The notes under the pieces are model-generated. The model was not told the DNA's origin. It saw only the letters and a program-made list of their open reading frames with translations, and made no database searches. Shown here one piece after another: positions 1-64,000 of a stretch of 64,000 nucleotides of DNA; the stretch's first letter is position 1; every line of letters starts with the position of its first letter. This DNA comes from a virus. Taxonomy: Duplodnaviria > Caudoviricetes. The stretch lies in the IMG/VR virus record IMGVR_UViG_3300044678_002325, positions 1-64,000 of that record, one strand, 5' to 3'. The position numbers were made by a program, and so were the translations under genes.

Positions 1-183
1 ACGTATGGTGCAAGGCCAATAAAACGAGCCATACAAGACAAAATTGAAGATTTCATATCGGAGGAAGTACTTAACGGAAATGTTGCTGAGAATGAAAAAT
101 ATGAACTCACAACCAATGAAGAAAACATAGTGTTTAAAGAAAAAGAAGTTAAAAAATCAAAAAAGAAAAAAGGGACTGAATAG
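1..183 (+). CDS. clpB: ClpB/ClpC-family AAA+ chaperone, C-terminal end (5' partial)
   Basis: Frame 1 translates TYGARPIKRAIQDKIEDFISEEVL...; GARP-x-x-R is the sensor-2 motif of Clp/Hsp100 NBD2; stop TAG at 181-183. Not in the ORF track. Confidence 0.8.
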   Translation, partial: TYGARPIKRAIQDKIEDFISEEVLNGNVAENEKYELTTNEENIVFKEKEVKKSKKKKGTE

Positions 184-195
184 TCCCTTTTTTTT
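166..195. terminator. Bidirectional intrinsic terminator
   Basis: AAAAAAGGGACT-GAAT-AGTCCCTTTTTT between convergent genes. Confidence 0.8.
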
Positions 196-1009
196 ATAGT
201 AAAAATTTACTTGATTTAACTTCCTCAAAATATTTCACACTACCCAAATCATTAATCATATTCTTTGCAATATCCAATGTATTAAAAACATCCTCAACAA
301 TCACATATTCATGTTTTGTGTGGTAGTTATAATATCCTACAGCAAAATTTATACAAGAAAAATCAAATTGATTTTTAAGAGCATAAACATCAGTATAAGG
401 ATGTGATTGGTATTTGTTTCGGTTATCAAATCCCTCAGTTAACACCTTGTCACATTTGTTGAAGAATTCAGACTTCTTATCAAATAATTTTGTTCCCATA
501 CAATATTCACTAACCATCCAATTACCTGGAGCGTCAAATTGAATAGCATAACCAACATTTGAGAAAAACTCTTTATCAGCATTCTTTGACCCGTGACAAC
601 CAGTTTCTTCTGAGACAAAAAATGCGGCTTTTACATTTGGTAAATTTTTTAATAATTCCAAACATACATAAACACCACATTTGTCATCCCCACCAATACC
701 CGTGGGTTCTCCTTTATCATTAAAAGCCTTTAATGCTGGTTTTAATTCTTTTTGGTCATTGGGTAACATCATTTCTTTAATGTTGATTGTATCCAATTCG
801 TGGACTGTGTCGGTATGTGCAACAACACAAGGGAAATATTTAATATCATCCGTTTGTTTGGTTGCATAAACATTACCCATCTTATCAACTTGATAAGGGA
901 TATTGTTTTCTGTTAACCATTCACATAGGAATTGAATCATTAAGTCCTCTTTGTATGTCTTGGTAGGTATGGACAAAACCTTTTTGAGTAAATCGTAATT
1001 GTGTTTCAT
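194..1009 (-). CDS. M20/M28-family zinc metallopeptidase
   Basis: AHTDTVH, GGDDKCG, SEETG, QFD and YYNYH metal-ligand motifs. Confidence 0.85.
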   Translation of the reverse strand: MKHNYDLLKKVLSIPTKTYKEDLMIQFLCEWLTENNIPYQVDKMGNVYATKQTDDIKYFPCVVAHTDTVHELDTINIKEMMLPNDQKELKPALKAFNDKGEPTGIGGDDKCGVYVCLELLKNLPNVKAAFFVSEETGCHGSKNADKEFFSNVGYAIQFDAPGNWMVSEYCMGTKLFDKKSEFFNKCDKVLTEGFDNRNKYQSHPYTDVYALKNQFDFSCINFAVGYYNYHTKHEYVIVEDVFNTLDIAKNMINDLGSVKYFEEVKSSKFLL

Positions 1010-1018
1010 AACACAATA

Positions 1019-2386
1019 TTACAACATTCTTTTTAATTTTCTAACTAAATGTTCAAATAATTCACCCATTGACATAAAATTATTAAATTCTTCAAAATTG
1101 AAACTCTTGTTTGTTTTTTCACCATTCTTTTTAATGTGTGTTACAAGAAGTTTTCCATCTTTAATTCCTGTGATAATAAATGAACCTCTTTCATCATCAA
1201 TTTTGACAGGAGTATTCAATTGATACTTTTTAAGTATTTGTATTAATTTTAAATTCTCACTAATATTCTTGGAATATTTTTCAGGATTTTCTTCAATCTT
1301 ATCAATTATATTTTCAAGTTCGTATTCAACTTCTCTATTAAAAGATTCTGTGTCAAATTCACCACGATATGGATATTCGTAAATCTCAGATCTTAAACCA
1401 CCACCAACGAACTCAGATAATTTTGTTATCAACTCTTCAATAGTACTAGTATTAGTCTTGATTAATAAATCTTTTAATATTGAGACCCAAGTACGATATT
1501 CATAAAAACATATCGGGGTTTCATTTTTTTTAACTACAAATATTTTATCGTCCTCAAATGGACTACAAAAATCACTATATAATTCTTTTCTTAGTGCATC
1601 ATATCCAGCTCTTTCATTATGTTTACTATAATCGTTTAGTATATTATTTATTTCATTATAAAATTTATCATCTAATAATTCACATAATTCACCCTTTATA
1701 TTATAATCATCCCTCCAATTAAAAAATTCAGGTTTAATGTATGAAACAATTTTATCCAAAAGCTCATTACTTCCATCATTAAAATAACGTAATAAATTAC
1801 CTTCTTTCCAATCGTAATCTGTATCTCCTTCCCATAAATTAGAACCATATGCATATCTATTTAAAACAGCCTCAATATAGTCAAGATCATTACTATCAAA
1901 ATCCATTAAACTCAAAATACCTGCACTATCCGTAAATTCTAAATAAATTTTACAATTATCTGGTATTCTTGTATATTGAACAGATTTGATATTAGAATCT
2001 ATTTGTTTTAATTGATAATCACTAAATTTTTTCCCCTGCTCAATCAAGATTAATGTTGTGATTAAATCAACATTACCGACTATGTCTGTAATTGTTTTAT
2101 CTAAATCTGGAAAATAATGGAAAGCATCCCTTAATTGAATATCATCGCCATAATTATCATAGACTTCAAAATATTCTCCAAATGCTAGAGTTATAATTCC
2201 ATATCTAGTATATTTTTCTTCTTTATTAATGAAAAAGTATACTGTTCTATTATTATAGACATCTTTACCATGTCTTGTTGTTGTTAAGAATTCTGGACCT
2301 ACTTTTAAACCCTCTTCCATATTTGGAGATTTAATGGCCAAGTATTTGTCATTTTCAAACAATATATCGTTATTAGAATAATCCAT
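1019..2386 (-). CDS. Hypothetical protein
   Basis: Long ORF, likely start MDYSNN; upstream TATTTAT motif. Confidence 0.7.
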   Translation of the reverse strand: MDYSNNDILFENDKYLAIKSPNMEEGLKVGPEFLTTTRHGKDVYNNRTVYFFINKEEKYTRYGIITLAFGEYFEVYDNYGDDIQLRDAFHYFPDLDKTITDIVGNVDLITTLILIEQGKKFSDYQLKQIDSNIKSVQYTRIPDNCKIYLEFTDSAGILSLMDFDSNDLDYIEAVLNRYAYGSNLWEGDTDYDWKEGNLLRYFNDGSNELLDKIVSYIKPEFFNWRDDYNIKGELCELLDDKFYNEINNILNDYSKHNERAGYDALRKELYSDFCSPFEDDKIFVVKKNETPICFYEYRTWVSILKDLLIKTNTSTIEELITKLSEFVGGGLRSEIYEYPYRGEFDTESFNREVEYELENIIDKIEENPEKYSKNISENLKLIQILKKYQLNTPVKIDDERGSFIITGIKDGKLLVTHIKKNGEKTNKSFNFEEFNNFMSMGELFEHLVRKLKRML

Positions 2387-2465
2387 ACATTTTTTTATTA
2401 AAATAAATATAATCAAAACTTGGAATTATCAATCATTATATTTATTATTGTAGTACTTTACAAAA

Positions 2466-2846
2466 GGGGGTAATCTGGAATTGACTGACGTTGTTAGTTA
2501 TTTGGGGCATGTCAGACCTAAACTAAGTCTGTTAAACTGGTTTGAAACGATACACGGCAACGTTATCAACAAACTTTCTGCAGTAGGTTTAATCCGTGCT
2601 GAAGAAGCAGTAGTAGCCTAGTTAATAGGGTATTACTTTCGAGTCGGGGTGCATTAACTCAGGAACAGGAGTACTATAGGGTTGTCTAATCAATTCTCAT
2701 CCCTAAAAATGAATTGACCGATTTTGTTGATTTTGGGTGTATAAAAATCAAATAGCTCGGAACACTGCGAATAATGTTGTCCTAAGCATGTAGTCCTTAA
2801 TAGTTAAGATGGGCAGGACTTGGGATCGTGACCCAATACCTCCACC
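2466..2846 (+). ncRNA. ssrA: tmRNA; tag reading frame 2556-2621 (GNVINKLSAVGLIRAEEAVVA*)
   Basis: 5' GGGGGTA pairs with 3' TACCTCC-A (G3:U70 Ala identity); CTGGAATTGAC 5' motif; GGAC plus T-arm TTGGG-ATCGTGA-CCCAA; tag ends in hydrophobic AVVA. Confidence 0.92.
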
Positions 2847-2856
2847 TTTAAAAAAG

Positions 2857-2885
2857 AAACCCCTCCGTTAAGAAGGGGTTTTTTG
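2857..2885. terminator. Intrinsic terminator after tmRNA
   Basis: AAACCCCT...AGGGGTTT hairpin with T tract. Confidence 0.75.
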
Positions 2886-2887
2886 TT

Positions 2888-3202
2888 TTACTGAATTTCT
2901 TTTTGATTTAATGCTTTGTCAATTCTTTTGTCAGTATAACGTATTGAGTCATCAAATTTGTTGTTAACTATTGCTAACAATTCGGAATAGTCCCTAGATG
3001 AATTATCTTTAAGTTCACCAATAGTTCTATAAACATCATCAAATTGACGTTGGACACTATTAACATCAAATCTTTGATTTTCTTTTATGGCAACAATCTG
3101 CCTTTCAATTCTTAGTACCTTAACCAAACCCCAAACAATAACTCCAACAAATATTAGAGCCAACATCGAGAGCATACCTAAAGCAAAATAAGTAATTCCC
3201 AT
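2888..3202 (-). CDS. Membrane-anchored coiled-coil hypothetical protein
   Basis: N-terminal hydrophobic helix followed by heptad-rich segment. Confidence 0.65.
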   Translation of the reverse strand: MGITYFALGMLSMLALIFVGVIVWGLVKVLRIERQIVAIKENQRFDVNSVQRQFDDVYRTIGELKDNSSRDYSELLAIVNNKFDDSIRYTDKRIDKALNQKEIQ

Positions 3203-3255
3203 AATAATAAATTATTTAATTTTTTATGTCCAAAGACCTAAAAAATATAATAAAC

Positions 3256-3747
3256 TTATTTTAGTAGTAAAAGGATAAATGAAGTAAATCCAAATGTTAC
3301 CCCACCAATACTTAATCCAGTTAACCATTTATTCCTATTTTTTACTTTACGAAATTCAGTATTCAAATCGGTAATAATCTTTTTTTGGGACTCTTCAATT
3401 CTCTTATATCCTTGAACAATTTGGTCTTTGGTTTCAGCCTCTCTTTTTAACATATCTGTAATGTCCATTGATTTGTCCAAGGCTACCTTATATTGGTCTT
3501 TTACTTTAACACAATCATCCAATACAATTTTATACTCAGATAGTTTGGCTGTCACAATTTTCAATGAATCATATTGAATTGCAATTTTATCTGCAAATTT
3601 TCTATTGATGATAAAAGAGGTATCACCATTAACAATTATTAAATCAATTTTGGGTTTAATTGTGTCTGTATTATTGGTTAAACCTTGTGCGTAAACCATC
3701 CAGGAGTTGGTCATTAGAACTATTAACAATAGCGTCAATCTTAACAT
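3256..3747 (-). CDS. Secreted coiled-coil protein with C-terminal TM (spanin-like?)
   Basis: Signal-peptide-like N-terminus, coiled coil, C-terminal hydrophobic helix; overlaps the upstream gene. Confidence 0.55.
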   Translation of the reverse strand: MLRLTLLLIVLMTNSWMVYAQGLTNNTDTIKPKIDLIIVNGDTSFIINRKFADKIAIQYDSLKIVTAKLSEYKIVLDDCVKVKDQYKVALDKSMDITDMLKREAETKDQIVQGYKRIEESQKKIITDLNTEFRKVKNRNKWLTGLSIGGVTFGFTSFILLLLK

Positions 3748-4024
3748 TGTTTTGAATTTTTAATTGGTTTATTTTTGATGTTAGATTACTTTCACTCATT
3801 TGAATGTTTGTGGTTAAGATATCCAACTGGGATTCCATTTTTTCTCTCTCAGATTTCATTACATCCAATTTTTTATATAGAGAATCTATGGCTTTCTTTT
3901 CTGCATCAATAATTTGTTGTTGTAATTTCTTGTTATCTTGATGATTTGTATTCATCATATAACCCAAAATAATCCCAATCAATAATATTGATACCACAAT
4001 AATTAGGGTGTGTTTCCAATTCAT
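3671..4024 (-). CDS. N-terminal TM coiled-coil protein (i-spanin-like?)
   Basis: TM helix then coiled coil; overlapping gene pair reminiscent of Rz/Rz1. Confidence 0.55.
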   Translation of the reverse strand: MNWKHTLIIVVSILLIGIILGYMMNTNHQDNKKLQQQIIDAEKKAIDSLYKKLDVMKSEREKMESQLDILTTNIQMSESNLTSKINQLKIQNNVKIDAIVNSSNDQLLDGLRTRFNQ

Positions 4025-4147
4025 ATGTTATGTTTTATTTATAAGTATATTTTTTTTTAAAAAAATGTTAAAACCATTTGACTTATCTACAATTATTATG
4101 TATTTATTGTCTATAAAAATAACAAATCAATTTTAAAAACAAAAAAA

Positions 4148-4312
4148 ATGAAAAACGTACTTTTTGGCGCAATTGTAACTTTGAGCTTGGTTTTCACATC
4201 TTGTGGATCAACTACAAAAACTGAAGAAACTAAAACAACTGAAGATTCAACTAAAGTTGAAACTACAACAGTTACAACTCCTTCTGTTGACACTGTTAAA
4301 GTTGAGAAATAA
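4148..4312 (+). CDS. Small Thr-rich lipoprotein (54 aa)
   Basis: MKNVLFGAIVTLSLVFTS-C lipobox then STTKTEETKTTEDSTKVETTTVTTPSVDTVKVEK; A-rich RBS; followed by a terminator; missed by the ORF track. Confidence 0.8.
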   Translation: MKNVLFGAIVTLSLVFTSCGSTTKTEETKTTEDSTKVETTTVTTPSVDTVKVEK

Positions 4313-4368
4313 TTTTAATTTCTAACTAAAAATTAAAATCCCCACTCTTAATTGAAATGGGGATTTTT

Positions 4369-4980
4369 TTATTTTAATAGTTGTCTAATTCTTTTGACTT
4401 CTTCATTTAATTCTTTTTCTTCTTTGTTTTCTTTTTTTCCCGGAAAATCAGTTAAAGCTTTATATGCCAAATTTATTGGGGATAAGAATAATGATGTAAA
4501 TATATCAGGTACTTTTTCTATTTTTCTGTATGGTTTATTCCAATCATTATAACTGTCATTATCATCGTTTCTACTTTTACTACTACCACTATCAGATTTT
4601 TTTAATTCTTTTGAACTTTTTCCACCTATATCTCCCGTAAAAAAAGGACCAATACTTACTTTATCTTTACTTTTATTTTTGATTTCATATTCCACGAGAT
4701 AGTTACCAGTTCTACTTAACTTGTCTTTTTGACTAACATCAACACCCCTTTGAGTTGTAATATCTTTGAGTCCACTTATTTCAGAATAATATGTCTCACC
4801 ATCAACACTATGTTTTATTCTTATAAACCCATTACGATTTTCTCTTAATCCTTCTTGTATCTCATCAATAACACCATCATATGGTGCTATAATAAAATCA
4901 TCTGACTCAGGGTTATATATGATTTTTTTATCTTTTCTTTCTTTCACTTTACCAAATTTTACAGGGTCTATAAATTTCAT
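4369..4980 (-). CDS. M23-fold protein, probably catalytically degenerate
   Basis: IIAPYDGVI...IRIKH...YYS pattern without HxH; C-terminal LNEEVKRIRQLL motif. Confidence 0.55.
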   Translation of the reverse strand: MKFIDPVKFGKVKERKDKKIIYNPESDDFIIAPYDGVIDEIQEGLRENRNGFIRIKHSVDGETYYSEISGLKDITTQRGVDVSQKDKLSRTGNYLVEYEIKNKSKDKVSIGPFFTGDIGGKSSKELKKSDSGSSKSRNDDNDSYNDWNKPYRKIEKVPDIFTSLFLSPINLAYKALTDFPGKKENKEEKELNEEVKRIRQLLK

Positions 4981-5516
4981 AATTTCATTAATTTTTTAAC
5001 TCTAAGAATTTCTTCTGAGAGGTTATCATATCCTTGATATGCGACATCTTTAGCTAATGGATTATCAAATACACCACTTTGTTTTATTTCTTGTGCCAAA
5101 GTGTCAATTGTGCTTGCTTTACTTGCACTTGGTGTTTTTGTCGTTGTTGAATCGTCAGTTTTAGTTGTTGAGACATCAGTTTTAGTTGTTCCAGCTTTTT
5201 GTGTATATGTTATTTTTTTACTAGAAATATCAACATTTAATTGACCATCAGACATTGGTGGATTAATTTTATCGTTAACATAATCTCTTAACTGATTATC
5301 ACCTGGATTACTTCCAGTTGTGGCGGTAAATTGGACTGCAAACTTATTATTATCTGGTGTGTTATTTAAAGTAATTTTATATGTTGAATTTTGTGTCCAA
5401 CCATTAATTAATGTTTCTAAACTTTTTGCAAAATTATCATCTAACAAAGTATCATTTAATGACGTTAAAGTTGCATTAGGTTTACTTGATAGATTAGTTT
5501 TTAAAGGATATGCCAT
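4977..5516 (-). CDS. Hypothetical protein with C-terminal LSEEILRVKKLM motif
   Basis: ORF track; shared C-terminal motif; upstream TATTTATA. Confidence 0.65.
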   Translation of the reverse strand: MAYPLKTNLSSKPNATLTSLNDTLLDDNFAKSLETLINGWTQNSTYKITLNNTPDNNKFAVQFTATTGSNPGDNQLRDYVNDKINPPMSDGQLNVDISSKKITYTQKAGTTKTDVSTTKTDDSTTTKTPSASKASTIDTLAQEIKQSGVFDNPLAKDVAYQGYDNLSEEILRVKKLMKL

Positions 5517-5578
5517 TTATATTTATTTTATACTAAAATATAAATATTAACAAAAATAAAAAAAGTGTGAGACTATTC

Positions 5579-5872
5579 TCACACTTCATTTTTTTCTTTC
5601 TCAAATTTCAAACCCCATCTTGCCCCAATCATTGACATTTGTCTGTCGGCATAAACATCAGTATACTTAAGTTTTTTCTTAATTTGTTTAGTTCCCCATT
5701 CTTTCCATTTGTCATATTGGTCTTCAGTAATTGTCCAATCATTATACCAAGCATCTTGTCTATCTTTGATGTCTTCAAATGTAACCTTATGACCAGCGAA
5801 TTCAAACATTTTATTCAATATTTCAATTATTAGGTTGTCTCTTTTTTCTTGATATGAAAGTCTCTTAGCCAT
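5579..5872 (-). CDS. Hypothetical protein
   Basis: ORF in operon. Confidence 0.65.
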   Translation of the reverse strand: MAKRLSYQEKRDNLIIEILNKMFEFAGHKVTFEDIKDRQDAWYNDWTITEDQYDKWKEWGTKQIKKKLKYTDVYADRQMSMIGARWGLKFEKEKNEV

Positions 5873-5880
5873 AGTTTTAT

Positions 5881-6891
5881 TTATTTTTCGTTTAACAAAA
5901 ATTTGTTTGATATAACTTTAAATGATATTTTTCTATCATACGCTCTTATAACAACACCTTCCCTATCAAAGTTCCCATTAAGTTGAGATTTATCTTCGGC
6001 AAATAACAATAATTCATCAATTGATTTTGGAAGTACAAATTCGTAATCCAATATTGGAACTGTTTTTAAACCCAAATCTTCCATTAACATTAGGAATTTA
6101 GTAAATGGGATATTTTTTTGTTCATCAATATTAAATGCGTTGAAGAATTTAACTGTTTGACCTTTTATCTTGTATGGGTTACCCTGGATTCCTTCTCCGA
6201 TGATTTCACCTTGAACACATACATTATAACCCAATTTAGATAAAGATTCCTCCAAATTCAATTCTCTTGCAACTTTCCAAAAGGAGTTACCCTCAGTCTC
6301 CAACAACTCAAGATTTCTTGAGCACACCCCAAATACACCATCCTTGTAATAGAATGTAGCACTTGATCCATCCAACTTCTCAGTGACATAAAATGCCTTA
6401 CCAGACAATCTGATATTTTCGTATTCACTTGATAAGTTTTGGATACGTTCTTCATCTGTTTTTCTTATAAAAGATGGAAACATACCTTTAACTTTACCTT
6501 GAAGTTCTGCTGGAATTGGGGGTTCGTATTTAAATATACCCAACATTTCAGTAACATCTTCTCCTTCGGTTATTTCCATATCAATTGGAAGAACACTTAT
6601 CGGTAACAATAGACCTTGACTTAATTGTCCTCTTAATCTTATTGTTTTCAATCTAAATCCTTCACTACCATCAGACATTTTTTTGTATGATGTTTTTCGT
6701 AAGAATTCAAATTCTTCTTTGATTGGTAAGAAGGAGTCAATTTCACAATAGATACAAAAGTCTCCAGCTTTGTATTCTCCTTTTTTGGACACAACATCCC
6801 AGTTGTTTATTCTAACAACTTCTATAGCGTCAGCCCCAACTATTGGTCTAACTTCTTTTACTATTTGTATGCTCGCTAATTTTCTTTCCAT
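5881..6891 (-). CDS. ATP-dependent RNA ligase (DRB0094/Rnl2-like)
   Basis: N-terminal OB-like domain (GADAIE, LRGQLSQG), motif I EKLDGSS, QGE, REGVV, FKVIS. Confidence 0.9.
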   Translation of the reverse strand: MERKLASIQIVKEVRPIVGADAIEVVRINNWDVVSKKGEYKAGDFCIYCEIDSFLPIKEEFEFLRKTSYKKMSDGSEGFRLKTIRLRGQLSQGLLLPISVLPIDMEITEGEDVTEMLGIFKYEPPIPAELQGKVKGMFPSFIRKTDEERIQNLSSEYENIRLSGKAFYVTEKLDGSSATFYYKDGVFGVCSRNLELLETEGNSFWKVARELNLEESLSKLGYNVCVQGEIIGEGIQGNPYKIKGQTVKFFNAFNIDEQKNIPFTKFLMLMEDLGLKTVPILDYEFVLPKSIDELLLFAEDKSQLNGNFDREGVVIRAYDRKISFKVISNKFLLNEK

Positions 6892-6892
6892 A

Positions 6893-7378
6893 TTAACTAA
6901 ATTCATTATTTGGTGAAACTCTTAATTCATCTATATATTCTTCTTTTACTTCAAAATCGTAGTGGTATTGTCTTGGATGTTCTTGTCTATAACGTTTTAA
7001 ATCATATCCATCAGGTTGCCCCCAATCTAATGCCATTGTGATAAACTCTTCCACATCCATCTCTTTACCATACTCATCTATAACTCTACCTATTCTTATA
7101 AAGTTCAATAATTCTTCTTTATTTGAATAAAATTTTTTGTCATTAAAATTCCATAAAAACTTCCAACCACTACTACGTTTACCTAAGTGAATGTTTGTTC
7201 CATCAGTAAACAAATCCCAAATTGAATAGTTATCCCAATCATTTTCCTTTTGGATTGTTGCAAATTTTCTTTCTATTGAAGATGGAGAAATATCCAAAGA
7301 ATTAATATTATCAATCAACTCTTGTTTTCTTTTTTCCATTTCTTCCACACTTGGAATTCTGTAGTAGTTTGTTCCCAT
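6893..7378 (-). CDS. Conserved phage hypothetical protein
   Basis: MGTNYY...HLGKRSSGWKF...IDEYG motif. Confidence 0.7.
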   Translation of the reverse strand: MGTNYYRIPSVEEMEKRKQELIDNINSLDISPSSIERKFATIQKENDWDNYSIWDLFTDGTNIHLGKRSSGWKFLWNFNDKKFYSNKEELLNFIRIGRVIDEYGKEMDVEEFITMALDWGQPDGYDLKRYRQEHPRQYHYDFEVKEEYIDELRVSPNNEFS

Positions 7379-7403
7379 TGTTTTATTCGTTTTAATTGTT
7401 TCA

Positions 7404-7434
7404 CAAAATTAAGAAATCCCCACCTAATATCAAA
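7404..7434 (-). promoter_or_regulatory. Bacteroidetes primary-sigma promoter
   Basis: Minus strand TTTG ... TAATTTTG upstream of the ORF starting at 7378. Confidence 0.6.
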
Positions 7435-7451
7435 ATTAAATGGGGATTTTT

Positions 7452-7757
7452 TTAAGAATTTAATCTAAATGACCAATCTATTTCCCAGTCTCGTTGGACT
7501 TTTCCAAATCTAGTATCAAAATAAATCCCAACCATTTTACACAGATTTTCCATATCGTGAATTTTCTTTACATCACTTTCATTTTCCAAGTTGAATGCGA
7601 TATTAATCCACTTATCAACTGGTAATCTGTTTGGTTTATCATATTTCTCAATCAATATTGGAGTTTTAATTGATTCATTCATTGTGTAATCAACCCCCTC
7701 ATTTTTCAATCTTTCAAGTTTGTTCATAACAAACTCATACGCTTCATTAATGTTCAT
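7452..7757 (-). CDS. Hypothetical protein
   Basis: ORF track. Confidence 0.6.
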   Translation of the reverse strand: MNINEAYEFVMNKLERLKNEGVDYTMNESIKTPILIEKYDKPNRLPVDKWINIAFNLENESDVKKIHDMENLCKMVGIYFDTRFGKVQRDWEIDWSFRLNS

Positions 7758-7761
7758 TTTT

Positions 7762-8001
7762 TTAATTTAAGTTTTCCAAGAATTTTACGAATTCAGTTAT
7801 ATTTTTTTCCTCAAAAATTATTGTTTTGTCTTGTGTTATTGAAACTTCTTTTTTGGGAAAAATTTTAATTGTAAATTTAGAATCTTTGGTTATTACAAAT
7901 TCGTCATCAAATGTCAAATTAACTTGATAAGATTCTTTTTTAATTATGGGTTCAATTGTTTGCCAAACCTTAGTTTGAAACTTTGTTAATTTTTCTTTCA
8001 T
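7762..8001 (-). CDS. Hypothetical protein
   Basis: ORF track. Confidence 0.55.
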   Translation of the reverse strand: MKEKLTKFQTKVWQTIEPIIKKESYQVNLTFDDEFVITKDSKFTIKIFPKKEVSITQDKTIIFEEKNITEFVKFLENLN

Positions 8002-8091
8002 GCCTTCCTCCTTTTTCTAATTATAAATAAAAATAGAAGAAATAGTATAAACCAAATTCCTGTCATTATTTTATTGAATATATTCATAGTT

Positions 8092-8352
8092 TTATTTTTT
8101 TTCAAATTCTTCCTTTAAAACGGATAATTCATCTTGTACCTTTTTTCTTTCAGTTTCTAAAACTGATTTAATTATATCATTACCATTTATATATAAAAAT
8201 CTTGATATTTTAAACTTACAATCAGACACCCCTGTAATTTTCATATCTAAATTATTATATTTCAATAGAGAATCAATAGTATGGAGTCTCATTTCCATAT
8301 TTCCAATTTTATCCATAAAGGATTTTAACTCAAAAAATTTTTCTTCTGTCAT
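8092..8352 (-). CDS. Hypothetical protein
   Basis: ORF track. Confidence 0.55.
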   Translation of the reverse strand: MTEEKFFELKSFMDKIGNMEMRLHTIDSLLKYNNLDMKITGVSDCKFKISRFLYINGNDIIKSVLETERKKVQDELSVLKEEFEKK

Positions 8353-8358
8353 AATTTT

Positions 8359-8850
8359 TTATACCAATTCTAAGTGATTTTCATCACAAAACCAATAGGG
8401 AACATCACGATTTTTCCAAGAAACAAAATCTTTTTTTGCCCCAATGTAATAGTTCCTATAAGATTGAATAACGTCTTTAACCTTATATTCGTCAGGCATT
8501 GCTTTGGGTGGTTCAGTGAAACCTTTGTCACAAATATTGACAAAATTTGTGACACACCACTCAATAACATCTTGGGATTTATGACGTTTTCCATATCTAT
8601 AAGTATACTCCTTACACAATTCCAATCCAAGTTCACATAGGTATAAATAGTTAGATAATGATTCTCTAACCCATATTGAACAAGGGTGATTTTTATGGGA
8701 TAATTTATAAGGGATATCCAATTTGGAATTAGTTACGTGGTGGGCAGAACATAACAATTGTGCCGTTTCCAAAATCATTTTAACAACGTGTTTGTCACAA
8801 TGGTATTTAGCACATTTGACAACATCATAATCCAAAAAGAAAATGTTCAT
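8359..8850 (-). CDS. Pyrimidine-dimer DNA glycosylase/DenV-like family protein
   Basis: MNIFFLD...HCDKHVVKMILETAQLL...HKNHPC...YRNYY signature. Confidence 0.7.
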   Translation of the reverse strand: MNIFFLDYDVVKCAKYHCDKHVVKMILETAQLLCSAHHVTNSKLDIPYKLSHKNHPCSIWVRESLSNYLYLCELGLELCKEYTYRYGKRHKSQDVIEWCVTNFVNICDKGFTEPPKAMPDEYKVKDVIQSYRNYYIGAKKDFVSWKNRDVPYWFCDENHLELV

Positions 8851-8885
8851 TTTTATTTATGTTGAATGGTGAAAGGTTCTACTTT
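8848..8885. repeat. 38-bp direct repeat, copy 1
   Basis: 37/38 identical to 9492-9529. Confidence 0.9.
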
Positions 8886-8903
8886 GGGTAATAAGGAATT
8901 TCA

Positions 8904-9494
8904 TCAAAATCCTTTTCCCTCAAGAGTTTTTAAAGCTTCCAAATAAACTTCTATTGCTTTCAAGTAAAGATCAAAATTTCCACCCCTCATATTCTTAAGT
9001 AACTCTTTTTTCTCTTGAAGATAAGTAACAGCGAAAGATTTATCATACTCAACAATAGATGAAAGGTTCTCAATCAAGTCAGCATATTTAACTGTTTGAC
9101 AATAAACGGGAATTCTCCCAAGCCTTTCGGCTTCCATAGTTTTTCTTTTGGTTCTATTGAGTTTAGGATAAACTTTTTTGGTGCAGGTGTTGGTTAAATG
9201 AATAATACCTGAAATAATCAACTCAGCACTTAAATAGGGATAACCAATCTCACTTAATTTTTTTCTTAAAGTGTCAATAGTACAAGGAGTATCTTCAAAT
9301 AAATCATGGCCTAACGATATTTCTATGGTAAATATTTCAGCATTACTAAAAGAATCTGATTTATATTTATTTACTAATTCCGCAACGGCTAATAGATGAG
9401 TCCAATAAGGTTCTCCCGTATATTTTCTCACTTGAGTGCCATGTTGTTCTTTGACAAACTCAAGAAATTTTTCTTGTTGTTCTGTTAATATCAT
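8904..9494 (-). CDS. HD-domain hydrolase (SpoT/Mesh1-like small alarmone hydrolase)
   Basis: H-x-x-Q-x-RK..GEPY..H, GHDLFEDT, VKYADLIEN. Confidence 0.8.
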   Translation of the reverse strand: MILTEQQEKFLEFVKEQHGTQVRKYTGEPYWTHLLAVAELVNKYKSDSFSNAEIFTIEISLGHDLFEDTPCTIDTLRKKLSEIGYPYLSAELIISGIIHLTNTCTKKVYPKLNRTKRKTMEAERLGRIPVYCQTVKYADLIENLSSIVEYDKSFAVTYLQEKKELLKNMRGGNFDLYLKAIEVYLEALKTLEGKGF

Positions 9495-9529
9495 TTTTAT
9501 TTATCTTGAATGGTGAAAGGTTCTACTTT
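9492..9529. repeat. 38-bp direct repeat, copy 2
   Basis: 37/38 identical to 8848-8885. Confidence 0.9.
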
Positions 9530-9919
9530 TAATTTTGCGGTTTGTTTTTTATCCATATATCTTAGGAAACGATTAACATAATTAACAATATTAGCAGCTC
9601 CAATAGGATTGGCTGAGTGAACATATACTTGAGGGAAAGGACTTGTAAAGTTGTCCATATATTGTCCAACCAACCATTTAACTGCGTCATATCCAGTTTT
9701 TTCTTCAATATTATCATAATCTAATATACCTTTATTCATTACATTTGTGTAATACTCTTCAACCGCAGTATCACCCAAATCGTGGTCAAATGAAATAACA
9801 TCGATATTCTCTAATCCTAACTCAGAAATCTTTTTGATGAATTGACCATAATTTCTAACAACAATCCAATCTTTGTCATTAGGAGTTCTTTTATCATCCA
9901 AATATATTTTGTATTTCAT
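9497..9919 (-). CDS. Cyclic-phosphate-processing receiver-like domain protein
   Basis: IYLDDxRTP, SFDHDLG, TGYD, VHSANPIG motifs. Confidence 0.75.
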   Translation of the reverse strand: MKYKIYLDDKRTPNDKDWIVVRNYGQFIKKISELGLENIDVISFDHDLGDTAVEEYYTNVMNKGILDYDNIEEKTGYDAVKWLVGQYMDNFTSPFPQVYVHSANPIGAANIVNYVNRFLRYMDKKQTAKLKVEPFTIQDK

Positions 9920-10070
9920 TTTTACTCTTGTTTTTACGTGAATATTGTTTTGAACTTTTGTGTACCTTAGTTACTGATACAAACCCATGTGGGTTATTCT
10001 CCAAATACACCAATCTAGCACCATTACCAATGGCATCAATTGTAACTTTAAGTTTATTCTTGGTTTTCAT
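9894..10070 (-). CDS. Small basic hypothetical protein
   Basis: Start trimmed to MKTKNK; ends VHKSSKQYSRK. Confidence 0.55.
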   Translation of the reverse strand: MKTKNKLKVTIDAIGNGARLVYLENNPHGFVSVTKVHKSSKQYSRKNKSKNEIQNIFG

Positions 10071-10132
10071 AATATTAAGTTTTAAGTTGTTTTTATTATA
10101 ACCAAATAACTCAATCAAATGTTCCCAACAAT

Positions 10133-10381
10133 TCAATTTTTATTACAATCTTTTATTCCATCTTTATAACCTTGCAAATAAATTGAATCAACATTAATTA
10201 CCTTGTTTGATTTAATCTCAATTGGTTTTGGGGGTGTTTTTGGGATAATCATAAAACCAGTAATAAATAAAATAAACCCAAGAATAAATAAATAAATGCC
10301 TCGATTGTCTATAAAAGAGAAAGAACCAAAAAAGGCAAACAATCCAACAACCATAAAAAGTGAACCAAATAATAAATCCAT
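10133..10381 (-). CDS. Two-TM membrane protein
   Basis: Start trimmed to MDLLFG (the longer ORF overlaps a tRNA). Confidence 0.6.
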   Translation of the reverse strand: MDLLFGSLFMVVGLFAFFGSFSFIDNRGIYLFILGFILFITGFMIIPKTPPKPIEIKSNKVINVDSIYLQGYKDGIKDCNKN

Positions 10382-10404
10382 AATTTCTTTTTTTAAAATG
10401 TTAG

Positions 10405-10487
10405 TACCCAAGGTGGGAGTCGAACCCACAAGTCATTATGACGATTGATCCTAAATCAATTGCGTTTGCCAATTCCGCCACTCAGGC
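10405..10487 (-). tRNA. tRNA-Leu(UAG)
   Basis: Cloverleaf; ATTGA-TTTAGGA-TCAAT; long variable arm. Confidence 0.92.
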
Positions 10488-10724
10488 ATAAATAAATCTT
10501 TTATCTGGGAACTTCCGTATGACTGTCAAAATAGTCGGAGGTAAGTAAGATTTTACTTTACAACATACATACCAGTTTTCTCTATGTATGTTTTTTTTAA
10601 AGGTTAAATCCAAATTTGATTAGATAAACCAATCCTAATACAATAAGTCCAAGCATTGCTGTTGAAAACATATACATTGCAAATTCTTTTTGTTTTTCTG
10701 TTTTACCTTGATTTTCATTTTTCA

Positions 10725-10964
10725 TTATAAAAATTTTTGATAGTCTATAAAATTTTTTTCAATCCACATTTTTCCAGTTACTTCATTATCTTCTTTTTTA
10801 CTTTTTTCATAAATTTCAGACATTACATATCTTTCATTTTGTAACTCATCCCAAAGATAAGAAATAACTATGTTTAATTTTCTTTTTTCCTCTGTCTCAT
10901 GTTTAGCTTCTCTAGCAAGTTTTTCAACTCTGTCTATAACATTTTGAAGGGGTGTGTTTTTCAT
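10725..10964 (-). CDS. Hypothetical protein
   Basis: ORF track, start MKNTPL. Confidence 0.6.
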   Translation of the reverse strand: MKNTPLQNVIDRVEKLAREAKHETEEKRKLNIVISYLWDELQNERYVMSEIYEKSKKEDNEVTGKMWIEKNFIDYQKFL

Positions 10965-10965
10965 A

Positions 10966-11151
10966 TTAATCATTTTTTTTATCATTATCAAGTTCTAACT
11001 GACTTTCACTAAATATATGTAACATACCATTATCAATTAATTCTGCAACAATTCTTGTTTCACCAGATGTGGTTTGGAATACCGCAACAACTATACCTGG
11101 GAATTTGTAACCTTTCGGTTTGTAAACTTTGTCTCCTACTTTAAATTTCAT
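10966..11151 (-). CDS. Small SH3/KOW-like protein
   Basis: MKFKVGDKV...GIVVAVF...FSESQLEL. Confidence 0.6.
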   Translation of the reverse strand: MKFKVGDKVYKPKGYKFPGIVVAVFQTTSGETRIVAELIDNGMLHIFSESQLELDNDKKND

Positions 11152-11177
11152 AATTTTTTTTTAAATAATATAATGAT

Positions 11178-11561
11178 TTATTTGTAAGATGAAAAATATT
11201 TTTCAGTGTAATGTTTTAGAATACCATCACTGTTGGTGTATTTGGTATTAATTGTATTACTGAAGAAAAAACTATTATCATCCAATATAAGCAAGTGTTC
11301 GTCTCTAATGGACTCAAAATTTGTTAATCCATCTGTGTTGAATTGATTAACACGACTTTTAAAATTCTCCAATTTTTCTTTAATACAATTTAAATCAATA
11401 TTTGGAAAAAGATATGTTAATCGTGTCAATGAATTTGGATAGATGAATTGTAGTTTTGAATCTTCTTTAAGAAAGATTAAAATACCAACATTTACTTGTT
11501 CATCCAATACCACTGAAGGTCGGAATTTTAATAAACTATATTCTGCGTTTTTGAAGGTCGT
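11178..11561 (-). CDS. DUF3037-like protein (start uncertain)
   Basis: YSLLKFRPSVVLDEQVNVGIL motif extends upstream of the GTG; no ATG, in-frame ACG at 11561. Confidence 0.55.
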   Translation of the reverse strand, partial: TTFKNAEYSLLKFRPSVVLDEQVNVGILIFLKEDSKLQFIYPNSLTRLTYLFPNIDLNCIKEKLENFKSRVNQFNTDGLTNFESIRDEHLLILDDNSFFFSNTINTKYTNSDGILKHYTEKYFSSYK

Positions 11562-11625
11562 TAGATTTTAATTTAAGTTATCAATTTACATAGAAATAGA
11601 ACTCTTGTACTTCTTTAAAATTTAG

Positions 11626-11698
11626 TACACCCAACAGGATTCGAACCTGTAACCTATTGCTTAGAAGGCAATTGCTCTTCCAGTTGAGCTATGGGTGC
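11626..11698 (-). tRNA. tRNA-Arg(UCU)
   Basis: ATTGC-CTTCTAA-GCAAT; canonical cloverleaf. Confidence 0.95.
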
Positions 11699-11710
11699 TA
11701 ATATATATTG

Positions 11711-11824
11711 TAGTCAAGATAGGATTTGAACCTATACGACCCTTCACATTTCTGTTGCATCGGTCTTTCTTATGGGACAAACGTACACCATCTTACTTAG
11801 CGTCTTCCATTCCGCCACTTGACC
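11711..11824 (-). ncRNA. tRNA-like RNA with expanded anticodon region
   Basis: GGTCAAG/CTTGACT-A acceptor, D arm and T arm intact; ~60-nt non-canonical insert. Confidence 0.75.
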
Positions 11825-11926
11825 ATATTAATTAAAACATCTTGTTCAGGGTAGGTAGGAGCCCGTTACCTTTAATCTGAACCTCTTTGCCATCATTTTC
11901 TTTACGAGTTGATGTTTTAAATGTTG

Positions 11927-11996
11927 TAGTCCTGACAGGATTCGAACCCGCACAATGATTTTTTTCTCAAGCGTTTTCCAATTTCGCCACAGGACT
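11927..11996 (-). ncRNA. tRNA-like RNA (AGTCCTG family), shrunken anticodon arm
   Basis: AGTCCTG/CAGGACT-A acceptor, D arm, TTCGAAT T loop; anticodon arm TGA-GAAAAAAA-TCA. Confidence 0.75.
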
Positions 11997-12005
11997 ATTG
12001 TCTCA

Positions 12006-12037
12006 CAAAATTACGATTTGCTTTTCTAATTTCCAAA
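12006..12037 (-). promoter_or_regulatory. Bacteroidetes primary-sigma promoter
   Basis: TTTG-N20-TAATTTTG; near-identical copies at 15967 and 21754. Confidence 0.75.
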
Positions 12038-12104
12038 TCTTTTTTAAACTTTTTTTATTTTAAGATGAAAGTAATATCCCATTTTTTAGTATCTAAGTAT
12101 TTAA

Positions 12105-12371
12105 TTAAAATTCAAGTTCTTTGATTGAATAATCTGGATATCTTGTTTGGCCAAACTCATCAATCAACATTATATTTATATGAGTACAACCTTTCTTTTT
12201 GGCTGTGGTCAAATTTTCTTCAGTCAGATTAACCAAATTAACACCCCACATTTTTATCCATCCCTCATTTGGATTAAATACCTCATTGATTAGTATATCA
12301 GTTGAGTTGGGATAAGATTTCAATACCTTGTTAATACAAGTGAAGTTTTTTTCTAAAGGATTAGTTATCAT
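12105..12371 (-). CDS. Hypothetical protein
   Basis: ORF track. Confidence 0.6.
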   Translation of the reverse strand: MITNPLEKNFTCINKVLKSYPNSTDILINEVFNPNEGWIKMWGVNLVNLTEENLTTAKKKGCTHINIMLIDEFGQTRYPDYSIKELEF

Positions 12372-12411
12372 TTTGATTTTTTTTGTGTGTTAATATTCAA
12401 CTTACATTACT

Positions 12412-12442
12412 ATAAACCTTTTTACCTATCATTTAGTTCCAA
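12412..12442 (-). promoter_or_regulatory. ECF-sigma-like promoter, copy 1
   Basis: TTGGAACTAAATG-N11-GGTTTAT, three copies with identical spacing. Confidence 0.6.
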
Positions 12443-12462
12443 AGGTTAGAATTATTTTTTAA

Positions 12463-12607
12463 TAGTCCTGACAGGATTCGAACCTGTATTTACAACAACG
12501 CCAATCTGACACATCCGTGCCAGTAGAGGAATTGAACCTCTATATTGTAACCCCCTTTGGTCTAAGTGGATTTGCACCACAGCGTCTTTACATTCCGCCA
12601 CAAGACT
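12463..12607 (-). ncRNA. tRNA-like RNA (AGTCCTG family) with nested second T arm
   Basis: AGTCTTG/CAGGACT-A acceptor; insert contains AGAGG-TTCAATT-CCTCT and CTGGCAC-GGAT-GTGTCAG. Confidence 0.7.
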
Positions 12608-12708
12608 GAGTAAAAGAATACGCTTCTGGGGCTTCACCAGCCTTCTATATTCATGTACCTCTCAGTTAAGAGTCAGTACTGAGCTTTTTTTCTTTGCGTA
12701 TTCCTTTG

Positions 12709-12780
12709 TAGTCCTGACAGGATTCGAACCCATACTCTCTCATCCATACATGAGGCCTTTACCAATTTGGCTACAGGACT
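12709..12780 (-). ncRNA. tRNA-like RNA (AGTCCTG family), 6-nt anticodon loop
   Basis: CTCAT-GTATGG-ATGAG arm; normal acceptor, D and T arms. Confidence 0.75.
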
Positions 12781-12993
12781 AAATTCCACTTTAAATTACA
12801 AACAAAATTACGTATAACAAAATTAATCCCAACAATGCTAAATCAAAATAAATAAAAGTTTTACTAAACTTTATTTCATCTCTCATATGTTCAAGTTTTT
12901 CATTGTTGAGTTTTAATTGCTCTTGTAAAATTTGAAGTTTTGTTTCTAAATCACTCATAATTAAAATTTAAGTTTGTTAAAAAATTTATTTTG

Positions 12994-13064
12994 TAGTCCT
13001 GACAGGATTCGAACCCGCATCCCCCTCTGTTAGGATTCGTGACTTACCATTTGCCTACAAGACT
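12994..13064 (-). ncRNA. tRNA-like RNA (AGTCCTG family), aberrant anticodon arm
   Basis: AGTCTTG/CAGGACT-A acceptor and T arm; no 5-bp stem with 7-nt loop. Confidence 0.7.
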
Positions 13065-13069
13065 TAATT

Positions 13070-13342
13070 TTAATCTAAACTATCTAATCCCATACAATAT
13101 CTTATGAATCTTTGTTCACCATCTTCTGTCTTATATTTGTATTCGCCTTCATAAATTGTATAATAACCTCTGTCATCAAATGGTTCAAAACCGATATACT
13201 CAACACTTTCATCAACTATAGGACCTTCAACACCCATATATTGATTCAAAAGTAATTCAGTTTTTTCAATACTACTTGCAGTTAGAATAGGCATTCTATC
13301 GTTGCTATCCAAGATTACATAAATAAGTGTCATAATATTCAA
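13070..13342 (-). CDS. Hypothetical protein (paralog of 22241-22486)
   Basis: Shares PI..A.....LL..YMG...RFI.YCM..D.L pattern. Confidence 0.65.
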   Translation of the reverse strand: MNIMTLIYVILDSNDRMPILTASSIEKTELLLNQYMGVEGPIVDESVEYIGFEPFDDRGYYTIYEGEYKYKTEDGEQRFIRYCMGLDSLD

Positions 13343-13351
13343 AGTTTTAAA

Positions 13352-13582
13352 TTAAAAATATTTTCTCAAATAATATTCATATGTATCACGACTTGGAGCT
13401 GTGTTATTTTCATCAAGATGAAGAAACATATACCCTTTATAAGCGTTAGATTCATGTAAGATTTTCTCAAGTATAGTAATTATACCATTCTTTTCTTCCA
13501 TTGTGTAATTTGGATTCACCAATTGTTTGTTAGCGAAGTCTTTGATGTACTCAACTTGGATTGTTTTTTTCTCTTTAGCCAT
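13352..13582 (-). CDS. Hypothetical protein
   Basis: ORF track; TATCTTTG promoter element upstream. Confidence 0.6.
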   Translation of the reverse strand: MAKEKKTIQVEYIKDFANKQLVNPNYTMEEKNGIITILEKILHESNAYKGYMFLHLDENNTAPSRDTYEYYLRKYF

Positions 13583-13917
13583 TGTGATTATGTGTTTCAG
13601 TGATTAATAAGACAAAGATAGTTGTTCTTCCTGAATTATTCACTTTTTACTATGTTTTTTTTTAAAAAATTTTGGGGTATCTTCCAAGTTAGCTACACTT
13701 TTTCAATACCCCCTCATCCTGTAGAAACGGACTAGTGTTTTTTGCCTTTTGTAGAAAATGCGAGTGACTATCTCGTGTAAACCGCCAACAATCTGGTCTT
13801 GGCAACCCTGGTTATAGTGACATATTAACCATAATACGTGGTTAGGTTAACATATTAACCAAATACGGCAATTGAGGCTTGCAGACCACCCAATCTATCT
13901 ACATCAATTGGGATTTT

Positions 13918-14003
13918 TGGAGCCGTTTGTCAGATTCGAACTGACGTGTCCTAACGGAACTGGGTTACAAATCCAGTGCAATCAACCACTATGCGAAAAC
14001 GGC
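13918..14003 (-). tRNA. tRNA-Thr(UGU) with long variable arm
   Basis: CTGGA-TTTGTAA-CCCAG; encoded CCA; 14-nt variable region. Confidence 0.85.
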
Positions 14004-14009
14004 AAATAA

Positions 14010-14261
14010 TTATCTTCTTTTATAAACATAGGTTATTGTATCCCCTATTTCATATACATCACTTCTTCTTGTCATTATCAATTCATCACAATCGGTTTTA
14101 TAATTATATCTTTTACCAAATTCAATTGTGGATGGAGATTCTGTAATATACATCGTATCAATTACACACTTCTTAACAATATCACCAGGTTCTATTGTGG
14201 GGTGTTTGTTACAGGATACAAAGATAGTGATTAAAGTTGAAAACCAAAATATTTTTTTCAT
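14010..14261 (-). CDS. Lipoprotein
   Basis: IFVS-C lipobox. Confidence 0.6.
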   Translation of the reverse strand: MKKIFWFSTLITIFVSCNKHPTIEPGDIVKKCVIDTMYITESPSTIEFGKRYNYKTDCDELIMTRRSDVYEIGDTITYVYKRR

Positions 14262-14863
14262 TTTTCCATATTATTTATAACCCAAGTAGAAAATTTCTTA
14301 TGTCCAGAAGGTGCAAAGTGAATCCCATCCCAAGTATCACTATAAAACATTGTAGTGTCCATAGGAATTATTTTACAATTCTTTAATCCAGTTTTTTCTT
14401 TAACCATTAGTTTTTGAAACTCAATGTATCTTCCAACACATCTCTTGGTTGTTTCTGCGTCATACACAGTCTTTGTTGTTACTTGAGCTGGATTAAAACC
14501 CACAATTACAATAGGTTCAATTCCTCTTCTATTACAACTATCAACCATCATCTGAATGTTATTCACCGCCCCTTGTAAATCTACCATAGAAAACGCATCA
14601 TTACATCCACCATAAATGAATACCTGAGAGAAAGCTGAATCTTTTTTAAAACAAGCATTCATTGTCGTTCTCATATAATCCGTTCTAACACCACCTTTTG
14701 CTAGGTTGAGACTTTGATATCCAAAATGTTTTGAAACTTGATCCTGCCACCCACCAGGAGCACAGGTTAAACTATCACCGATATATAATACCCTACGTGG
14801 GGGTGTATATGACCAAGATGTCAATAATACAAATAATACTAAAAATACTAAAAATTTTTTCAT
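14258..14863 (-). CDS. SGNH/GDSL hydrolase, secreted
   Basis: IGDSLT, GGCND, DGIH blocks; signal peptide. Confidence 0.85.
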   Translation of the reverse strand: MKKFLVFLVLFVLLTSWSYTPPRRVLYIGDSLTCAPGGWQDQVSKHFGYQSLNLAKGGVRTDYMRTTMNACFKKDSAFSQVFIYGGCNDAFSMVDLQGAVNNIQMMVDSCNRRGIEPIVIVGFNPAQVTTKTVYDAETTKRCVGRYIEFQKLMVKEKTGLKNCKIIPMDTTMFYSDTWDGIHFAPSGHKKFSTWVINNMEK

Positions 14864-14892
14864 AAATTAAATTTAAAACAACGTTTATTTTT

Positions 14893-14969
14893 TGGTGGAG
14901 GATGTCGGCTTTGCTCCGACCACCTCTTGTGTGCAAAACAAGTGCTCTTGCTGAATGAGCTAATCCCCC
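14893..14969 (-). tRNA. tRNA-Ala(UGC), atypical T loop
   Basis: GGGGGAT/ATCCTCC with G3:U70; TTTGCAC loop; T loop AGCAAAG; CCA encoded. Confidence 0.85.
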
Positions 14970-15042
14970 TTTTTGTATTATGTAATTGTGCTTAAATTTT
15001 AGACGTAAGGAAGCTATACACCAACCGACTTACTTTCTCCTA

Positions 15043-15255
15043 TTACATAATTTTTCTCCATAATCCACCAGCCAAACATTTGAAATCATCAAAACTTGTT
15101 ACTCTGATTGGGAAATCTTCATATTTCCATCTTTTACAAGTTATATGAATTTTACCAGTTATAAAGTCTTTTGTTAAGAAGGTATATAAACCATCACGAG
15201 ACTTAATATGGATTTTATCCCCAGTTCTAAGATTTCTAAATTCAGACTGATTCAT
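15043..15255 (-). CDS. Hypothetical protein
   Basis: ORF track. Confidence 0.55.
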   Translation of the reverse strand: MNQSEFRNLRTGDKIHIKSRDGLYTFLTKDFITGKIHITCKRWKYEDFPIRVTSFDDFKCLAGGLWRKIM

Positions 15256-15271
15256 AATGAATTTTTAAATT

Positions 15272-15346
15272 TGGAGCAGTAAGCGAGACTCGAACTCGCA
15301 ACATCTTGTTTGGAAGACAAGAACTCTACCATTGAGCTATTACTGC
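15272..15346 (-). tRNA. tRNA-Gly(UCC)
   Basis: CTTGT-CTTCCAA-ACAAG; U73; CCA encoded. Confidence 0.95.
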
Positions 15347-15354
15347 AATAAGAG

Positions 15355-15440
15355 TGGGTGCCGAGGGATTCGAACCCCCAAGTTTAGCACGTGGCAACTG
15401 ATTTACAGTCAGCATCCTTCACCAATTTGGATAGACACCC
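15355..15440 (-). tRNA. tRNA-Tyr(GUA)
   Basis: GCTGA-CTGTAAA-TCAGT; long variable arm. Confidence 0.92.
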
Positions 15441-15712
15441 TTTTACAACTTACAAGTTCTACTACAAATAGAACTTAACCCAAATGGTCGACATTTCAAT
15501 CGTAAAGTTTTCAACCCGTTACACAGGTGTTCACTTATTTAAGTCCACCTAACACTAATATTATGTAGTCAGATTCCCAACCTGTTAATTTAATACCCAT
15601 TTGTAGTGCAAGTATTATAAAACTACTATATTAGACGCTACTCAACTTCCATTAGATTGCTTTAGTTCGATTATTTTACTAATCAGTTACCGCCATTAGT
15701 TAAGTTGTTTAG

Positions 15713-15787
15713 TTGCAAGAGTGGGAGTCGAACCCACATGGTACGGCTTATGAGACCGAGCTGGAACCACCTCCAGTCCATCTTGCA
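15713..15787 (-). tRNA. tRNA-Met(CAU) (possibly initiator-type)
   Basis: CGGT-CTCATAA-GCCG; atypical D arm. Confidence 0.8.
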
Positions 15788-15796
15788 ATTTGTTTG

Positions 15797-15868
15797 ACGC
15801 AAGGGTGGGAATCGAACCCACAGCTTCTAGGTTATGAGCCTAGCGGACGACCGTTGCCCTTCCTTGCA
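15797..15868 (-). tRNA. tRNA-Met(CAU)
   Basis: CTAGG-CTCATAA-CCTAG. Confidence 0.85.
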
Positions 15869-15878
15869 TAATGTTTTG

Positions 15879-15951
15879 TACACCATACGGGATTTGAACC
15901 CGTGACTCCTCCGTGAAAGGGAGGTGACTTATACCCCTTGTCGAATGGTGC
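15879..15951 (-). tRNA. tRNA-Glu(UUC)
   Basis: CCTCC-CTTTCAC-GGAGG. Confidence 0.93.
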
Positions 15952-15966
15952 GTTTTTATTGTATCA

Positions 15967-15998
15967 CAAAATTACGATTTGATTTTCTTAATTCCAAA
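15967..15998 (-). promoter_or_regulatory. Bacteroidetes primary-sigma promoter
   Basis: TTTG-N20-TAATTTTG. Confidence 0.75.
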
Positions 15999-16019
15999 TC
16001 TTTTTTAAACTTTTTTTTG

Positions 16020-16103
16020 TACCCAGGGCGGGACTCGAACCCGCACAACCTTACTGGTCACAAGATTTTAAGTCTTGCGTGGCTACCATTACACCACCTA
16101 GGC
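16020..16103 (-). tRNA. tRNA-Leu(UAA)
   Basis: CAAGA-CTTAAAA-TCTTG; long variable arm. Confidence 0.95.
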
Positions 16104-16287
16104 AAAATAAAGAGAAGTTTTGAATAAGAACTCTCCACTTCTCTTTTTGATATCTTGTATTCGTTATGGTGAATATCAAGTCACCATAATATAACTTATG
16201 TTGCCTTCGTCCGCCCTAATTGACAATAAGTAAACTCCTTAGAACGTAAGTCACATCTTAATCTCGTGACATAGATATTATTTTAAT

Positions 16288-16434
16288 TTACCACCAATGA
16301 CCAATATCAGTCATATCATCCCACCATTTTGCTACCCAAGAATCTGGATATTTTTTTATGATATAGTTACCAATAAAACCCAAAAGCATTATAAAAATAG
16401 CAAGAATAATAAAGTTTATCATAAAGTTTGTCAT
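16288..16434 (-). CDS. Small membrane protein (48 aa)
   Basis: MTNFMINFIILAIFIMLLGFIG...WW*; downstream of ECF-like promoter. Confidence 0.55.
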   Translation of the reverse strand: MTNFMINFIILAIFIMLLGFIGNYIIKKYPDSWVAKWWDDMTDIGHWW

Positions 16435-16460
16435 AATCTATTTTTTTAAGTTACATTATT

Positions 16461-16491
16461 ATAAACCAACCTTCATCTCATTTAGTTCCAA
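16461..16491 (-). promoter_or_regulatory. ECF-sigma-like promoter, copy 2
   Basis: TTGGAACTAAATG-N11-GGTTTAT. Confidence 0.6.
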
Positions 16492-16508
16492 CTTTTAAAA
16501 CTTTTTTT

Positions 16509-16583
16509 TGGCGGTACCAAGGGGAATCGAACCCCTACCATAAGAGTGACAACCTTATATTCTTGCCGTTAAACTATGGTACC
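16509..16583 (-). tRNA. tRNA-Asp(GUC)
   Basis: TAAGG-TTGTCAC-TCTTA; G73; CCA encoded. Confidence 0.93.
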
Positions 16584-16615
16584 AAATATTTTTCCCTCAA
16601 TTTCAATGAACATCA

Positions 16616-16647
16616 CAAAGATACAATTACTAATTCACATTTTCAAA
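16616..16647 (-). promoter_or_regulatory. Bacteroidetes primary-sigma promoter followed by boxA-like GTTCATTGAAAT
   Basis: TTTG-N20-TATCTTTG. Confidence 0.65.
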
Positions 16648-16654
16648 CACTCTC

Positions 16655-16690
16655 AAAAAAAAATCCATCTTTTTTTAGGAAGATGGATTT
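16655..16690 (-). terminator. Attenuator terminator of tRNA block B
   Basis: AAATCCATCTT-CCTAAAAA-AAGATGGATTT plus T run. Confidence 0.8.
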
Positions 16691-16717
16691 GATTTTATTA
16701 ACAATTAAAACCTTATA

Positions 16718-16789
16718 TCATACCATCTCCATCCGAGGATTTCTACCCTCAGCTCCAGTCGTTAAGTCCATATAGAGATTGTGTTTCAT
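16718..16789 (-). CDS. Putative leader peptide B (MKHNLYMDLTTGAEGRNPRMEMV)
   Basis: 23-codon ORF just upstream of the terminator; its 3' GGAGATGG is complementary to the terminator 5' arm CCATCTTC. Confidence 0.75.
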   Translation of the reverse strand: MKHNLYMDLTTGAEGRNPRMEMV

Positions 16790-16850
16790 TTGTGAAGTTT
16801 TTACTATTTTTTTATTAAATATAACGATATAATACAAAAGGTCAAGTTGG

Positions 16851-17168
16851 TTACAAAAATTGTGAAATAATTTGTGCTACTTTATACCCTGTGAATGCTC
16901 CTAATGCCGCTGAACCAGGTAAAACAATGAATTTACCAAAATTACTTTCATATTTCGCACGATTAACAATATAAGATATTAAGATATAATATAAGAAAAA
17001 ATTAATCAATACGGCAAGATCAATTTCTTTGGCCATAAACACAACTATTGAATTACCAAAGAAACCCCAACTGAAGTTAATCAATGTTTCTCTTATTAAT
17101 TCACTAACAGATGTCTTAGCATCGGCTACCTTAATTTCTTTTGTAAATATATTTTTTTTCTTTTTCAT
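16851..17168 (-). CDS. Membrane protein
   Basis: Three hydrophobic segments. Confidence 0.65.
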   Translation of the reverse strand: MKKKKNIFTKEIKVADAKTSVSELIRETLINFSWGFFGNSIVVFMAKEIDLAVLINFFLYYILISYIVNRAKYESNFGKFIVLPGSAALGAFTGYKVAQIISQFL

Positions 17169-17170
17169 AA

Positions 17171-17686
17171 CTATTCTAAAATATCCCCAAATCCGTTCTC
17201 ATCCAACCAATCCTTATCATCATTTATGTCTTTTAATTCATATTCAAACGCGAATATATTACATACAACATCGTCAGCACTTGAAAAAGTTTCGTGAATA
17301 AAATCAAAATCATCTGGTTCTAATTGAAACTTTTCTTTCTTTAAACATTTGAATAATTCCTTTGATGTTTTGAAAACATTAGGAGTTGTATAAGTTTTTA
17401 ATCTACCCTCCATTTCCATATGTTCAAATTTCTTATAGAATTTATCATTAAACACCAAGATGTTTTCAGTTCCCCATTCATTTAGAACTTGCATTATAAA
17501 TGTTTTTAACCCTTGAAAACATGCTGTACGATAGTCATCAAATTGTTGTTGAACGGAGACATCCCCAAATTCAACTTCACTTGTTTCCTTTTCGTGTTCG
17601 GCAATTTTATCCAATGCCATTAGTTGGAGTTGTTCCCATGTCGTATCATAGGGTTTATAGAAATTCACAATTACCATTGGTGTCAT
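17171..17686 (-). CDS. Hypothetical protein
   Basis: ORF track. Confidence 0.65.
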   Translation of the reverse strand: MTPMVIVNFYKPYDTTWEQLQLMALDKIAEHEKETSEVEFGDVSVQQQFDDYRTACFQGLKTFIMQVLNEWGTENILVFNDKFYKKFEHMEMEGRLKTYTTPNVFKTSKELFKCLKKEKFQLEPDDFDFIHETFSSADDVVCNIFAFEYELKDINDDKDWLDENGFGDILE

Positions 17687-17695
17687 ATTTTTTTG

Positions 17696-18079
17696 TTAAA
17701 TAAATTCATTCTTATAAGTATGAAACTCAGTATCAAATTGACTATAATCTTCAAATAATTCTTCCCCAATTTGGATATCTTTATTTGAAATTATTATTTC
17801 CCCCACAACATCTAAATTTGGATTGTAACTATGATTAATAAAGTTAGTTAAGTCACAAGAGGAATAATAAAACCCATCATCTTCCTTCCACCCATATTTT
17901 TCAAAAAATTCTTTTTGAGCTTCGTTCAATTTATTGAATGTCGTTTCATCCATTTTAATATCCACACCTTCCACGAATTCCCAAACTATAGTTCCTTTTG
18001 GGATAAATTCTTTTGTGAATAAACCTAAGTCCATTTCAGGATTAGTTGCTATTTTAACTTCTACTTTATATAAAAACAT
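17696..18079 (-). CDS. SET-domain protein
   Basis: GLFTKEFIPKGTIVWEF, FINHSYNPN, DIQIGEELFEDY. Confidence 0.88.
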   Translation of the reverse strand: MFLYKVEVKIATNPEMDLGLFTKEFIPKGTIVWEFVEGVDIKMDETTFNKLNEAQKEFFEKYGWKEDDGFYYSSCDLTNFINHSYNPNLDVVGEIIISNKDIQIGEELFEDYSQFDTEFHTYKNEFI

Positions 18080-18082
18080 ATC

Positions 18083-18715
18083 TTAATTATTATCATAAAA
18101 CATATAATCAGAATCCTCAGTTTGCCATTTCTCGAACCCCTCACAATTATAATAATCCTTATTCACCAAATAATCTGGCTTCTCAGGGAAAGATTTTGTG
18201 ACAAAGGATGGTTCTGCCCATTTTATTCTATTATTTGGTTGTAGGGCAATCTGGCCATTATTCAGTAGTATTATGTGGTGTGATTTATGTTCCATTGGAT
18301 CCTCAGCCAAAGTAAAGTCACTATTCAAATCACTAGAACCCCAATTTATTGTGGCATAATAACTTCCATCATACCATTTCTTATCTTTCATAAAGACTGA
18401 AACTTTGGTATCATAGATATAACTTAAATGATGTACCGAGAAATTGTATGAAAAACAATTCCATATTTGAAGATAATGGAATGGTAAATCAACATCAGGT
18501 GATTTGGGTTCAGTTAATAATGCGTGAGATGGAAGTTTATCTCTCATAACACCATTATTAAATAATACTTGGAATAATGCCGCTTGTCCTGGTAAACATC
18601 TAATTGAGATTATAACACCCTCAGTAAATTCACCAAATCCCTTCTTATTTTGATATAGATATTCATTTCGAACATATACCTTTAAGGGGAAAAAATTACT
18701 TTCAATATAAGCCAT
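18083..18715 (-). CDS. Conserved phage hypothetical protein
   Basis: YVRNEYL...LQIWNCFSY...EHKSHH...ALQPNNRI pattern. Confidence 0.7.
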   Translation of the reverse strand: MAYIESNFFPLKVYVRNEYLYQNKKGFGEFTEGVIISIRCLPGQAALFQVLFNNGVMRDKLPSHALLTEPKSPDVDLPFHYLQIWNCFSYNFSVHHLSYIYDTKVSVFMKDKKWYDGSYYATINWGSSDLNSDFTLAEDPMEHKSHHIILLNNGQIALQPNNRIKWAEPSFVTKSFPEKPDYLVNKDYYNCEGFEKWQTEDSDYMFYDNN

Positions 18716-18717
18716 AA

Positions 18718-19038
18718 TTAATTTGTTGGTATGTCATTTGTTCCATACTCTCTTATCAAATAGTCGGTAAAATTTTCCACACTTTCAACATTAAATTCAA
18801 TTTTATCGTGCCAAATCTTTTTTTCAATTTTTTCATACAACCACCAACCAACTAAATCCTGTATCCATCCGTATTGTTCGTCTTTTTCTTTTCTGAGGAT
18901 GGTCGGAATGGACTTCTCAAGTTGCGAAATGGTGTTGTCAAAGTCAAGTAAATCAACTCCCATAGTATAGAGCTTGTGTACCTTCTCATCTTGTTCTTTG
19001 ATTTTTGTTAATGTTTCGATTATGTAATCCCTTACCAT
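18718..19038 (-). CDS. Hypothetical protein
   Basis: Start trimmed to MVRDY (the longer ORF overlaps tRNAs). Confidence 0.6.
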   Translation of the reverse strand: MVRDYIIETLTKIKEQDEKVHKLYTMGVDLLDFDNTISQLEKSIPTILRKEKDEQYGWIQDLVGWWLYEKIEKKIWHDKIEFNVESVENFTDYLIREYGTNDIPTN

Positions 19039-19069
19039 AATAAATAGTTTTAATTGTTGATAAAATTTG

Positions 19070-19142
19070 CATAGATGGAGGGACTCGAACCCCCAACCGG
19101 CTGGTTTGGAATCAGCAACTCTACCAATTGAGCTACATCTAC
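19070..19142 (-). tRNA. tRNA-Trp(CCA)
   Basis: GCTGA-TTCCAAA-CCAGC; G73. Confidence 0.92.
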
Positions 19143-19151
19143 ATTTGTTTG

Positions 19152-19236
19152 AGGTTGGGGAGGGATTCGAACCCACGATGAATTTTCATTCGATAGTTTT
19201 GCAGACTAGTGCCTTAACCAACTCGGCCACCCAACC
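19152..19236 (-). tRNA. tRNA-Cys(GCA) with long variable arm
   Basis: TAGT-CTGCAAA-ACTA; U73; 16-nt variable region. Confidence 0.88.
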
Positions 19237-19258
19237 CTATTGTTTCTTTTTATATTAC

Positions 19259-19717
19259 CTATAACTCAATAAAGATATCATAAGTTCCATTTTCATAGTA
19301 ATTTGTTGAACAATTTCTTAATATGATACCATCATAATTTTTTTCAATTAACATTTCTTTATATTTGTCAACCCCACCGAATTTGTATATTTCATCCATA
19401 TAAACTTGAAATGAGTCATAATCTTCATCATCTGAATTAACAACATATGGATTTTCAAATTTTATTTCTTTAGTTAAAATCTTACCCTTAGAACCTTTTA
19501 TATTTTCATATCTATCAGTATCAACAGAATAATCAATAAGTCCAGCAAACCATTTGGCCATAGTTAAATTATCTGTCCAAAATACACCCATTCCATCATC
19601 AGATACTTTACCATAGGTAGCGTTAATTCTATCTCCAATACCACGATATACTATAGTATAATTTTCAAATTCTTCTTTTAAAATTGTTTTAATACGTATT
19701 CTTAAATCTTTCATCAT
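19259..19717 (-). CDS. Putative ADP-ribosyltransferase-fold (ART-PolyVal-like) protein
   Basis: VYRG...GVFWTDN...A.WFA...NPYV...YDGII pattern; N-terminal IKTILKEE motif. Confidence 0.55.
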   Translation of the reverse strand: MMKDLRIRIKTILKEEFENYTIVYRGIGDRINATYGKVSDDGMGVFWTDNLTMAKWFAGLIDYSVDTDRYENIKGSKGKILTKEIKFENPYVVNSDDEDYDSFQVYMDEIYKFGGVDKYKEMLIEKNYDGIILRNCSTNYYENGTYDIFIEL

Positions 19718-19953
19718 TTTTTTACTATAAATATATTAAATCCCCCAACTTCACCCCACTCGTCAGTGGGGGATAGGTTGAGTTAAGCTTCCTAACTTAT
19801 ACCTTGGGCTATTCGTTTACAAGCAACAAGACCACAGTAGTGAGCAGTTCTTATGGGATGCCTCGTGGTACTATTATAACATAAAGAACAATTACCTACT
19901 AGCACCTCACACCGAAATTGTAGGCAGGCTCGGTCCCTTAATTGTTCAAATCT

Positions 19954-20202
19954 TTATTTCACGATTGTCTGTATTCCCAAATCTTTGGGGTGTTTTCCAC
20001 TTAGTTTATGAGTCACAGACCCATCACAAGTTGTAAAATACTTGTATCCTTTATCCCAAAATCGATAGACCTTACATCCATCAACTTTAAATAGAAGCTC
20101 AACGTTATAATTCGCATTATCTGTTTTTAGTTCTTCTATACCTTCTCTTTGACAACTAAGGAATAATACAGAAATTAATCCAAGGAATAATATTTTTTTC
20201 AT
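19954..20202 (-). CDS. Lipoprotein (DUF4884-like)
   Basis: LFLS-C lipobox; VELLFKVDGCKVYRFWD. Confidence 0.7.
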   Translation of the reverse strand: MKKILFLGLISVLFLSCQREGIEELKTDNANYNVELLFKVDGCKVYRFWDKGYKYFTTCDGSVTHKLSGKHPKDLGIQTIVK

Positions 20203-20231
20203 CGTTTTTGTAATTTAAAAATTATTTAATG

Positions 20232-20316
20232 TGTCCTTACCTAGATTCGAACTAGGATTATACTTCTCGTCTCCACTTTGTAAGAGTGGGATGTTTAACC
20301 ATTACACCATAAGGAC
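20232..20316 (-). tRNA. tRNA-Val(UAC) with long variable region
   Basis: CCACT-CTTACAA-AGTGG; 16-nt variable region. Confidence 0.85.
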
Positions 20317-20513
20317 TATTTATAAAAGAATGATTGGGCTATACTGATAATTGTACTCCAATAGAACCGAGACCGCGTATCTTAGTTACCTTTCCTAGTT
20401 TACAGTCAAAGTCCTGAACTTTCGTACCATCCTTAATTTTTATTTTCAGACCCATAATGTCAAAAAATATGTCTACTATTTTCTAATAACACCTTTCGTA
20501 ACTTATTGTGTTG

Positions 20514-20588
20514 TGACCCTGGGGAGATTTGAACTCCCGCTCCCAATATTAAAAGTATTGTGCTTTAAACCAGCTAAGCTACAGGGTC
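20514..20588 (-). tRNA. tRNA-Lys(UUU)
   Basis: CAATA-CTTTTAA-TATTG. Confidence 0.93.
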
Positions 20589-20801
20589 ATTTGTTATTTT
20601 TTTAAGTGAGTTACATCTACATAACACATTGAAGTAATGAATTGGTTCTATATGGTAGTTATTTTTTTCATCCAAATAAATCACCACTTCCATATCCACA
20701 ATTGCTCTAATTTCGATGTGTTTATTGTTTGGATTATCTTCACTATAATCAATAAACAACTTATCACCAACCTTAAATTCACCAATTTTTACATTAACCA
20801 T
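20574..20801 (-). CDS. Hypothetical protein
   Basis: ORF between tRNAs; 3' end overlaps tRNA-Lys. Confidence 0.5.
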   Translation of the reverse strand: MVNVKIGEFKVGDKLFIDYSEDNPNNKHIEIRAIVDMEVVIYLDEKNNYHIEPIHYFNVLCRCNSLKKITNDPVA

Positions 20802-20817
20802 AATTTATTAAAATTTG

Positions 20818-20891
20818 CGTCCCAGGTAGGATTCGAACCTACGATCACTCGATTAACAGTCGAGAGCTCTAAACCACTGAGCTACTGAGAC
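20818..20891 (-). tRNA. tRNA-Asn(GUU)
   Basis: CTCGA-CTGTTAA-TCGAG; G73. Confidence 0.95.
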
Positions 20892-20899
20892 ATTTGTTG

Positions 20900-20974
20900 T
20901 TGTCCTGGTGAGGCTCGAACTCACGACTTTTCGCGTATCAGACGAATACTCTAAACCAACTGAGTTACAGGACA
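20900..20974 (-). tRNA. tRNA-Ile(GAU)
   Basis: TTCGT-CTGATAC-GCGAA. Confidence 0.92.
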
Positions 20975-20989
20975 TTGTTAAAATTGTTG

Positions 20990-21063
20990 TGGTTCCACTA
21001 GGACTTGAACCTAGAACCTACCGATTATGAGTCGGGTGCTCTAACCAATTGAGCTATAGAACC
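20990..21063 (-). tRNA. tRNA-CAU, probably Ile2 (lysidine)
   Basis: CCGA-CTCATAA-TCGG; body resembles ileX-type tRNAs. Confidence 0.8.
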
Positions 21064-21076
21064 TTTAAAAATCTTG

Positions 21077-21148
21077 TATAGGTGACTGGGATTGAACCAG
21101 CGACCACTAGTTCCCAAAACTAGCACTCTACCTCTGAGCTACACCTAT
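21077..21148 (-). tRNA. tRNA-Pro(UGG)
   Basis: CTAGT-TTTGGGA-ACTAG. Confidence 0.92.
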
Positions 21149-21308
21149 ATTATTAAACCATATATAAATCCAAACAAAAGAACAATTAGAAATATAATTC
21201 CAACTATAAACAAGTCTGAGTTCTTTGTTTTGTAAGACAAAATTAAGAATAAGATTCCAATTATCAAAAATAAAAGACCAATAATTACTAACATTTTTTA
21301 ATTTTTTG

Positions 21309-21402
21309 TAGTCCTGACAGGATTCGAACCCGTAACGTACATCTCATATCTTTGATGCAAGCACTTGATAATAGCTGCGTCTACCAATTCCGCCACAGGA
21401 CT
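21309..21402 (-). ncRNA. tRNA-like RNA (AGTCCTG family)
   Basis: Perfect acceptor, D and T arms; irregular anticodon arm plus extra hairpin. Confidence 0.75.
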
Positions 21403-21614
21403 ATATTTAACTTATCTAAAATTTTCTCATATTTACAAAACAACAATCCAACTTTTTAGGTCTATCTATGTCATCTCTACCGTCAATTCTTGATTTTATA
21501 TAGTCAAAGATTTCTTTTTGTTCATCAGCGTTTAAACTATTGTTGATAGTTTCAATTCTAATCTCAAATCTTACCCAATAATGTGTGTCCATAATTTTAG
21601 TTTTTAATTTTTAG

Positions 21615-21744
21615 TAGTCCTGACAAGATTCGAACTTGTATTAAGCTACATATTGTTTATGTTAGACCTTTCGCTCCAATCCTAGTATTAAGGAGTGTCT
21701 GAACATTCAATCTTCACTCTACCCTTAACTTTCGCCACAGGACT
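21615..21744 (-). ncRNA. tRNA-like RNA (AGTCCTG family), 130 nt
   Basis: AGTCCTG/CAGGACT-A acceptor and ACAAG-TTCGAAT-CTTGT T arm enclosing a long irregular hairpin. Confidence 0.7.
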
Positions 21745-21753
21745 ATTGTATCA

Positions 21754-21785
21754 CAAAATTACGATTTCATTTTCTAATTTCCAAA
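21754..21785 (-). promoter_or_regulatory. Bacteroidetes primary-sigma promoter
   Basis: TTTG-N20-TAATTTTG directly upstream of a tRNA-like RNA. Confidence 0.75.
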
Positions 21786-21898
21786 CACTTTGGAATATTT
21801 TTCTTCATTTAATATGATTAGGTGGGTCGCTCATCTCCACTGTCTGCATTCCTTTGAGTTATGAACTCAACTGCTCTAATCTTATTAATATTTTTCTG

Positions 21899-21985
21899 CG
21901 GAGGACAGAGGACACGAACCCCACACCATACTTGGTGCCACTCGCTTAGCAGGCGGTGGTAACGACCCTGATTACTTTATCCTCC
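21899..21985 (-). tRNA. tRNA-Ser(GCU)
   Basis: CGC-CTGCTAA-GCG; long variable arm; G73. Confidence 0.85.
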
Positions 21986-21990
21986 AATTG

Positions 21991-22143
21991 TTAAATCCTT
22001 TTTCTTGAATTTTCTAAAATTGTTATTCCTAATAGAATTATACCAAGTACAATAAGTGTGTTAGGTGTACCTATTAATTTTGGAAGGGGCAAAAGAATAC
22101 TAAGCACAAAACCGAAAATCAAGATGAACAATAAATTTCTCAT
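21991..22143 (-). CDS. Small two-TM protein (50 aa)
   Basis: MRNLLFILIFGFVLSILLP...; downstream of ECF-like promoter. Confidence 0.55.
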   Translation of the reverse strand: MRNLLFILIFGFVLSILLPLPKLIGTPNTLIVLGIILLGITILENSRKRI

Positions 22144-22179
22144 TTTTTTAAACTTTTAATTGTTTCTAAATTCATTTAC

Positions 22180-22210
22180 ATAAACCCCTTCCCTTACCAT
22201 TTAGTTCCAA
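22180..22210 (-). promoter_or_regulatory. ECF-sigma-like promoter, copy 3
   Basis: TTGGAACTAAATG-N11-GGTTTAT. Confidence 0.6.
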
Positions 22211-22240
22211 GATTTAATTTTTTTTTGTGGTATCTAAGTT

Positions 22241-22486
22241 TTAAATTAATTCATCTGTCGGCATACAATACATAATGAATCGGTGTGAACCATACTCATT
22301 TTCGTAATAATAACTTCCTTGATTTACCTCATCATTATTGGGTTCAAACATTATGTATTTAGAAGTGGGGTCAACACCAATTCCCATATATTTGTCTAAT
22401 AATTCCAACACTCTTTGAAGGGTTGTTGCGGAACAAATAGGTATCCCCCATTTTTCGTGAACAATAAAATACATTGTATTTTTCAT
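22241..22486 (-). CDS. Hypothetical protein (paralog of 13070-13342)
   Basis: Shared motif pattern. Confidence 0.65.
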   Translation of the reverse strand: MKNTMYFIVHEKWGIPICSATTLQRVLELLDKYMGIGVDPTSKYIMFEPNNDEVNQGSYYYENEYGSHRFIMYCMPTDELI

Positions 22487-22509
22487 ATTTGTTATTTTAA
22501 ATTTTTTTG

Positions 22510-22582
22510 TAGTCCCAGCCCGATTTGAACGGGCATCTTATCATCCGTAGTGATAGATTCTAATCCATTGAACTATGGGACT
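22510..22582 (-). tRNA. tRNA-Arg(ACG)
   Basis: TATCA-CTACGGA-TGATA; acceptor AGTCCCA/TGGGACT. Confidence 0.9.
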
Positions 22583-22592
22583 AAATTTGTTG

Positions 22593-22679
22593 CGGAAAGT
22601 TGAGGTGTCGATCCCCATACAATACAATTGTACCTATCGTTTTCAAGACGTAGACCCAGGCCGCTGAGCTTAACTTTCC
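22593..22679 (-). tRNA. tRNA-Ser(UGA)
   Basis: CGT-CTTGAAA-ACG; long variable arm; G73. Confidence 0.85.
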
Positions 22680-22742
22680 AATTTATTTTTTTAATGTAAT
22701 TAGACTTTATTATTTAAATGATATTTATAGTAAAACAAATTT

Positions 22743-23006
22743 ATGAAAAAGATAGTAAGATTAACAGAATCAGATTTAATTAGACTGGTTAAAAGAGTAA
22801 TTAATGAAGACAACTTGAAAGAGTTTGGTTCACGTAAAGATTATGAACATGAAAAAAGCTGGAATACCAAATCTCCAAAAGTATACGATACTCAAAACCC
22901 AGAACAAGATGATGACACTAAAACAATTATGGATTACATTAAAAAATTATTCGGATTAGGTTTAAAACCTAAAGAAATTAGAAAAAAATTAAAAGAATTG
23001 GAATAA
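22743..23006 (+). CDS. MKKIVRLTESDL-motif protein
   Basis: N-terminal repeat-family peptide; TATTTATA upstream. Confidence 0.75.
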   Translation: MKKIVRLTESDLIRLVKRVINEDNLKEFGSRKDYEHEKSWNTKSPKVYDTQNPEQDDDTKTIMDYIKKLFGLGLKPKEIRKKLKELE

Positions 23007-23018
23007 TCTTTATTTAAG

Positions 23019-23091
23019 TAGGTATGATGAGAATCGAACTCACTAAACCAACATCCACAATGTTGTCCCTCTCCATTTGGGTTCATACCTC
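23019..23091 (-). tRNA. tRNA-His(GUG)
   Basis: CAACA-TTGTGGA-TGTTG; encoded G-1, A73. Confidence 0.88.
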
Positions 23092-23268
23092 ATATAATCC
23101 ATTTTCAGATGGTTTTTTGTCCATCTTCTCTGCGAGTTCCTTTTTGCTGATGTCGTTTTCACGCAATAGCTGATTGGTGCGAACCACCAGGTCGGCATAC
23201 CAATCTACAAAGATTTCTACATCTTTCGGTGTGCTTTTCAGCAATCTATCTACGGTTTTGCTTCTCAT
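23083..23268 (-). pseudogene. Truncated XRE-family HTH (antitoxin-like) fragment
   Basis: ...LLRENDISKKELAEKMDKKPSE breaks off before the recognition helix; GC higher than flanks. Confidence 0.55.
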
Positions 23269-23283
23269 TGTCTTATAGTTGTT

Positions 23284-23359
23284 TGGTGGTGGGAGTAGGA
23301 ATCGAACCTACATTAAATAATCTTCAGCTATTCGCCTTGACCAACTTGGCAATCCCACC
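23284..23359 (-). tRNA. tRNA-Phe(GAA)
   Basis: AATAG-CTGAAGA-TTATT; CCA encoded. Confidence 0.9.
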
Positions 23360-23364
23360 ATAAT

Positions 23365-23559
23365 TTATATTTGATTACCTTCTTTTAAAGTTGAAGACAT
23401 TTCACTACCATCCCCAAATTCTTGGTAAAAATAAACAAACATTTTTCCATTAATGTCAGTTCCTTTATGTAAAATTCTTGTGACTTTTTTTAGTTTACCA
23501 AACATATTTGGAATAACATCCCCAACTTCAAGATTTAAAATTTGATTTTTAGTAATCAT
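23365..23559 (-). CDS. Hypothetical protein
   Basis: ORF track. Confidence 0.55.
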   Translation of the reverse strand: MITKNQILNLEVGDVIPNMFGKLKKVTRILHKGTDINGKMFVYFYQEFGDGSEMSSTLKEGNQI

Positions 23560-23659
23560 AAAATAAATATTTTAAGTATGAAAAAATTTAGAGTAAGTAT
23601 CCACCACGTTTAAGGCTGGTTGTGGACAGTGCTACCTACGACCTTTCCTTACTCTCCCA

Positions 23660-23691
23660 CAAAATTACAACCCTTTATTTTTATTTCCAAA
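23660..23691 (-). promoter_or_regulatory. Bacteroidetes primary-sigma promoter
   Basis: TTTG-N20-TAATTTTG. Confidence 0.7.
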
Positions 23692-23767
23692 TGTTTTATC
23701 AAGTTTTTTTTAAAGTGGTCAAATTTAACCATTTTAAACTACACCATATTTATGATAAAATAGAATT

Positions 23768-24517
23768 ATGAAAATTATAATTAATGAATCCCAATATAAA
23801 ACAATCCTTAAAGAATTTATGGGTTCAATTGAATCAAGTAAGTTTATGAAAATTTTTAAAAAATTTTTGGAGGATAAAAATATTGTTATACTTTATGATG
23901 ATTTTAGAGAATTTACAATGCACACAAGTATAAAAATACCTAAAACAAACTTTGATGATTATCTAACCATATTTTCAGAGATTGAAAAATTTATTGAAAT
24001 TTATGGGTGGTTTATTTCAAGTTATTTAGTGATTTATAATCACCCTAATACATCAATTTATGATGAAAAGGACATTAAATTCTTAGATTATAGAAAATTA
24101 GTTGATTGGCTAAAAACGAATGAGTCAAATATCCAACTAAAACATATAATGTTAAATTTAGAAAAAAAATACACAGAACAAAATAAAGGCCATAATGTTT
24201 TTTACCACGTAACAGATAAGAAAAACACTGAAAAAATAATGACTTATGGATTAAGACCTAGAAAATCACAAAATAAATATTTCAATTATTCTGATAGAAT
24301 TTACCTAGCTGATTATGTCAAAGTAGCTTATTATATAAACGACCTTTTTAAAGATCCTAACGCCAAAACTGATTATGGTAAAGAAGGTGTTGTCGTATTT
24401 GAAATTACCTTACCTGATTCATTTAAAACTTATTTTGACCCAAAAGCACCATTGTCATCCTATACCTTAGAACCAATACCACCTAAATATATAGAAATTT
24501 ACGATTATCTAGATTAG
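23768..24517 (+). CDS. MKIIINESQ-motif protein with C-terminal ART-fold (Tpt1/KptA-like) domain
   Basis: FYHVT...I...GLRP...IYL...VVFEI...IPPKYI pattern. Confidence 0.65.
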   Translation: MKIIINESQYKTILKEFMGSIESSKFMKIFKKFLEDKNIVILYDDFREFTMHTSIKIPKTNFDDYLTIFSEIEKFIEIYGWFISSYLVIYNHPNTSIYDEKDIKFLDYRKLVDWLKTNESNIQLKHIMLNLEKKYTEQNKGHNVFYHVTDKKNTEKIMTYGLRPRKSQNKYFNYSDRIYLADYVKVAYYINDLFKDPNAKTDYGKEGVVVFEITLPDSFKTYFDPKAPLSSYTLEPIPPKYIEIYDYLD

Positions 24518-24520
24518 ATG

Positions 24521-24593
24521 TTCCCCCTGATGGAATTGAACCACCATCCTCAGAACCAAAATCTGATGTAATAAGCCTTTATACCAAGGAGGA
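24521..24593 (-). tRNA. tRNA-Gln(UUG)
   Basis: TCAGA-TTTTGGT-TCTGA; U1-A72. Confidence 0.9.
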
Positions 24594-24623
24594 TTATATT
24601 TTACCAACGATGTCAAAGAACAC

Positions 24624-24656
24624 AAAAAAACCCTGAACGTCTTTTGTCCAGGGTTT
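24624..24656 (-). terminator. Attenuator terminator of tRNA block A
   Basis: AAACCCTGGAC-loop-GTTCAGGGTTT plus T run; followed by boxA-like GTTCTTTGACAT. Confidence 0.8.
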
Positions 24657-24684
24657 GTATAAAAAATTAATATTTTTTTTACCA

Positions 24685-24780
24685 TCACGAGATTCCACCT
24701 GAACCATAAGAATCCGCTGACCAACAATTTTTAAATTGCGGTTGCACTGAATTACTAATATGGTTTATCGATGTTCTCAT
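24685..24780 (-). CDS. Putative leader peptide A (MRTSINHISNSVQPQFKNCWSADSYGSGGIS)
   Basis: 31-codon ORF after a TATTTATA motif; contains GTTCAGG, identical to the terminator 3' arm and so an alternative partner for CCTGGAC. Confidence 0.78.
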   Translation of the reverse strand: MRTSINHISNSVQPQFKNCWSADSYGSGGIS

Positions 24781-24828
24781 TTTTGTTATTTGTTTATAAA
24801 TATCACTAAATTATTAAAAAGTTTGGTT

Positions 24829-24880
24829 CGGAATGATTTTTTAAGATATGCTGTCTTTTTTAAGTTGCTGAACTCATTCG
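24829..24880 (-). ncRNA. CWGCAA-motif RNA, copy 3
   Basis: GAATGA-GTTCAGCAA...AAAAA-TCATTC. Confidence 0.65.
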
Positions 24881-24896
24881 TTATAACCTTAATTGT

Positions 24897-24955
24897 CAGG
24901 ATAGTTTTTGTTCAATTTGACTAAATTTGATATTTTAATTTGCTGAATCTATCCT
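24897..24955 (-). ncRNA. CWGCAA-motif RNA, copy 2
   Basis: GGATAG-ATTCAGCAA...AAAAA-CTATCC. Confidence 0.65.
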
Positions 24956-25010
24956 TTGTTCTATATAACGTAAATTTAATTTAAAAGTTTCATTAAGTCA
25001 AGAAAAAATA

Positions 25011-25195
25011 GGAAAAATTGGTTTCAGAATGGGTTTTTGGTTAGTAATTTATTCCCGTGCGATTAGGAAAGTGAGACTAACCCCCCTCCTTATCAGAGGG
25101 TGACAGGGTTTGAACCTGTCCTCGTATCCATTGTGATAGTAATTGATTTGTTGTGTTAACTTTGCAGTAATCATTCCTTTTAAACCAATTTTTCC
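25011..25195 (-). ncRNA. CWGCAA-motif RNA, copy 1, with tRNA-like module (Y-RNA/YrlA-like)
   Basis: 14-bp closing stem GGAAAAATTGGTTT/AAACCAATTTTTCC; T arm ACAGG-TTCAAAC-CCTGT followed by two hairpins. Confidence 0.65.
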
Positions 25196-25202
25196 ATTTT
25201 TT

Positions 25203-26609
25203 TTAAACTTCTATCATCTTGTATCTTTCGGACTCAATGGTTTCGGTCATAATTAATATTGGTGATAGTTCTTTTCCACCAAGAATTGACTTCAAGATTG
25301 ATGGACTAAAACCAGATATTAACGCTGTACCACTTTCATCAAAACGAACAGGGAAGTTATCTCCTCTCGATTGTATGTTCCAAAAGATAATACCAGGTAG
25401 TTGATATCCACTATTCTCATATTCTTCACGAATCATTTGAATTGCGGAATTATTACGACCAGTTGCTTGATTAAATTCCATATCTGATAAGATAAGGATT
25501 TTAGTCGGCATCTCACTTTGAGGTACATTGTGTTTAATTGATTGGTTTAGAATCAATTTGAACACAGACTCCAAGTTTGTACTCATACCCCAATCGGCAG
25601 CACGTAGTTGTGTGTATCTATCATATAGATTACCACTCAACTTTTGTAATTGTGGTCTCTCAGAGAATGTTATGAAAGAGTCTTTAAAAGAACCTTCATT
25701 TCTTTCTGAAATATACAATCCCAATGATACTGCAACATCCATACAAGTTAGATTATTGTTTTTTCCTGCAGAACCACTAACCATTGAACCTGATACATCA
25801 ACTACTGGTAAAATTCTTTCAGTACTTCCTTCCATAAAGTTGGGGAGAGCTTTCCATTGTTCTATTGCCAAATCTTTGACACCTTGTTCCAAAGTTTTAA
25901 CAACATCATATGGATATACAGCCCCAGCATTTACTTTGGTCTCACCTTTTTTCAATGATTCCAAGTATTCTCCAAAACCAGTTAAATTGTGTTTAGAGAA
26001 TGCTTTGGTGTATCGAGCCATAGCCAAAGATGGTACTTTTGAGTATTCAATATTTGTCCACTCGTTAGCACACATCTTTTGCTCGACCGTTTTGGAAAGA
26101 ACAACCAAAGTTTTACGTAATGATTTTGGTGTAAGACCCATAACCTTCCTGATTGAGTTAAAAATAACTCCTTTTCTTGGCATCCACTTTGCACATAGTC
26201 CATTTTTGGCTTCTAAACCTTGTACTATTGTGTCAATCGCATCGTCATTCACTTTTGTGTTGAATAGGACTGTAAGATCGTCCCAACGACCGAATTCAGG
26301 GATGAATTTAATATTCTTTGCCAATACTTTTGGGGCCACCTCTGCTAAGAGTTGGATTATATCACGGAATATTTGTCTTTCACCAGCACCACCACGAACA
26401 TCTCTTGCCCAAAATAATATACGCAATGCAGTTTTAGGACTCTCAATGAAAGCCTTTGAGAATAGACTTAACAATCTTTCTTTGTCTTGTCCTCTCATTG
26501 CTCCAATGGTGAAGAATAGATTCACACACTCGTTAAGAGTTGATGAATTTGTAACCATACCATTTTCAGTTAAGGTATCTTCTGTCTGTAATGCGTCTAA
26601 GAAGTTCAT
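25203..26609 (-). CDS. Ro60/TROVE-like protein with C-terminal vWA domain (DUF2828 family)
   Basis: TENG, ARDVRGGAGER, FGRWDDL, AKWMPR; vWA MIDAS VDVSGSM, ILSDMEF, IFWN. Confidence 0.85.
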   Translation of the reverse strand: MNFLDALQTEDTLTENGMVTNSSTLNECVNLFFTIGAMRGQDKERLLSLFSKAFIESPKTALRILFWARDVRGGAGERQIFRDIIQLLAEVAPKVLAKNIKFIPEFGRWDDLTVLFNTKVNDDAIDTIVQGLEAKNGLCAKWMPRKGVIFNSIRKVMGLTPKSLRKTLVVLSKTVEQKMCANEWTNIEYSKVPSLAMARYTKAFSKHNLTGFGEYLESLKKGETKVNAGAVYPYDVVKTLEQGVKDLAIEQWKALPNFMEGSTERILPVVDVSGSMVSGSAGKNNNLTCMDVAVSLGLYISERNEGSFKDSFITFSERPQLQKLSGNLYDRYTQLRAADWGMSTNLESVFKLILNQSIKHNVPQSEMPTKILILSDMEFNQATGRNNSAIQMIREEYENSGYQLPGIIFWNIQSRGDNFPVRFDESGTALISGFSPSILKSILGGKELSPILIMTETIESERYKMIEV

Positions 26610-26674
26610 AATATTCTGTTTTTGAATTTGTTTTGAAAGTATATGATTAATACTTTGGTTTGTCAAGTGAAATT

Positions 26675-26866
26675 TTAAATATTTGTTTTAAATTTTTCAT
26701 TCAAAATATCAAAAAGTTTATTGATATTGTCAATTTCTTTTTGATAAAAATTTTTGACCTCCTCGTGTTGTGATTTGTTCATCTCATCAATAAAATGATT
26801 TCTTAACATCATAGAATGAGACGTTAATAATACAAATTCATCTTGGTTTAACTTTAAATTTTTCAT
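26675..26866 (-). CDS. Hypothetical protein
   Basis: ORF track. Confidence 0.5.
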   Translation of the reverse strand: MKNLKLNQDEFVLLTSHSMMLRNHFIDEMNKSQHEEVKNFYQKEIDNINKLFDILNEKFKTNI

Positions 26867-27237
26867 TTTAAATCTTGTATTTGAATTAAATAATTTGTTA
26901 CTTCTTCTGGTTTTAGATATCCAAGAACATCACTAGTAATTGGGGTATCATAAGTTAATTTTCCATCATTATCAAGTATGGCCAATTCATATAAACCTAT
27001 ATGACCACCATATGAATGTGTAGTACGAATTACTGAAGCACCATACCCATTTTCAAACATAATTTTACCAGCAACACCTGCCCAATTAGGCTGGAAATCA
27101 ATATCCTCAAATGTTTTGTAATGTAAATCACAAAGTTCAATTAATTTATTGACACTAAGTCCAAATTGTTCTGATGTGTTGATTAAACCATCAGTTTCAA
27201 TGTTTGATTTTATGGCATCAAGTGTTTTCTGTTTCAT
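26863..27237 (-). CDS. Conserved phage hypothetical protein
   Basis: FENGYGASVI...SYGG..GLYELAIL...DVLGYL motif. Confidence 0.7.
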   Translation of the reverse strand: MKQKTLDAIKSNIETDGLINTSEQFGLSVNKLIELCDLHYKTFEDIDFQPNWAGVAGKIMFENGYGASVIRTTHSYGGHIGLYELAILDNDGKLTYDTPITSDVLGYLKPEEVTNYLIQIQDLK

Positions 27238-27288
27238 TGGGATTAATTTTACACAAAAATATGGTTTAAGATTTAAACAAACAAATTT

Positions 27289-27897
27289 TTAATCATAAAA
27301 ATTAAGTTGTCTTTTACAATTGTTACAAAAAGTACCTGTTTCGTATTCATCATTATTGATTGCCATAATACAACTCAAATTACTACAATGACTTAATCCT
27401 AAAGTATGACCAATTTCGTGAATTAATGTTTCTCTTAGGGTTGATTTATCGCCTTTAACAAATACAGTACCACCAGTTTTTGCAGCATATCCTTTAATGT
27501 GTATACCTTTAGCCCACATTCTCTTATCGAGAACATAAACAATTCTATCTTGAGAATAAAATTTATTTAGACAAGTTTCGGCATTAACTATATCACTACC
27601 TGAGATAAATAAATCACTAGTCAATTCAGTCTTACGACCAATGTAAGCTTTCCAACCATAAAAACTCTCAATAACATTAACAGCATCTGTCAAGTCACTA
27701 TAATCAACATCACCTAAAGGTTTTACCAAAACAGTACATTTTGGAAAATACATTTTCTCATTATGAGTACAAGTAGATTTGTGAGAACAATTATGGGTTT
27801 CCACATCAGTTTCACCTTGTGGAGTATAGTTTGGTTTACAACCAAAAATAAAAGATACAACAATAAGTACGATTGAAAGTTTGATAGAGTTTTTCAT
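27289..27897 (-). CDS. Archaemetzincin-like (M54) zinc metalloprotease, lipoprotein
   Basis: HEIGHTLGLSHC...CIM...FCNNC; lipobox FIFG-C. Confidence 0.85.
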   Translation of the reverse strand: MKNSIKLSIVLIVVSFIFGCKPNYTPQGETDVETHNCSHKSTCTHNEKMYFPKCTVLVKPLGDVDYSDLTDAVNVIESFYGWKAYIGRKTELTSDLFISGSDIVNAETCLNKFYSQDRIVYVLDKRMWAKGIHIKGYAAKTGGTVFVKGDKSTLRETLIHEIGHTLGLSHCSNLSCIMAINNDEYETGTFCNNCKRQLNFYD

Positions 27898-27966
27898 ATT
27901 TGTTTATTTTTTTGATGTTACAAATATAAGAACTACTATTGACTAAACAAAGTTCCAAAGAATGAA

Positions 27967-29649
27967 TTATTTTTTCTTAATACTCATTTTTGCCAAATTA
28001 TGTCGTTGTGAGTTCTTATTGTCATTAACAACGTTTCTTGATACTGGTTTATTTTGTGGAGTTTGTGGTTTTTGATTTGGTTGTACTTTTTGTTCTGGTT
28101 TCTTCCCTAATATTTCATTGATTTTACCATAATCAATTGTTTTGGGATGAATTAATATTGTTTGGGAAATATCTTTTTTTGGGGTTATTTCAATGGTTGT
28201 CTCAGTATTGTGTATTTTATTAGTGTAAACATCATAAAAGGTGGCGGTCACTAATTCTTGTAGTGGATTAAAATTACTTTTACGTTTACTCATTGAGTAA
28301 TATTTATTTCTTAATGGTGATGATAATCCAGTATCTTTTCTTTGGGTTAAACTATTCGAATGAACTCTCCTATAAAATACAACATCAGTTGTATAACTGA
28401 ATTTCTTATTGTTTTTATATAGTCTGACCATAAAATCTGAATCTGCGGCAATTGGCCAAGGTTCAAATCCATTCATTGATAAAAATAAATCCTTTTTGAT
28501 TGCGAAGACACCTTCACCATATGTGTTTGATTTGTTAATGTTATAATTTGGTGTATTTGTAAAATCAGAATACATTGGTTTGACAAAATCGTTTGAACTC
28601 ATTCTTCCTAATATATCTGAAATCATATTTTCTTTCATTATATCATCTGAATCAAAGAAAAGTAATATATCTGAATTGGATATTTTGGCTAATGAGTTTC
28701 TAACAATATATGGTCCATTATTTTTGTCAAAATAAAAAAATCTTATGTTTTCATTGTGTTTGTTTTTCTTAACATATTCTAATGTTTCCTCACATCCATC
28801 AATCCCTACCAAGATTTCACAATCAGAGTACCCTCTAATACTATTTAAACACTCAGATAACATTGTTGGGTTTTTGAACGTGGGGACAATGATGGATATT
28901 TTTGGTCTAACAAAATACTCTAACAAAAATGAGTCATCATTCGCATAAAGAATAAAGTCAGAGATTACTAAATCATCTAAAGGACCAAAATTATTATTAC
29001 TTTGTTTTTTATGTTTTTTATCGTGATAGTATTTTCGTATTGGCGAATTCATACCAGTATTAGGGTTTGATGTTAAGCTTTCGGTATGTTTCCTATAATA
29101 TAAACCAACACTATCCAATGTTTTAACTCTAATCTTGTTCGCAGTAACTCTCCAAAAAAATTCACCATCCGCAGCACAGTCCCAAGGTTCAAAACCATTT
29201 AATGACATAAATACCTTTTTATTGATACCAAAAGTGCCAACATGATAATGATTGGCCGGAGCATTGTTAATATAATTTACATAATTATCTCTAAATGTAA
29301 TATAACGATACCTTACATATTCATAATTGTCTAATGCGTTTACAACATTAGAAGCTAAGGTTGATGTCATAACATCATCGGAATCAAAAAATAATAACTT
29401 TTCGTAAGTGGAGTTTTTAACCAAAGTATTTCTGATTATATATGTACCTACTTTTTTGGTAAAAAATAATATTTTTACTTTATCAGATAATTGATTTTTA
29501 ATTGATATTAAGAATTTCATTGTCTCAATACAATTATCAATTCCAATCAGTATTTCATATTCCAAATCGCCACAAGAATTTATGATTGATTCTAATGTTT
29601 CTTTGATATATGATGTATTTTTGTAAGCGGTTACTATTATTGAAATCAT
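27967..29649 (-). CDS. Tandem GT2 glycosyltransferase
   Basis: Two ISIIV...RN...FFDSDD...GFEPW..AAD repeats. Confidence 0.88.
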   Translation of the reverse strand: MISIIVTAYKNTSYIKETLESIINSCGDLEYEILIGIDNCIETMKFLISIKNQLSDKVKILFFTKKVGTYIIRNTLVKNSTYEKLLFFDSDDVMTSTLASNVVNALDNYEYVRYRYITFRDNYVNYINNAPANHYHVGTFGINKKVFMSLNGFEPWDCAADGEFFWRVTANKIRVKTLDSVGLYYRKHTESLTSNPNTGMNSPIRKYYHDKKHKKQSNNNFGPLDDLVISDFILYANDDSFLLEYFVRPKISIIVPTFKNPTMLSECLNSIRGYSDCEILVGIDGCEETLEYVKKNKHNENIRFFYFDKNNGPYIVRNSLAKISNSDILLFFDSDDIMKENMISDILGRMSSNDFVKPMYSDFTNTPNYNINKSNTYGEGVFAIKKDLFLSMNGFEPWPIAADSDFMVRLYKNNKKFSYTTDVVFYRRVHSNSLTQRKDTGLSSPLRNKYYSMSKRKSNFNPLQELVTATFYDVYTNKIHNTETTIEITPKKDISQTILIHPKTIDYGKINEILGKKPEQKVQPNQKPQTPQNKPVSRNVVNDNKNSQRHNLAKMSIKKK

Positions 29650-29651
29650 AA

Positions 29652-30329
29652 TTATTGTTTAATAAGAATATCATTTGGATTTAATTTTGAGATTGTATTA
29701 TTATTATGAATACATAATTTTACGTAACCTCTAGGTATATAGATAATATTCCCACTTAGTCTTTTTAAGTGGTCGTGCATTACATCAAAAATACCATGTT
29801 TTGTTTCTTTTTGAATTAAAGTACTAAACATTGAACAAACTTTAGAATAATCTCTACTATGAGTATATTCTTTTTTTGTATTTACAACATATTTTGTTGG
29901 GTGGAAGTTTAAAATAAAATTATCATATTTATTAATATTTTCATAATATAATTTATGGATATGTTCTATGTAATTTGGCATCATAATGTCATCACAATCG
30001 TGTCTTGTTTGGATTGTTATATTGTTTTTAATGACATATTCTTTATAATCTTTAATAACATCAGTAAAAGGTAATAAATCAATTTTTGGATTTATTTCAT
30101 AATCTTTATAGATTTCGTTATTGTCAGTAAATTTAAGAACATTAATATTTTTATTAATTTCATTTTTTATTATATCAAAATGTTTTGGATTAACAATTAA
30201 TGCGATTGTGAAATCTTTGTTTGTTTGACTATTTATTGATGGGATATAAGTTTCCTTCATTATTTCAAAATATTTTTGGAAATCCTCATCTTTACCAAAC
30301 TTACATCTTGTTACTATTATATGTTTCAT
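29652..30329 (-). CDS. Putative glycosyltransferase (rhamnosyltransferase-like)
   Basis: PSINSQTNKDF, TRHDCDD. Confidence 0.65.
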   Translation of the reverse strand: MKHIIVTRCKFGKDEDFQKYFEIMKETYIPSINSQTNKDFTIALIVNPKHFDIIKNEINKNINVLKFTDNNEIYKDYEINPKIDLLPFTDVIKDYKEYVIKNNITIQTRHDCDDIMMPNYIEHIHKLYYENINKYDNFILNFHPTKYVVNTKKEYTHSRDYSKVCSMFSTLIQKETKHGIFDVMHDHLKRLSGNIIYIPRGYVKLCIHNNNTISKLNPNDILIKQ

Positions 30330-30355
30330 AATTTTTTTATCTATAAATACTATCT

Positions 30356-31009
30356 ATGAAAATTTACGGTGTTTATTTCGCGGCATTAATTAATCAATGG
30401 GATTTGATTATTCAAGAACAATTAAATAATTTTTTTAATTCTGAATTATTTAATAAAACTGATAAATTTTTTATAAGAATTTATTATACTAATGAAAATG
30501 AATTAAAAAAATTTAAATCATTATTAATAAATAACAATAAAATAATAATTACAGAAACAAATATAAATGAATATGAGTTTGGTGCTTTAAAAATTTTAGA
30601 GAATTTAAGTAAAACTGATGATTTTTATTGTTATTATTTCCACTCAAAAGGGGTAAGTAAATTATCAAACAATTTTCTTACCAAGAATATAAAATCTTGG
30701 CGAGAATATATGGAATATTTTATGATTGATAAATATGATATATGTTTAAATGAATTAAACTTGGGTTGGGACGCTGTTGGTGTAAAATTAAGAAAAACAC
30801 CAAATACAAAATTTAATCATTTTTCTGGTAATTTTTGGTGGACAAAAAGTAAATTTATTAATACATTACCAAGTATTGATAGTTTAGATTTAACAAAAAG
30901 ACATAATGCAGAATTTTGGATTGGATATACAAATGGTAAATTGAAATGCATACATAACTCCACAGAAGCTGGCTATCAAAAAATTATTACAGAAAATTAC
31001 AAAATTTAA
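30356..31009 (+). CDS. Glycosyltransferase-associated protein
   Basis: YFHSKG, WREYM, HFSGNFWW, AEFWIG. Confidence 0.6.
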   Translation: MKIYGVYFAALINQWDLIIQEQLNNFFNSELFNKTDKFFIRIYYTNENELKKFKSLLINNNKIIITETNINEYEFGALKILENLSKTDDFYCYYFHSKGVSKLSNNFLTKNIKSWREYMEYFMIDKYDICLNELNLGWDAVGVKLRKTPNTKFNHFSGNFWWTKSKFINTLPSIDSLDLTKRHNAEFWIGYTNGKLKCIHNSTEAGYQKIITENYKI

Positions 31010-31020
31010 AATAAGTTAAA

Positions 31021-31512
31021 ATGCAAAAAGTATTAGTATTAAACGCTGACTTCACCCCTATAAATATAACTAGTGTTTATAAGGGATTTACTTTGGTCAA
31101 CAAAGGAAAGGCTGAAGTAATAAAAGCAAGTGAGAATCCAATTGTCTCAGGTATGAAGGAATTTGTACGTCCATTGATAATCCGTTTATTAAATTTTGTT
31201 AAGTTCAGAATCAATAAATTAAGAATCAATAGACAAAGAATTTATAAAAGAGACAACAATGAATGTACATATTGTGGTAGTAAGAAAAATCTTACTATTG
31301 ACCACATTATACCCAAATCAAGAGGAGGACAAAACACTTGGATGAATCTAGTAACTTGTTGTTCAAGTTGCAACAGATTGAAAGGTGATAAGACTCCAGA
31401 AGAAGCTAATATGAAATTAAATACTAGACCTTACGAACCAACAATATTCTCAGAAATATTGAATTCATCAGTTGGACAAGTTTGGAATGAATTCAAAAAC
31501 GATATCTACTAA
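31021..31512 (+). CDS. HNH endonuclease
   Basis: RDNNECTYCG...TIDHIIPKSRGG..W.NLVTCCSSCN. Confidence 0.9.
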   Translation: MQKVLVLNADFTPINITSVYKGFTLVNKGKAEVIKASENPIVSGMKEFVRPLIIRLLNFVKFRINKLRINRQRIYKRDNNECTYCGSKKNLTIDHIIPKSRGGQNTWMNLVTCCSSCNRLKGDKTPEEANMKLNTRPYEPTIFSEILNSSVGQVWNEFKNDIY

Positions 31513-31618
31513 AACACAAAAGGACGTTTTCACGTCCTTTTGGTAGATGTTGGATACCTCCCTTTCTTTTAGTCGAGTTTATCCCATGTAAGCACTACCT
31601 TACAGGTATCTATAAATA

Positions 31619-32362
31619 TCAAATTTTAAATGGAAAATTTGATTCTGGTTTATTAATTTCAGGACTACTAATTTTTGGTAATTCTAGTGTCATATCATCA
31701 GTTTTTGATATAATGTCACTAGTCTTTGTAATTAAATCACTTGCCGTTGATTTTAATCCATTTGGTTTACTTTGTTGTATTAATTTCTCACCAACTTTAT
31801 CCATTTTATTTGTTAATCCACCCCATTTCGGACAAATTACACCTGATAATTTTTTCTGTAAATTTTGAACAAAGTCAGTATCTGCCATAACATCAGTTAA
31901 CGCATTTCTAATTGTTGCAGTTATTGGGTTTTCATATCCTTTTGACGCTAAAAACTTTCTAATCAAACCTTCAACCAAAGATTTTGTAAAAAATGGAACT
32001 GCATAATTACAATCAGTCAATTTAAACATATCACCTATTGGTAGATTACCTATTGAAGTTATAAATATTGAACCTAACAAACTATCTGGTTTTAATTTAA
32101 ATGACTGAAGTAACCATTTTGCTGCGTATTCTTTAAAATATCCAAATAACGCATTTACACCAGTTCCACTTAAAAATTTTTGTGCCATTTCTAATGTTTG
32201 TTCCGAAATAATATCAGAGTTAAATCCTTGATAATTTAGATACACATTTTCCAATAAAATATCATTAAAAAATGAATCTAAATCTTCTCTATTTCTGATT
32301 CGTCTATTCTCAACTAATATCTGTAAGTGTTTTTTGATGACAATGTCCTCTCTAATAATTGT
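31619..32362 (-). CDS. C-terminal extension of the 32314-33783 protein in the -1 frame
   Basis: Frame open from the A10 run at 32362-32371 with no ATG; TAG TGA stops just upstream. Confidence 0.6.
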   Translation of the reverse strand, partial: TIIREDIVIKKHLQILVENRRIRNREDLDSFFNDILLENVYLNYQGFNSDIISEQTLEMAQKFLSGTGVNALFGYFKEYAAKWLLQSFKLKPDSLLGSIFITSIGNLPIGDMFKLTDCNYAVPFFTKSLVEGLIRKFLASKGYENPITATIRNALTDVMADTDFVQNLQKKLSGVICPKWGGLTNKMDKVGEKLIQQSKPNGLKSTASDLITKTSDIISKTDDMTLELPKISSPEINKPESNFPFKI

Positions 32363-33783
32363 TTTTTTTTTAATTTCATCAAATTCTCACTAATAATATT
32401 TTTTAGTAATCTATCTCTTGATTCTTGTTGTACTCTTCCAGCATCAGCGTCACTTTTTTTACGTAATCCATATTGAGTTAAGGCAGCTCCCTTCATATAT
32501 TCATCAGAATATTTAATCTTATATGCGGCTCTTGTTGATGTTGGTGCCATCATCTGATTAATCTTATCTTTTAATTTAGGATATCTTCCCTTGAATGTAG
32601 TTAAACAAGCTTCAACTCTTCTTTTTTCCTCAAGACTTGGGGCTGTTTTTTGTTCATTACTAACCATATCCGTATAATAATCTTCAATGTATTTACGACA
32701 ATTATCTTGAGTCAATGTACCTGCCCTATCACCTGCTCTGCTTATATTTACTTTTCTTGCAATTATATAACCTTTTGGAAATAATTGAGGATATTGGTCT
32801 TTATAGGTAATAAGGTCACCACTATAATATCTAGCATCACTTAAATCAACTTTTTCTAATTCACCACCTCTTTGTTCAGCGGGTGAAAAATCATCAAGTG
32901 GTTTCCATCCACCCCCATCTGGGGTAATTAAATAATCAACAAGTTTTTTTGCGTTTGTACTAAGATTTTTTGTACCTTTAGGTCGATATATTAAAAATGG
33001 AGATGTAAAATTTGTTGCGTAACCTTCATAACCTGCCAATACACCAGTATATGATTCGGGTTTTTGTAAATCAACTCGTTCATATTGACTTAAATCTACA
33101 CCTTCTATTTCACTTGGTTCTAAATACGCATTATCTTTTGCTCTTTTTAAGACGATTTGAGCTTCCTGACCCAAATCTCTTCTACCTTGTTCCATTCCAC
33201 TTGCAGTCCCTCTAGGTTTATAAAGCCAAAAAGTTTTTAATTGAGGCTTGTTTATAATGTCAAGTAATAATTGATTATTACCAATTAATCCTAGTACATC
33301 TTTATCAGTTGCAGGATTTACTAATTGGTAGTTAAACATCTCTTTTGCTGAAACTTCACTCCACTCCTTATAACGCCTATCTTTTAGATAATCAATGATT
33401 TTTTGTTCATCAGGACTTTTTACTGTGTCTGTTGTTGATTTAATTTCATTACATAATGTTGCTTCAACAAATTCTTTTTCAACACCATTACCATCACGAT
33501 AACTTACCCTAAATGAGTTTCCATCTTGGTTAGGGACAATATACATATGTGGGTACTGACTTAAATTAGGATTAGCCGATTGTTTATAAAATGCCTCACC
33601 AAATGAATGTGGATATTCTTTTCTAATTTGTGGAATTTGGTCTTTAGTTGGAGTAAATCCCTTATAGCATCCATTATTGAGTGCTAACTGAAAAAGTTTA
33701 TTTTCATAATTACCAATACCTACAACATTAGTACCTGTTAGCGGATCTTCATATAATAGTCTCCTTAATCTTGTATTTTTCAT
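32314..33783 (-). CDS. Large hypothetical (probable virion) protein with internal repeats
   Basis: ORF track; TATTTATA upstream; ends shortly after the LKKK slippery site. Confidence 0.75.
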   Translation of the reverse strand: MKNTRLRRLLYEDPLTGTNVVGIGNYENKLFQLALNNGCYKGFTPTKDQIPQIRKEYPHSFGEAFYKQSANPNLSQYPHMYIVPNQDGNSFRVSYRDGNGVEKEFVEATLCNEIKSTTDTVKSPDEQKIIDYLKDRRYKEWSEVSAKEMFNYQLVNPATDKDVLGLIGNNQLLLDIINKPQLKTFWLYKPRGTASGMEQGRRDLGQEAQIVLKRAKDNAYLEPSEIEGVDLSQYERVDLQKPESYTGVLAGYEGYATNFTSPFLIYRPKGTKNLSTNAKKLVDYLITPDGGGWKPLDDFSPAEQRGGELEKVDLSDARYYSGDLITYKDQYPQLFPKGYIIARKVNISRAGDRAGTLTQDNCRKYIEDYYTDMVSNEQKTAPSLEEKRRVEACLTTFKGRYPKLKDKINQMMAPTSTRAAYKIKYSDEYMKGAALTQYGLRKKSDADAGRVQQESRDRLLKNIISENLMKLKKKQLLERTLSSKNTYRY

Positions 33784-33816
33784 AGTAAAATTTTTTTTAT
33801 TATAAATATATTGAAG

Positions 33817-34065
33817 TTATAAAAGAGTATTCGCTTTACCTCTAGTAACTTTAACAATATCTTTCCATTTAGTTAATCCAATTTGATTTGCTGGCCCTCT
33901 AGTTGCTCCCGACTCCCATTTTGTTACTGTAGGATAAGCAGGTTTAGACCCCCCACCACTAGTTGCGGCCGCGGCATCTTGTTCATCAAGTTCACCATCA
34001 ATATCTTTTTTGGGTGTATATCTTTTCATCAAGTATATTATTTCATCAATTTGAAAATTTTCCAT
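33817..34065 (-). CDS. Hypothetical protein
   Basis: Repeated KW...TRG.AN motif. Confidence 0.65.
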   Translation of the reverse strand: MENFQIDEIIYLMKRYTPKKDIDGELDEQDAAAATSGGGSKPAYPTVTKWESGATRGPANQIGLTKWKDIVKVTRGKANTLL

Positions 34066-34358
34066 TATAAAAATTCTGGTTTTGGTAATTTATCTGTGAA
34101 TAAAACATAATATTCATTAAGAAATGATAATATTTCATTTTCATCAATAAATAAATCATCATCAATATCCTCATAGTCATCACTTGAATTAAATTCATCT
34201 ATATCCGTATGAAAATTATATCCAAAATCATCAATGTCAATAAATGGGATTTCAGCTTCCCTACACTCTTCTTCACTATCTAAATTAGTTCTAAATGTAA
34301 CTTCTAAAACTTCTTCTAGTCTATTAATATGGAATGTTATTATTTCTATGACTTCCAT
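34065..34358 (-). CDS. Acidic hypothetical protein
   Basis: ORF track. Confidence 0.65.
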   Translation of the reverse strand: MEVIEIITFHINRLEEVLEVTFRTNLDSEEECREAEIPFIDIDDFGYNFHTDIDEFNSSDDYEDIDDDLFIDENEILSFLNEYYVLFTDKLPKPEFL

Positions 34359-34360
34359 TT

Positions 34361-34777
34361 TTAATATTTTTTAAATCGTTTAAACATATCCAAAGTTTTA
34401 TTAACTTGTTCTTGTAAAGGTTCTACCATATCCTCATCAATATCCTCATTATCCAAATAACTATCCTCTTCAAAATATTCATCCTCTTCGTCTATTTCCA
34501 TAAAAGGTTCATCCATTGTTCCATGTTCTTCAGAGAATAACCCAGTATCCATATCATCATACCTCATTTCATTTATTCTCATATTGGTGTATGATTTAAC
34601 TTCACCTTTATTATTAACAGTTATTCCACCTTTATCATTTGCATAATCTTGGACATAAAGTGGTTGTTGATTTATTTTTTGTCCATATGTTGTTACAAAT
34701 CCATCATAGACTTGTCTGTGTTGGTCAAGAATGTCATTCCTTTCCGCTTTGTTCATTTTAAAAAAATATGCGTTCAT
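34361..34777 (-). CDS. Acidic protein with C-terminal LQEQVNKTLDMFKR motif
   Basis: Start trimmed to MNAYFF. Confidence 0.7.
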   Translation of the reverse strand: MNAYFFKMNKAERNDILDQHRQVYDGFVTTYGQKINQQPLYVQDYANDKGGITVNNKGEVKSYTNMRINEMRYDDMDTGLFSEEHGTMDEPFMEIDEEDEYFEEDSYLDNEDIDEDMVEPLQEQVNKTLDMFKRFKKY

Positions 34778-34825
34778 GTTCTTTTTATTTATAAATATTA
34801 TGTATTTATTTAAATATTTATTGAT

Positions 34826-35452
34826 ATGAGAATTATAATTACAGAAAGTCAAAAAAGAATGATATTACTTGAAAACATTGGTGAAGACCTTGGAAGTATT
34901 ATCAAACAAAATGCTGAAAGAGTAAAAAAATTGATTTCAGAAGTTCAAACTCAAATTGGAATGAATCTTCAATTTCTTTTAACTTGGGGGGCAGGTATTG
35001 GTGGATTTATGGGTCCTGTTGAAGATTTTGTGAGAGGTAGATTCCCAGAATTAACCGATTTACAAGTATTTCTTATTATTCTTGGTGTCACATCAACACA
35101 TTTAATTGAAAATAAAGAACTTAACAATAAAATATTAGATAAAATAAAAGAAGGCGGAATTTTAAAACAATTTAAAGTAACCTCAAAAAAAACAAGTGAA
35201 TTAAAATCAGTTTTTTCTGATTTTGTTGAAAGTTTGGGTGTCACATTCCATAGAATAACAAATATGTTGAGTTATACCTTTATAATACCAATCATCCCAA
35301 TGATATATCAAATGGTAACTGATGGATTAGTGACAAATAGTGATTTAAAAAGTTTGGCGACAAGAGTTATTGCTTTTACTGGTTTAACTATATCAGGTAT
35401 TCTTTTCAAAGATTTAATTACAAAAATGGTTAGAAGATTTAAGGGTAAATAA
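34826..35452 (+). CDS. MRIIITESQ-motif protein with hydrophobic helices
   Basis: N-terminal family peptide; several TM-like segments. Confidence 0.7.
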   Translation: MRIIITESQKRMILLENIGEDLGSIIKQNAERVKKLISEVQTQIGMNLQFLLTWGAGIGGFMGPVEDFVRGRFPELTDLQVFLIILGVTSTHLIENKELNNKILDKIKEGGILKQFKVTSKKTSELKSVFSDFVESLGVTFHRITNMLSYTFIIPIIPMIYQMVTDGLVTNSDLKSLATRVIAFTGLTISGILFKDLITKMVRRFKGK

Positions 35453-35506
35453 TTGAATTTCTTAAATTATTAATTTATGTTTTGATTAAACAAATATAAA
35501 TTACAT

Positions 35507-36532
35507 ATGCAGAAATTTGATTTTAAAGACATCACCTTAGTTCCTGAAACAATTACAAATATTGACTCAAGAAGTGAAATTAACATTTTAACAGAAAACT
35601 TTACCCTACCCATTATAGTAAGTCCAATGGATACTGTGGTAGATAATTCAAATTATAAAAAGTTTTTAAGTAACAATTTAGAAGTTTGTTTACCAAGAGG
35701 GGAATATTCAAGTGATAATAATGTTTTTACATCAATATCATTATATGATTTTGAACTAATGGTGTTAAAACATCAGAAATTTGAGAAAGTACCAATATAT
35801 CAAAAAATTCTTGTTGATATTGCAAATGGTCATATGTCAAAATTATATGACTTGTGTAAATACTTCATTGAACATATCAAAACAGACCAAGAATTAATGA
35901 TTGGTAATATTGCCAATCCAACAACATATGATAAATTTGCTGAACTTGGTGTTGATTATATCCGTGTTGGTATTGGTGGCGGTTCAGGATGTCTAACATC
36001 AGCGAATACTGGTGTTCATTACCCTATGGCGTCCCTTATTTCAGAATGTTATCAAATTAAAAAGAAAAGAGGTTATAAAACCAATATTGTTGCTGATGGT
36101 GGATTTAGAAATTATGACGATATAATTAAAGCATTAGCCCTTGGTGCTGATTATATTATGTTAGGTGGAGTATTAAACAAATGTCTTGAATCTTGTGCTC
36201 CGGTTTATTTCAATAAATGGATTAAATTAAATGATTCAACATTAACTTATATTTGGAATAACTTACCATACCTTAGAAAATATATGTATAAAAAATTTAG
36301 AGGTATGAGTACAAAAGAAGTACAAAAAAAATGGGGTAGAGATAAACTAATAACATCCGAAGGTATATCAAAATATAATAAAGTTGAATATACTTTGGAT
36401 AAATGGCTTGAGAATCTACAAGATTATCTTAAATCTGCAATGTCATATACTAACTCAAGAAATTTAGAAGAATTTAAAGACACTGAATATATATTTATTA
36501 CGGAGAATGCCTTAAAAAGGTATTATAAATAA
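35507..36532 (+). CDS. guaC: GMP reductase / IMPDH-family oxidoreductase
   Basis: SPMDTV, DIANGH, RVGIGGGSGCLT, ADGG, KALALGAD, FRGMS, SAMSY. Confidence 0.8.
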   Translation: MQKFDFKDITLVPETITNIDSRSEINILTENFTLPIIVSPMDTVVDNSNYKKFLSNNLEVCLPRGEYSSDNNVFTSISLYDFELMVLKHQKFEKVPIYQKILVDIANGHMSKLYDLCKYFIEHIKTDQELMIGNIANPTTYDKFAELGVDYIRVGIGGGSGCLTSANTGVHYPMASLISECYQIKKKRGYKTNIVADGGFRNYDDIIKALALGADYIMLGGVLNKCLESCAPVYFNKWIKLNDSTLTYIWNNLPYLRKYMYKKFRGMSTKEVQKKWGRDKLITSEGISKYNKVEYTLDKWLENLQDYLKSAMSYTNSRNLEEFKDTEYIFITENALKRYYK

Positions 36533-36533
36533 T

Positions 36534-37358
36534 ATGAATAAGAAAACCTTAATTAAAATTGTTGAAGATGTAGACTATTTTGACAATTACGATTCCCCTC
36601 AAGAAATTTATATAAATTTAAATGACTATGTTGATCAGAATCTTTTAGATGTTATGAATGGTAAAGACGTAATGTTATTTTGTTTTTTAACTTATGAACA
36701 AAGATTTTCAGTCGATTTATCTAAATTATATGACTTTATTAGTAATAACTACTCTAGATTTACTATTGGAGAAATTTTAAGTTTTAATCCAAATAAAGAA
36801 TGTTATGAATGTTATGGTGGTGGTAATGTAGGTTGTATAAAATGTCATGGCGATGGAGAAGTAGATTGTTCTGAGTGTGGTGGTGATGGTAGAGTAGAAT
36901 GTGATGTCTGTGATGGTGATGGTGTTGATAGTGATGGGGACGATTGTTATGATTGTGAAGGTGTCGGGGAAGTAAAATGTAGTAATTGTTATGGACGAGG
37001 TAGTGAAACTTGTTCTGATTGTGGAGGTGATGGTGATTTAGAATGTGAAATATGTGATGGTAAGGGAGAGATTAAAGCTATTAATGAAACTTTGGTTAAA
37101 ATGACTAGATATCTATCTTACGATATTAATTTTACTAAAAAATTTGAAAATATGGTGCCAGATGATGTTATTTCCCCAGAATTTTATAACCGATTGATGA
37201 GTAGAAAAAAGTTTTTAGTAATTCAAGATTCTGATTATCTTTCTGAGGACTATGACCATCCAAATTATAAAGAAATGGAAGAAGGTGATGTATTTTTAGT
37301 TCAAGAAAAAAGTAAACCTGAATTAAAACATAGTTTTGGTAAAATTAGTGCATATTAA
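36534..37358 (+). CDS. Protein with DnaJ-type CxxCxGxG zinc-finger repeats
   Basis: Eight CxxCxGxG units; no J-domain HPD. Confidence 0.8.
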   Translation: MNKKTLIKIVEDVDYFDNYDSPQEIYINLNDYVDQNLLDVMNGKDVMLFCFLTYEQRFSVDLSKLYDFISNNYSRFTIGEILSFNPNKECYECYGGGNVGCIKCHGDGEVDCSECGGDGRVECDVCDGDGVDSDGDDCYDCEGVGEVKCSNCYGRGSETCSDCGGDGDLECEICDGKGEIKAINETLVKMTRYLSYDINFTKKFENMVPDDVISPEFYNRLMSRKKFLVIQDSDYLSEDYDHPNYKEMEEGDVFLVQEKSKPELKHSFGKISAY

Positions 37359-37614
37359 TTTTGACTTTCAAATTACTATTTCCTTTAATAACACGATGAT
37401 AAACACCCTCTGGGATAAAATATTTTTCCCCAACAATTAATTTGATGGGGAGTTCATTATCCATTTGTAAATACCAATTATCACTTTCTAAGATTTCAAC
37501 AAGTCTATTTTCTCTATCTCTATGCCATTTTAATTCTTCATCATCAACATTTTCATCAAATGTTCTGATTCTAATGTCATCAATTATTTCTTGTTGAAAG
37601 GGTAAATTTTTCAT
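37345..37614 (-). CDS. Cupin-like conserved phage protein
   Basis: WHRDRE...W..Q.D..LP...IP...YHRVIKG. Confidence 0.65.
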   Translation of the reverse strand: MKNLPFQQEIIDDIRIRTFDENVDDEELKWHRDRENRLVEILESDNWYLQMDNELPIKLIVGEKYFIPEGVYHRVIKGNSNLKVKINMH

Positions 37615-38240
37615 TACCAATTAGCACTAGATTTTAATCCCAATTTTTTGGCATGCCTCCCAACATTGCAACTCCAATACCCGGCCATTGTTCTGTCTTT
37701 CTTTTGGGCACAATTATGTCTTGCTCTAAATGATTTTGCAGCTTTTGGATTTCTATTTCTCACTTTAAGATTAGGATCACCAAATGTTACTTTTTTAATT
37801 GTCCCTTTTGGTGTTTTTACATAAACAGCAAATTTTTTAGGACTTCCTGGTGTTCTAAATGGGGAGTTTAATTTAACATTCTTTCCACGATGTTTTGCTT
37901 CAAATAATAACTCCTCAACTTCTTCTTCAAACATTGGAGCATCCAACCAAACCTCATCACCATTCTCTAATAATACCTTTTTACCCAAGTCAGATTCAAC
38001 CAACCAAATATCATCTTCGTTTAATCTAATACTACCTTGATAGTATAAATTTCTAACTTCATTGATTAATTTAAAATACTTGTCAGAATATATTCTAAAG
38101 ATATTTTCATTTAATGATATTCTGTTTTCCAAGTGATATTTTAAATCTTCAGATATCATACAAGGTTCTGTTAATCTCATTGGGGGGTCAAGAGATTCTC
38201 TCAAAACTTTTTTTATTAAATTGTCTAAACTATTTCTCAT
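37614..38240 (-). CDS. Conserved phage protein
   Basis: KKFAVYVK...VTFGDP...SFRARHNC...AGYWSC C-terminal domain. Confidence 0.7.
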   Translation of the reverse strand: MRNSLDNLIKKVLRESLDPPMRLTEPCMISEDLKYHLENRISLNENIFRIYSDKYFKLINEVRNLYYQGSIRLNEDDIWLVESDLGKKVLLENGDEVWLDAPMFEEEVEELLFEAKHRGKNVKLNSPFRTPGSPKKFAVYVKTPKGTIKKVTFGDPNLKVRNRNPKAAKSFRARHNCAQKKDRTMAGYWSCNVGRHAKKLGLKSSANW

Positions 38241-38312
38241 AATTTGTTTTTTTAGATAAATATTCTTACTTTTATAATCATATATTAACTATCAAACAAT
38301 TAAATAACTATT

Positions 38313-38516
38313 ATGAAATTTTATCATTTTTTTTACGCTATTATACAAATATATATTATTGTAAAAGTTTCTTATCTACTTTTTATGACTTCTTATAATC
38401 CTGAAGCATATCCATTATCAATGTTGAATTGGTGGATATATTTCCTAATTTTTGATATTTGGATGAATACCATATTAAGAAATGAAAAACCTTTAAAAAA
38501 AGATGATAACAATTAA
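38313..38516 (+). CDS. Small membrane protein
   Basis: Two hydrophobic helices. Confidence 0.55.
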   Translation: MKFYHFFYAIIQIYIIVKVSYLLFMTSYNPEAYPLSMLNWWIYFLIFDIWMNTILRNEKPLKKDDNN

Positions 38517-38557
38517 ACAACATAATATTTTTTGATATATTTATAAAGAAAAAATTT

Positions 38558-39085
38558 ATGAGAAAATATATCATTAAAGAATCTGATATCAGAAAAGTTT
38601 TAAGACAAACAATCAAAGAAGAAATGGGGATGGAACAAAAGGAAGAAAAACAAGCTCCTCGTTGTGTTCCTGAGAATGTTATTCCATTGGATGAAATCGT
38701 TGGTAGTGCCGATGAATATGTTGACTATGCAAAAGGTGTTAATAAAAGAAAACTTGGTGTAAATTCAATGGTTGATACTTTGGGTATTCTTAATAATATA
38801 AGATTATTCAAAGATGTTAAAGATGGTGGTGCTCACTTAGCTTACAATATGATGCACCATTTAAATAAATTCAGAAATAAGAATTATTACGATGAAACTT
38901 CAGGTCGATGTAATAAAGCAATGGATAAAATCATTGAGCTTTATAAAGAAAATGAACATGGGACTGAACTTGTTAAAGATATTGAAAGAGTATTAAATCT
39001 TCAAACAAAAGATGATGAATATACGCCTTCACCAAGAGCTAAAGAATATCTAAAAAGATGTTTAGCTTTGGCTAAAGGAGAATAA
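38558..39085 (+). CDS. MRKYIIKESD-motif protein
   Basis: Variant family peptide; TATTTATA upstream. Confidence 0.7.
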   Translation: MRKYIIKESDIRKVLRQTIKEEMGMEQKEEKQAPRCVPENVIPLDEIVGSADEYVDYAKGVNKRKLGVNSMVDTLGILNNIRLFKDVKDGGAHLAYNMMHHLNKFRNKNYYDETSGRCNKAMDKIIELYKENEHGTELVKDIERVLNLQTKDDEYTPSPRAKEYLKRCLALAKGE

Positions 39086-39193
39086 TCTAACCTCTTAGGA
39101 GGACTTTTAGGACCGTTTGCTGTTATGGTAACAAAGAAAGAGGACATCGCTACGTCCTCTTTTTCTCTTTATACTATTTATAGTAAAAAGAAT

Positions 39194-39490
39194 ATGAAAA
39201 AGAAATTATTTTTTGGGTGGGAGAATACTAAATGGTTTATTAGAGAAATAGGTAAAATTTATTCCTCAAAAAAATCAATATTTTCCAAAAAAAGAATTGA
39301 ATCTGGTATTGCATTCATAGTTGCACAATGGGGAATGATTTTTTTCCTACTTGAAAAACATTCAACATTAACTATGACTGATTTAATTATGTGGGCTGGA
39401 GTTGAATTCGCAATCTCAGGTTATATAATTCACCAAATTCAAAAAGAAAAGAAAACTGAAGAACAAAAAGAAGAAACCCCCAACGTTTAA
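39194..39490 (+). CDS. Small two-TM protein (holin-like?)
   Basis: FSKKRIES motif then two TM helices and a charged tail. Confidence 0.6.
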   Translation: MKKKLFFGWENTKWFIREIGKIYSSKKSIFSKKRIESGIAFIVAQWGMIFFLLEKHSTLTMTDLIMWAGVEFAISGYIIHQIQKEKKTEEQKEETPNV

Positions 39491-39503
39491 TTGGGGGCTT
39501 TTT
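39474..39503. terminator. Bidirectional terminator
   Basis: CCCCCAA...TTGGGGG flanked by A and T runs. Confidence 0.7.
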
Positions 39504-39505
39504 AT

Positions 39506-41365
39506 TTACTTTACTTCTTCAAATTCTACATCTGAACCTGTAAATCCATCAGTATTTTCGGTTTGACCTACATTACTATAAAGTTCTTGTGTAACTTTTT
39601 GCATAGTTGAGTTAACATTATCAAGAGCTTCATTAATTTTATCCATTTCACCAGTATTTTTAGCCTCTTTTAGTACTTCCAAACCTTTTTTAATCTCTTC
39701 CTTGTGTTCATCACTGATTTTTTCATCCAAATCTTTCATTGTTTTCTCAATATTAAAGATTGTACTATCAGCTTCATTGATTTTCTCAACTTTTTCTTTC
39801 GCTAATCTATCACTTTCAGCGTTTTCTTCAGCTTCTCTCTTCATTCTATCAATTTCTTCTTGTGAAAGTCCAGATGATGACTCAATTCTAATGGTTTGTT
39901 TCTTATTTGTACCCTTATCTAGAGCAGAAACATTAATAATACCATTTGAGTCAATGTCAAAGGTTACTTCAATCTGAGGAATACCCCTCATTGATGGTGG
40001 AATACCATCCAAATGGAATTTACCAATAGTTTTGTTGTCTTTTGCCATTGACCTTTCACCTTGTAATACGTGAATTTCTACAGATGGTTGATTATCTACG
40101 GCTGTAGAGAAAATTTGAGACTTTTTAGTTGGAATTGTTGTATTTGCTTCAATTAATTTGGTCATAATACCCCCCATTGTCTCAATTCCTAATGAAAGTG
40201 GGGTCACATCCAATAAAAGTACATCTTTTACGTCTCCAGCTAACACACCACCTTGAATTGCAGCACCTAGAGCAACAACTTCGTCAGGATTTACACCTTT
40301 TGATGGTTCTTTTCCAAAGAATTTCTTAACCGCCTCTTGAATTGCTGGAATTCTTGTGGATCCCCCAACCAAAATGATTTCATCAATGTCATTTACAGAT
40401 AATCCAGCGTTTTTAAGGGCTGATTTACAAGGATTTATTGTTCTTTCAACCAATTTGTCAATAATCTGTTCAAATTTAGCTCTTGTAAGTGTTTTTACAA
40501 GGTGTTTTGGCTGATTATCAATAACCATAAAGTATGGTAGGTTAATTTCAGTATTTAGAGCCGATGAAAGTTCAACTTTTGCCTTTTCTGCGGCTTCTCT
40601 AAGTCTTTGTAATGACATTGAATCATCAACCCAACCTCCATTCTCATTTTTAAACTCAGTTGTTAACCAATCCACAATTGCTTGGTCAAAATCATCACCT
40701 CCAAGGTGAGTATCACCATCAGTTGACAATACTTCGAACACACCACCACCCAATTCAAGGATAGAAACGTCATGAGTACCACCACCACAGTCAAAAACTA
40801 CGATTTTTGAGTCTTTGTTCTTCTTATCTAGACCATAAGCCAATGCTGCGGCCGTTGGTTCATTGATAATACGTCTCACATTCAACCCAGCAATCTCCCC
40901 AGCTTCCTTTGTTGCTTGTCTTTGAGCATCATTGAAGTATGCTGGTACTGTAATCACGGCTTCAGTTACTGATTGACCCAAATAATCCTCAGCAGTTTGT
41001 CTCATTTTCTGTAATACCATAGCAGAAATTTCTTGTGGGGAATATTCCTTACCATCAATTTTCACTTTAGGTGTGTTATTTTTCCCTTTTACGACATTAT
41101 ATGGTACTCTCTTAACCTCAGACTTGATTTCGTCATAATTTGAGCCCATAAATCGTTTAATTGAATAAACTGTCTTGTCTGGATTTGTTACAGATTGTCT
41201 TTTAGCGGGGTCTCCAATCTTTCTTTCCCCTCCATCAATAAATCCAACAATTGATGGGGTAGTTCTTTTACCTTCCGAATTGGTGATAATTACTGGTTCA
41301 CCATTTTCCATAATTGCAACGCACGAATTTGTCGTACCTAAGTCAATTCCTAAAATTTTGCTCAT
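39506..41365 (-). CDS. dnaK: Chaperone DnaK (Hsp70)
   Basis: [40 protein letters not shown] motifs; full length. Confidence 0.98.
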
Positions 41366-41461
41366 AATTTTTCTGTTTTTGTTTAATTATATGTTTTATT
41401 TTTTATGGAGTCAATCCAAAATTTATATTTCAATGTATAAAAACTAGACCATAATGAAAAC

Positions 41462-41480
41462 AACTGACAATTTGTCAGTT
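41462..41480. promoter_or_regulatory. Palindromic operator upstream of dnaK
   Basis: AACTGACAA-T-TTGTCAGTT plus an extra TGACA half-site. Confidence 0.55.
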
Positions 41481-41560
41481 TTTATGACAAATTAAATTTT
41501 TTTTATCAAATTATTGTTTTTTTGAAAACTTTATAGTATTTATTCCTAAAATAAAAATCA

Positions 41561-41605
41561 ATGGGTACTAATCTAATCAACATAAATCGCGTTTTATCTT
41601 ACTAA
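41561..41605 (+). CDS. Putative Asn-rich leader peptide (MGTNLININRVLSY)
   Basis: 14-codon ORF with 3 Asn codons whose stop overlaps a terminator, upstream of the AsnRS-like gene. Confidence 0.6.
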   Translation: MGTNLININRVLSY

Positions 41606-41632
41606 TCCTCCTATTATTAGGGGGATTTTTTT
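41604..41632 (+). terminator. Leader terminator
   Basis: AATCCTCCTA-TTAT-TAGGGGGATT plus T run. Confidence 0.75.
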
Positions 41633-41669
41633 ATTATATAAATTAACACATAAAAACAAATTTTAAAAA

Positions 41670-42503
41670 ATGAAAAACACAAAAATTTACAATGAATTGG
41701 TTCAAAAGATGAGAACTTTCTTCCAAGCTAAAGGTTTCTTGGAAGTTCCAGTACAATCTAGATTATCAATCTTAGCAGCATGTGAAAATCCACATAGCAT
41801 CACAACATTTGAATATTCTGGAGAAGTTTGGCCTCTACCTCAGACAGGTCAAATGTGGTTGGAATATGAATTATTACAAAATCCTGGATATCCTGGTGTA
41901 TATTGTATCTCAACATCATACAGACAAGAAAAAACACCAATACCTGGAAGACATGACTTAATTTTCCCTATGTTTGAAGTTGAAACTAAAGGTACAAAAG
42001 AAGATATGGTTAAACTTCAAGCTGAAATGTTGGAATATCTTGGTTTTGATACACCAAAAGTTGTTGATTATAACCAACTATGTGAACATTATGGTACAGA
42101 AATCCTTGAAGCGGAACACGAAACAAAAATGTGGGATGAAATCGGTGATTCAATCTCTCTTCAAAACTTCCCATTAAGAACAAACCCATTTTGGAATATG
42201 CAAAAGGGTGAAGGTGATAAGTTTCAAAAGGTTGACGTTATTCTTTTTGGTCAAGAAACTATTGGTTCGGCTGAAAGAAGTTGTGATAAAGAAAGTATGA
42301 AAGAAATGTTCTACACAATTGAAGGTGGAAACTACGCTGGAAAACTTTTTGAATTATTTGGTAAGGAAAGAGTAGAAAAAGATTTGGAAGATTTCTTATC
42401 TTTGGACTTCTTCCCAAGATTTGGTTGGGGTTGTGGTATGACCAGATTGGCAAGAGCGTATGAACTTAATCTTCAAAAAAAACTTAGTCTAGACATCGCT
42501 TAA
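41670..42503 (+). CDS. Class IIb aaRS catalytic-domain paralog (AsnRS-like; probable archaeal-type asparagine synthetase)
   Basis: Motif 1 RTFFQAKGFLEV, LPQTGQMWLE, motif 2 YRQE..GRH, ETIGSAER, motif 3 GWGCGMTRL; no anticodon-binding domain. Confidence 0.8.
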   Translation: MKNTKIYNELVQKMRTFFQAKGFLEVPVQSRLSILAACENPHSITTFEYSGEVWPLPQTGQMWLEYELLQNPGYPGVYCISTSYRQEKTPIPGRHDLIFPMFEVETKGTKEDMVKLQAEMLEYLGFDTPKVVDYNQLCEHYGTEILEAEHETKMWDEIGDSISLQNFPLRTNPFWNMQKGEGDKFQKVDVILFGQETIGSAERSCDKESMKEMFYTIEGGNYAGKLFELFGKERVEKDLEDFLSLDFFPRFGWGCGMTRLARAYELNLQKKLSLDIA

Positions 42504-42505
42504 TT

Positions 42506-42691
42506 ATGACAAAAAAACAAAATCCTGAAACCATTAATACTGGGACTACTAAATACGAGGTTGTTGTTGATGGGGATGATATCATTCAAATATGGAAATA
42601 TGACAAAAGAATCAGTAAAACACCATATGAAATAGAAAATATCTATAAAGGAGAACCAAAGTTTAGTAAATTAAAAAAGGGGTCGAAATAG
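42506..42691 (+). CDS. Hypothetical protein
   Basis: ORF track. Confidence 0.55.
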   Translation: MTKKQNPETINTGTTKYEVVVDGDDIIQIWKYDKRISKTPYEIENIYKGEPKFSKLKKGSK

Positions 42692-42704
42692 ACCCCTTTT
42701 TTTT
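42673..42704. terminator. Bidirectional terminator
   Basis: AAAAAAGGGGTC-GAAATA-GACCCCTTTTTT. Confidence 0.8.
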
Positions 42705-43200
42705 ATTCTTGTTCACCTTCTTTATATTTTTCGTCATTAAATTCTTTTAAATTATTCTTTATATTCTTACCAAAATTAACTAAATCTAAAACGTGACGTA
42801 TAAGTCCTTTCCCAAACATTACTTTCCAATTCTCATCAATTGATTTCATTTCAGCATAAATTAGACCCAAACTTATTATCTTGGTTGATAGATGTTGTAT
42901 AGGTATTACATATTTAACAAATTCATCTAGTAAAAAAACATCCAACATAAAAAACAACAATATCAGTGAGGTATACCCAATTAATTTTGGAACAAACCCT
43001 CTCACAAAAGCTCTTGAAGTCCATCTAATTTTAACCCCCTCTCTACGTTGTTTAATTATCCTACAATAAGCTGTAATGATATCAAGTAATACAAATCCCA
43101 AGACAACCAATAATATTCCAGCAGAAGGGGCAAAAAACGTCAAAATCGATAACCAAAATCCAAATAACCCCTCTTTGACAGTTTCAAATAAATGCTTCAT
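42703..43200 (-). CDS. Phage holin family protein
   Basis: LDIITA...S..F..G...K...Y...D...E.KSIDEN pattern; TM helices; next to endolysin. Confidence 0.75.
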   Translation of the reverse strand: MKHLFETVKEGLFGFWLSILTFFAPSAGILLVVLGFVLLDIITAYCRIIKQRREGVKIRWTSRAFVRGFVPKLIGYTSLILLFFMLDVFLLDEFVKYVIPIQHLSTKIISLGLIYAEMKSIDENWKVMFGKGLIRHVLDLVNFGKNIKNNLKEFNDEKYKEGEQE

Positions 43201-43303
43201 ATATATTTTTTCTTTTAAAAGTAAATAGTTTTTATTAAATTTAATAATTATAAATATCTAAATTCGAATAAAAGTTGGTATTTATATAAAAAACTATTAT
43301 ACT

Positions 43304-44104
43304 ATGTTAAAAATCGGATCAAAAGGAAACTTGGTAAAACTCCTCCAAGAAAAACTAGGAGTTACAGCTGATGGTGACTTTGGACCTAAAACCGAATCAG
43401 CACTAAAAGAATGGCAATCTAAGAATGGACTAACCGCTGATGGTGTTGCAGGTCCTATTACTTTGGGTAAAATGGGAATTGAAATTCCTGTAGTCAAAAA
43501 AGAACCATTAAAATTGGATAAACTTAAAGGTCACGTACCTCAAAATGTGATTGATGAAATTGGTTTAATCGCTGAAAAATTTAACCTCATCACAAATCTT
43601 CGTTTAGCGCATTTCTTAGCTCAATGTTCTCACGAATCGGGTAATTTTAAAATCCTTACAGAGAATTTAAATTATTCAAAAGATGGGTTAATGAGAATCT
43701 TTGGTGGTTATTTTGCTGGTAACTTGGCTGAATCTTATGCCCACCAACCTGAGAAAATTGCTTCTCGTGTTTATGGAAGTAGAATGGGTAATGGTGATGA
43801 AGCCTCAAAAGAGGGGTGGAAATATCGTGGTCGCGGTGCAATCCAATTGACTGGTAAACAAAATTATGAAATCTTCTCAAAATTCATTGGTGAGGATTGT
43901 GTCGCAAACCCTGATTTAGTTGCTACTAAATATCCATTAAGTTCTGCGGCATTCTTTTTCAATAATGTAGGGCTTTGGTCTATGTGTGATGAAGGTTCAA
44001 CAGATGATGTTGTAACAAAAGTAACAAGAAGAGTAAATGGAGGTACAAATGGTTTAGCTCATCGTTTACAAGAATTCAAAAAATTTATTAGTTTATTATC
44101 TTAA
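43304..44104 (+). CDS. Endolysin: peptidoglycan-binding domain plus GH19 domain
   Basis: ADGDFGPKT/ADGVAGPIT repeats; AHFLAQCSHES, ENLNYS, YRGRGAIQLTGK.NY, VNGGTNG. Confidence 0.92.
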   Translation: MLKIGSKGNLVKLLQEKLGVTADGDFGPKTESALKEWQSKNGLTADGVAGPITLGKMGIEIPVVKKEPLKLDKLKGHVPQNVIDEIGLIAEKFNLITNLRLAHFLAQCSHESGNFKILTENLNYSKDGLMRIFGGYFAGNLAESYAHQPEKIASRVYGSRMGNGDEASKEGWKYRGRGAIQLTGKQNYEIFSKFIGEDCVANPDLVATKYPLSSAAFFFNNVGLWSMCDEGSTDDVVTKVTRRVNGGTNGLAHRLQEFKKFISLLS

Positions 44105-44139
44105 AAAAAATAACCCCCAATAAAATGGGGGTTTTTTTA

Positions 44140-44820
44140 TTATCTTCTATATTTTCTATATTTTCTATATCTTCTTGATTCCATAATTTCATCCTTATCT
44201 AAACCAAACTCAACATCACTAAAATCAGAACTCAAATCATCATATTTACCTTTTTCTAATTTATCAAAAACACTTCCTTTATTATTTTCTTTACATTTTT
44301 CTAAAATTTTATCCATATCTTCATCATCAACCTCATATTCAGTATAACCCATCATTCCTTTAGTATATATTGTAGCCAAACTAAAATCATATTCACGTTT
44401 AATTCCTTCAGGAAAAACTTCAGTTAAATCAACAAAAAATTCTATAGAAGTATGACCCCTATTGGGGTCTTCACTCGTTGGTCTTATTTTACCAGATAAT
44501 CCATATTCGAAATCCTTACCTAGAACTCTACCATTATAAATTACTGCTATGATATGACCTTTGAATACCCATTCCATTTCATCCATATCAAAACTATCCC
44601 TTTCAGAGGCACTCCACCCTTGTCTCCAATTTAAGTTGTTTACATTGTTGATTTTAACAATATTGGTTCTATCTTGATGAGGGTTTTTATTTTTTTCTTT
44701 TAAAAAAATTATATTTTCATCATTTTTAAGGTTCTGTAATTCTGAACTTTCATTTTCTCTGATTACTCTTTTGACCAATTTCATTAAATCACTCTCGGTT
44801 AATCTTACTATTCTTTTCAT
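44140..44820 (-). CDS. MKRIVRLTESDL-motif protein
   Basis: Family peptide; C-terminal IMESRRYRKYRKYRR. Confidence 0.75.
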   Translation of the reverse strand: MKRIVRLTESDLMKLVKRVIRENESSELQNLKNDENIIFLKEKNKNPHQDRTNIVKINNVNNLNWRQGWSASERDSFDMDEMEWVFKGHIIAVIYNGRVLGKDFEYGLSGKIRPTSEDPNRGHTSIEFFVDLTEVFPEGIKREYDFSLATIYTKGMMGYTEYEVDDEDMDKILEKCKENNKGSVFDKLEKGKYDDLSSDFSDVEFGLDKDEIMESRRYRKYRKYRR

Positions 44821-44895
44821 TGTTTTTTTTTAATCTTTATTTATAAGATAAATATTAATTAAAACAAAAAAAACCCATTTAAAATGGGGGTTTTT

Positions 44896-45615
44896 TTATA
44901 TGAATTCCAATTCATTTGTTTTAGGATTCCATTCCACAATTAATGGTTTGTTTTTATACTCATATCTTTCATTCAATACACTTGCATTTATATAATGAGT
45001 ATCACCATCAAATACGTAGCCATATCCTGAGTGAATGTGACCACAAACGTGAATCTTTGGTTTAATTTCTTTGATTCTATCAGCCAATAATTCACAACCT
45101 AGATGTTCAGTTCTACCAATAACTTGGTCAACATAACCATAAGCTGGTCCATGAGTGATAAGGATGTCAGTATCAGTTGGAATATTATCCCATCTACGTT
45201 TTAGTTCCTCACCTTTTCTTGGTAGATTAAATGCCCAATCAAAGAATTCTGGTTGCCAAGGACTACCATATATCTTCACAGGTTTTTCATCCCCAATTTG
45301 GACTTCTACTGAACTATCTCTTAGGTATTCAAAGTTCTTATAGCTGTTTAATATTTCTTCGGTACGTCTAGGTATTAGAACACTCCCATGAACAAAGAAT
45401 GGTTCTCTATCTATAAACCCCCAATCGTGATTACCAGCAATGAATACTTTGAAATCGTAATCCAATCCATCAAACCATTGACAGAAATCTTGTATCTCGT
45501 AATTATAACCCATTGAAGACATATCCCCAGCATGAATTAAAAGATTACCTCCAGGTAAATCCTTCTCGATTAATTTATGTTTGCTATGTGTATCTGATAC
45601 AAATGTAATTTTCAT
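44896..45615 (-). CDS. Metallophosphoesterase (MPPED/239FB-like)
   Basis: SDTH, HAGD, AGNHD, ITHGP, CGHIH. Confidence 0.9.
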   Translation of the reverse strand: MKITFVSDTHSKHKLIEKDLPGGNLLIHAGDMSSMGYNYEIQDFCQWFDGLDYDFKVFIAGNHDWGFIDREPFFVHGSVLIPRRTEEILNSYKNFEYLRDSSVEVQIGDEKPVKIYGSPWQPEFFDWAFNLPRKGEELKRRWDNIPTDTDILITHGPAYGYVDQVIGRTEHLGCELLADRIKEIKPKIHVCGHIHSGYGYVFDGDTHYINASVLNERYEYKNKPLIVEWNPKTNELEFI

Positions 45616-45682
45616 TTTATTATGTTTTTTTTACAAAAATAAACTATTTATATGATATAATAAAATAAATTAATAAAAAATT

Positions 45683-46309
45683 ATGAAAAAAATTATAAGA
45701 TTAACAGAGTCTGATTTAATCAGATTAGTAAAAAGAGTTATAAAGGAAAACCAAACACCCTCAGTAATGGGACAAATATTTGCTGAGATGAGAGCTGATA
45801 CTGGATGTTCAGACATTATTGTTAGGTTAAGAAATGTTATTAGTATGTTAATTAGTGGTACTGATTACGCAACTTATTCTAAAACAGGAACATGGGGTGA
45901 ATATTTAAATTCATTAAACAAACTTAATGTTACACTTGAGCAAGAAATGGCAAGAGTGACTAAGACAACTAATCCAATGTTTACAAAAATACAAACTTTG
46001 TGTGTTGCACAAGGAATAATTCCTAAAGATAAATGTGTTGTAAAACTTCAAAAATTAATTCTATCTAAAGCCAAAGGACAAAATGAACTAGAAACTGAAA
46101 GTGGTAAAATAGAATGGGCTGATGGTATTGTTGGACTTGCAACTTTACAATCATTAGTTCTTGGTATGATTGATTTCTTCCAATCCATTTTAGCGAAAAA
46201 TCCTGAATTAACAGATTCACCATTGGTAACTCAAACCGCCAAAAATCAAGTGACATATAAAGGAATTAAGGGTGTTGAACAAAAAGTAGGAACTATGCAA
46301 CGTCCGTAA
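45683..46309 (+). CDS. MKKIIRLTESDL-motif protein with possible PG-binding-like segment
   Basis: Family peptide; VVKLQ...ADGIVGLAT. Confidence 0.7.
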   Translation: MKKIIRLTESDLIRLVKRVIKENQTPSVMGQIFAEMRADTGCSDIIVRLRNVISMLISGTDYATYSKTGTWGEYLNSLNKLNVTLEQEMARVTKTTNPMFTKIQTLCVAQGIIPKDKCVVKLQKLILSKAKGQNELETESGKIEWADGIVGLATLQSLVLGMIDFFQSILAKNPELTDSPLVTQTAKNQVTYKGIKGVEQKVGTMQRP

Positions 46310-46333
46310 ATAACATCATTAAAATATCAGAGA

Positions 46334-46867
46334 CTACAAATAAGATATAAAGAAAATAAAGTAATTATTTGTAGTCTCTTTAATTTTAGTTTCAGTAAAG
46401 TCATTAGGATTATATATAGTTGTGATGTTTTCATTCTCAAACTCAAATATGTCACAATAAACTCTAGTATAGGGTAAAAAATCCAAATTATAATTATTTT
46501 TGATATACTCATCAAATTTTGAATACGCCAAATTTTTATCAAATTCCCCTTCAATAGGAAAATGGTAATAAAGTAATGTTCCCATATTTAAAAAACTTCC
46601 CGTAAAACAAATCATATAATCATTTAAATCATCTGAAAGATTTAAATTATATGTACTACAATTAGTTGGTAACTCTAATTGTTTTTTTTCTATAACATAC
46701 TTTTTGAGAGTATCAATTAATGTTTTAACATTTGTTGTGTCAAAATTAATCTTAATATTTAAAGAATTTTGATTTATTAAATATTCACAAAATTCCATAT
46801 TAACATTCTTTTGTGATAATATTGGTAATGAAACAAAAAAAAGAAGATTTAAAATTAAAGTTCTCAT
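46334..46867 (-). CDS. Secreted hypothetical protein
   Basis: Start trimmed to MRTLILNLLFF; signal-peptide-like. Confidence 0.6.
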   Translation of the reverse strand: MRTLILNLLFFVSLPILSQKNVNMEFCEYLINQNSLNIKINFDTTNVKTLIDTLKKYVIEKKQLELPTNCSTYNLNLSDDLNDYMICFTGSFLNMGTLLYYHFPIEGEFDKNLAYSKFDEYIKNNYNLDFLPYTRVYCDIFEFENENITTIYNPNDFTETKIKETTNNYFIFFISYL

Positions 46868-46908
46868 AATTAATAATTTTGTTAATATTAAAAAATGTAA
46901 TTGTTTTT

Positions 46909-47466
46909 TTAATCCCACCAGCCTCTCATACCAGAGCCATCAAAAATATCATCCCAGTTTCCACCTTTAAAATAAACAGAAGAATCTTGCCCTTTCATAA
47001 TATCCCATAATTCAATCCATTCTATTTCTTCAAGCTCTCTAATTCTTGAAAAATATTTGCGTTTGAACTCTTTTTCTTCTTCAGAATCTTTGTCCACCAT
47101 TTCCAAGAAACCTGGTTTATCTTCAAGAGGTATAAAATCATAATTAAACCCACTCAAACCTCTACCCATTTCCGCTTCTACAATATCGAAATATCTATCT
47201 TCTCTAATGTTTTTAATTATCTCAGTAGCACGTCTCATTTTAGCAACTTTCTTCATTCTGCTGTGTTCAATTTCGATACCTTTATTTTCAACACCATTAG
47301 CGATGTCATTTACACCTATTTCAATGAAATCTAATGTACCACTATAATCCCACCAATGGTGATTCCACAGAGCTTTTCTGAATTTGTATATATTCCTAAA
47401 GAAATTAGGTAAATCTCGCATTAGAAACCGTTTGGTTCTACCAAACCAAGTATATGAGTAAGGCAT
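46909..47466 (-). CDS. Conserved phage hypothetical protein
   Basis: WWDYS...GWWD C-terminus. Confidence 0.7.
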   Translation of the reverse strand: MPYSYTWFGRTKRFLMRDLPNFFRNIYKFRKALWNHHWWDYSGTLDFIEIGVNDIANGVENKGIEIEHSRMKKVAKMRRATEIIKNIREDRYFDIVEAEMGRGLSGFNYDFIPLEDKPGFLEMVDKDSEEEKEFKRKYFSRIRELEEIEWIELWDIMKGQDSSVYFKGGNWDDIFDGSGMRGWWD

Positions 47467-47482
47467 TTTGAATATTTTTTAT

Positions 47483-47734
47483 TTAGAACAAAAAAATTTG
47501 AGAGAATTTTGAAAAAAACGATTTGTTTTTTCTCAATTTATATGATTTTGATTTAGTTTCTTTATCAAAGTTACTAGTTAAAGTAGTTTTACTAACTTCA
47601 CTTATATCTTTACCCCATTTTTTAAGATAAAGTTCAAAAAGTTTTTGAGTTGTTTCAACTTGACTTGGGTTTTCACAAGAATCCAAAACTGTCATAATCC
47701 AAGAGTACTGGTTGTAAGGTCCTTTTCTGTTCAT
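47483..47734 (-). CDS. Hypothetical protein
   Basis: ORF track, start trimmed. Confidence 0.55.
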   Translation of the reverse strand: MNRKGPYNQYSWIMTVLDSCENPSQVETTQKLFELYLKKWGKDISEVSKTTLTSNFDKETKSKSYKLRKNKSFFSKFSQIFLF

Positions 47735-47804
47735 AATGACTATAAGTTTAATGAGTGAGTTAATAATCATCACAAAAGTAAGAAAAGAAATTCAAAGTAA
47801 AAAA

Positions 47805-48269
47805 TTATTTGATATAAAAATCCAAAAATCTTTTCACAACTAGATTAAGAGGGTGTTTAATATCATTTCTATGAATTTCCATTTGATTTGACATTTCATT
47901 TTCATAAAATTCTCGGTCAAAATCAGTTTCAGCTGTTTGTATCAGATTAGTTAATTTTTTAAATCCACCAATTTGAAGTATCTTATATATTTTTGGGTCA
48001 TATTTTAGAAAATTAACAATATTTTCCTTTAATTCTTTTTTATTATTAAGATATCTAAAATATTCTTCAACCTCAACACCAAACATATCAGTATATTTGA
48101 CAACAAAATCAATTTTACCACCTCTACCATCAGTTAAATTGTGATATATAAGGTCATTACTGACATTAAAAATTGTTTTAAGGTATTCAAACAATTCTTG
48201 GTTAACATCACCATAATGTTTGTTAAGTATTCTTCTTTTTTCGTTCTCCGAAATTATTATTTTTTTCAT
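47805..48269 (-). CDS. MKKIIISENEK-motif protein
   Basis: Variant family peptide. Confidence 0.7.
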   Translation of the reverse strand: MKKIIISENEKRRILNKHYGDVNQELFEYLKTIFNVSNDLIYHNLTDGRGGKIDFVVKYTDMFGVEVEEYFRYLNNKKELKENIVNFLKYDPKIYKILQIGGFKKLTNLIQTAETDFDREFYENEMSNQMEIHRNDIKHPLNLVVKRFLDFYIK

Positions 48270-48311
48270 AATAAAATTGATTATCTATTTAAATATAAAT
48301 ATTATTGGTTA

Positions 48312-48590
48312 ATGAAAAGACGTTTAACACTATTAATGAATAAAGTTTTGATTGAATATCTTGAAGACCTATATGGTAAAGGAAGTAGTGTTGACATTAG
48401 TTCAATAATTGTAGGTTCAAGACACAATGAAACGATAATAAATTATAAGTTATTATACACCAATCAAGAATATTTGTTAGAAACAATGAATGTTGGATCC
48501 GATTTTTTGTTGGAGAGGAGTTGGGAGTTATTGGATTTACCAAAAACAAAATTAATTTTGGCATGTTCAATGCGAATGGTTGATTTATAA
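48312..48590 (+). CDS. Hypothetical protein
   Basis: Start trimmed to MKRRL. Confidence 0.55.
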   Translation: MKRRLTLLMNKVLIEYLEDLYGKGSSVDISSIIVGSRHNETIINYKLLYTNQEYLLETMNVGSDFLLERSWELLDLPKTKLILACSMRMVDL

Positions 48591-48625
48591 AAAAAATAAA
48601 ATTATCATTAAATAAAAATTACAAA

Positions 48626-49051
48626 ATGAAAAAAGTTCAAATTGGTGACACCGTTATAGTCAATTACACAGGAAAATTGGAAGATGGGACAATTTTTGAT
48701 TCTTCTTTAAATGAAGGTCGTGAACCTCTTAAATCAACATTAGGTCAAAATCAATTAATACCAGGTTTTGAACAAGGTTTACTTGATATGAGTATTGGTG
48801 ATAAAAAAACAATTGAAATTGAACCAAACGATGCTTATGGTGAATATAGTACTGATAGGGTAACTACAATAAGTAAAACTCAAGTTCCTCCAGATGTTAA
48901 AGTTGGTGAGACACTACAAGGAATGAGTTCACAAGGTCCAATCATAATTAAGATTTTGGAAATTGATGGTGATGTTGTTGTTATTGATGCAAACCATCCA
49001 CTAGCAGGTAAGAAACTTATCTTTGACGTTGAAGTTACAAGTATTGATTAA
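48626..49051 (+). CDS. FKBP-type peptidyl-prolyl isomerase (SlpA/SlyD-like)
   Basis: VNYTGKLEDGTIFDSS, LIPGFE, AYG, DANHPLAGK.L.F. Confidence 0.93.
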   Translation: MKKVQIGDTVIVNYTGKLEDGTIFDSSLNEGREPLKSTLGQNQLIPGFEQGLLDMSIGDKKTIEIEPNDAYGEYSTDRVTTISKTQVPPDVKVGETLQGMSSQGPIIIKILEIDGDVVVIDANHPLAGKKLIFDVEVTSID

Positions 49052-49111
49052 AAATCGGTGTTCAAACGAACACCATTTTTTTTTAAGTATATTTATAATA
49101 AAAATATTTTT

Positions 49112-49759
49112 ATGAAAATAATAATAACTGAAAATCAATATAAGTTTTTGGAAAAAAATCACACAATATTGGAACAACTTGAAAGTGAAAAAATATTTCA
49201 AAAATTTATAGATATGATGATGAAAGAATTACCTAAAACTGAAACTAAACCAAAAAGTTCAGATGATTCTAAAAATTTAGATAATTTAGATAAACCAACA
49301 AAAAAAACATCAGACAAATTATTTTCTCCACTAAAAAATGTTAAATTTCCTAAAAATAATTTTGGTGCAAATAGACCAGGATTAGATAAACCAGGAAAAA
49401 GTCATCCAGGTATTGATTTGACTGCGGCATCAGGTACTGAAGTATATTCACCACAAAATGGTGTAGTAATAGATTCCGCAATTAGAAATGATGCTTGTGG
49501 TGGAACTTTATTTATTGACCATCAAAATGGTTTTAAAAGTAGATATTGCCATTTAAAACAAATTTTTGTTCAAAAAGGGGATAAAGTTGAACTTGGAGAA
49601 AAGGTAGCATTAAGTGGGGGTGGTAAGGATGACAATGGACACGGATTTTCAACTGGACCGCATCTACATTTTGAGTTATATCGCGATGGTAAATTAGTTG
49701 ATCCCATTCAGCATGTCAAAGAAAAAACATATGATGAAGATTCTGATAGTTTAGTTTAA
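49112..49759 (+). CDS. MKIIITENQ-motif protein with M23 peptidase domain
   Basis: HPGIDL, YCHL, STGPHLHFE. Confidence 0.88.
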   Translation: MKIIITENQYKFLEKNHTILEQLESEKIFQKFIDMMMKELPKTETKPKSSDDSKNLDNLDKPTKKTSDKLFSPLKNVKFPKNNFGANRPGLDKPGKSHPGIDLTAASGTEVYSPQNGVVIDSAIRNDACGGTLFIDHQNGFKSRYCHLKQIFVQKGDKVELGEKVALSGGGKDDNGHGFSTGPHLHFELYRDGKLVDPIQHVKEKTYDEDSDSLV

Positions 49760-49767
49760 AAATATCT

Positions 49768-50157
49768 TTATTCATACATCATATATTCTTTCTCAGGATG
49801 TTTTTTTTCAAATATTTTTAGTAATTTCCCAGCAATTGAATTAGCTTCATCTTCATTAATACCACCAATATCAGGTCCAATTTTTCTACCCATAACATCT
49901 ATTTGATATTCATGTACCCATTCATGAGCCAAAGTTCTTAATGTATCTCTCATCATTCTTCCCTTGGCTAATATTCTAATTTCATTTTTTTGGTTTCTAG
50001 AACCTGTTGTCATATTACCAACTCTTTTTGATAAAAAAATAATCTCAAGATTCTTTTTTAACGGATAATTCTCAAATAAAAACTTAATAAAGTCTTGGAT
50101 ATACTTGTGTTTTCTTTTTTCTACACTATTTTCTTTATATACTATTTTAATTTCCAT
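49768..50157 (-). CDS. HExxH metallopeptidase-like protein
   Basis: LRTLAHEWVHEYQ...EDEAN. Confidence 0.7.
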   Translation of the reverse strand: MEIKIVYKENSVEKRKHKYIQDFIKFLFENYPLKKNLEIIFLSKRVGNMTTGSRNQKNEIRILAKGRMMRDTLRTLAHEWVHEYQIDVMGRKIGPDIGGINEDEANSIAGKLLKIFEKKHPEKEYMMYE

Positions 50158-50189
50158 ATTATATAAATATTTATAATAAAAATAAATTA

Positions 50190-51005
50190 ATGAAAAAATT
50201 GATAATTTCTGAAAACGAAAAGATTAGAATTAAATCTTTGTACAATATTATTGAACAAACTGAAAATGAAAAGACATTTGGTAAATTTATAAATTTAATG
50301 ATGAAAGATTTACCTAAAGATAAAACAAATTCAGATACTGGAAATGATGTTGCGGATTCAAATAATACTGAAGATACATCAACAATAGAAAGTATTAAAG
50401 ATTTGAATGATAATGAAAATATTGTACTCAAAACGTTAAAAGAAGATGGGTTTACTGACGAGGCTGCTGCGGCCGTTATGGGTGTTGTTGGTGGTGAAAG
50501 TGCATTCAAAACATTCAAAGAAGTTGGTTATGGTACAACATCAAATGATAGGATTAGAGCTATTTTTGGTGCAAGAGTGAGTAGTTATACTGACGCTCAA
50601 TTAGATGCTTTAAAAAAATCAGATGAGAATTTTTTCAATGTAGTTTATGGAGGACAACACGGAAATGCTCCAAATGAAGGGTATAAATACGTGGGTAGGG
50701 GATTCAATGGTATAACATTCAAAGGAAATTACGTAGCCGCAAAAAATTGTACAGGGATTGATTTTGTTAGTAAACCTGAATTATTGGAAGACCCAAAATA
50801 TGCGGCAAAAGCTTTGTCTTGTTATTTTAAACCAATTAAAAGTATTTCAGAGTTTGAAAAAGCGTTTCAAGAAGCTTTTCGTTATAATGCAGGTCCAGGT
50901 AATAGTTTTGCGTATTATGCTAGTAGTAATAACCCTGTTGCAGTACAAGGGATTCCACTTAAACGAGGCAAAGCTCAACAATACTACAAGAAAATAAAAG
51001 AGTAG
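50190..51005 (+). CDS. MKKLIISENEK-motif protein with lysozyme/GH19-like domain
   Basis: AAVMG...ES, FFN.VYG, GYKYVGRGFNGITFKGNY, D.VSKPELL. Confidence 0.75.
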   Translation: MKKLIISENEKIRIKSLYNIIEQTENEKTFGKFINLMMKDLPKDKTNSDTGNDVADSNNTEDTSTIESIKDLNDNENIVLKTLKEDGFTDEAAAAVMGVVGGESAFKTFKEVGYGTTSNDRIRAIFGARVSSYTDAQLDALKKSDENFFNVVYGGQHGNAPNEGYKYVGRGFNGITFKGNYVAAKNCTGIDFVSKPELLEDPKYAAKALSCYFKPIKSISEFEKAFQEAFRYNAGPGNSFAYYASSNNPVAVQGIPLKRGKAQQYYKKIKE

Positions 51006-51006
51006 A

Positions 51007-51387
51007 TTATTTTGGTTTATCCCTACATAATATCATATCTTTCTTTTCATTAAGATAATAAACATAGTCTACCCCATTTATTTTTTCTTCTTTCTTTTCA
51101 TATTTAGCCGAGTCAATTTTAAATGGTTTTTTAGAACAATGAATTGCATTTTCTATGTCTTTCTCAGTAATTTTTTTTGTTTGGTCTGATGTCGCTCCTG
51201 TTGAAGGTGGTACTCCCCCTACTGGAGGTGGTGGCGTAGTTCCACTCATAGGTGCTGGGGGTGGAGGAGGTGTTCCTCCCATAGGTGCTGGAGGTGGAGG
51301 AGGTGGCGGTGGAGCTTGTTCCAAAATATATTTACGTTCCAATAAAAGATTTCTTTCTTGAATTAGTTTTGTTTTTCTATAAGACAT
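51007..51387 (-). CDS. Proline-rich protein
   Basis: IQERNLLLE...LEQ then (PPPPPAPM) repeats. Confidence 0.7.
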   Translation of the reverse strand: MSYRKTKLIQERNLLLERKYILEQAPPPPPPPPAPMGGTPPPPPAPMSGTTPPPPVGGVPPSTGATSDQTKKITEKDIENAIHCSKKPFKIDSAKYEKKEEKINGVDYVYYLNEKKDMILCRDKPK

Positions 51388-51441
51388 ATTAACTTTTATT
51401 AATAAATATTAAAATCTACCAAAAGTGTTAAATTTTTTAAT

Positions 51442-51627
51442 TTAACTCAATAATTTACCTACTTCAACCATTATCTGTTGTTGTCTTTGTTCTAATTGTT
51501 GAATCTTTAAACGTTGTTCTCTGTTTAATTCAAGACTTTCACCTTTGATTCTATTAATTTCATTAAAACATTTTGTGTGTTCATTTAACAAGTTTCCGTA
51601 AATTTGAGCTTTTTGATCTGTTGTCAT
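51442..51627 (-). CDS. Small coiled-coil protein
   Basis: ORF track. Confidence 0.6.
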   Translation of the reverse strand: MTTDQKAQIYGNLLNEHTKCFNEINRIKGESLELNREQRLKIQQLEQRQQQIMVEVGKLLS

Positions 51628-51649
51628 AATATTTAATATTTATTTTTAT

Positions 51650-52141
51650 ATGTATCTAATTCAAAAATATGAATTTCAAATTAAATTAATGGTAATCTTA
51701 TTATCAATAATACAACCATTTATTTTAATGTCAATATGTGGTGAATTATGGTCAATATCAAATTATTGGAAAACCCCACTTCAACCTATGTTTATAATTG
51801 TAAACGCGGCCACAAGTTATTTTTTCTTCAGTACTGACCGATGGGTAATACCTTCAATTTTTTTATTACTTCTGACCGCGTTCTCTTTAGAAATGTATCC
51901 CATTATTCATAATGTTTTTGCGGGATGTTTTTTTATCTCTTGTATTTACCCATTATTAACATTAAAAAGATTTAAATTCTTTGGTCTTTTATATCTATTG
52001 TCAATTTTGGTTTTATTGTTAGTAGGTATGTTGTGGTTCGAAATTTATTGTGTTTTAATACTAGGGTCATACCATTTAACAATACTTAGTTATAAACATA
52101 ATTTGGATAAATTAAGAAAAAGTCATAATTTATACCGCTGA
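51650..52141 (+). CDS. Multi-pass membrane protein
   Basis: 5-6 hydrophobic segments; SISNYW, IHNVFA. Confidence 0.65.
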   Translation: MYLIQKYEFQIKLMVILLSIIQPFILMSICGELWSISNYWKTPLQPMFIIVNAATSYFFFSTDRWVIPSIFLLLLTAFSLEMYPIIHNVFAGCFFISCIYPLLTLKRFKFFGLLYLLSILVLLLVGMLWFEIYCVLILGSYHLTILSYKHNLDKLRKSHNLYR

Positions 52142-52725
52142 CGCTTTTGGTAATCACTTACCAAATCATCATATCTCCACAATTCAAACTTTTCTACGAC
52201 CATCCCAATATGTTTCCAATAACCTTCACCACCATAACCAGTACAATTGTTTGACCAATATTTCCAATCTTTTCCAATAGCGTGAGGATAAAATTTATTC
52301 AAGAATTCTGCATGGTCATTAAATGAATCTTCAAAGTTTTTATACTTCCTCCATCTTGAACCACTAGAAGTTTCATAATAACCACCACTATACAATTCTT
52401 TATAGTACTTCATTCCAAAAAGATTATTACTATGTCTAGCAATATCTGACCTTCCCCCGCCACTCTCAGTTATAGCTTGAGCCAACTGAATACTAACAGG
52501 TACACCACAATCTAAATGATGTTGGATTGCAACACCCCCATATTCTTCACAGAATTTGGCGTAGGGATGTTTTTGTTTAAAATTCACACTGTACATTATG
52601 TTCTTAACAATAATGTCATTGTGACTTGTTTTTTCATCTTCCGAAGAAACTGAAATGTTTTGGGTGTTTCTATACTCAAATGAGATAAATAATAACCCCA
52701 AAAGAATTACAATTACTCTTTTCAT
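52123..52725 (-). CDS. GH73 glucosaminidase (FlgJ-like)
   Basis: GVPVSIQLAQAITESGGG.S...NNLFGMK...RKY...SF.DH. Confidence 0.85.
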   Translation of the reverse strand: MKRVIVILLGLLFISFEYRNTQNISVSSEDEKTSHNDIIVKNIMYSVNFKQKHPYAKFCEEYGGVAIQHHLDCGVPVSIQLAQAITESGGGRSDIARHSNNLFGMKYYKELYSGGYYETSSGSRWRKYKNFEDSFNDHAEFLNKFYPHAIGKDWKYWSNNCTGYGGEGYWKHIGMVVEKFELWRYDDLVSDYQKRQRYKL

Positions 52726-52853
52726 AATGTTTTTGTTTTTAGGTTGAACCACAATTTGTTAAACCCTATTACATTATAAATATATTAAATGACATTGAAA
52801 ACCCTAATCAAAGAAAACCCCAACTTTTTATAGATGGGGTTTTTATATCTTAA

Positions 52854-53777
52854 TTATTTACCTAAATTCAAAATACCTTTGGTATCAGGGTCATCTATAA
52901 TGATTTTTGCAGTATCAATCATTGATGCAAATATAGCTAGATAATCAATAATTGTTTTTAAATAACCGCCAACAGTAGTATTATAACTTATTATCAAATT
53001 ATAAAATGGAGTTAATAAATTTGTGTTAATCCATGTAAAAATTGTTGATACTGCTGTACCTACAGCTTGTACAATTAAAGTCACAACAGCTTGAATCCAT
53101 TTAGGCTGACGATCAAACCTATCATTTATGTTTTTACCTTGAGATTTCAATTTAGCAATTACTGAAGAAAACCCGTATTTGTCTAAAAACGAAGTTATTT
53201 TATCAATCCAATCACTTAAACCCGGAACTTTTATATTAAAATTAGCTAATGACAAAAATTTACTAAGTCCCTCGATAAATAAAGAGACACGTTCTTTTGT
53301 CGTTTCTTTAAATAATGAAGCAAACATATATGCAACAGCTTGTATAGTCTCAACGATTTTGGCTAAAGCTTGTCCTTGTGGTCCTAACCATTTTACAAAC
53401 CAAAGTAACCAATCAATTGTTGCTTGTAAATTATCACTTGGTTTCCAAGAAGCGAATGATTTAATATCTTTTACAGCAGCACTAATCAGATTTGGTTGTT
53501 CCTTATAACTACCTGAACATTTTGTTCTTAACTTATAATCCCTTTGAGATTGAGTTAGGGTTTTATATTCAGGGTCTTTTTTGAAATCAAAAACATAAGC
53601 ATTTTTAGTACCATCCCAAGTATAACTATAAGTATATGATGCTTGTTTTTGACCTCCATTATACCACCATTGGGCGTAATCATATTCCTTGGTTACACCA
53701 CATTCATTTATGACTTTTATTTTTTGAGCTTCAACAATCAAATATTTTAACTGCGATTCAGTAATTAGTATTCTCAT
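52854..53777 (-). CDS. MRILITESQ-motif protein with amphipathic helical C-terminus
   Basis: Family peptide. Confidence 0.72.
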   Translation of the reverse strand: MRILITESQLKYLIVEAQKIKVINECGVTKEYDYAQWWYNGGQKQASYTYSYTWDGTKNAYVFDFKKDPEYKTLTQSQRDYKLRTKCSGSYKEQPNLISAAVKDIKSFASWKPSDNLQATIDWLLWFVKWLGPQGQALAKIVETIQAVAYMFASLFKETTKERVSLFIEGLSKFLSLANFNIKVPGLSDWIDKITSFLDKYGFSSVIAKLKSQGKNINDRFDRQPKWIQAVVTLIVQAVGTAVSTIFTWINTNLLTPFYNLIISYNTTVGGYLKTIIDYLAIFASMIDTAKIIIDDPDTKGILNLGK

Positions 53778-53786
53778 ATTATTATT

Positions 53787-54299
53787 TTAGTTATTTGGGT
53801 CATCCAATTGTTGAATTAAACCAATTGGGTTTTCTAAATCCCAAGAAGGTTCTCCAAACATACCTTTACCAAGATTTTTATATAATTTACCCTCAATTAA
53901 TCCACTTTTATTAAAAGTTCCAACAATAAAATCATATTGACTTATTTCCTCAGAATTTGAAAAATCAGTTTCAAAATTCAATTGTATTCCATACTGACGA
54001 TAAGCTCTTTTAAAATATAGTAATCCAACACCTGGTTTGAAATTACCATTTATCCCAGGTTTTATACCTTTTTGTTCAACACCCTTATTGTTTTTTCGAC
54101 CCTCAATATCCGTAACACCAGGATAGTATGCCACTTCATCAGAATCTATTGCCCATCTCAAACTTTCACCTGTGTGGGTTGTTACTTTTTGTTCAAATAG
54201 TAATGGTTTGGCATTCCCCAATTTTCCTACTGCCAATTGTTTAAATCTTCTTGTTTCATTAATTAATGAACTATATTTTTGTTCAAATAAATCTTTCAT
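53787..54299 (-). CDS. Hypothetical protein
   Basis: Start trimmed to MKDLFEQ; RFKQL...LGNAKPLLFEQ motif. Confidence 0.65.
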   Translation of the reverse strand: MKDLFEQKYSSLINETRRFKQLAVGKLGNAKPLLFEQKVTTHTGESLRWAIDSDEVAYYPGVTDIEGRKNNKGVEQKGIKPGINGNFKPGVGLLYFKRAYRQYGIQLNFETDFSNSEEISQYDFIVGTFNKSGLIEGKLYKNLGKGMFGEPSWDLENPIGLIQQLDDPNN

Positions 54300-54309
54300 A
54301 TTGTTTTTT

Positions 54310-54921
54310 TTATTTTCTTGTATTAAACTTATGGACATTAACCATATCCCTAAATGTATGAGATTTATGTCTTGGTTCATTTATATTATTGCCACTCACA
54401 TCTTTCTCATCACTAGCATGTGGTTTATATATTTTATCCAAAACGCCTTGATGTATTTGGTTATCCGAATTCATTTGTTTTAATATATCTTCAATATCTA
54501 CAATTTCTTCATCTTCTTTTGTATTATATGGAGATTCACCAGCAAAACCAGATTTAATAATATCATCAATCTCGGCATAAATTAATGTACCATCATTTAA
54601 TTTAACTCCAAATTTAATCCAAGTTGGTTGTTTATTATCAATAGTATCTTTAATTATGTTACTAACATCATCCATTGTTATATAAGAAACATCTTTACCA
54701 TATATTGTTTCAATATTACCATCATCATCCATATTCTTCTCTGATGTTATTTTTGCAAATAATCTCTCAAGTTCTTTTAATCCATTCTCGCTTAAATTGT
54801 TAAGCAATTTTTGATAATCATCGTCATTTAAAAACTTTTTTAATAATGGATAATTCTCACTCTCATTGATTAATCTTTTAATCAATTTTTTACATTGGGT
54901 TTCACTTAATATAATTTTCAT
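54310..54921 (-). CDS. MKIILSETQ-motif protein
   Basis: Family peptide. Confidence 0.72.
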   Translation of the reverse strand: MKIILSETQCKKLIKRLINESENYPLLKKFLNDDDYQKLLNNLSENGLKELERLFAKITSEKNMDDDGNIETIYGKDVSYITMDDVSNIIKDTIDNKQPTWIKFGVKLNDGTLIYAEIDDIIKSGFAGESPYNTKEDEEIVDIEDILKQMNSDNQIHQGVLDKIYKPHASDEKDVSGNNINEPRHKSHTFRDMVNVHKFNTRK

Positions 54922-55114
54922 AAATATAAATATCTAACAACAAATAAAAAATACCCATTCATCTTGGGGATTTCTTATCATCAATAATAGATTTAATTAT
55001 TTTCTTAAAATCAGTTTCACCTGACATATTTAGTTTATTGGTTATAATACTTTTTGTACCTTTTAATTGGTGATATAAATCCCAATCCCAAATTGATTTA
55101 TTTTCTATTCTCAT

Positions 55115-55579
55115 TTATTTTTTACAATTTTCAATAAATTTATCCTTAATTAATTTTCCATATTTTTTATTAATATAATTTGAAAGTAAATAAACAACAT
55201 TTTCAAATTCAACACTATCATCATCCAAAAAATCATCATAATAATTATTATGTAAAAATTCAAGGATGGTTTCTTCAACAACATTTAGAAATGTTTTGGG
55301 AGTTTCATATTTTTCACAATAAAAATCCTTATCCTTCTCAAAATTATAAATCTTATCCATTTTTTCGTCAATATAATATTTGATAAGTTCTTTAGCCTTC
55401 TCATCATCAAATGGTATATTGAATTTATCAATGAGTTTATTAGCCGTAATACCCATAGATTGAGCGACATCCATAATCCCATACTCTTCTATATTGTTTA
55501 TAATTTCTAGACGGTCCTTATCAAATTTAGACTCAGAAATCAAAAACTTATATTGTGACTCACTAATTATTATTCTCAT
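55115..55579 (-). CDS. MRIIISESQ-motif protein
   Basis: Family peptide. Confidence 0.72.
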   Translation of the reverse strand: MRIIISESQYKFLISESKFDKDRLEIINNIEEYGIMDVAQSMGITANKLIDKFNIPFDDEKAKELIKYYIDEKMDKIYNFEKDKDFYCEKYETPKTFLNVVEETILEFLHNNYYDDFLDDDSVEFENVVYLLSNYINKKYGKLIKDKFIENCKK

Positions 55580-55586
55580 TTCTTTT

Positions 55587-56189
55587 TTATTTTTTGTTAT
55601 ACAACTTGTCAGTTAACCCATCCAAAATATATTCATCTATAACTTCCCACATTTCAGTATAATAATCATCATCAGATATGTAATCAGGTTCAAATTCCCA
55701 TTCATCATCCCTACCAGAAGAATATTGAGATAGTCTTCCAGTTAATTCAAAAAACCTCCCATCAGCCAATGATTTCATTAATGTAACATCATACTCATCA
55801 CCATCCTTGTCATATTCAACTTTAGCGGAAAATTCTTTTTCAAATTTGAATTGAGCATTATTATATCGCCAAGGTAGTTGTTCTCTTATCTTTGAAAGAT
55901 AATCATCATAAAAATAAGTTTTTTCACCCTCCATTAAGATATAAATTGTTCCACCCTTAATCTCAACATCTTTATACGACCCATCCAATAACTCATCACA
56001 AATTTTCTTAACCTCATTTGTAAATACATCATCAAATGATGAACCCAATTTTTTGAGGACAATGTCCTCACCAATATTTTCAAATATGTGTTTCAATCCA
56101 AATGTTTGAATTAATTCTATCATCTTATCCTTAAATGACTTATCCTCCAATATCAATCTATACTGACGTTCAGTTATTATTATTTTCAT
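55587..56189 (-). CDS. MKIIITERQ-motif protein
   Basis: Family peptide. Confidence 0.72.
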   Translation of the reverse strand: MKIIITERQYRLILEDKSFKDKMIELIQTFGLKHIFENIGEDIVLKKLGSSFDDVFTNEVKKICDELLDGSYKDVEIKGGTIYILMEGEKTYFYDDYLSKIREQLPWRYNNAQFKFEKEFSAKVEYDKDGDEYDVTLMKSLADGRFFELTGRLSQYSSGRDDEWEFEPDYISDDDYYTEMWEVIDEYILDGLTDKLYNKK

Positions 56190-57364
56190 AATTTTCTAAG
56201 TATCTTTCTAATTGTTTCACTTAAACTTGATGGTTTACCAACACCACCATCACCAGAACTAGGTTTTGATGGTGTATTATTCCCACCCTTTATTGTTGGT
56301 TCATATTCAACATTCGGTTCTGTATAAATCTTAGGTCCTGAAAAATCAAAAGGAGGGTCATCGTCATCACAATCCCAATATCCTTTTCTACAACAATTAA
56401 GATATTTTCTAGCAATTCGCATAATTTCTTGCGCTTTATTATAATCAGGGTCTTTTATTACACTACTTTCATCATACTTTGGTGTAAATATCTTTTCAAT
56501 TTTTTTATCAATGAATTCTGACCTCTTCTTTTTAATTTTATCTAAACTTATCCCAGTTTCATCAGAAAACATTTTTGCAAATTCGTAAAATTTGTTAATA
56601 GATAAATAACGATATTTTTTAATAAAATCGTTTATTTTCTCCTCATCACTATCAGATGGAAGACTTCTTTCTGGCGGAGAATCTTTAGTACGCTTATATT
56701 TTATTCTTAGTTGGTCAACTTTAGCACTACCAGTACTATATAAAATTCTAAACATCCTATAATACTCTTTTGTACAAAACTTTTTATCTAAAGACACTTC
56801 TTTTAATTCAAATAAAAATTTATAAGCATCCTCAAATGTGTCATAAATTGGGGTATCTTCAAACGTAATTTGTTTTGGTTCATTGATACTTACTTTTGGT
56901 TGTTTGATTTCTTTTTTAGGTTCATTTGTTATTATCCCAGATTCCTTTTTTACCACATCCCAATCAATGTAATCTTCGTGTTTACATATTTCAGGTTTTT
57001 TACGTTCTAATTCATACTTAAATTGACAATATAAATTATGCCAAGAATCAATAGACCTTGAATCCCTATAAAAAAACGCATAAATGAAATTATCCTCAAA
57101 ATCACTATTATCAAACATATTTTCGGCCTCATATTCATTATCTCTAATAGAATCCAAAACATATTTAATCATATGTTCCAATGGGAAATTAGGATGTTTA
57201 TGTTCCTTTGTTGTTTTTTGTTTTTCAAGATTAGAAATAAAAGATGAAAAATATTCTTTGATACGACCCACCATATCTAACACATCATTAAATGTGTAAT
57301 TATGTCCTTCTTTTAATACTTTAACCATTTTGGTTAACTGAGATTCAGTTAATTTTATTTTCAT
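56186..57364 (-). CDS. MKIKLTESQ-motif protein with C-terminal LSETIRKILRKL
   Basis: Family peptides at both termini. Confidence 0.72.
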   Translation of the reverse strand: MKIKLTESQLTKMVKVLKEGHNYTFNDVLDMVGRIKEYFSSFISNLEKQKTTKEHKHPNFPLEHMIKYVLDSIRDNEYEAENMFDNSDFEDNFIYAFFYRDSRSIDSWHNLYCQFKYELERKKPEICKHEDYIDWDVVKKESGIITNEPKKEIKQPKVSINEPKQITFEDTPIYDTFEDAYKFLFELKEVSLDKKFCTKEYYRMFRILYSTGSAKVDQLRIKYKRTKDSPPERSLPSDSDEEKINDFIKKYRYLSINKFYEFAKMFSDETGISLDKIKKKRSEFIDKKIEKIFTPKYDESSVIKDPDYNKAQEIMRIARKYLNCCRKGYWDCDDDDPPFDFSGPKIYTEPNVEYEPTIKGGNNTPSKPSSGDGGVGKPSSLSETIRKILRKL

Positions 57365-57443
57365 ATTATAATTTTAATATAAATATATCAAAAAAAAATC
57401 CCCACCTTAAAGATGGGGATATATTTTATACTTTTGAATTTTC

Positions 57444-57839
57444 TTATAAAGCATATTCATTAAAATAAAATCTGTCTAAATTACTTAACCTATTTCCAAA
57501 TTCACGTCTATTTTTACCATAATTATATCTCCCATTATTATCAACCCAAACTTTAACCAAATTATGTCCCTTATTTTTAATAACTATTAAAGTCATATTC
57601 CAGTTTTCACCATATCTTTCTCCACCCTCATCTTTTTCAGTTATTGATTCAGATGATACATTATCTTCATTCAAATCAAATAACTCTATAACCTTATCTT
57701 TCAAGGAATATTCACTTATATAATCTAAATTGGACTGAATCCAATCATCTAATTCCTCAACCTCTCCGTAACTTTCTTTTATTATTCTTTTTACCATTCT
57801 AATTAAATCAGATTCCGTTAATCTTACTATTTTTTTCAT
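57444..57839 (-). CDS. MKKIVRLTESDL-motif protein
   Basis: Family peptide. Confidence 0.75.
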   Translation of the reverse strand: MKKIVRLTESDLIRMVKRIIKESYGEVEELDDWIQSNLDYISEYSLKDKVIELFDLNEDNVSSESITEKDEGGERYGENWNMTLIVIKNKGHNLVKVWVDNNGRYNYGKNRREFGNRLSNLDRFYFNEYAL

Positions 57840-57864
57840 ATTTTTTTAATTTAAAATAAATATT

Positions 57865-58359
57865 TTATACTTTTGAAAAATATACATTACCACTAGGTTT
57901 ATTGATAAATTCATTTATATTTAATTCACATCTGTATTCTATTTTTGTATCCTCATATTCTAATATATAATTTGTCGCAAAACTTTCTAGGATTTGTTGG
58001 TAATATAAGTCTAACTCATTTTTTAGTTTTTTTGTCTCTGACATATTAACTTCACTTTTAACCTTACTATACCCTAAAATAAAATACATATGTTGATTGT
58101 AATCCTCCTTCCATCTTTCTAAATAAGAATCAGGAATCTGTGTTTCAGATGTAAGTATATCTTTATTTAAATAAAACTTATTAACATCATCCAAGTCAAC
58201 AATTAAATCAATAAATATTATTGACCCATATTCATATGCTTTTTCTCCTAACTCCCACCCAGTAATAAAATCATAATCAGATGATAATGCCTTAACAGCC
58301 ATATTAATACCTTTAAGCTGTTTATTACTAAAGTCTTCGTTAATTCTATATGATTTCAT
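57865..58359 (-). CDS. Hypothetical protein
   Basis: ORF track; TATTTATA upstream. Confidence 0.65.
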   Translation of the reverse strand: MKSYRINEDFSNKQLKGINMAVKALSSDYDFITGWELGEKAYEYGSIIFIDLIVDLDDVNKFYLNKDILTSETQIPDSYLERWKEDYNQHMYFILGYSKVKSEVNMSETKKLKNELDLYYQQILESFATNYILEYEDTKIEYRCELNINEFINKPSGNVYFSKV

Positions 58360-58377
58360 TTTTTATTTATAAATACA

Positions 58378-59166
58378 TCAATCTTTTTTATACTTTATTA
58401 ATTCAGGATAATCATTTAATAAGTCTTTATCAAATTTAATAAAATTAACATCATTATAATTGTCATCAACAATTTTAACAATGTCTTTATCAGTTCCCTT
58501 ATATATCGCAAATATTCTTGACGATATCTCACCATCAATATAAAAACTATAAAAATCTGGGTCTTTAATAAGTTTTGTCCAAATTCTTTGAGACTCCGCA
58601 CTGACATTGGAGGTTGAACTACCCCATCCCAAATATTTTATGAATTCTTGATATATCAAATAACCCAATCCAGTCCCCATTAAAATTGATGGCAATCCAC
58701 CAATAAAATGTATCCTATTTCTAGGTTCACCCTCAGTTTCAATCACAACACCCCAATCATTCAATATCTCATCAACATTCTTTATTATCCCCCTATTTGT
58801 TTTTTTCATTGCGGGAATCTCCAAACCATAATGCTCATTCCCATACAAACCACCATTTTCAAAATTAACCCTAGATGGAAAATGCTTAATCCCAAAATTT
58901 GGGGGAAATTTAACATCATACGAATTTTTACCTTTAGTTATAAACTTCAATCCATACGGTTCACTACGAGTAATCGGTTCATCCTTGAAAACATTACCAT
59001 AATCCTTTGCAAAAGTGTCATCCAAATGCTTTTTCCTATAATAGTCGGTATTAGGTTTCTCCAAATATGTGCCCTCAATGTCAATCTCATCTATTTCACC
59101 CTCATTAATAACCCTCTTAATCAATTTAACCAATTCACCCTCAGTTAATCTTATAATTCTTTTCAT
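58378..59166 (-). CDS. MKRIIRLTEGEL-motif protein with GNAT-like domain
   Basis: GTGLGYLIY...SAESQRIWTKL resembles the GNAT acetyl-CoA-binding motifs. Confidence 0.6.
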   Translation of the reverse strand: MKRIIRLTEGELVKLIKRVINEGEIDEIDIEGTYLEKPNTDYYRKKHLDDTFAKDYGNVFKDEPITRSEPYGLKFITKGKNSYDVKFPPNFGIKHFPSRVNFENGGLYGNEHYGLEIPAMKKTNRGIIKNVDEILNDWGVVIETEGEPRNRIHFIGGLPSILMGTGLGYLIYQEFIKYLGWGSSTSNVSAESQRIWTKLIKDPDFYSFYIDGEISSRIFAIYKGTDKDIVKIVDDNYNDVNFIKFDKDLLNDYPELIKYKKD

Positions 59167-59171
59167 AATCT

Positions 59172-59213
59172 AATTTTAATATAAATATTATTAAAAAGGG
59201 GTTGGGGATTGAT
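59172..59213. repeat. Intergenic cassette repeat (AATTTTAATATAAATA...TTAAAAAGGGGTTGGGGATTGAT)
   Basis: Recurs at ~60667-60712 and ~61671-61717; partial copy at ~57370. Confidence 0.8.
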
Positions 59214-60661
59214 TACGACCGAAGGGAGAGATAATTTTCTTTACCCAAATTACCCAAATTTTTAATAAATCCTTTTTCAGTCTCACCAATGAAATTCAAA
59301 AATTTATAGAAATCATTTTTATTGGTTTTCAAATAGTATATTCCAAATAAATCAATTAAATCGGAGTTTTCCATAAATTCATTTTTAATATCCTTTTTAA
59401 TAAATTTTTCAACAAAAAACATTTCAGGGATTTTATTATAACCAATTTCATTTAATAATTCCAAATCATAATAAAAACGATATTGTCTTGGATTGGATTT
59501 AATCAACATCAAAATAAATCTATTAATGTCCAATTCCAATAGGTAATCAAACTTATTTTTATTTTCTCCCTTAATTAATTCGTAATCCCCACTTGAAAAT
59601 TTTGAAAAAATATCTTGATTTGGATTATTCTTACGAAGTTTAAAAAATGTTTCTAACCTTTCATCCAAAATTTTATTATACCTATTCAACAATTTACCAT
59701 CTTGTTTTATTAATTCAACTTGATTATTTGTTAATGAAACCCCAAGATTCATATACTTATTCTTCAAATCCGATGGTAAACTCTGAAATTGTTTATCCGT
59801 TAATGTATTAATTAAATTTACATAAACATCAATATAATATTCCTTATCCTTATAACTTAATTTGGAAAACTCCTCATCATTTAATCCATCCTTAAATCTT
59901 TCATATTTTCCCTTCTCATCATCACCCAATGGAACATTCTTAAAGTAATCCTTTAACCCATTTAATTCTGGGGCAATTCCCAATATTTTTTCCCAACTCA
60001 TTTTTTTATCCCCATCATTCAATGCCGATGTAACAACATATTCACCACCCTTCAAAACTTGTATAACAAAGAAATGCCACTTATCCCTAAAATCGCCTTC
60101 AAACTTTTTTCCAGATGTATTCCAATAATTAAATTCATTATCAGTCGCACCCTTCCTCTTAATAAAATAAAATGATGGTTCAGTTTTACCCATCCTATAT
60201 CTCATATACATATTTGAAGAATCACTCCTAGATACACACCAACTATATGGTCTATTCCCCTTATACTCAACACAGGATTGTCTATTTGGTGCATAATATA
60301 TCGTAACATTATTATTCTCAAATATCGGTTTCCCATCAACCTTTATATCCTCAAAATTTGCTGAACCAAAATTCCTCTGTCCAGCCATATAATCAACAAC
60401 CAACTCCAATTCCTTGAATGTCTTATATTGGTCAATGTCATATCTTTTCATCCCCTTCTCAATATTCAATCCATCCAAATCAGCATTCTCCAATTCCTTA
60501 TACTTCTTATCCTTAATCTCCCTAAAATCATTCAAGTACTTATCAACAATTCCCTCATCATTACCCTGTTGAATAAATTTATTTTTCTGTGTCTTGAAAT
60601 CTTCATTAATTACCCCATTAATTAATTTCCTCAATTGAGATTCCGTTATTATTATTTTCAT
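59213..60661 (-). CDS. MKIIITESQ-motif protein (482 aa)
   Basis: Family peptide; YSWCVS...Y..YR...FYFI domain. Confidence 0.75.
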   Translation of the reverse strand: MKIIITESQLRKLINGVINEDFKTQKNKFIQQGNDEGIVDKYLNDFREIKDKKYKELENADLDGLNIEKGMKRYDIDQYKTFKELELVVDYMAGQRNFGSANFEDIKVDGKPIFENNNVTIYYAPNRQSCVEYKGNRPYSWCVSRSDSSNMYMRYRMGKTEPSFYFIKRKGATDNEFNYWNTSGKKFEGDFRDKWHFFVIQVLKGGEYVVTSALNDGDKKMSWEKILGIAPELNGLKDYFKNVPLGDDEKGKYERFKDGLNDEEFSKLSYKDKEYYIDVYVNLINTLTDKQFQSLPSDLKNKYMNLGVSLTNNQVELIKQDGKLLNRYNKILDERLETFFKLRKNNPNQDIFSKFSSGDYELIKGENKNKFDYLLELDINRFILMLIKSNPRQYRFYYDLELLNEIGYNKIPEMFFVEKFIKKDIKNEFMENSDLIDLFGIYYLKTNKNDFYKFLNFIGETEKGFIKNLGNLGKENYLSLRS

Positions 60662-60666
60662 ATATT

Positions 60667-60760
60667 AATTTTAATATAAATATATCAACTTAAAAAGGGG
60701 TTGGGGATTGATATCGAGTATAACGAGAGAAAAAAATATCCCCACTATAAAAATGGGGAT
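60667..60760. repeat. Intergenic cassette repeat plus terminator hairpin
   Basis: Same motif as 59172 and 61671; ATCCCCA...TGGGGAT hairpin. Confidence 0.8.
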
Positions 60761-60766
60761 AATATA

Positions 60767-61666
60767 TTATTTCATTACAAACTTCCTAAACATAACCAAA
60801 AAATCAATAAAATCTTTATCAAATAATTTCTTCTCAATTCCAAAGTCATGCAACGAATAAATGTAATCATATAAATATTTTTTATCATATATCTTATCCT
60901 GTCCCAATACCTTAATCATTCGTTTCCCCATCCTATCGGATATTGGCTTATCATAATAAATGTGTTTTTTATAATCATTCTTTTCCACATAATACTTTAA
61001 CCTATCCATATTCCTATCAATAATAGTTTTATACTCCTCATATTCAGCATCCCCCAAATTCTCAAATAAGAAATCATAAAATAACTTCTCCAATGTATCA
61101 AAGGTTACATTCCACTCATATATCCCAACACTTAATTCATCATCACTTTGAAATGGGGTGTTCTTATATGGTAATATCATTTCCTTTTTAAATTCACCAC
61201 CCTCAACCCACTTAGGATATTTCTTTTTTAATTCATCAATTAATTTGGAAATCATTTCCACAATCCTACCCTCAAAAATTAGAGCCTTTTTATAACGACT
61301 ACCTTTAACATAAATATTACTTTCTTCATTGTTAATGTGTATGTAAATGTGAAATAAATGCTCCCATAAAGCTGTTAAAGGGTTGTCATCATCACCACCA
61401 ATAGAACTAGCATCAATATAAGTACTAACATAAAATAAAGAATTAATCTTTTTTCTATTCTCCTTATTATCTTCCAATTCATAAAATTCAATTATTGAAT
61501 CAATAATAACTTTGGTAACTTTATAAGTTATTTCCTTTTCTGTTGAATCACCAACCAATAATTTATTCAAAAACTCAATTAATTTATTTGAAATAAATGT
61601 CTTTGCATCGTAATTGTCCAATGACATTAATTCATTTAATTGCCTCTCCGTTATTATAATTTTCAT
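60767..61666 (-). CDS. MKIIITERQ-motif protein
   Basis: Family peptide. Confidence 0.72.
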   Translation of the reverse strand: MKIIITERQLNELMSLDNYDAKTFISNKLIEFLNKLLVGDSTEKEITYKVTKVIIDSIIEFYELEDNKENRKKINSLFYVSTYIDASSIGGDDDNPLTALWEHLFHIYIHINNEESNIYVKGSRYKKALIFEGRIVEMISKLIDELKKKYPKWVEGGEFKKEMILPYKNTPFQSDDELSVGIYEWNVTFDTLEKLFYDFLFENLGDAEYEEYKTIIDRNMDRLKYYVEKNDYKKHIYYDKPISDRMGKRMIKVLGQDKIYDKKYLYDYIYSLHDFGIEKKLFDKDFIDFLVMFRKFVMK

Positions 61667-61670
61667 ATGT

Positions 61671-61762
61671 AATTTTAATATAAATATATCAATTTAAAAA
61701 GGGGTTGGGGGATTGATAACGAGGAAAAAAAATATCCCCACTCCTAATATATGAAATGGGGT
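61671..61762. repeat. Intergenic cassette repeat plus terminator hairpin
   Basis: Same motif as 59172 and 60667. Confidence 0.8.
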
Positions 61763-61780
61763 TCAATTTTCATATTTTAT

Positions 61781-62311
61781 TTATCCACTAATTTCTTGAA
61801 TATCCTCTAAAATACTATTCAAAAAAGAATTTAGTACTTCTTTATCTAAATCGTAAGATGTACTTTCTGATTCATACTTTTCATCTGAATATCCCCAAGG
61901 GTCAGTTTCTATAAATACTCCACCACTTTTATCAATCTCAATAATATCCACTTGTCTATTATCATATCCCCTACAACCTAATGAAATTGTATCGTTATTT
62001 TCACTACAAAATATAATTAATTCTTTGTTGACATACTCAATTTGATATCCAAAATTATCATAATATTCATAATCAGTGACTTCACCAAATTCATATGATA
62101 ATTCATTTTCGAAAAAATCTTTTATTTTTTCAATAATCATTTTCATAATAGGATAAGATGAATTAGTATAATCATCATCATAAACAATTGATTCAAATTC
62201 TGTTTCTATTTCATTTACCAATTCTTCGAATTGTGGAGAATCCCCCTCTTTTATAATTTTTTTTACCAATCTGATTAAATCAAATTCCGTTAATCTTACA
62301 ATTCTTTTCAT
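61781..62311 (-). CDS. MKRIVRLTEFDL-motif protein
   Basis: Start trimmed to the family peptide. Confidence 0.75.
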   Translation of the reverse strand: MKRIVRLTEFDLIRLVKKIIKEGDSPQFEELVNEIETEFESIVYDDDYTNSSYPIMKMIIEKIKDFFENELSYEFGEVTDYEYYDNFGYQIEYVNKELIIFCSENNDTISLGCRGYDNRQVDIIEIDKSGGVFIETDPWGYSDEKYESESTSYDLDKEVLNSFLNSILEDIQEISG

Positions 62312-62370
62312 ATTTTTTTTCATAATTTTTATTATAAATATATAATACCAATTTCTCAAATTTTTTCCAA

Positions 62371-62457
62371 AATTTTTTTTTTACATTTTCACTTATATAT
62401 GGGGTGACTTACTTTTTTACCCAAAAATAAAAAACCCCTCTTCGTGATTGAGAGGGG
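62371..62457. repeat. ~87-bp intergenic direct repeat, copy 1
   Basis: Near-identical to 62986-63071; includes CCCCTCT-TCGTGATTG-AGAGGGG hairpin. Confidence 0.88.
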
Positions 62458-62487
62458 GATATTGAATTATAACTTTTTTAATCCAAC

Positions 62488-62919
62488 TTACCATAATGAT
62501 TTTGGTTGTTGTTTCTGATGACTACCACCAAAATTAGTGCTAAGACCAAGATTTGCAACTGGTTGTTTCCAACTAGGGTCACCATGACTACTATAATGGT
62601 GTGTATTATATGAACCACCAACATTTAAATTAATATTATGATGTTTACCTAATCCAGGAAATTGAATTTCAACGTGTTCACTTTTTGGGTCAATATGAAC
62701 ATGTACTTTGTGTCCAATATCTTCCCAAAAATTATGTTCAGTGTGGTGTGGCATAATATCTAAATGTTGTTTTAATTCAGGACTACTTGATATCTTATTC
62801 CACAATAATTTTTTATCATTTGGAGATATATTAGGTATTGTATTTGGACCTCCTTCTTTAATTACTCTTTTAACTAATTTAATTAAATCGGACTCAGTTA
62901 ATCTTATTATTTTTTTCAT
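62488..62919 (-). CDS. MKKIIRLTESDL-motif His-rich protein
   Basis: Family peptide; His-rich body. Confidence 0.72.
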   Translation of the reverse strand: MKKIIRLTESDLIKLVKRVIKEGGPNTIPNISPNDKKLLWNKISSSPELKQHLDIMPHHTEHNFWEDIGHKVHVHIDPKSEHVEIQFPGLGKHHNINLNVGGSYNTHHYSSHGDPSWKQPVANLGLSTNFGGSHQKQQPKSLW

Positions 62920-62985
62920 ATTTTTTTTTTGATTAATTTATTTGTATATATAAATATTTCCCAATTTTCCAAAATTTTTACCATA

Positions 62986-63071
62986 AATTTTTTTTTACAT
63001 TTTCACTTATATAAGGGGGGTACTTACTTTTTTACCTAAAATAAAAAACCCCTCTTCGTGATTGAGAGGGG
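62986..63071. repeat. ~87-bp intergenic direct repeat, copy 2
   Basis: Near-identical to 62371-62457. Confidence 0.88.
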
Positions 63072-63078
63072 CTTTTTG

Positions 63079-63456
63079 TTAAAACATATACAAATTATCT
63101 TCAAAATAATTTTTTAATCCTCTATATGCTGAAAAAGTTTTTTGTGTAGCTCTAAATAATCTATCATTAAGTTCAGATAAACCTCTATTTAATGACATTC
63201 TCTTTTTTTCTAAATCCGCATTAGGGTTCACTATTGATATGATATGTAAAATTCCTGCCATTAATTTATCCTCATCAACATCATTCCAATCATACCTTAC
63301 ATTATATGTAATTTTATTTAAATCTCTTTCTTCTAAGTTATTTATCCTATATATTAGTTCTTCATCAGTTAAAGGTTCATTCCCCATTTCTTCATTGATA
63401 ATTGATTTAATCAATTTGGTTAAATCACGTTCTGTTAATCTTACTATCTTCTTCAT
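63079..63456 (-). CDS. MKKIVRLTERDL-motif protein
   Basis: Family peptide. Confidence 0.75.
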   Translation of the reverse strand: MKKIVRLTERDLTKLIKSIINEEMGNEPLTDEELIYRINNLEERDLNKITYNVRYDWNDVDEDKLMAGILHIISIVNPNADLEKKRMSLNRGLSELNDRLFRATQKTFSAYRGLKNYFEDNLYMF

Positions 63457-63476
63457 TGTTTTTTTTTTTGATTAAT

Positions 63477-63998
63477 TTATTTGTATAGAGCATAGCCAAT
63501 AGTCGGCATGCCCATAAATGTAAATCGATTAGTCTCCTCAAAACCAAGTCTAAGCATTAACTTTTGTGCACTAATATTAAGTTCTGAAGTATAACCGTAT
63601 AATGGATATTTTATAAACCCCTCCTTTAATATAAGCTTAAATGCCTCGGTCATGATCCCCTTACCTGCATAGTTAATATCGATGCTAAAACCAACAGCAT
63701 TTGTAAATACTGGATTATTAGGAATATCACTTATTGAAAATAAGCCAACCGTCACCCCATCATACTTTATTGCCCATAGATGTGTAACATAACTGCTCTT
63801 TAAAAATTCTTTAAGCTTGTTACCTCTTTCATCAATAGTACTTCCTGGAATATTAGTTACATTAAATCGTGTGTTGTACTTCTCCTTTTGCTCATCTCCA
63901 TTTATTGCAAAAATAATCTCATTTAATATATCATCCCCTCTCCTAGATAAATACTCTACTGAGACTCCGCTCTCATCTTTAGGATCTATATTTTTTAT
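63477..63998 (-). CDS. GNAT (RimJ/RimL-like) acetyltransferase domain, 5' partial
   Basis: YAGKGIMTEA, N.SAQKLMLRLGF; frame stays open to the window edge. Confidence 0.75.
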   Translation of the reverse strand: MKNIDPKDESGVSVEYLSRRGDDILNEIIFAINGDEQKEKYNTRFNVTNIPGSTIDERGNKLKEFLKSSYVTHLWAIKYDGVTVGLFSISDIPNNPVFTNAVGFSIDINYAGKGIMTEAFKLILKEGFIKYPLYGYTSELNISAQKLMLRLGFEETNRFTFMGMPTIGYALYK

Positions 63999-64000
63999 AT

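Follow-up and report, generated by a model that had tools for sequence, protein, structure and literature searches.

The window analysed here, positions 1 to 64,000 of the 78,750-base IMG/VR record IMGVR_UViG_3300044678_002325 (78.75 kb, GC 29.6%), contains 25 tRNA genes (23 different anticodons) between positions 10404 and 24593, all on the minus strand, with small ORFs interspersed among them on one strand. ARAGORN made 26 calls in this island, all on the minus strand; 24 of them describe cloverleaf tRNAs whose anticodons agree with those originally noted, and the remaining two (12708-12780 and 21308-21402) are aberrant and coincide with tRNA-like RNAs (scaffold RNAs B and F, below). Rfam recovered 21 of the 25 at the gathering score under default filters and 23 under permissive filters, gaining tRNA-His and one tRNA(CAU); neither tRNA-Ser was detected with either setting. 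Standard tools therefore detect 23 or 24 of the 25 genes. The 25th, tRNA-Ser(UGA), is unseen by both programs and was located by a T-arm scan and recovered by hand. When the 9.5-25.5 kb stretch was scanned with a relaxed cloverleaf pattern, 25 of the 32 known elements were recovered and no additional cloverleaf emerged.

Each codon box has one decoder and all 20 amino acids are covered, which puts the set at the theoretical minimum of one species per box. Only U34 tRNAs serve seven family boxes (ARAGORN score and Rfam bits in brackets): tRNA-Leu(UAG) at 10404..10487 (84 nt; 114.1, 53.2), tRNA-Thr(UGU) at 13918..14003 (86 nt; 110.3, 53), tRNA-Ala(UGC) at 14893..14969 (108.1, 51.1), tRNA-Gly(UCC) at 15272..15346 (120.9, 71.2), tRNA-Val(UAC) at 20231..20316 (86 nt, A73; 118.9, 57), tRNA-Pro(UGG) at 21076..21148 (119.5, 66.1), and tRNA-Ser(UGA) at 22593..22679 (87 nt; T-arm scan, our own cloverleaf scan and RNAalifold). 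The CGN box has tRNA-Arg(ACG) at 22509..22582 (117.5, 58.7). Single G34 species are present for Tyr(GUA) at 15354..15440 (87 nt; 110.3, 53.6), Asp(GUC) at 16509..16583 (121.5, 63.7), Cys(GCA) at 19151..19236 (86 nt; 113.4, 56.5), Asn(GUU) at 20817..20891 (122.4, 72.6), Ile(GAU) at 20899..20974 (113.4, 64.5), Ser(GCU) at 21898..21985 (101.2, no Rfam match even at E<=1), His(GUG) at 23018..23090 (101.9, 49.1 with permissive filters) and Phe(GAA) at 23284..23359 (115.1, 63.2), and single U34 species for Arg(UCU) at 11625..11698 (121.2, 73.8), Glu(UUC) at 15878..15951 (114.8, 57.8), Leu(UAA) at 16019..16103 (119.4, 55.6), Lys(UUU) at 20513..20588 (119.1, 69.5) and Gln(UUG) at 24520..24593 (115.9, 54.5). 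tRNA-Trp(CCA) lies at 19069..19142 (115.5, 59.7). The three CAU species lie at 15712..15787 (candidate Met, fMet or Ile2; 104.8, 37.0 with permissive filters only), 15796..15868 (candidate Met or fMet; 109.7, 52.3) and 20989..21063 (candidate Ile2; 115.5, 71.6). Only five of the 25 genes (Thr, Ala, Gly, Asp and Phe) encode CCA. The original prediction of 25 tRNAs covering every amino acid with one species per box, including its U34, ACG, split-box and CAU components, is thus upheld by the ARAGORN calls, the hand-recovered gene and the anticodon list.

The same prediction described the tRNAs as canonical, which overstates their architecture, at least seven of the 25 being unusual. These comprise two tRNA-Ser and tRNA-His of 8/4 type, tRNA-Thr, tRNA-Val and tRNA-Cys with long variable arms, and tRNA-Ala with an aberrant elbow. 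tRNA-Ser(GCU), with G73 and a 6-bp anticodon stem containing a bulged A, pairs fully when its acceptor is given 8 bp and its T stem 4 bp, while a 7/5 arrangement leaves a T-stem mismatch. tRNA-Ser(UGA) is 8/4-compatible: its acceptor has 8 bp, its D stem of 6 bp closes a 4-nt loop, the variable arm is long, position 73 is G and the anticodon loop reads CUUGAAA. Across orthologs from eight loci (three sequence variants) RNAalifold predicts a complete cloverleaf whose 31 pairs hold throughout; a single change is compensatory (15:22, GC/AU) and three are one-sided. tRNA-His(GUG), with A73, fits both 8/4 and 7/5 plus G-1, the latter being allowed by a genomic G at -1. ARAGORN draws tRNA-Thr(UGU) with a long variable arm and an A31/C39 mismatch, also present in tRNA-Trp(CCA); tRNA-Cys(GCA) with a Ser-like D arm, a long variable arm and U73; and tRNA-Ala(UGC) with a D loop without the usual GG and a T loop off consensus. 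It likewise gives tRNA-Val(UAC) a long variable arm. Among the CAU species, that at 15712..15787 has a weak D arm and that at 15796..15868 an acceptor stem ending in a U1/G72 wobble. The third, adjoining tRNA-Ile(GAU), is the best candidate for Ile2 (lysidine); read in antisense it reaches 52.4 bits to RF04354, a family that we take to overlap plastid trnI-CAU, and the other tRNAs score at most 29.1 bits. A long variable arm is the hallmark of bacterial Ser, Leu and Tyr tRNAs, and in the Thr, Val and Cys species it could attract SerRS or LeuRS. Identity marks are nevertheless in place, namely G3:U70 for Ala, U73 plus GCA for Cys, G1:C72 and C2:G71 for Thr, and G73 for both Ser tRNAs, as the identity rules for these amino acids demand.

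Seven further tRNA-like RNAs, absent from the original prediction and found with Rfam, motif searches and a scaffold model (R1), share the island on the minus strand. These scaffold RNAs A-G have a common acceptor, Leu-type D arm and T arm around hypervariable middles, and are clearly non-decoding tRNA-like paralogs; the family occurs in many IMG/VR phage contigs and in no real bacterial genome. Scaffold RNA A (12994..13064, 71 nt) scores 37.5 bits with the Rfam tRNA model and 45.4 bits with R1. Scaffold RNA B (12709..12780, 72 nt; ARAGORN ‘???(at)’ 111.2; Rfam 43.7, R1 60.3 bits) is a cloverleaf with a 6-nt anticodon loop. Scaffold RNA C (12463..12607, 145 nt; Rfam 29.8, R1 69.3 bits) contains a conserved UGCAAAU hairpin and a second, internal T-arm-like hairpin, with a fold z of -2.16 and two compensatory stem changes relative to its L055 ortholog. 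An A-rich loop replaces the anticodon arm in scaffold RNA D (11927..11996, 70 nt; Rfam 41.1, R1 70.1 bits), and scaffold RNA E (11711..11824, 114 nt; Rfam 33.6, R1 66.2 bits) has an identical copy in L029/L043. Scaffold RNA F (21309..21402, 94 nt; ARAGORN ‘Asp(atc)’ 112.3; Rfam 38.6, R1 80.5 bits), nearly identical to a copy in L001, combines the Leu-type D arm with a 3-bp ‘anticodon’ stem and a 6-bp variable arm. Scaffold RNA G (21615..21744, 130 nt; found by motif; R1 62.0 bits) has orthologs in L031/L034/L042/L044 with T-stem covariation.

A strong promoter-like 32-mer (TTTG ... TAATTTTG) occurs in four near-identical minus-strand copies in the island, identified by pattern search at 12006..12037, 15967..15998 (upstream of tRNA-Glu), 21754..21785 (upstream of scaffold RNA G) and 23660..23691. 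The promoter-like pattern has 16 matches against 5.3 expected, a number reached in none of 100 shuffles, and scaffold RNAs D and G each begin 9 nt past a promoter-like -7 box. Directly upstream of the island is a DUF2828/DUF7788 protein (25203..26609, minus strand; PHROGs ‘RNA-binding protein’), copies of which, 93-95% identical, lie beside related arrays and relatives of which occur in 710 phage records. On the other side are a cyclic-phosphate-processing receiver-domain protein (9497..9919, minus strand; Pfam PF20274, 2.3e-23), an RNA ligase of DRB0094 type (5881..6906, minus strand; NCBIfam TIGR02306, 214.7 bits against an equivalog cut-off of 151; Pfam PF09414 and PF21189) and a full-length tmRNA (2466..2847, plus strand; Rfam RF00023, 76 bits, gathering score 47) with G3:U70 in the alignment, for which ARAGORN -m gave no call. 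A weak SpoT-like HD match lies with these three within 8 kb.

The source is probably an uncultured freshwater (lake-water) phage, likely large, with a Bacteroidota host; Bacteroidota-type promoter motifs are present. Near-identical sequence was found in 19 other DNA runs from 19 studies, labelled lake water metagenome or metagenome, suggesting a widespread phage. The record probably represents about one quarter of a larger genome: the ORFs scanned gave no match to capsid, portal, terminase or polymerase, and relatives with shared synteny, 75-128 kb long, have completeness ratings of 27-43%. ARAGORN made no call outside the island across all 78,750 bases and thus no extra isoacceptor, a provisional result given that the record is probably a fragment; the unseen remainder of the genome may hold further tRNA genes. 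Three related contigs match this array in gene order and nearly match it in anticodons, with blocks 86-98% identical, and tRNA genes and anticodons are conserved in at least five related contigs. tRNA-Ser(GCU) is identical in all four arrays and tRNA-Val(UAC) in three related arrays. Relatives gave no ARAGORN call for Ile-GAU or the Ile2-like gene, low-scoring rearranged forms taking their place, and the set is therefore not strictly conserved.

Among 18,538 codons counted, third positions are T in 7,805, A in 6,973, G in 2,228 and C in 1,532. Plain codon matching would likewise favour U34 and G34 anticodons at the low GC content of this genome. The commonest codon is U-ending in four of the seven U34 family boxes, for which the set contains no GNN tRNA, and the NNY codons of these boxes (2,840, or 15.3%) require extended U34 wobble. 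Rare boxes are covered as well (CGN 125, Cys 199 and Trp 215 codons). CGG, unreadable by I34 under classical rules, is the rarest codon, with three occurrences. The set is not simply the cognates of the commonest codons, and the NNU-rich family boxes together with the share of NNY codons favour coverage over bias tuning.

The closest known system is the long-known tRNA region of Escherichia phage T5 (NC_005859.1, about 28-41.6 kb), likewise a one-strand cluster with 25 annotated tRNA features, small ORFs and many promoters. Thr, Gly, Ser, Leu-CUN, Ala, Val and Pro are served there by U34 tRNAs and the NNY boxes by G34 tRNAs; three CAU genes are annotated as Met, fMet and Ile2, and at least 20 of our 23 anticodons recur. 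T5 also encodes eight ‘stable RNAs with unknown functions’, three of them annotated as tRNA-like; RNA1 resembles the scaffold RNAs in its Leu-type D arm, T arm and long middle, and RNA2 resembles scaffold RNA C in its internal T-arm-like hairpin. However, RNA1 scores 30.6 bits with R1, no better than ordinary tRNAs, and R1 thus does not support common descent. Beyond a 66-base tRNA-Lys match (91%) we found no sequence relationship to T5-like phages. T5 differs further in its host phylum, an additional Ser-GGA, a Gln-CUG pseudogene and the lack of Leu-UAA within the stretch viewed. Its cluster also contains HNH endonuclease genes, of which our island yielded none.

In the minimal sets of Mollicutes and plastids, every four-codon box is likewise served by one U34 species, CGN is read by ACG alone and CGG is hardly used, and the initiator, elongator and Ile2 roles each have their own CAU tRNA; the theoretical floor is about 25 species. 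The phage set shares all of these features, but is added to a full host pool, whereas the Mollicutes and plastid sets are the sole pool. For minimal sets the superwobble hypothesis is in print (PMC13092985, in extract). Superwobble is based on unmodified U34, a state of the RNA rather than of the DNA sequence considered here. In the excerpted text of Mukai et al. (2017, PMC5389517), (8/4) Ser and His tRNAs occur together in alphaproteobacterial phage clusters, as do the Ser-GCU, Ser-UGA and His genes here, although our phage has Bacteroidota-type promoter motifs and its tRNA-His is also 7/5-compatible.

We consider it fairly probable that the island is a T5-style tRNA region sustaining phage translation from a phage-made pool once host tRNAs become limiting, through either phage-driven host shut-off or host tRNA-cleaving defences. 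U34 would read the seven four-codon boxes, A34 (presumably as inosine) CGN, G34 the NNY and U34 the NNR codons of split boxes, and CCA Trp, and the three CAU species are presumed to be the initiator Met, the elongator Met and the lysidine-Ile tRNAs. The tRNAs would have to be expressed, charged by host synthetases and capable of extended U34 wobble, presumably relying on host TilS, TadA and CCA-adding enzyme. The nearby RNA ligase, receiver-domain protein and tmRNA are consistent with such replacement. Under the classical alternative (PMC11025619, in part), the host's own tRNAs stay the principal pool for the whole infection, and the phage genes only top up decoders of the A/U-ending codons that an AT-rich phage uses more heavily than its host; the low GC content, the mostly T and A third positions, and the U34 (ACG for CGN) and G34 anticodons would suit this usage. 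We regard this as unlikely, since every box is served, even CGN at 0.7% of codons, the heaviest codons have no extra gene copies, NNU, a codon that U34 does not match by Watson-Crick pairing, predominates in four of seven family boxes, and neither an initiator-type CAU nor Trp-CCA can tune bias.

Completeness might instead be nominal, the odd members (the Ser and His genes of 8/4 type, Thr, Val and Cys with their long arms, Ala with its unusual elbow, and the two CAU genes that score low) being mischarged, decoys or regulators, with host tRNAs still required for their boxes. Rfam misses two of the 25 outright and two more under default filters, long arms otherwise typify other bacterial tRNAs, seven non-decoding paralogs share the island, and allo-type 8/4 tRNAs are reported in PMC5389517 to function as Ser-accepting suppressors. 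Against this, the odd genes retain the identity marks of their own anticodon's amino acid, are conserved across related arrays, several identically, and include the compensatory change in Ser-UGA, and we find this explanation improbable too. Slightly more doubtful still is that the set insures the phage against hosts differing in tRNA pools or modification enzymes rather than replacing a degraded pool. That idea is in print (PMC11025619, in extract) and the 19 runs would suit it, but the host must still supply every synthetase together with TilS, TadA and the CCA-adding enzyme.

Of the original proposal that the phage replaces the whole host pool rather than tuning codon bias, the one-per-box coverage stands; replacement itself is what we infer from it, and the idea is not new, T5 having almost the same design. 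For other phages, tRNAs that replace degraded or cleaved host tRNAs, or that help to evade host defences, have been described (Yang 2021, through PMC11025619; van den Berg 2023, PMC10264068; Azam 2024, PMC11555353; Burman 2024, PMC11464382). Our phage resembles those cases in its large tRNA repertoire and RNA-repair genes, and differs in having a full set, known from genes, where they are isolate experiments with mostly few tRNAs. Its tRNAs still need host enzymes, which limits independence from the host, and the phage is a new example of a known strategy, not a new kind of system, in which a phage-made decoder pool would keep phage translation running once host tRNAs become limiting.

ARAGORN makes 26 tRNA calls in the window, every one of them from the minus strand and within positions 10404–24593, and the same 26 on the full 78,750-base record, on which it calls no tRNA outside the island. 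Twenty-four of these calls are cloverleaf tRNAs, namely Leu-UAG, Leu-UAA, Arg-UCU, Arg-ACG, Thr-UGU, Ala-UGC, Gly-UCC, Pro-UGG, Val-UAC, Ser-GCU, Tyr-GUA, His-GUG, Gln-UUG, Asn-GUU, Lys-UUU, Asp-GUC, Glu-UUC, Cys-GCA, Trp-CCA, Phe-GAA, Ile-GAU, and three genes with anticodon CAU. The other two are aberrant minus-strand elements, one with an anticodon loop of 6 nt (12708–12780) and one labelled “Asp-atc” with a 3-bp stem (21308–21402). Rfam at gathering score finds 21 regular tRNA genes and six odd tRNA-like matches; permissive filters bring in two more, His at 49.1 bits and, at 37.0 bits, the CAU gene at 15713, and Ser-GCU has no Rfam match even with these filters.

The 25th gene is tRNA-Ser(UGA) (22593–22679, minus strand, 87 bases). 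Its absence, as reported by ARAGORN, Rfam and a UGA-loop scan requiring four of five stem pairs, was overturned by a T-arm scan, in which a hairpin resembling a T arm (22601–22617) pointed to the gene, and by orthologs, a cloverleaf scan and RNAalifold. The fold comprises an acceptor stem of 8 bp, a D stem of 6 bp with a 4-nt loop, an anticodon stem of 6 bp with a single bulged A closing the loop CUUGAAA, a variable arm of 7 bp, a T stem of 4 bp, and G73. Orthologs are present in eight fetched loci as three sequence variants, and from four distinct sequences RNAalifold predicted the cloverleaf unprompted (31 pairs, none broken), with one two-sided change (15:22, GC/AU) and three one-sided changes. 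Element G, one of the tRNA-like RNAs of the island (21615–21744), has a UGA-containing hairpin, is 130 nt long and is without a regular D arm; the identification of the gene above removed it as a candidate decoder of these codons.

The original prediction of 25 genes was therefore right in count, coordinates and anticodon pattern, 24 being found by ARAGORN and Ser-UGA by the T-arm scan. Every codon box indeed has a decoder, the 23 anticodons spanning all eight family boxes and every split box, and the whole-record ARAGORN check adds no tRNA beyond the island. A relaxed cloverleaf scan of both strands from 9.5 to 25.5 kb, allowing acceptor and T stems of 7/5, 8/4 or 9/3 bp, recovered 25 of the 32 known elements and no new tRNA element. 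The predicted nonredundancy is provisional: in the 78,750-base record neither ARAGORN nor the relaxed scan of the island region found a second isoacceptor for any box, but this record is probably only part of the genome. The same array order occurs in three contigs of 75–128 kb that are rated 27–43% complete, so that the record probably represents about a quarter of a genome near 280–300 kb. In a relative of 128.5 kb, all 25 Rfam tRNA matches fall within the array.

Codon usage in 87 ORFs (18,538 codons) bears on whether the set replaces the host tRNA pool, as originally proposed, or tunes codon bias. In the seven family boxes served by U34, NNY codons number 2,840, so that 15.3% of codons would rely on U34, unmodified or suitably modified, reading all four codons of a family box. 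Boxes that are rarely used are also decoded (CGN, 125 codons; Cys, 199; Trp, 215), and the rarest codon is CGG (3 of 18,538), which inosine at position 34 is unable to read by classical rules. Tuning to codon bias is an unlikely explanation: a set tuned to its heaviest codons would carry GNN tRNAs for Leu-CUN, Val, Ala, and Gly, in which NNU is the commonest codon, and this set has none. Because of these missing GNN tRNAs, the decoders for rare boxes and the rarity of CGG, the set fits coverage better than bias tuning, although an AT-rich genome (29.6% GC) would favour U34 and G34 in any case. Replacement of the host pool is a reasonable hypothesis but not a new one: published work describes phage tRNAs that keep translation going once the host's own are cleaved or degraded (PMC11025619, citing Yang 2021 and Al-Shayeb 2020; PMC10264068; PMC11555353; PMC11464382).

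The tRNAs themselves, for all that 24 are ARAGORN cloverleafs, are less canonical than was claimed, given their 8/4-type Ser genes, a His gene compatible with 8/4, long-armed Thr, Val and Cys, an odd Ala and few encoded CCA ends. Ser-GCU is fully paired with 8 bp in the acceptor stem and 4 bp in the T stem (8/4) and has a T-stem mismatch as 7/5; it has the same build as Ser-UGA, and this shared 8/4-type build explains why both Ser genes escape Rfam. Ser-UGA and His are compatible with both arrangements, RNAalifold choosing 8/4 for Ser-UGA, and His has A73 and also a genomic G at −1. A long variable arm is present in Thr, Val and Cys, each of 86 nt, Cys combining a Ser-like D arm with, nonetheless, U73. 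Ala keeps G3:U70, but its D loop has no GG and its T loop is not of the usual kind, an A/C mismatch adjoins the anticodon loop in Thr and Trp, and CCA is encoded in only five of the 25 genes. The 8-bp acceptor and 4-bp T stem of (8/4) allo-tRNA-like tRNAs are thus present in full in Ser-GCU and are one of two possible fits in Ser-UGA and His. Ser and His tRNAs of the 8/4 type have been reported to share tRNA clusters in phages (Mukai et al. 2017, PMC5389517), and the genes found here look like further examples, which would be serylated or histidylated in vivo.

Among the three CAU genes, presumably an initiator, an elongator and Ile2, the best candidate for Ile2 is the gene that adjoins Ile-GAU (20989–21063). 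Against RF04354, a family that we take to overlap plastid trnI-CAU, the antisense strand of this gene reaches 52.4 bits, and other tRNAs at most 29.1 bits. In relatives, the Ile2 and Ile-GAU positions are occupied by 77-nt genes (3892–3968 and 3982–4058 of the fetched contig locus L055) having a normal acceptor and T arm, an anticodon arm directly after the acceptor, and a D-loop-like GG segment within the variable region; they score 28.6 and 31.1 bits in Rfam and receive no ARAGORN call.

The island also contains seven minus-strand tRNA-like scaffold RNAs, designated A (12994–13064), B (12709–12780), C (12463–12607), D (11927–11996), E (11711–11824), F (21309–21402), and G (21615–21744). All have A73, a T arm, a D arm of Leu type and one common acceptor helix, AGUCCUG/CAGGACU, that hardly varies; their middles, of 20 to about 95 bases, are wholly different. 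An exact search with 22 bases of the common 3′ half found 54 stretches in IMG/VR and a single one in the genomes of 185,579 prokaryotic species, on a contig (L059) that equals a viral contig (that of L038) in length and in its three matches and is therefore most likely a viral contig binned into a MAG. The fetched loci yielded 47 distinct members of 70–148 nt (median 110); each acceptor position is paired in 42–47 of the 47, with a few compensatory changes, and the discriminator is A in all 47, counts that are biased toward conservation by the use of the conserved 3′ half to find the members. A covariance model of the family (R1), whose training set included the seven window members, scores these at 45–80 bits and ordinary tRNAs at 41 bits or less, and gives 86 matches at E ≤ 1e-6 among 54 loci. 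Element C contains a conserved hairpin with CAA and, read from the alignment with its L055 ortholog, two compensatory changes in a 4-bp stem around an unchanged UGCAAAU loop; in one relative, a scaffold member bears a regular Leu-UAA arm. Elsewhere the family is found on other phage contigs in different neighbourhoods, with an SPL-like radical-SAM gene or with glucosaminidase and SSB genes. A search of 50,697 phage records with element F, of low sensitivity with so short a query, gave no match, and the literature searched, which did not extend to the supplements of PMC10690425 and PMC5389517 (possibly listing related motifs), holds no description of the scaffold family or the phage lineage.

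Two further observations concern these RNAs. Other phage contigs (L003, L004, L018, L027, L040, L045, L048, L052, and the L006 group) have 90–91-nt tRNAs with anticodon UAU, a long variable arm, encoded CCA, and the acceptor and T arm of the scaffold family. Population contigs skip 246 bases, from 12462 to 12709, in three of four runs (85% likeness), a weak hint of copy-number variation.

We tentatively suggest that the seven genes belong to a phage-only “tRNA-chassis” RNA family in which a hypervariable cargo of 20–100 nt replaces the anticodon arm, the Bacteroidota-phage counterpart of RNA1 and RNA2 of phage T5. The chassis would make the RNA stable and open to processing by RNase P/Z, to CCA addition and perhaps to leucylation. 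The cargo would divert tRNA-targeting defence nucleases as a decoy or sponge, or work in trans as a small RNA.

In the annotated T5 record, 25 tRNA features form a single strand-specific cluster, interspersed with small ORFs and many promoters. Thr, Gly, Ser, Leu-CUN, Ala, Val, and Pro are served by U34 tRNAs, three CAU genes are annotated as Met, fMet, and Ile2, and the label tRNA-like is given to three of eight “stable RNAs with unknown functions”. Our window is similar in having more than 20 one-strand tRNA genes with small ORFs and several promoters, in sharing at least 20 of its 23 anticodons with T5, and in the seven scaffold RNAs (predicted to be stable) among its tRNA genes. RNA1 resembles these in its Leu-type D arm, T arm and long middle, and RNA2 resembles element C in its internal T-arm-like hairpin. 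Common descent is not supported, R1 scoring RNA2 at 18.4 bits and RNA1 at 30.6 bits; the resemblance is architectural, since the latter score is like that of ordinary tRNAs. By megablast of 15 kb, the only sequence homology to T5 and other Demerecviridae is a tRNA-Lys match of 63–66 bases in 16 records, and no cultured relative came up beyond it. An unrelated compact array (L024) has 21 tRNAs with 21 anticodons in the same U34/ACG design.

Flanking the island are an RNA ligase of DRB0094 type, which at 214.7 bits clears the cut-off of 151, a protein with a cyclic-phosphate receiver domain and a DUF2828/DUF7788 protein. Next to the island lies an HD protein (8904–9494, minus strand) that matches RelA/SpoT weakly, in the hydrolase part, and may be a small alarmone hydrolase. 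A full-length tmRNA (RF00023, model positions 1–374; 76 bits against a gathering score of 47), with acceptor G3:U70 as read from the alignment and no ARAGORN call, is encoded on the strand opposite the tRNAs (2466–2847, plus). Also present are a DnaK/Hsp70 homolog (39506–41365, minus), 55–67% identical to DnaK of huge phages and bacteria, an FKBP-type prolyl isomerase (48626–49051, plus), and a class II (Asp/Lys/Asn-type) aminoacyl-tRNA synthetase core of 277 aa without an anticodon-binding domain (41670–42503, plus). This core has at least 593 relatives in IMG/VR, many on contigs >100 kb, and may be an asparagine-synthetase-like or EpmA-like enzyme. Paralogs lie about 0.5–2.3 kb from a scaffold-type RNA in four fetched loci; a functional link to the scaffold RNAs failed the reciprocal test, none of 80 loci centred on the closest paralogs having the scaffold motif and two having any tRNA.

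Between the tRNA genes lie a SET-domain protein (17696–18079) and a GDSL-type lipase/acylhydrolase (14258–14863), both on the minus strand; the sole plus-strand ORF of the island (23768–24517, 249 aa) has no family match. Some population contigs have 381 other letters in place of this ORF. The motif TTTG-N17-21-TAnnTTTG, presumably the Bacteroidota promoter consensus, has 16 matches against 5.3 expected, a number reached in none of 100 shuffles, and this enrichment of promoter type points to a probable Bacteroidota host. Four near-identical 32-mers of this type are inside the island, scaffold RNAs D and G each having one 9 bases upstream, and two putative promoter-driven short hairpin RNAs that are not tRNA-like are encoded on the minus strand, one with a stem of ~9 bp followed by a T run (23590–23660), the other with a T-arm-like and a G-rich hairpin (25090–25125). 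A second repeat, a minus-strand 13-mer in three exact copies against 0.43 expected (12430–12442, 16479–16491, and 22198–22210), sits in longer similar stretches upstream of small ORFs and may be another promoter class or the “attenuators” of the original prediction. Major capsid, portal, terminase and DNA polymerase families had no hit in PHROGs (70 ORFs) or Pfam (81 queries). Apart from the possible source, near-identical sequence occurs in 19 DNA runs, which come from 19 studies and bear the label lake water metagenome or metagenome; no RNA run is among the runs listed.

The region is a complete tRNA region in the style of T5, carried by an uncultured lineage of freshwater phages, and its more unusual content is structural: 8/4-type Ser and His, long-armed Thr, Val and Cys, and a phage-specific tRNA-chassis RNA family. 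Standard tRNA finders under-count such sets, both Ser genes being missed by Rfam and one also by ARAGORN, and “missing” amino acids in phage tRNA surveys may therefore be artefacts of noncanonical architecture. The widespread, sequence-conserved scaffold family offers a new comparative handle on T5-type “tRNA-like stable RNAs”. With a tmRNA and RNA-repair genes alongside, the island is, as far as this record goes, a clean natural case in which a phage not of the enterobacterial group carries exactly the theoretical minimum of decoders. It lends support to the view of large phages as building a decoding layer that is self-sufficient, rather than merely adjusting codon bias.

Follow-up and report, generated by a model that had tools for sequence, protein, structure and literature searches.

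What kind of gene keeps the acceptor stem and the T arm of a tRNA and replaces much of what lies between them? The question is raised by the tRNA array of a phage fragment with ~29% GC. The original prediction, made on a window of 64,000 nt (positions 1 to 64,000 of the IMG/VR record IMGVR_UViG_3300044678_002325, which is 78,750 b long), described seven tRNA-shaped copies with irregular anticodon arms and offered three functions: decoys for defence toxins, RNase P/Z processing scaffolds carrying cargo, or ligands of a Ro60-like protein. By sequence inspection and motif search we found all seven copies at the positions given for them, all on the minus strand (Table 1); five of the seven are packed into 1.4 kb. 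They are 70–145 nt long and share a 7-bp acceptor stem, the discriminator A73 and a T arm whose loop reads GTTCRAAT (7/7). The 21-mer GTTCGAATCCTGTCAGGACTA has six matches at ≤1 mismatch, with none in 100 shuffles, and a degenerate form of the motif finds all seven copies and no other site in the 78,750-b record.

Table 1. Coordinates of the tRNA-shaped elements, the promoter-like blocks and the Ro60 gene (numbering of the window)
Feature	Position	Strand	Remarks
tRNA-shaped element, 114 nt	11711..11824	-	acceptor GGTCAAG/CTTGACT, A73; Rfam tRNA 33.6 bits
tRNA-shaped element, 70 nt	11927..11996	-	middle is a 3-bp stub with A-rich loop; Rfam 41.1 bits
Promoter-like block abutting the 70-nt element on its 5' side	11997..12037	-	three copies in record, all in the array
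tRNA-shaped element, 145 nt	12463..12607	-	Rfam 29.8 bits
tRNA-shaped element, 72 nt	12709..12780	-	5-bp stem and 6-nt loop replace anticodon arm; Rfam 43.7 bits
tRNA-shaped element, 71 nt	12994..13064	-	U5-G68 wobble in acceptor; Rfam 37.5 bits
Promoter-like block, third copy, before tRNA-Glu with 6-nt leader	15958..15998	-	conserved block
tRNA-shaped element, 94 nt	21309..21402	-	Leu-type D arm; Rfam 38.6 bits
tRNA-shaped element, 130 nt	21615..21744	-	aberrant D region, long middle; 21-mer with one mismatch
Promoter-like block abutting the 130-nt element on its 5' side	21745..21785	-	conserved; sigma-70 scan negative
Ro60 homolog	25203..26609	-	Pfam DUF2828 and DUF7788; AF2 model pLDDT 70.9

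The cut-off of the Rfam tRNA model (RF00005) was reached by six of the seven copies (29.8–43.7 bits), and the Rfam scan gave no hit for 21615..21744; canonical tRNAs of the window score 49–74 bits with this model. The acceptor does resemble those of the phage's own tRNA-Ile(GAT) and tRNA-Arg(ACG), as had been claimed, and the T arm of the phage's tRNA-Arg(TCT) is identical to that of the elements. At pairs 5:68 and 6:67 the acceptor of 11711..11824 carries compensatory changes relative to the remaining copies, and the MFE fold of this element contains acceptor, D and T arms. The D arms are mostly intact: a GG-bearing D loop is present in five copies, missing from 12463..12607 and ambiguous in 21615..21744. 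It also holds for every copy that a 5-bp anticodon stem with a 7-nt loop never occurs. The 72-nt element comes nearest, together with 12463..12607, whose middle combines an anticodon-like hairpin (4 bp and 7-nt loop) with an extra T-arm-like hairpin; in orthologs of the latter (G002, G010, G018) ARAGORN uses this inner T arm to call a tRNA-Leu(caa).

The seven copies belong to a much larger family. A 22-mer search returned 54 viral stretches, and the degenerate motif was found in at least 116 stretches of viral_contigs and at least 120 of metagenome_contigs. Pooling gave at least 257 sites with a fully paired acceptor and at least 29 without, making at least 162 distinct elements of 70–175 nt, in which a middle of ~15–110 nt replaces the anticodon and variable arms. 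Among the matches listed, the middles of 162 distinct elements fell into 127 unrelated clusters. A search of 185,579 species genomes found the elements in one MAG contig, equal in length to a viral contig, and nowhere else. In near-complete phages of 41–85 kb they are the sole tRNA-like genes, being the only RF00005 hits in G004 (92% complete), G012 (95%) and G016 (100%); a constant protein neighbour across lineages was not found. These data suggest an undescribed family of tRNA-scaffolded small RNAs in lake-water phages, with a top half that is kept exactly and a middle that differs in nearly every copy.

We assessed constraint in 113 non-tRNA elements (among the matches listed, as are the counts that follow), using the columns left free by the search; positions 53–73 are invariant by the search pattern, and acceptor pairing was a selection criterion too. 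Of the 113, 105 have U8 and 99 have T48. At pair 50:64 we counted C:G 91 times, U:A 15 times, U:G six times and an unpaired A-A once; at pair 52:62, G:C 105 times and A:U eight times. G-U pairs are seen, A-C never. The D stem lies at its canonical place in 91/113, with GG in the loop of 81 of these 91. C74 follows A73 in 100 of 119 elements, compared with 23 of 24 canonical tRNAs in the window; thus the 3' context of the elements is like that of real tRNAs. Compensated T-stem changes are seen in orthologs as well, in the G006 ortholog of 12994..13064 and as A52:U62 to G:C in those of 21615..21744 (G002, G010, G018), while 11711..11824 differs from its orthologs in G006, G010 and G018 at 0–1 of 114 positions. 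The scaffold is able to decay, since a copy with a broken T loop and a D loop lacking GG adjoins an intact one in contig L039.

Homology between unrelated genomes spans exactly base 1 to base 73/74 of the element. The 94-nt element 21309..21402 is identical at 92/94 positions to one in an unrelated phage record (G001, locus L008) with unalignable flanks, and the 70-nt element 11927..11996 recurs in two unrelated contigs (L016 and L012) between unrelated flanks. In six close relatives the order of canonical tRNAs is kept and the element sets differ at three hot spots. Neighbouring lysins that are 96% identical accompany middles that are 58% identical (87 versus 44% in a second pair). The same middle was found with different D arms, and in two of four runs a contig joint drops 246 b between two identical 22-mers. 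The family thus exists as a set of elements with a conserved and covarying scaffold, exact boundaries and middles that turn over; the view of the original prediction that the shape reflects selection rather than decay gains support from the covariation in free columns, from U8, U48 and C74, from the element-exact homology and from the stand-alone copies in small near-complete phages.

The middles themselves are richer in GC (39.1%) than the whole locus (33.5%) or the 60 nt upstream (31.3%; p ~1e-8), and GNRA-type and T-loop words are enriched in them. Compensated pairs are few, 1–3 in alignments of two or three sequences. Folding-energy z-scores average -0.76 for middles (n=82) and -0.81 for upstream flanks (Mann–Whitney p=0.71), so there is no thermodynamic sign of specially structured middles. 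No known RNA family matched a middle in the window copies and 20 further loci, and a search of the 78.7-kb record for antisense targets was negative. Between members of one cluster the middles differ at 55 of 1081 positions and the D-arm region at 36 of 465, a comparison biased by the construction of the clusters.

Two copies had been said to sit behind promoters of their own. A conserved block of ~41 nt does abut positions 11996 and 21744; a sigma-70 scan, however, calls none of the three copies in the record. The third block heads the tRNA-Glu operon, and in three relatives a family element is inserted between this block and tRNA-Glu; the elements are thus the first genes after a block that heads a tRNA operon as well. 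If the TACAAT next to the element is the -10 of the block, the transcription start would fall within the acceptor strand, and this would count against the reading favoured below. In several small phages an element separates a small ORF from a lysin gene of the same strand and ends ~25 nt short of the start codon. The phage of the window also encodes a tmRNA.

The reading we favour, tentatively and at a little under an even chance, is that the elements are non-decoding RNAs matured like tRNAs, with a constant scaffold and a hypervariable specificity middle exchanged by recombination through the constant arms. Among the three functions first proposed, the one that fits best is the RNase P/Z processing scaffold with a cargo. 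The constant top half (a 7-bp acceptor starting AGUC, A73, C74, the T arm and, usually, a D arm of Leu type together with U8 and U48) would hand the transcript to the enzymes of tRNA maturation: RNase P would cut the 5' end, the 3' end would be trimmed and CCA completed, and a stable L-shaped RNA would be excised from tRNA-operon or mRNA transcripts. The top half would then serve for processing, stability and docking, and the middle as a specificity module that may bind a putative host or phage factor. The constant arms would act as homology handles: recombination through them would exchange, add or remove entire middles, inside one phage genome or between genomes, which would explain why closely related phages carry different element sets.

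One could ask whether the elements are after all decoding tRNAs, with odd anticodon arms or interrupted by introns. Genuine-looking tRNAs with the same acceptor and T arm do exist elsewhere, namely Ile(UAU), Ile(GAU) and Arg(ACG), the first with a long variable arm (at least 16 distinct, ~61 bits, among the matches listed). In the window ARAGORN calls two of the seven copies, one with a two-base ‘anticodon’ and one as Asp(atc), a rate compatible with chance since scaffolds with shuffled middles are called in 8/113 cases; among the matches listed, no tRNA was called in 116 of 162 distinct elements. With introns allowed, 65 of these 116 were called as against 67 of 113 shuffled-middle controls, and the anticodons so obtained were scattered. 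We therefore rejected the intron-containing tRNA, which the original prediction had named as a refutation, removal of the insert restoring a cloverleaf no more often than in the control; a search of Rfam with the window copies and 20 further loci gave no match to a group I intron or other ribozyme. With the absence of a normal anticodon arm from all window copies, the decoding reading is largely refuted already and very improbable. A reading without function at RNA level, in which the elements are tRNA paralogs in decay or selfish DNA repeats that gene conversion keeps alike, would account for the broken copy in L039 and for the recombining arms, and pseudo-tRNAs are common in phage tRNA arrays (e.g. 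in the annotation of Pseudomonas phage psageK4). We nevertheless regard this as improbable: the window offers no canonical tRNA with this acceptor as a conversion donor, stem changes are compensated with G-U and without A-C pairs, U48 and C74 are conserved outside helices, the elements are the sole tRNA-like genes of near-complete phages, and they are absent from the species genomes save for the one MAG contig.

The elements could also work as decoys or sponges through the scaffold only: acceptor, T arm and elbow would soak up a host enzyme that recognises the top half (a defence toxin with acceptor ends as its target, or an enzyme that modifies or degrades tRNA), and the middle would be free to vary. 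That the constant part across 162 elements (among the matches listed) is the top half only, that there are several copies per genome, that folding energy does not separate middles from flanks and that the phage has genes of RNA-repair type (RNA ligase, Ro60) all agree with such a role. It leaves unexplained, however, that whole middles are ~98% identical between genomes with unalignable flanks; neutral filler needs neither 15–110 nt nor wholesale replacement at a syntenic site, and would hardly be richer in GC than its surroundings or, subject to the bias of cluster construction, differ less within clusters than the D-arm region. Stoichiometric trapping of an enzyme would probably be inefficient too, and we consider the decoy unlikely, though a serious candidate. 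The elements might instead be mere RNase P/Z signals that punctuate polycistronic transcripts, e.g. upstream of lysin genes and at the heads of tRNA operons. The position before lysin in several small phages suits this idea, as does, in the jumbo lineage, the element directly after the operon-heading block; but a cutting signal has no use for a variable middle and a conserved D-arm elbow, there are few genes in the window to be separated by the five elements stacked in 1.4 kb, and element-exact transfer between genomes is not expected of a cis signal. We give it as small a probability as decay.

The Ro60-like protein of the window is a real Ro60 homolog by its domains and by a structure search with its AF2 model, the top Foldseek hits being Ro60 of phage phiLo (9kop/9l5y, E 4e-10), Ro (1yvr) and Rsr (2nvo). 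It stands at the head of the array, and phage Ro60 proteins bind Y-like RNAs encoded by phages, as reported in PMC12135203, so that, in the window's jumbo-phage lineage at least, the elements could be Y-RNA-like partners of this protein. As a general explanation this part of the original prediction fails: the homolog is present in 4 of 21 searched motif-carrying records and in none of the four that are ≥90% complete, and the YrlA motif GNCGAAN0-1G was found in two middles out of 100, the null mean being 2.0, and in none of the seven window copies. The gene lies ~3.5 kb from the nearest element, and the topology of the elements is unpermuted, unlike that of YrlA; even for the jumbo lineage we find a Y-RNA role slightly less probable than punctuation or decay.

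YrlA is nevertheless an instructive comparison, being likewise a non-decoding RNA with a D arm, a T arm, an acceptor-like stem and a 15:48 pair. For at least one RNA of YrlA type, cleavage by RNase P and addition of CCA have been described (PMC4201824), and phages encode such RNAs too (PMC12135203). In YrlA, however, the tRNA-like domain is permuted, the ends lie within the Ro-binding stem, the ‘acceptor’ is a closed hairpin, and the motif is present and the gene adjoins Ro60; the elements instead pair their ends as the acceptor, contain the motif no more often than expected by chance and mostly come from records without Ro60. We rejected the YrlA-type Y RNA on these grounds. The topology of tmRNA is the same as that of the elements: the 5' acceptor strand is followed by a D-like region, a large insert where the anticodon arm would be, a T arm and the 3' acceptor strand. 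tmRNA, in contrast, has the alanine identity pair G3:U70, a tag reading frame and pseudoknots; all 113 non-tRNA elements (among the matches listed) have U:A at pair 3:70, RF00023 had no hit on the window copies and 20 further loci, and with the tag frame judged by eye tmRNA was rejected as well.

By location, inside a phage tRNA gene cluster, the elements recall RNAC and RNAD (species 1 and 2) of T4, stable RNAs of 139 and 119 nt with function unknown according to PMC3014915 and PMC9697503. T4 rnaC ends in a T-arm-like hairpin. No sequence likeness was seen, however; no 7-bp acceptor pairing was found in rnaC by eye, its only Rfam match is to tRNA-Sec at 17.5 bits, and RNAC and RNAD are not known as a hypervariable multi-copy family. 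A survey of structured RNAs in IMG/VR lists five tRNA-like candidates (PMC10690425); compared with these by their descriptions only, the elements have an exact top half across hundreds of contigs and unrelated middles. The pseudo-tRNAs annotated in psageK4 are, as the elements are, weak tRNA-model hits lacking a usable anticodon.

A tRNA-Leu mimic that LeuRS could charge may also be considered. A Leu-type D arm resembling the one in the tRNA-Leu(TAG) of the window was found in 53/113 elements under a strict pattern and in 92/162 under a loose one (among the matches listed), and A73, which bears on this comparison, was fixed by the search pattern; LeuRS ignores the anticodon. The architecture is that of the engineered ‘tRNA scaffold’, in which a cargo takes the place of the anticodon arm and the top half provides processing and stability in bacteria. 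We found no description of a natural hypervariable phage counterpart in the literature searched; the tRNA scaffold is a laboratory design, whereas the elements are natural.

The tRNA-shaped elements, in which a constant acceptor, A73 and T arm accompany a variable middle replacing the anticodon and variable arms, form a family that is real, widespread and under selection. All seven loci of the original prediction were recovered in place on the minus strand (7/7; see table). The 21-mer common to them, covering the 3′ side of the T arm and the acceptor, gave 6 matches at ≤1 mismatch and none in 100 shuffles; its degenerate form matched 7/7 copies and no other site in the whole record. Six copies pair the acceptor AGUC(C/U)UG with CAGGACU; the seventh pairs GGUCAAG with CUUGACU, and its pairs 5:68 and 6:67 carry compensatory changes. 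The Rfam tRNA model reached its cut-off in 6 of the 7 copies (29.8–43.7 bits, window's canonical tRNAs 49–74 bits). As had been claimed, an anticodon stem of 5 bp closed by a 7-nt loop is missing from every copy (0/7), and the claimed likeness of the acceptor to those of the phage's own tRNA-Ile(GAT) and tRNA-Arg(ACG) was borne out; the T arm is that of tRNA-Arg(TCT), and the D arm found most often differs by two changes from the one in tRNA-Leu(TAG). Folding-energy z-scores of the seven whole elements ranged from −0.7 to −3.1.

The record is 78,750 b long (CheckV completeness 27%), and its first 64 kb make up the window, which has a GC of ∼29% and a minus-strand array in which ARAGORN makes 26 tRNA calls; the 20 sequencing runs listed as containing the phage DNA are lake-water metagenomes, with no RNA run among them. 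Together with the Ro60 homolog and the tmRNA, the RNA ligase and the HD-domain protein form an RNA-repair and translation island adjoining the array. A tmRNA was also seen on a second, unrelated contig (L102, 2481–2885), ∼400 nt from a family member.

Coordinates of the elements and of neighbouring features in the window
Feature	Position	Strand	Remarks
tmRNA, phage-encoded	2466–2847	+	Rfam 76 bits; missed by ARAGORN
RNA ligase, DRB0094 family	5881–6906	−	TIGR02306, 214 bits
Small HD-domain protein	8904–9494	−	weak match to SpoT/RelA hydrolase region
tRNA array	10404–24593	−	24 canonical tRNAs examined for position 74
Element	11711–11824	−	
Element	11927–11996	−	
Conserved block	11997–12037	−	before an element
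Element	12463–12607	−	
Spacer between 72-nt and 145-nt elements	12608–12708	−	two more hairpins, no ORF
Element	12709–12780	−	
Element	12994–13064	−	
Conserved block	15958–15998	−	before tRNA-Glu
Element	21309–21402	−	
Element	21615–21744	−	
Conserved block	21745–21785	−	before an element
Ro60 homolog, 468 aa, DUF2828/DUF7788	25203–26609	−	head of tRNA array; fold match
Hsp70/DnaK homolog, full-length	39506–41365	−	851 bits

The exact 22-mer occurred in 54 stretches of viral contigs, and the degenerate motif in at least 116 stretches of viral and at least 120 of metagenome contigs. In the pooled loci all 7 bp of the acceptor were paired at at least 257 sites; another 29 either had no such acceptor or were truncated at the end of a contig. 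Among the matches listed, at least 162 elements were distinct (median length ∼100 nt), and their middles fell into 127 clusters, most of them singletons. The 21-mer was present in a single contig of the species-genome collection, a MAG contig equal in length to one viral contig; therefore, we rejected the idea that the family was copied from a host tRNA. Among cultured phages, 24 records matched ≥80% of a 32-nt probe, and a family member was found only in Lactobacillus phage LpeD, in the Ile(UAU) form.

This form, a tRNA-Ile(UAU) of 90–92 nt, is itself widespread (contigs L025, 1504–1594; L055, 264–354; L258, the LpeD record, 1436–1527, where it is without annotation; and at least 13 other variants). 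Its acceptor and T arm are those of the family, its variable arm is long, and its anticodon stem, of 4 bp, covaries; it scores ∼61 bits and may be the ancestor of the scaffold. Two long elements, of 175 nt (L066) and 168 nt (L095), carry an extra GC-rich hairpin inside the D loop besides the variable middle. An RNA-like element without annotation in Vibrio phage 1.012.O (L256, 1443–1527) shares the T arm exactly, within a terminal stem of 14 bp, and was not accepted as a family member.

As positions 53–73 were set by the search pattern and acceptor pairing served as a filter, constraint was counted in free columns only, over 113 non-tRNA elements. U8 was present in 105 and U48 in 99 of them; pair 50:64 was C:G in 91, U:A in 15, U:G in 6 and unpaired (A-A) in 1, and pair 52:62 was G:C in 105 and A:U in 8. 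Wobble G-U was seen in the free-column pairs and A-C in none, which fits an RNA of this strand rather than a DNA palindrome. The D stem was at its canonical place in 91 of the 113, with GG in the loop of 81 of these. Outside any helix, a C followed A73 in 100 of 119 elements (CAA 50, CUA 26, CCA 2). The canonical tRNAs of the window had C74 in 23 of 24 cases and a full CCA in only five (trailers CAA 11, CUA 3), which suggests that 3′ ends in this array may be matured by a lineage-specific route; a CCA-adding enzyme (PF01743) was found in none of five related partial records.

Five close relatives of the phage (87–99% nucleotide identity) keep the order of canonical tRNAs and differ in their sets of elements, at three hot spots. 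The window's 94-nt element matches one from an unrelated phage record at 92/94 positions, in an alignment that runs from base 1 to base 73/74 between unalignable flanks; the 70-nt element likewise has element-exact homology to unrelated genomes, its flanks being unalignable too. At a syntenic site in small phages the neighbouring lysins are 96% identical and the middles unrelated (58% global identity); in a second syntenic pair the figures are 87% and 44%. One and the same middle was found with different D arms. From the metagenome contigs aligned to the array only joints were used as evidence: in 2 of 4 lake runs, contigs jump over 246 b from one 22-mer to an identical second one, at a joint with sides of 93 and 21 letters (short-sided joints may stem from other genomes). 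Taken together, the differing sets, exact boundaries, unrelated middles, swapped D arms and the 246-b joint indicate that middles are exchanged by recombination via the constant arms.

In the best-supported explanation, the elements are non-decoding RNAs that mature as tRNAs do; their processing and function are inferred from the sequence. The top half would let the RNA be processed by RNase P and at its 3′ end, allow its CCA to be completed, keep it stable and give it an L shape for docking; the middle would confer specificity, and the constant arms would double as recombination handles. LeuRS does not read the anticodon, and the Leu-type D arm, U48 and A73 make charging of the elements by LeuRS a possibility. 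One could speculate further that freshwater phages keep an ‘RNA cassette system’, the tRNA top half being both an RNA maturation and stability scaffold and the recombination handle of the gene, by which phages collect, swap and discard small, hypervariable structured RNA modules, each neutralising or hijacking a different host factor. We regard this extension as rather unlikely; if true, it would be an RNA counterpart of anti-defence gene islands or integron cassettes, driven by an arms race.

Elements might instead be odd decoding tRNAs. ARAGORN-called members, among the matches listed, include 16 tRNA-Ile(UAU) of the long-variable-arm form, a coherent group; Ile(GAU) and Arg tRNAs, few in number, use the family's acceptor and T arm as well; 116 of the 162 distinct elements in these matches received no call. 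The two calls among the window copies have to be read against shuffled-middle controls, called at a matching rate (8/113). Nor do introns restore canonical tRNAs, an outcome that would have spoken against the original prediction: with introns allowed, ARAGORN called 65/116 elements and 67/113 with shuffled middles, and the intron reading was rejected. Decay, or the spread of selfish repeats, would leave the scaffold without function. One decayed copy of a sister phage's 105-nt element does exist (L039, 3489–3593), with no GG in its D loop and an interrupted T loop; an intact 110-nt element follows 120 nt downstream. The decayed copy indicates that the scaffold decays once released from selection. 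The constrained free columns, C74, the element-exact homology between unrelated phages and the stand-alone copies in near-complete phages uphold the earlier view of selection rather than decay. As for processing punctuation, a conserved ∼41-nt block has three copies in the array, two directly before elements and one before tRNA-Glu, and in three relatives an element lies between this third block and tRNA-Glu; from these positions the elements are the first genes of tRNA operons. The block does adjoin both elements said to lie behind promoters of their own, but a sigma-70 scan did not call it as a promoter. The family does not depend on a tRNA array: three near-complete phage records carry non-decoding members as their sole RF00005 matches, G004 (85 kb, 92% complete), G012 (41 kb, 95%) and G016 (46 kb, 100%).

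Scaffold-only decoys, in which the middle would be immaterial, differ from the non-decoding RNA with a specific middle in what they expect of the middles. Folding energy of middles (mean z −0.76) did not differ from that of upstream flanks (−0.81, P = 0.71), and this result counts against structured cargo. No Rfam family was found in middles at E ≤1 in the window or at E ≤0.5 in 20 other loci, and no antisense target above chance in the 78.7-kb record; the sole 15-mer antisense match, with a like match in 1 shuffle out of 100, is palindromic and resembles a T arm. No constant protein partner emerged, as neighbour clustering reflected lineage-specific synteny only: a small unknown protein recurred at 21 loci, an SPL-like radical-SAM protein at 15, a glucosaminidase (the sole recurrent neighbour with a relative in the window's record) at 15 and another unknown protein at 12. 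On the other side, middles were richer in GC (39.1%) than the locus (33.5%) or the 60 nt upstream (31.3%); GAAAG/CGAAAG words were enriched, as were extra GGUUCG T-loop words (in 8/100), and compensated pairs inside middles are present, if few. In syntenic orthologs of window copies, middles differed at 0/79, 1/63 and 1/43 positions, and alignable intergenic DNA of those arrays was 94–97% identical, a comparison that is suggestive, not rigorous. Ro60 partnership was a further rival. The Ro60-like protein proved genuine: besides DUF2828/DUF7788, its AlphaFold model (pLDDT 70.9) matches Thermus phage phiLo Ro60 (9kop, 9l5y; E 4e-10), Xenopus Ro and Deinococcus Rsr over the full length. Recognition came by these domains and the fold, with no match to the Pfam TROVE model in the record and no phmmer hit among PDB sequences below E 0.2; database relatives number >7,900, many on contigs of 140–295 kb. 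The homolog was present in 4 of 21 searched motif-carrying records, and none of the four records with ≥90% completeness had it (four more records lie outside this count). No Y-RNA-like or known RNA family was found near its gene at E ≤10. The Ro-binding motif of YrlA, as defined in PMC4201824, occurred in 2 of 100 middles (null mean 2.0) and in 0/7 window copies. A role as Ro60 ligands was thus rejected for the family in general.

The usual view of phage tRNA genes is that they help with codon usage or replace tRNAs that host defences have cleaved. The elements would put the tRNA shape to a third use, in which one conserved top half accepts middles of practically unlimited variety; they occur in hundreds of uncultured phage contigs and are the sole tRNA-like gene in some small phages. 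Such loci are now missed in annotation or labelled pseudo or odd tRNAs. If the middles are working modules, they would make a large untapped set of natural RNAs binding or regulating host or phage factors.

No prior description of the family was found in the literature searched; an IMG/VR survey (PMC10690425) lists five tRNA-like candidates, which may bear on how novel the family is. Of the four nearest known systems, the Y RNAs of the YrlA type have a tRNA-like domain as well, but it is permuted, motif-bearing and Ro60-linked, and tmRNA shares the topology of the elements but differs in identity and size; since three defining features of YrlA and those of tmRNA were tested and did not hold for the elements, the family was filed under neither. 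With T4 RNAC and RNAD, whose function is called unknown in PMC3014915 and PMC9697503, the elements have in common the genomic setting, a phage tRNA cluster, and they may bear on the 50-year-old question of what stable non-tRNA RNAs in such clusters are for. We regard the elements as a novel version of the tRNA mimic. Their design equals that of the engineered tRNA scaffold, and would, if the middles work, be a natural precedent for this trick of RNA engineering.

Follow-up and report, generated by a model that had tools for sequence, protein, structure and literature searches.

How does a phage control the transcription of the tRNA genes that it carries? Phage tRNA arrays are viewed as compensating for codon usage, or for the loss or cleavage of host tRNAs. 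The question is raised by a 64,000-nucleotide stretch of a caudoviricete genome (IMG/VR record IMGVR_UViG_3300044678_002325, positions 1 to 64,000; termed the window). It resembles known cases in its large tRNA set, in belonging to a big phage and in its A/T-rich codon usage, and two tRNA blocks on its minus strand, A and B, are each preceded by a short ORF and a terminator (Table 1). The first-pass annotation had read the 23-codon ORF ahead of block B as a leader peptide that attenuates transcription of this block. Our analysis supports this reading, and all of its testable sequence-level predictions, which concern chance, conservation, co-variation and the antiterminator, held. We consider it probable that leader B acts as a multivalent, ribosome-mediated attenuator and thereby controls whether transcription reads through into tRNA block B.

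Table 1. Leaders, tRNA blocks and candidate regulatory elements in the window
Feature	Position	Strand	Details
Promoter-like TTGACC-16-TATATT 5' of leader B	16818..16845	-	10/12 consensus matches
Leader ORF B	16789 (ATG)..16718 (TGA)	-	23 codons + TGA; peptide MKHNLYMDLTTGAEGRNPRMEMV
Putative sensor core of leader B, codons 5-16	16742..16777	-	CTC TAT ATG GAC TTA ACG ACT GGA GCT GAG GGT AGA
Segment 1, ATCTCTAT	16772..16779	-	predicted to pair with ATGGAGAT (segment 2) in minimum-energy and centroid structures of the full-length fold
Inner hairpin CTGAGGGT-AGAA-ATCCTCGG	16733..16752	-	predicted in minimum-energy and centroid folds
Segment 2, candidate antiterminator strand GGAGATGG	16723..16730	-	codons 20-23, adjoins the stop
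Intrinsic terminator hairpin (segments 3 and 4)	16661..16690	-	11 pairs, T-run to ~16652
Promoter-like TTTG-N20-TATCTTTG	16616..16647	-	between terminator and tRNA-Asp; candidate bypass promoter
tRNA-Asp, first of block B	16583..16509	-
tRNA block B	10404..16583	-	Asp-GUC, Leu-UAA, Glu-UUC, CAU, CAU, Tyr-GUA, Gly-UCC, Ala-UGC, Thr-UGU, odd tRNA-like genes, Arg-UCU, Leu-UAG
Odd tRNA-like gene in block B	12780..12708		absent from the first-pass list
Leader ORF A	24685..24780	-	peptide MRTSINHISNSVQPQFKNCWSADSYGSGGIS; core codons 4-21 = block-A classes only
Terminator of leader A	24628..24656	-
tRNA block A	19069..24593	-	Gln, Phe, His, Arg-ACG, Ser-GCU, odd gene, Pro, CAU, Ile-GAU, Asn, Lys, Val, Cys, Trp

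Codon content of the leaders and the tRNA blocks that follow them

The 23-codon ORF and the terminator with its T-run were found where the first-pass annotation had placed them. Moreover, its order of 11 tRNAs in block B, from Asp to Leu-UAG, is correct, with one odd tRNA-like gene in addition. Sequence does not tell which of the three CAU tRNAs is initiator, elongator Met or Ile2. 3' of the leader B terminator, tRNA genes are accompanied by nothing but small ORFs; most relatives have, between the terminator and tRNA-Asp, a 159-codon gene whose 159-aa product has no Pfam family.

Codons 5-16 of leader B read as the annotation had quoted them. All 12 belong to block-B decoding classes, and together they cover all 10 of these classes with one or two codons each. 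When both strands of the window were scanned, only one of 127,928 codon positions showed 10 of the 10 block-B classes, and this was the leader B core. It is also the sole 12-codon stretch with at least 8 of the 10 classes, the runner-up among the 127,928 positions having 7. Analytically, the match has a chance probability of 7.7e-9 if codon frequencies are taken from all six frames and of 4.0e-7 if the codon usage of long ORFs is applied; when 300 positions are allowed, the chance of such a match between leader and array is at most 1.2e-4 per leader. Thus, the scan and the analytic probability exclude chance, as the annotation had argued, and the codon match of leader B to block B is real. Codons 2-4 (K, H, N), which precede the core, are codons of the other block.

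Leader A shows the same relation to block A. A stretch with 13 of the 14 block-A classes occurs at one of the 127,928 positions, the runner-up in the window reaching 10. The core of leader A (SINHISNSVQPQFKNCWS) contains none of the block-B residues in 18 positions and lacks L, E, D, G, A, T, Y and M; the core of leader B contains no block-A codon in 12 and lacks S, I, Q, F, C and W. These absences verify the claim that the two cores split the code between them. The claim that the two leaders share no sequence was likewise borne out, all shared matches consisting of A/T only and being no longer than 9 nt. Leader A has three UCN Ser codons yet no Ser-UGA tRNA follows it, and it has no CGN codon despite Arg-ACG.

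The region 5' of leader B is A-rich and without a Shine-Dalgarno motif. In this it resembles the start context of the phage's other genes, of which 2 in 63 have a Shine-Dalgarno-like word. In an alignment of relatives, the promoter-like site 5' of leader B shows little or no variation in its TTGAC and TATATTTAAT parts, and a promoter-like motif also lies 15 nt 5' of the leader A ATG, as it does for many genes of the phage. The annotation had warned that a promoter downstream of the leader B terminator might confine attenuation to the upstream transcript. This caveat was right and reaches wider than stated: TTTG..TAnnTTTG-type sites number 17 in the window, whereas shuffled sequences give 6.6 +/- 2.5 and none of 100 reaches 17, and within the two blocks they occur at 12037, 15998, 21785 and 23691. 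TAnnTTTG is given as the sigma-A -7 box of flavobacteria in a section of PMC9723704. Much tRNA transcription may bypass the attenuator, because such promoter-like sites follow the terminator and lie inside both blocks. A split into 'phage-type' and 'host-type' promoters, drawn from ATATTTAT(A), which had first been read as a phage-specific motif, was dropped because the upstream regions of other leaders also carry TTG..TAnnTTTG-like boxes.

The gene neighbourhood gives matches to the Pfam families SET domain (17696-18079), Hsp70 (39506-41365) and DUF2828/DUF7788 (25203-26666), and no Pfam family for the neighbouring ORFs of 171, 105, 210, 152 and 249 aa. Among the best 80 genomic matches of the Hsp70, at 68-76% identity, nearly all bear Bacteroidota names, mostly of Flavobacteriales (read by eye); the exceptions are two betaproteobacterial names and one match without a name. 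Leader-peptide attenuation is held to be likely in Flavobacterium psychrophilum in part of PMC9723704. The stretch is contained in 20 of the 22 sequencing runs listed, none of these 20 being an RNA run.

Leaders and arrays in related and more distant phages

We looked for leaders in 15 of 80 loci (L029, L035, L037, L042, L043, L045, L046, L049, L055, L059, L060, L077, L081, L102 and L105); the other loci of the 80 have no tRNA or are near-duplicates of loci in hand. The match between codons and tRNAs is conserved among relatives of the window, which keep the codon composition of the leaders while order and peptide change. Leader B is MYYTLNTGAERLTEDKFSRNGNV in L024 and MKNYLYTGETLRAEDLNLRNGRV in L037; neither aligns with the window core, and each has a run of 13-14 codons of block-B classes. 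In L003/L019 Thr and Ala are swapped, and the leader A forms of L017, L035/42, L037 and L043/45 have 18-26 block-A codons in altered order. The frame and stop of leader B are kept in all relatives, with TGA replaced by TAA in L004-type relatives and L017 and with synonymous changes; its peptide is identical in several of them, including L017 at ~84% DNA identity.

Differences in tRNA content are also mirrored in the leaders. Block B of L008 contains the orthologue of the CAU tRNA that belongs to block A in the window, and ATA has been lost from leader A of L008 (replaced by ATC) and gained in its leader B. A gene with a UAU anticodon occupies the slot of that CAU tRNA in L002, L004 and L005, and it is on this gene and on the orthology that the argument from ATA in L008 rests. 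There are mismatches too: L008 keeps TTA although a search of its block B yielded no Leu-UAA tRNA, leader B of L025, L026 and L027, whose arrays lie off the contigs, is without an Ala codon, CTG occurs in leader A of L017 and AAC in the core of L024.

RNA pairing could be followed at a few positions. Codon 19 of leader B changes from Arg CGG to Gln CAA in L026/27 and to Trp TGG in L025; since the inner hairpin persists through all three residues, the pairing is conserved and residue 19 is not. In L025 the outermost pair between segments 2 and 3 goes from G-C to A-T via a change in the terminator loop, which is compensatory and specific to the antiterminator, and in L026 the same pair is A.C. 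The leader B terminator is conserved in all relatives, L024 and L037 having a compensatory change from T-A to C-G, and a compensatory change from G-C to A-T is found in the leader A terminator stem of L008. Only such single events are readable, because the close family hardly varies and L024 is not alignable within the ORF. Searches of named phage records returned tRNA-sized matches only for 15800-17800 (blastn) and no match for the neighbouring glycosyltransferase (tblastn). L014, which came from an exact 18-mer scan of viral contigs, is unrelated and without tRNAs and was excluded.

More distant phages have leaders that track their own arrays. G001 has three arrays and three leaders: one leader matches all 12 tRNAs of its array, among them Tyr, which in the window belongs to block B; the leader of the array Leu-UAA/Glu/Arg-UCU(/CAU) has the core LLERLER; and the remaining leader matches 8 of the 9 tRNAs of its array (Ser-UGA, Asp, Val, Thr, Lys, Ala, Gly, Leu-UAG and Trp). 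The values are 7/7 for G002 and 12/12 for G003. Over seven leader/array pairs, 65 of 67 tRNA classes occur in their own leader and six leaders match their own array best. Among 5040 permutations, the true pairing ranks second when whole ORFs are compared and first with the first two thirds of each. In these comparisons CAU tRNAs were allowed to match ATG and ATA, in all pairings alike, and the background codon frequencies for all phages were those of the long ORFs of this window. For array 2 of G001, two overlapping ORFs in different frames, of 33 and 25 codons, were viewed before the 33-codon one was chosen. Nine more distant loci comprise three with a clearly matched leader (L046, L049, L059), three ambiguous ones (L055, L060, L102) and three without a match. 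In L081 and L105 there is no short ORF ahead of a terminator, and the sole such ORF of L077 is at the array end. For L046 the terminator nearest the array was used; a second one, with other ORFs, lies 260 nt further up. The counts may be biased by these choices of ORF and terminator, and likewise by the treatment of CAU tRNAs and the source of the background frequencies.

The predicted RNA switch and competing explanations

As modelled, the leaders are all built like classical attenuators: the ORF is followed by a terminator, its 3' end contains an antiterminator strand, and its run of matched codons stops near the footprint boundary, at which a stalled ribosome would start to mask that strand. 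The minus strand has two terminator-like sites only between 9500 and 26000, one after leader B and the other after leader A. The annotation had proposed that the 3' part of leader B pairs with the 5' arm of the terminator, and we found this pairing as eight predicted pairs between GGAGATGG and CCATCTTC, one of them G-U (-11.2 kcal/mol). The putative pause hairpin CTGAGG..CCTCGG that it had placed ahead of the terminator is present in the minimum-energy fold. Compared with shuffles, folding gives z = -2.35 for leader B and z = -4.28 for leader A.

A ribosome was modelled as a mask set in advance (A-site -15..+12). On RNA without the terminator 3' arm the antiterminator of leader B forms as long as the ribosome stands at codons 2-16 and disappears when it stands at 18-24; codon 16, the final codon of the core, is the last stall that leaves it fully formed (k_last 16). 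On full-length RNA, thermodynamic folding with masks makes the terminator the more stable fold in every ribosome position. Because the terminator forms in every state, full-length masked folding has no discriminating power, hence the truncation before the 3' arm. That the antiterminator is visible solely with this arm omitted corresponds to the usual kinetic argument, which is an assumption. In the same mask model the non-homologous leader of L024 forms its antiterminator at codons 2-15, which are also the codons of its matched run. Leader A has its antiterminator strand, GGTTCAGG, in codons 26-28, and here the mask model lets segment 1 re-pair with segment 2 at codons 17-21, a point against attenuation. 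An automatic search placed an antiterminator strand in the 3' part of the ORF in six of the seven leaders, and 90 of 118 codons are matched before the footprint boundary vs 40 of 82 after it (Fisher p 8e-5). In G003 the segment that pairs most strongly with the terminator arm is located in the first part of the ORF, which does not fit attenuator geometry, and in array 2 of G001 and in G002 the stop codon is well beyond the antiterminator strand. Finally, a strong hairpin with a T-run lies within ~25-50 nt 3' of each clear leader.

In the proposed mechanism, RNA polymerase would start at the promoter-like site 5' of leader B, or come from block A, and transcribe the 23-codon ORF. With the ten classes well supplied, the ribosome would reach the stop and cover GGAGATGG, so that the terminator forms and transcription ends. 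If any of the ten aminoacyl-tRNA classes were scarce, the ribosome would stall in codons 5-16 and leave GGAGATGG free to pair with CCATCTTC; the terminator would be blocked and the polymerase would proceed into the tRNA genes. The anatomy, the codon match, its conservation and the way it tracks tRNA content are observations; that the ORF is translated and stalls ribosomes, which way the switch responds and how much of the tRNA transcription passes through it are inferred. A weak response would be expected in comparison with the codon runs of his or phe leaders, because each class has single codons. Leader A would work by the same scheme for block A, and together the two leaders would let the demand for tRNAs feed back on their supply from the genes of the phage. 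This feedback could answer the A/T-rich codon demand of the phage or a loss of host tRNAs in infection.

The codon match and its co-variation demand a function linked to translation and do not specify which. The ORF might be translated, and its codons tuned to the downstream tRNAs, with an output other than the choice between terminator and antiterminator. Ribosome speed might then affect transcript stability or processing, cause Rho-type polarity on the tRNA precursor, which is untranslated, or determine how much of a short RNA is released. The terminator that always wins thermodynamically on full-length RNA, the distant stop codons in array 2 of G001 and in G002 and the deviating geometry of G003 are points for such an output. 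We regard it as unlikely, however, given the strong hairpin and T-run after every clear leader, the strand mimicking the terminator 3' arm that recurs at the ORF end in non-homologous leaders, the double change in L025 that preserves the pairing of segments 2 and 3, and the end of the matched run at the footprint boundary.

The leaders could also report on translation capacity in general, that is on ribosome availability or elongation rate, without tRNA-class specificity and with the codon partition as a by-product. This would suit the one or two codons per class and the result of the mask model that stalls at codons 2-4, which belong to the other block, also favour the antiterminator. Yet a sensor of this kind has no need to shun the codons of the other block, as both cores do, the leaders track their own arrays across phages, and a LLERLER core ahead of an array for Leu, Glu and Arg has no easy alternative explanation, which makes such a sensor quite improbable. 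That the ORF is a small peptide gene in its own right or arose by chance, and that the terminator merely closes an upstream protein-coding operon, would be in line with the peptide identity seen in several relatives, and a terminator ahead of a tRNA block is expected anyway. We give this explanation hardly any credence: chance is excluded, L024, L037 and G001 keep the composition and not the peptide, and residue 19 varies between R, Q and W with the RNA pairing kept. Beyond leader B, we lean towards attenuation as a general tRNA homeostat of large phages, probably of freshwater Flavobacteriales, in which every array would be headed by a leader that lists its tRNAs (3 to 14 classes) and slow decoding of a listed codon would lift the terminator.

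Known attenuators and the control of phage tRNA genes

Leader-peptide attenuators are known from the amino-acid operons trp, his, pheA, leu, thr and ilv. Leader B is like them in having a short ORF with regulatory codons, a predicted 1:2 hairpin, a stop adjoining segment 2, a predicted 2:3 antiterminator over the 3' end of the ORF and a 3:4 intrinsic terminator with a U-run. The regulated genes differ, being tRNA genes in a phage here and genes for biosynthetic enzymes there, and so do the codons: here each of 3 to 14 classes is represented once or twice, there one or two kinds of codon form runs. The model of leader-peptide attenuation is described in part of PMC3082878. Its classical scope has genes for amino-acid biosynthesis or synthetases downstream; we count the tRNA genes found here as novelty and not as a failure of the mechanism.

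The attenuators of ilvGMEDA/ilvBN (Leu, Val, Ile) and thr (Thr, Ile) are multivalent. As would be the case here, one leader senses several amino acids, but these are two or three and set by a shared pathway, whereas leader B would sense ten and leader A ~thirteen, set by the tRNA genes that follow. The pheST operon is controlled by the pheM leader, and T-box riboswitches control genes for aminoacyl-tRNA synthetases. The likeness is that tRNA charging or supply feeds back on a component of the decoding apparatus; pheM and T-boxes, however, regulate synthetases and not tRNA genes, and T-boxes act without an ORF, by direct binding of uncharged tRNA. A cmscan of 9000-27000 (E <= 1) gave no match to a T-box or to the Rfam leader families (His, Thr, Trp, Leu etc.); its only matches were to the tRNA clan and to Plastid-ycf2 5'UTR, the latter overlapping tRNA genes on the opposite strand.

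We know of no cellular precedent for an attenuator that controls tRNA genes. An attenuator of E. coli pheV, considered as such a precedent, was rejected as unsupported by the K-12 sequence, the 105 nt between yqgA and pheV holding no Phe-rich ORF with a terminator; a 3-4 nt leader is given for pheV in a section of PMC7049720. What is shared with pheV is a tRNA gene with its own promoter region. The literature that we searched yielded no description of a codon-matched leader that regulates phage tRNA arrays, which are treated there as cargo.

How phages control their tRNA genes is largely unknown, and a leader of this kind would show sensing codon by codon and correction at the level of transcription: slow decoding would raise transcription of exactly the array able to cure it. 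If the proposed mechanism is true, this system of leaders would be the first known attenuator of tRNA genes and would exceed all other known attenuators in multivalency. Attenuation would be extended from amino-acid pathways to the decoding apparatus, from 1-3 to more than 10 sensed amino acids and from cells to phages. The leader would be a compact natural sensor of decoding speed at chosen codons, and in infection a built-in sensor of host tRNA depletion, for example by anticodon nucleases or host shut-off. Moreover, leaders would give a read-out, from sequence only, of the tRNAs that a phage treats as one transcription unit, which offers a rule for delimiting such units when tRNA arrays are annotated. 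With reporters, it would also become directly testable for what reason and at what time a phage requires tRNAs of its own.

Leader codon content and the expectation by chance

The 23-codon ORF that the first-pass annotation had proposed as a leader (leader B) is present as described (MKHNLYMDLTTGAEGRNPRMEMV), and so are the hairpin with T-run behind it and tRNA-Asp followed by the listed tRNAs, which confirms the first observation. ARAGORN finds 26 tRNA genes in the window, all on the minus strand. A scan of the 16.5 kb tRNA region detected only two minus-strand terminator-like sites, one behind leader B and one behind the second leader, leader A; these two terminators thus define the two blocks, that is, the tRNA arrays behind one leader and terminator each.

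For the codon scan, codons were sorted into decoding classes (codons read by one tRNA species; Leu, Arg, Ser and Ile split by box), and every codon position on both strands (n = 127,928) was searched for 12 codons lying entirely within the ten classes of block B. At least seven classes were found at 2 of the 127,928 positions and at least eight in leader B alone, which has all 10. The 18-codon core of leader A covers 13 of the 14 block-A classes and the runner-up stretch in the window 10; the stretch lengths were picked after seeing the data, though both leaders stand out by very large margins. The exact probability of the match is 7.7e-9 or 4.0e-7 for leader B and 6.4e-8 or 4.0e-9 for leader A, according to the codon model used.

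Features of the window and of related loci (L0xx)
Feature	Locus	Positions	Strand	Sequence or remark
Leader B ORF	window	16789-16718	-	core, codons 5-16
Terminator after leader B	window	16690-16661	-	hairpin and T-run
Terminator after leader A	window	24656-24628	-	terminator scan
tRNA-Asp	window	from 16583	-	first gene of block B
tRNA genes	window	10404-24593	-	both blocks
Promoter-like repeat TTTGGAAATTAGAAAA..AAATCGTAATTTTG	window	12006-12037, 15967-15998, 21754-21785, 23660-23691	-	near-identical, four copies inside tRNA region
Variant of this repeat	window	16616-16647	-
Codons just past leader B core	window	16733-16741		N P R
Codons just past leader B core	L024	2873-2887		K F S R N
159-codon ORF	L004	10998-11477		same place in L002, L003, L005-L008, L017, L024
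Odd tRNA-like genes	window	21308-21402, 12708-12780, 12462-12607, 11710-11824, 11926-11996, 12994-13064	-
Two tRNA-like genes between Pro and Asn	L002	5228-5392		same slot in L004/L005
Group I intron match	L005	12287-12478		Rfam RF00028, 58.6 bits
Conserved non-coding stretch	window	24830-25200	-	between DUF2828/DUF7788 gene and leader A
DUF2828/DUF7788 gene	window	25203-26666
SET-domain protein, small	window	17696-18079	-
Hsp70/DnaK homologue, full-length	window	39506-41365	-	Pfam E 4.7e-256
Leader B variant	L003/L019			LYMDLTAGTEGR; Thr and Ala exchanged
Leader B variant	L008			LYMDLTIATEGR
Leader B variant	L025			LYMDLTITTEGR
Leader B variant	L026/27			LYMDLTTTEGR
Leader B variant	L024			MYYTLNTGAERLTEDKFSRNGNV; order unrecognisable
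Leader B variant	L037			MKNYLYTGETLRAEDLNLRNGRV; order unrecognisable
Leader A variant	L017			MKNTINHIKRSILPQSNFCWSV...
Leader A variant	L035			MKRSNKHNVISIQPQFSNCWI...
Leader A variant	L043			MKNFFKHINISVQPQFSNCWSKPSVCN...

Conservation and co-variation with tRNA content

The attenuator role suggested for leader B in the first-pass annotation gains support from independent comparative evidence, drawn from three protein-seeded scans. The neighbouring 171-aa protein yielded seven viral loci (L002-L008), its alignment one further viral locus (L017) and ten new metagenome loci, and the DUF2828/DUF7788 protein encoded upstream of leader A 293 viral relatives, 80 of which were kept. Throughout the close family tRNA order is identical and both leaders are found. 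The divergent loci are the informative ones. The leader B versions of L024 and L037 have 13-14 block-B codons in a run, including both Leu boxes and AGA; leader A shows comparable variation in L017, L035 and L043. At codon 19, leader B reads CGG, CAA or TGG depending on the locus, and the inner hairpin is preserved with each of them. Past the core the residue varies freely with the RNA pairing maintained, so conservation falls on the codon set and the RNA structure rather than on the peptide.

The leaders also vary with the tRNA genes. In L008, a CAU tRNA orthologous to the block-A CAU gene of the window sits at the end of block B; its leader A has ATC in place of the window's ATA, a codon that its leader B has gained. 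In L002, L004 and L005 the same block-A slot is occupied by a gene whose anticodon loop carries UAU, which supports reading this slot as an ATA decoder. The two slot genes of these loci, with anticodon loops CTTATAC (UAU) and CTGATAC (GAU), seemingly lack a normal D-arm and stand in place of the window's canonical CAU and Ile-GAU genes.

A stronger test than the ATA case is provided by more distant phages with other tRNA groupings (G001-G003). The leader of G001 array 1 (MITNNIHISNRNQWYQPCFINN..., then a terminator) has 12/12 classes of its own array (Ile-GAU, Asn, Tyr, Trp, Phe, Pro, Gln, His, Ser-GCU, Ile-UAU, Arg-ACG, Cys), including Tyr, a block-B tRNA in the window. Array 2 of this phage (Ser-UGA, Asp, Val, Thr, Lys, Ala, Gly, Leu-UAG, Trp) has 8/9 classes in its leader. 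Array 3 (Leu-UAA, Glu, Arg-UCU and a CAU tRNA) follows a leader (MKNTNIISLLERLERFSLMEMV, core LLERLER) whose 3' end is homologous to that of leader B. The leaders of G002 and G003 have 7/7 and 12/12 classes, respectively. When enrichment was scored for every combination of leader and array (7 x 7), the own array was the best match for six of the seven leaders; the true pairing ranked 2nd of 5040 on whole ORFs and 1st when scoring was confined to the initial two thirds of the ORFs. Summed over the seven pairs, the leaders contain 65 of the 67 tRNA classes of their own arrays.

The match is imperfect in places. L008 keeps TTA in leader B, yet no Leu-UAA gene was detected there; the Ala codon is missing from leader B of L025, L026 and L027; single foreign codons occur in the L017 and L024 leaders. 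In leader A of the window, UCN codons are present although no Ser-UGA gene is, and CGN is missing although Arg-ACG is encoded. The geometry of G003 does not fit the attenuator layout, and among nine distant loci a matched leader is clear in three, unclear in three and not shown in three.

Predicted folding and possible bypass promoters

The minimum-energy fold of leader B (z = -2.35) comprises three elements: a 1:2 pairing, in which codons 4-6 pair with ATGGAGAT, an inner 8-pair hairpin and the terminator. Once the terminator 3' arm is left off, GGAGATGG pairs with CCATCTTC, forming the predicted antiterminator (2:3). Under a ribosome mask set beforehand (covering 15 nt behind the first base of the A-site codon and 12 nt ahead of it), a ribosome stalled at codons 2-16 leaves this pairing whole, one at codon 17 weakens it and one from codon 18 to the stop abolishes it; codon 16 is also the last of the matched run. 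In the unrelated leader of L024 the antiterminator is intact to codon 15, with a matched run of codons 2-15, and in leader A nt 76 is the first of the antiterminator strand, which makes codon 21, where the core ends, the last permissive one. An automatic procedure placed the antiterminator strand in the 3' part of 6/7 leaders, with matched codons at 90/118 positions before the footprint boundary vs 40/82 after it (p 8e-5). Single compensatory events are seen in the 2:3 pairing of L025, via a base in the terminator loop, in terminator B of L024/L037 and in terminator A of L008. As modelled, the leader anatomy is that of a classical attenuator. When the full-length RNA is folded, the terminator is the more stable structure in every case, which makes the kinetic assumption essential.

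Directly after the leader B core, classes of the other block fill three to five codons (window, L024), and a mirror tendency follows the leader A core (A D. Y G). The pattern resembles avoidance of own-block codons at positions where stalling would promote termination.

With 17 copies vs 6.6 expected, promoter-like TTTG-N17-22-TAnnTTTG sites are overrepresented in the window. One lies between terminator B and tRNA-Asp and a near-identical family inside both blocks, so no more than a part of tRNA transcription could be under the control of the proposed attenuator. In most relatives the leader-B terminator and tRNA-Asp are separated by a 159-codon ORF that carries its own promoter-like site; this ORF matched no Pfam family and is absent from the window and L022.

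Several odd tRNA-like genes share acceptor and T-arm (AGTCCTG...GGTTCGAATCCTGTCAGGACT) and have unusual or very long anticodon regions, with 2-base anticodons or introns of 21-226 nt in ARAGORN and Rfam tRNA scores of 30-44 bits. ARAGORN found no Leu-UAA gene where the group I intron match lies within block B of L005; the intron probably interrupts a tRNA gene. Same-position tRNA genes are often non-orthologous among phages otherwise 95-98% identical (window vs L002, L004, L005, L008, L017), which suggests cassette-like replacement of single genes; the window's tRNA-Asp is 100% identical in L002 and has no blastn match in L004. The conserved non-coding stretch ahead of leader A is preceded by TTGACT-17-TAAATT and contains a T-arm-like piece (ACAGGTTCAAACCCTGT) together with two hairpin modules that resemble each other (GGATAG..CTATCC and GAATGA..TCATTC), with TTCAGCAA-like words behind each. 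The stretch had no Rfam match and is possibly a structured RNA that goes with the neighbouring protein.

Likely host and relation to known attenuators

The parent record has 78,750 bases at a CheckV completeness of 27%, making the window (29.6% G+C) a fragment of a large phage. DNA runs containing the sequence are labelled lake water metagenome. The 80 best genomic matches of the Hsp70 gene (68-76% identity) nearly all named, judged by eye, Flavobacteriales or other Bacteroidota. The genes lack Shine-Dalgarno (SD) motifs, an SD-like word being present for just 2/63 long ORFs and upstream sequence being A-rich; Bacteroidetes are known to be without SD sequences (PMC6847099). Leader-peptide attenuation has been inferred for amino-acid operons of Flavobacterium psychrophilum (PMC9723704), which indicates that the likely host group can use the mechanism.

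Rfam leader and T-box models gave no match, and listings and abstracts from full-text literature searches yielded no description of such leaders ahead of tRNA genes. E. coli pheV, considered as a cellular precedent, was not borne out by its sequence. The proposed mechanism is of the class of the textbook leader-peptide attenuator. By its logic it stands closest to the multivalent attenuators of ilv and thr and to the pheM leader of pheST. Unlike in these, the genes under presumed control here are tRNA genes, 3-14 classes would be sensed, the downstream array defines the sensor and the setting is a phage, in which slow decoding of an array-cognate codon would lead to read-through into that array.
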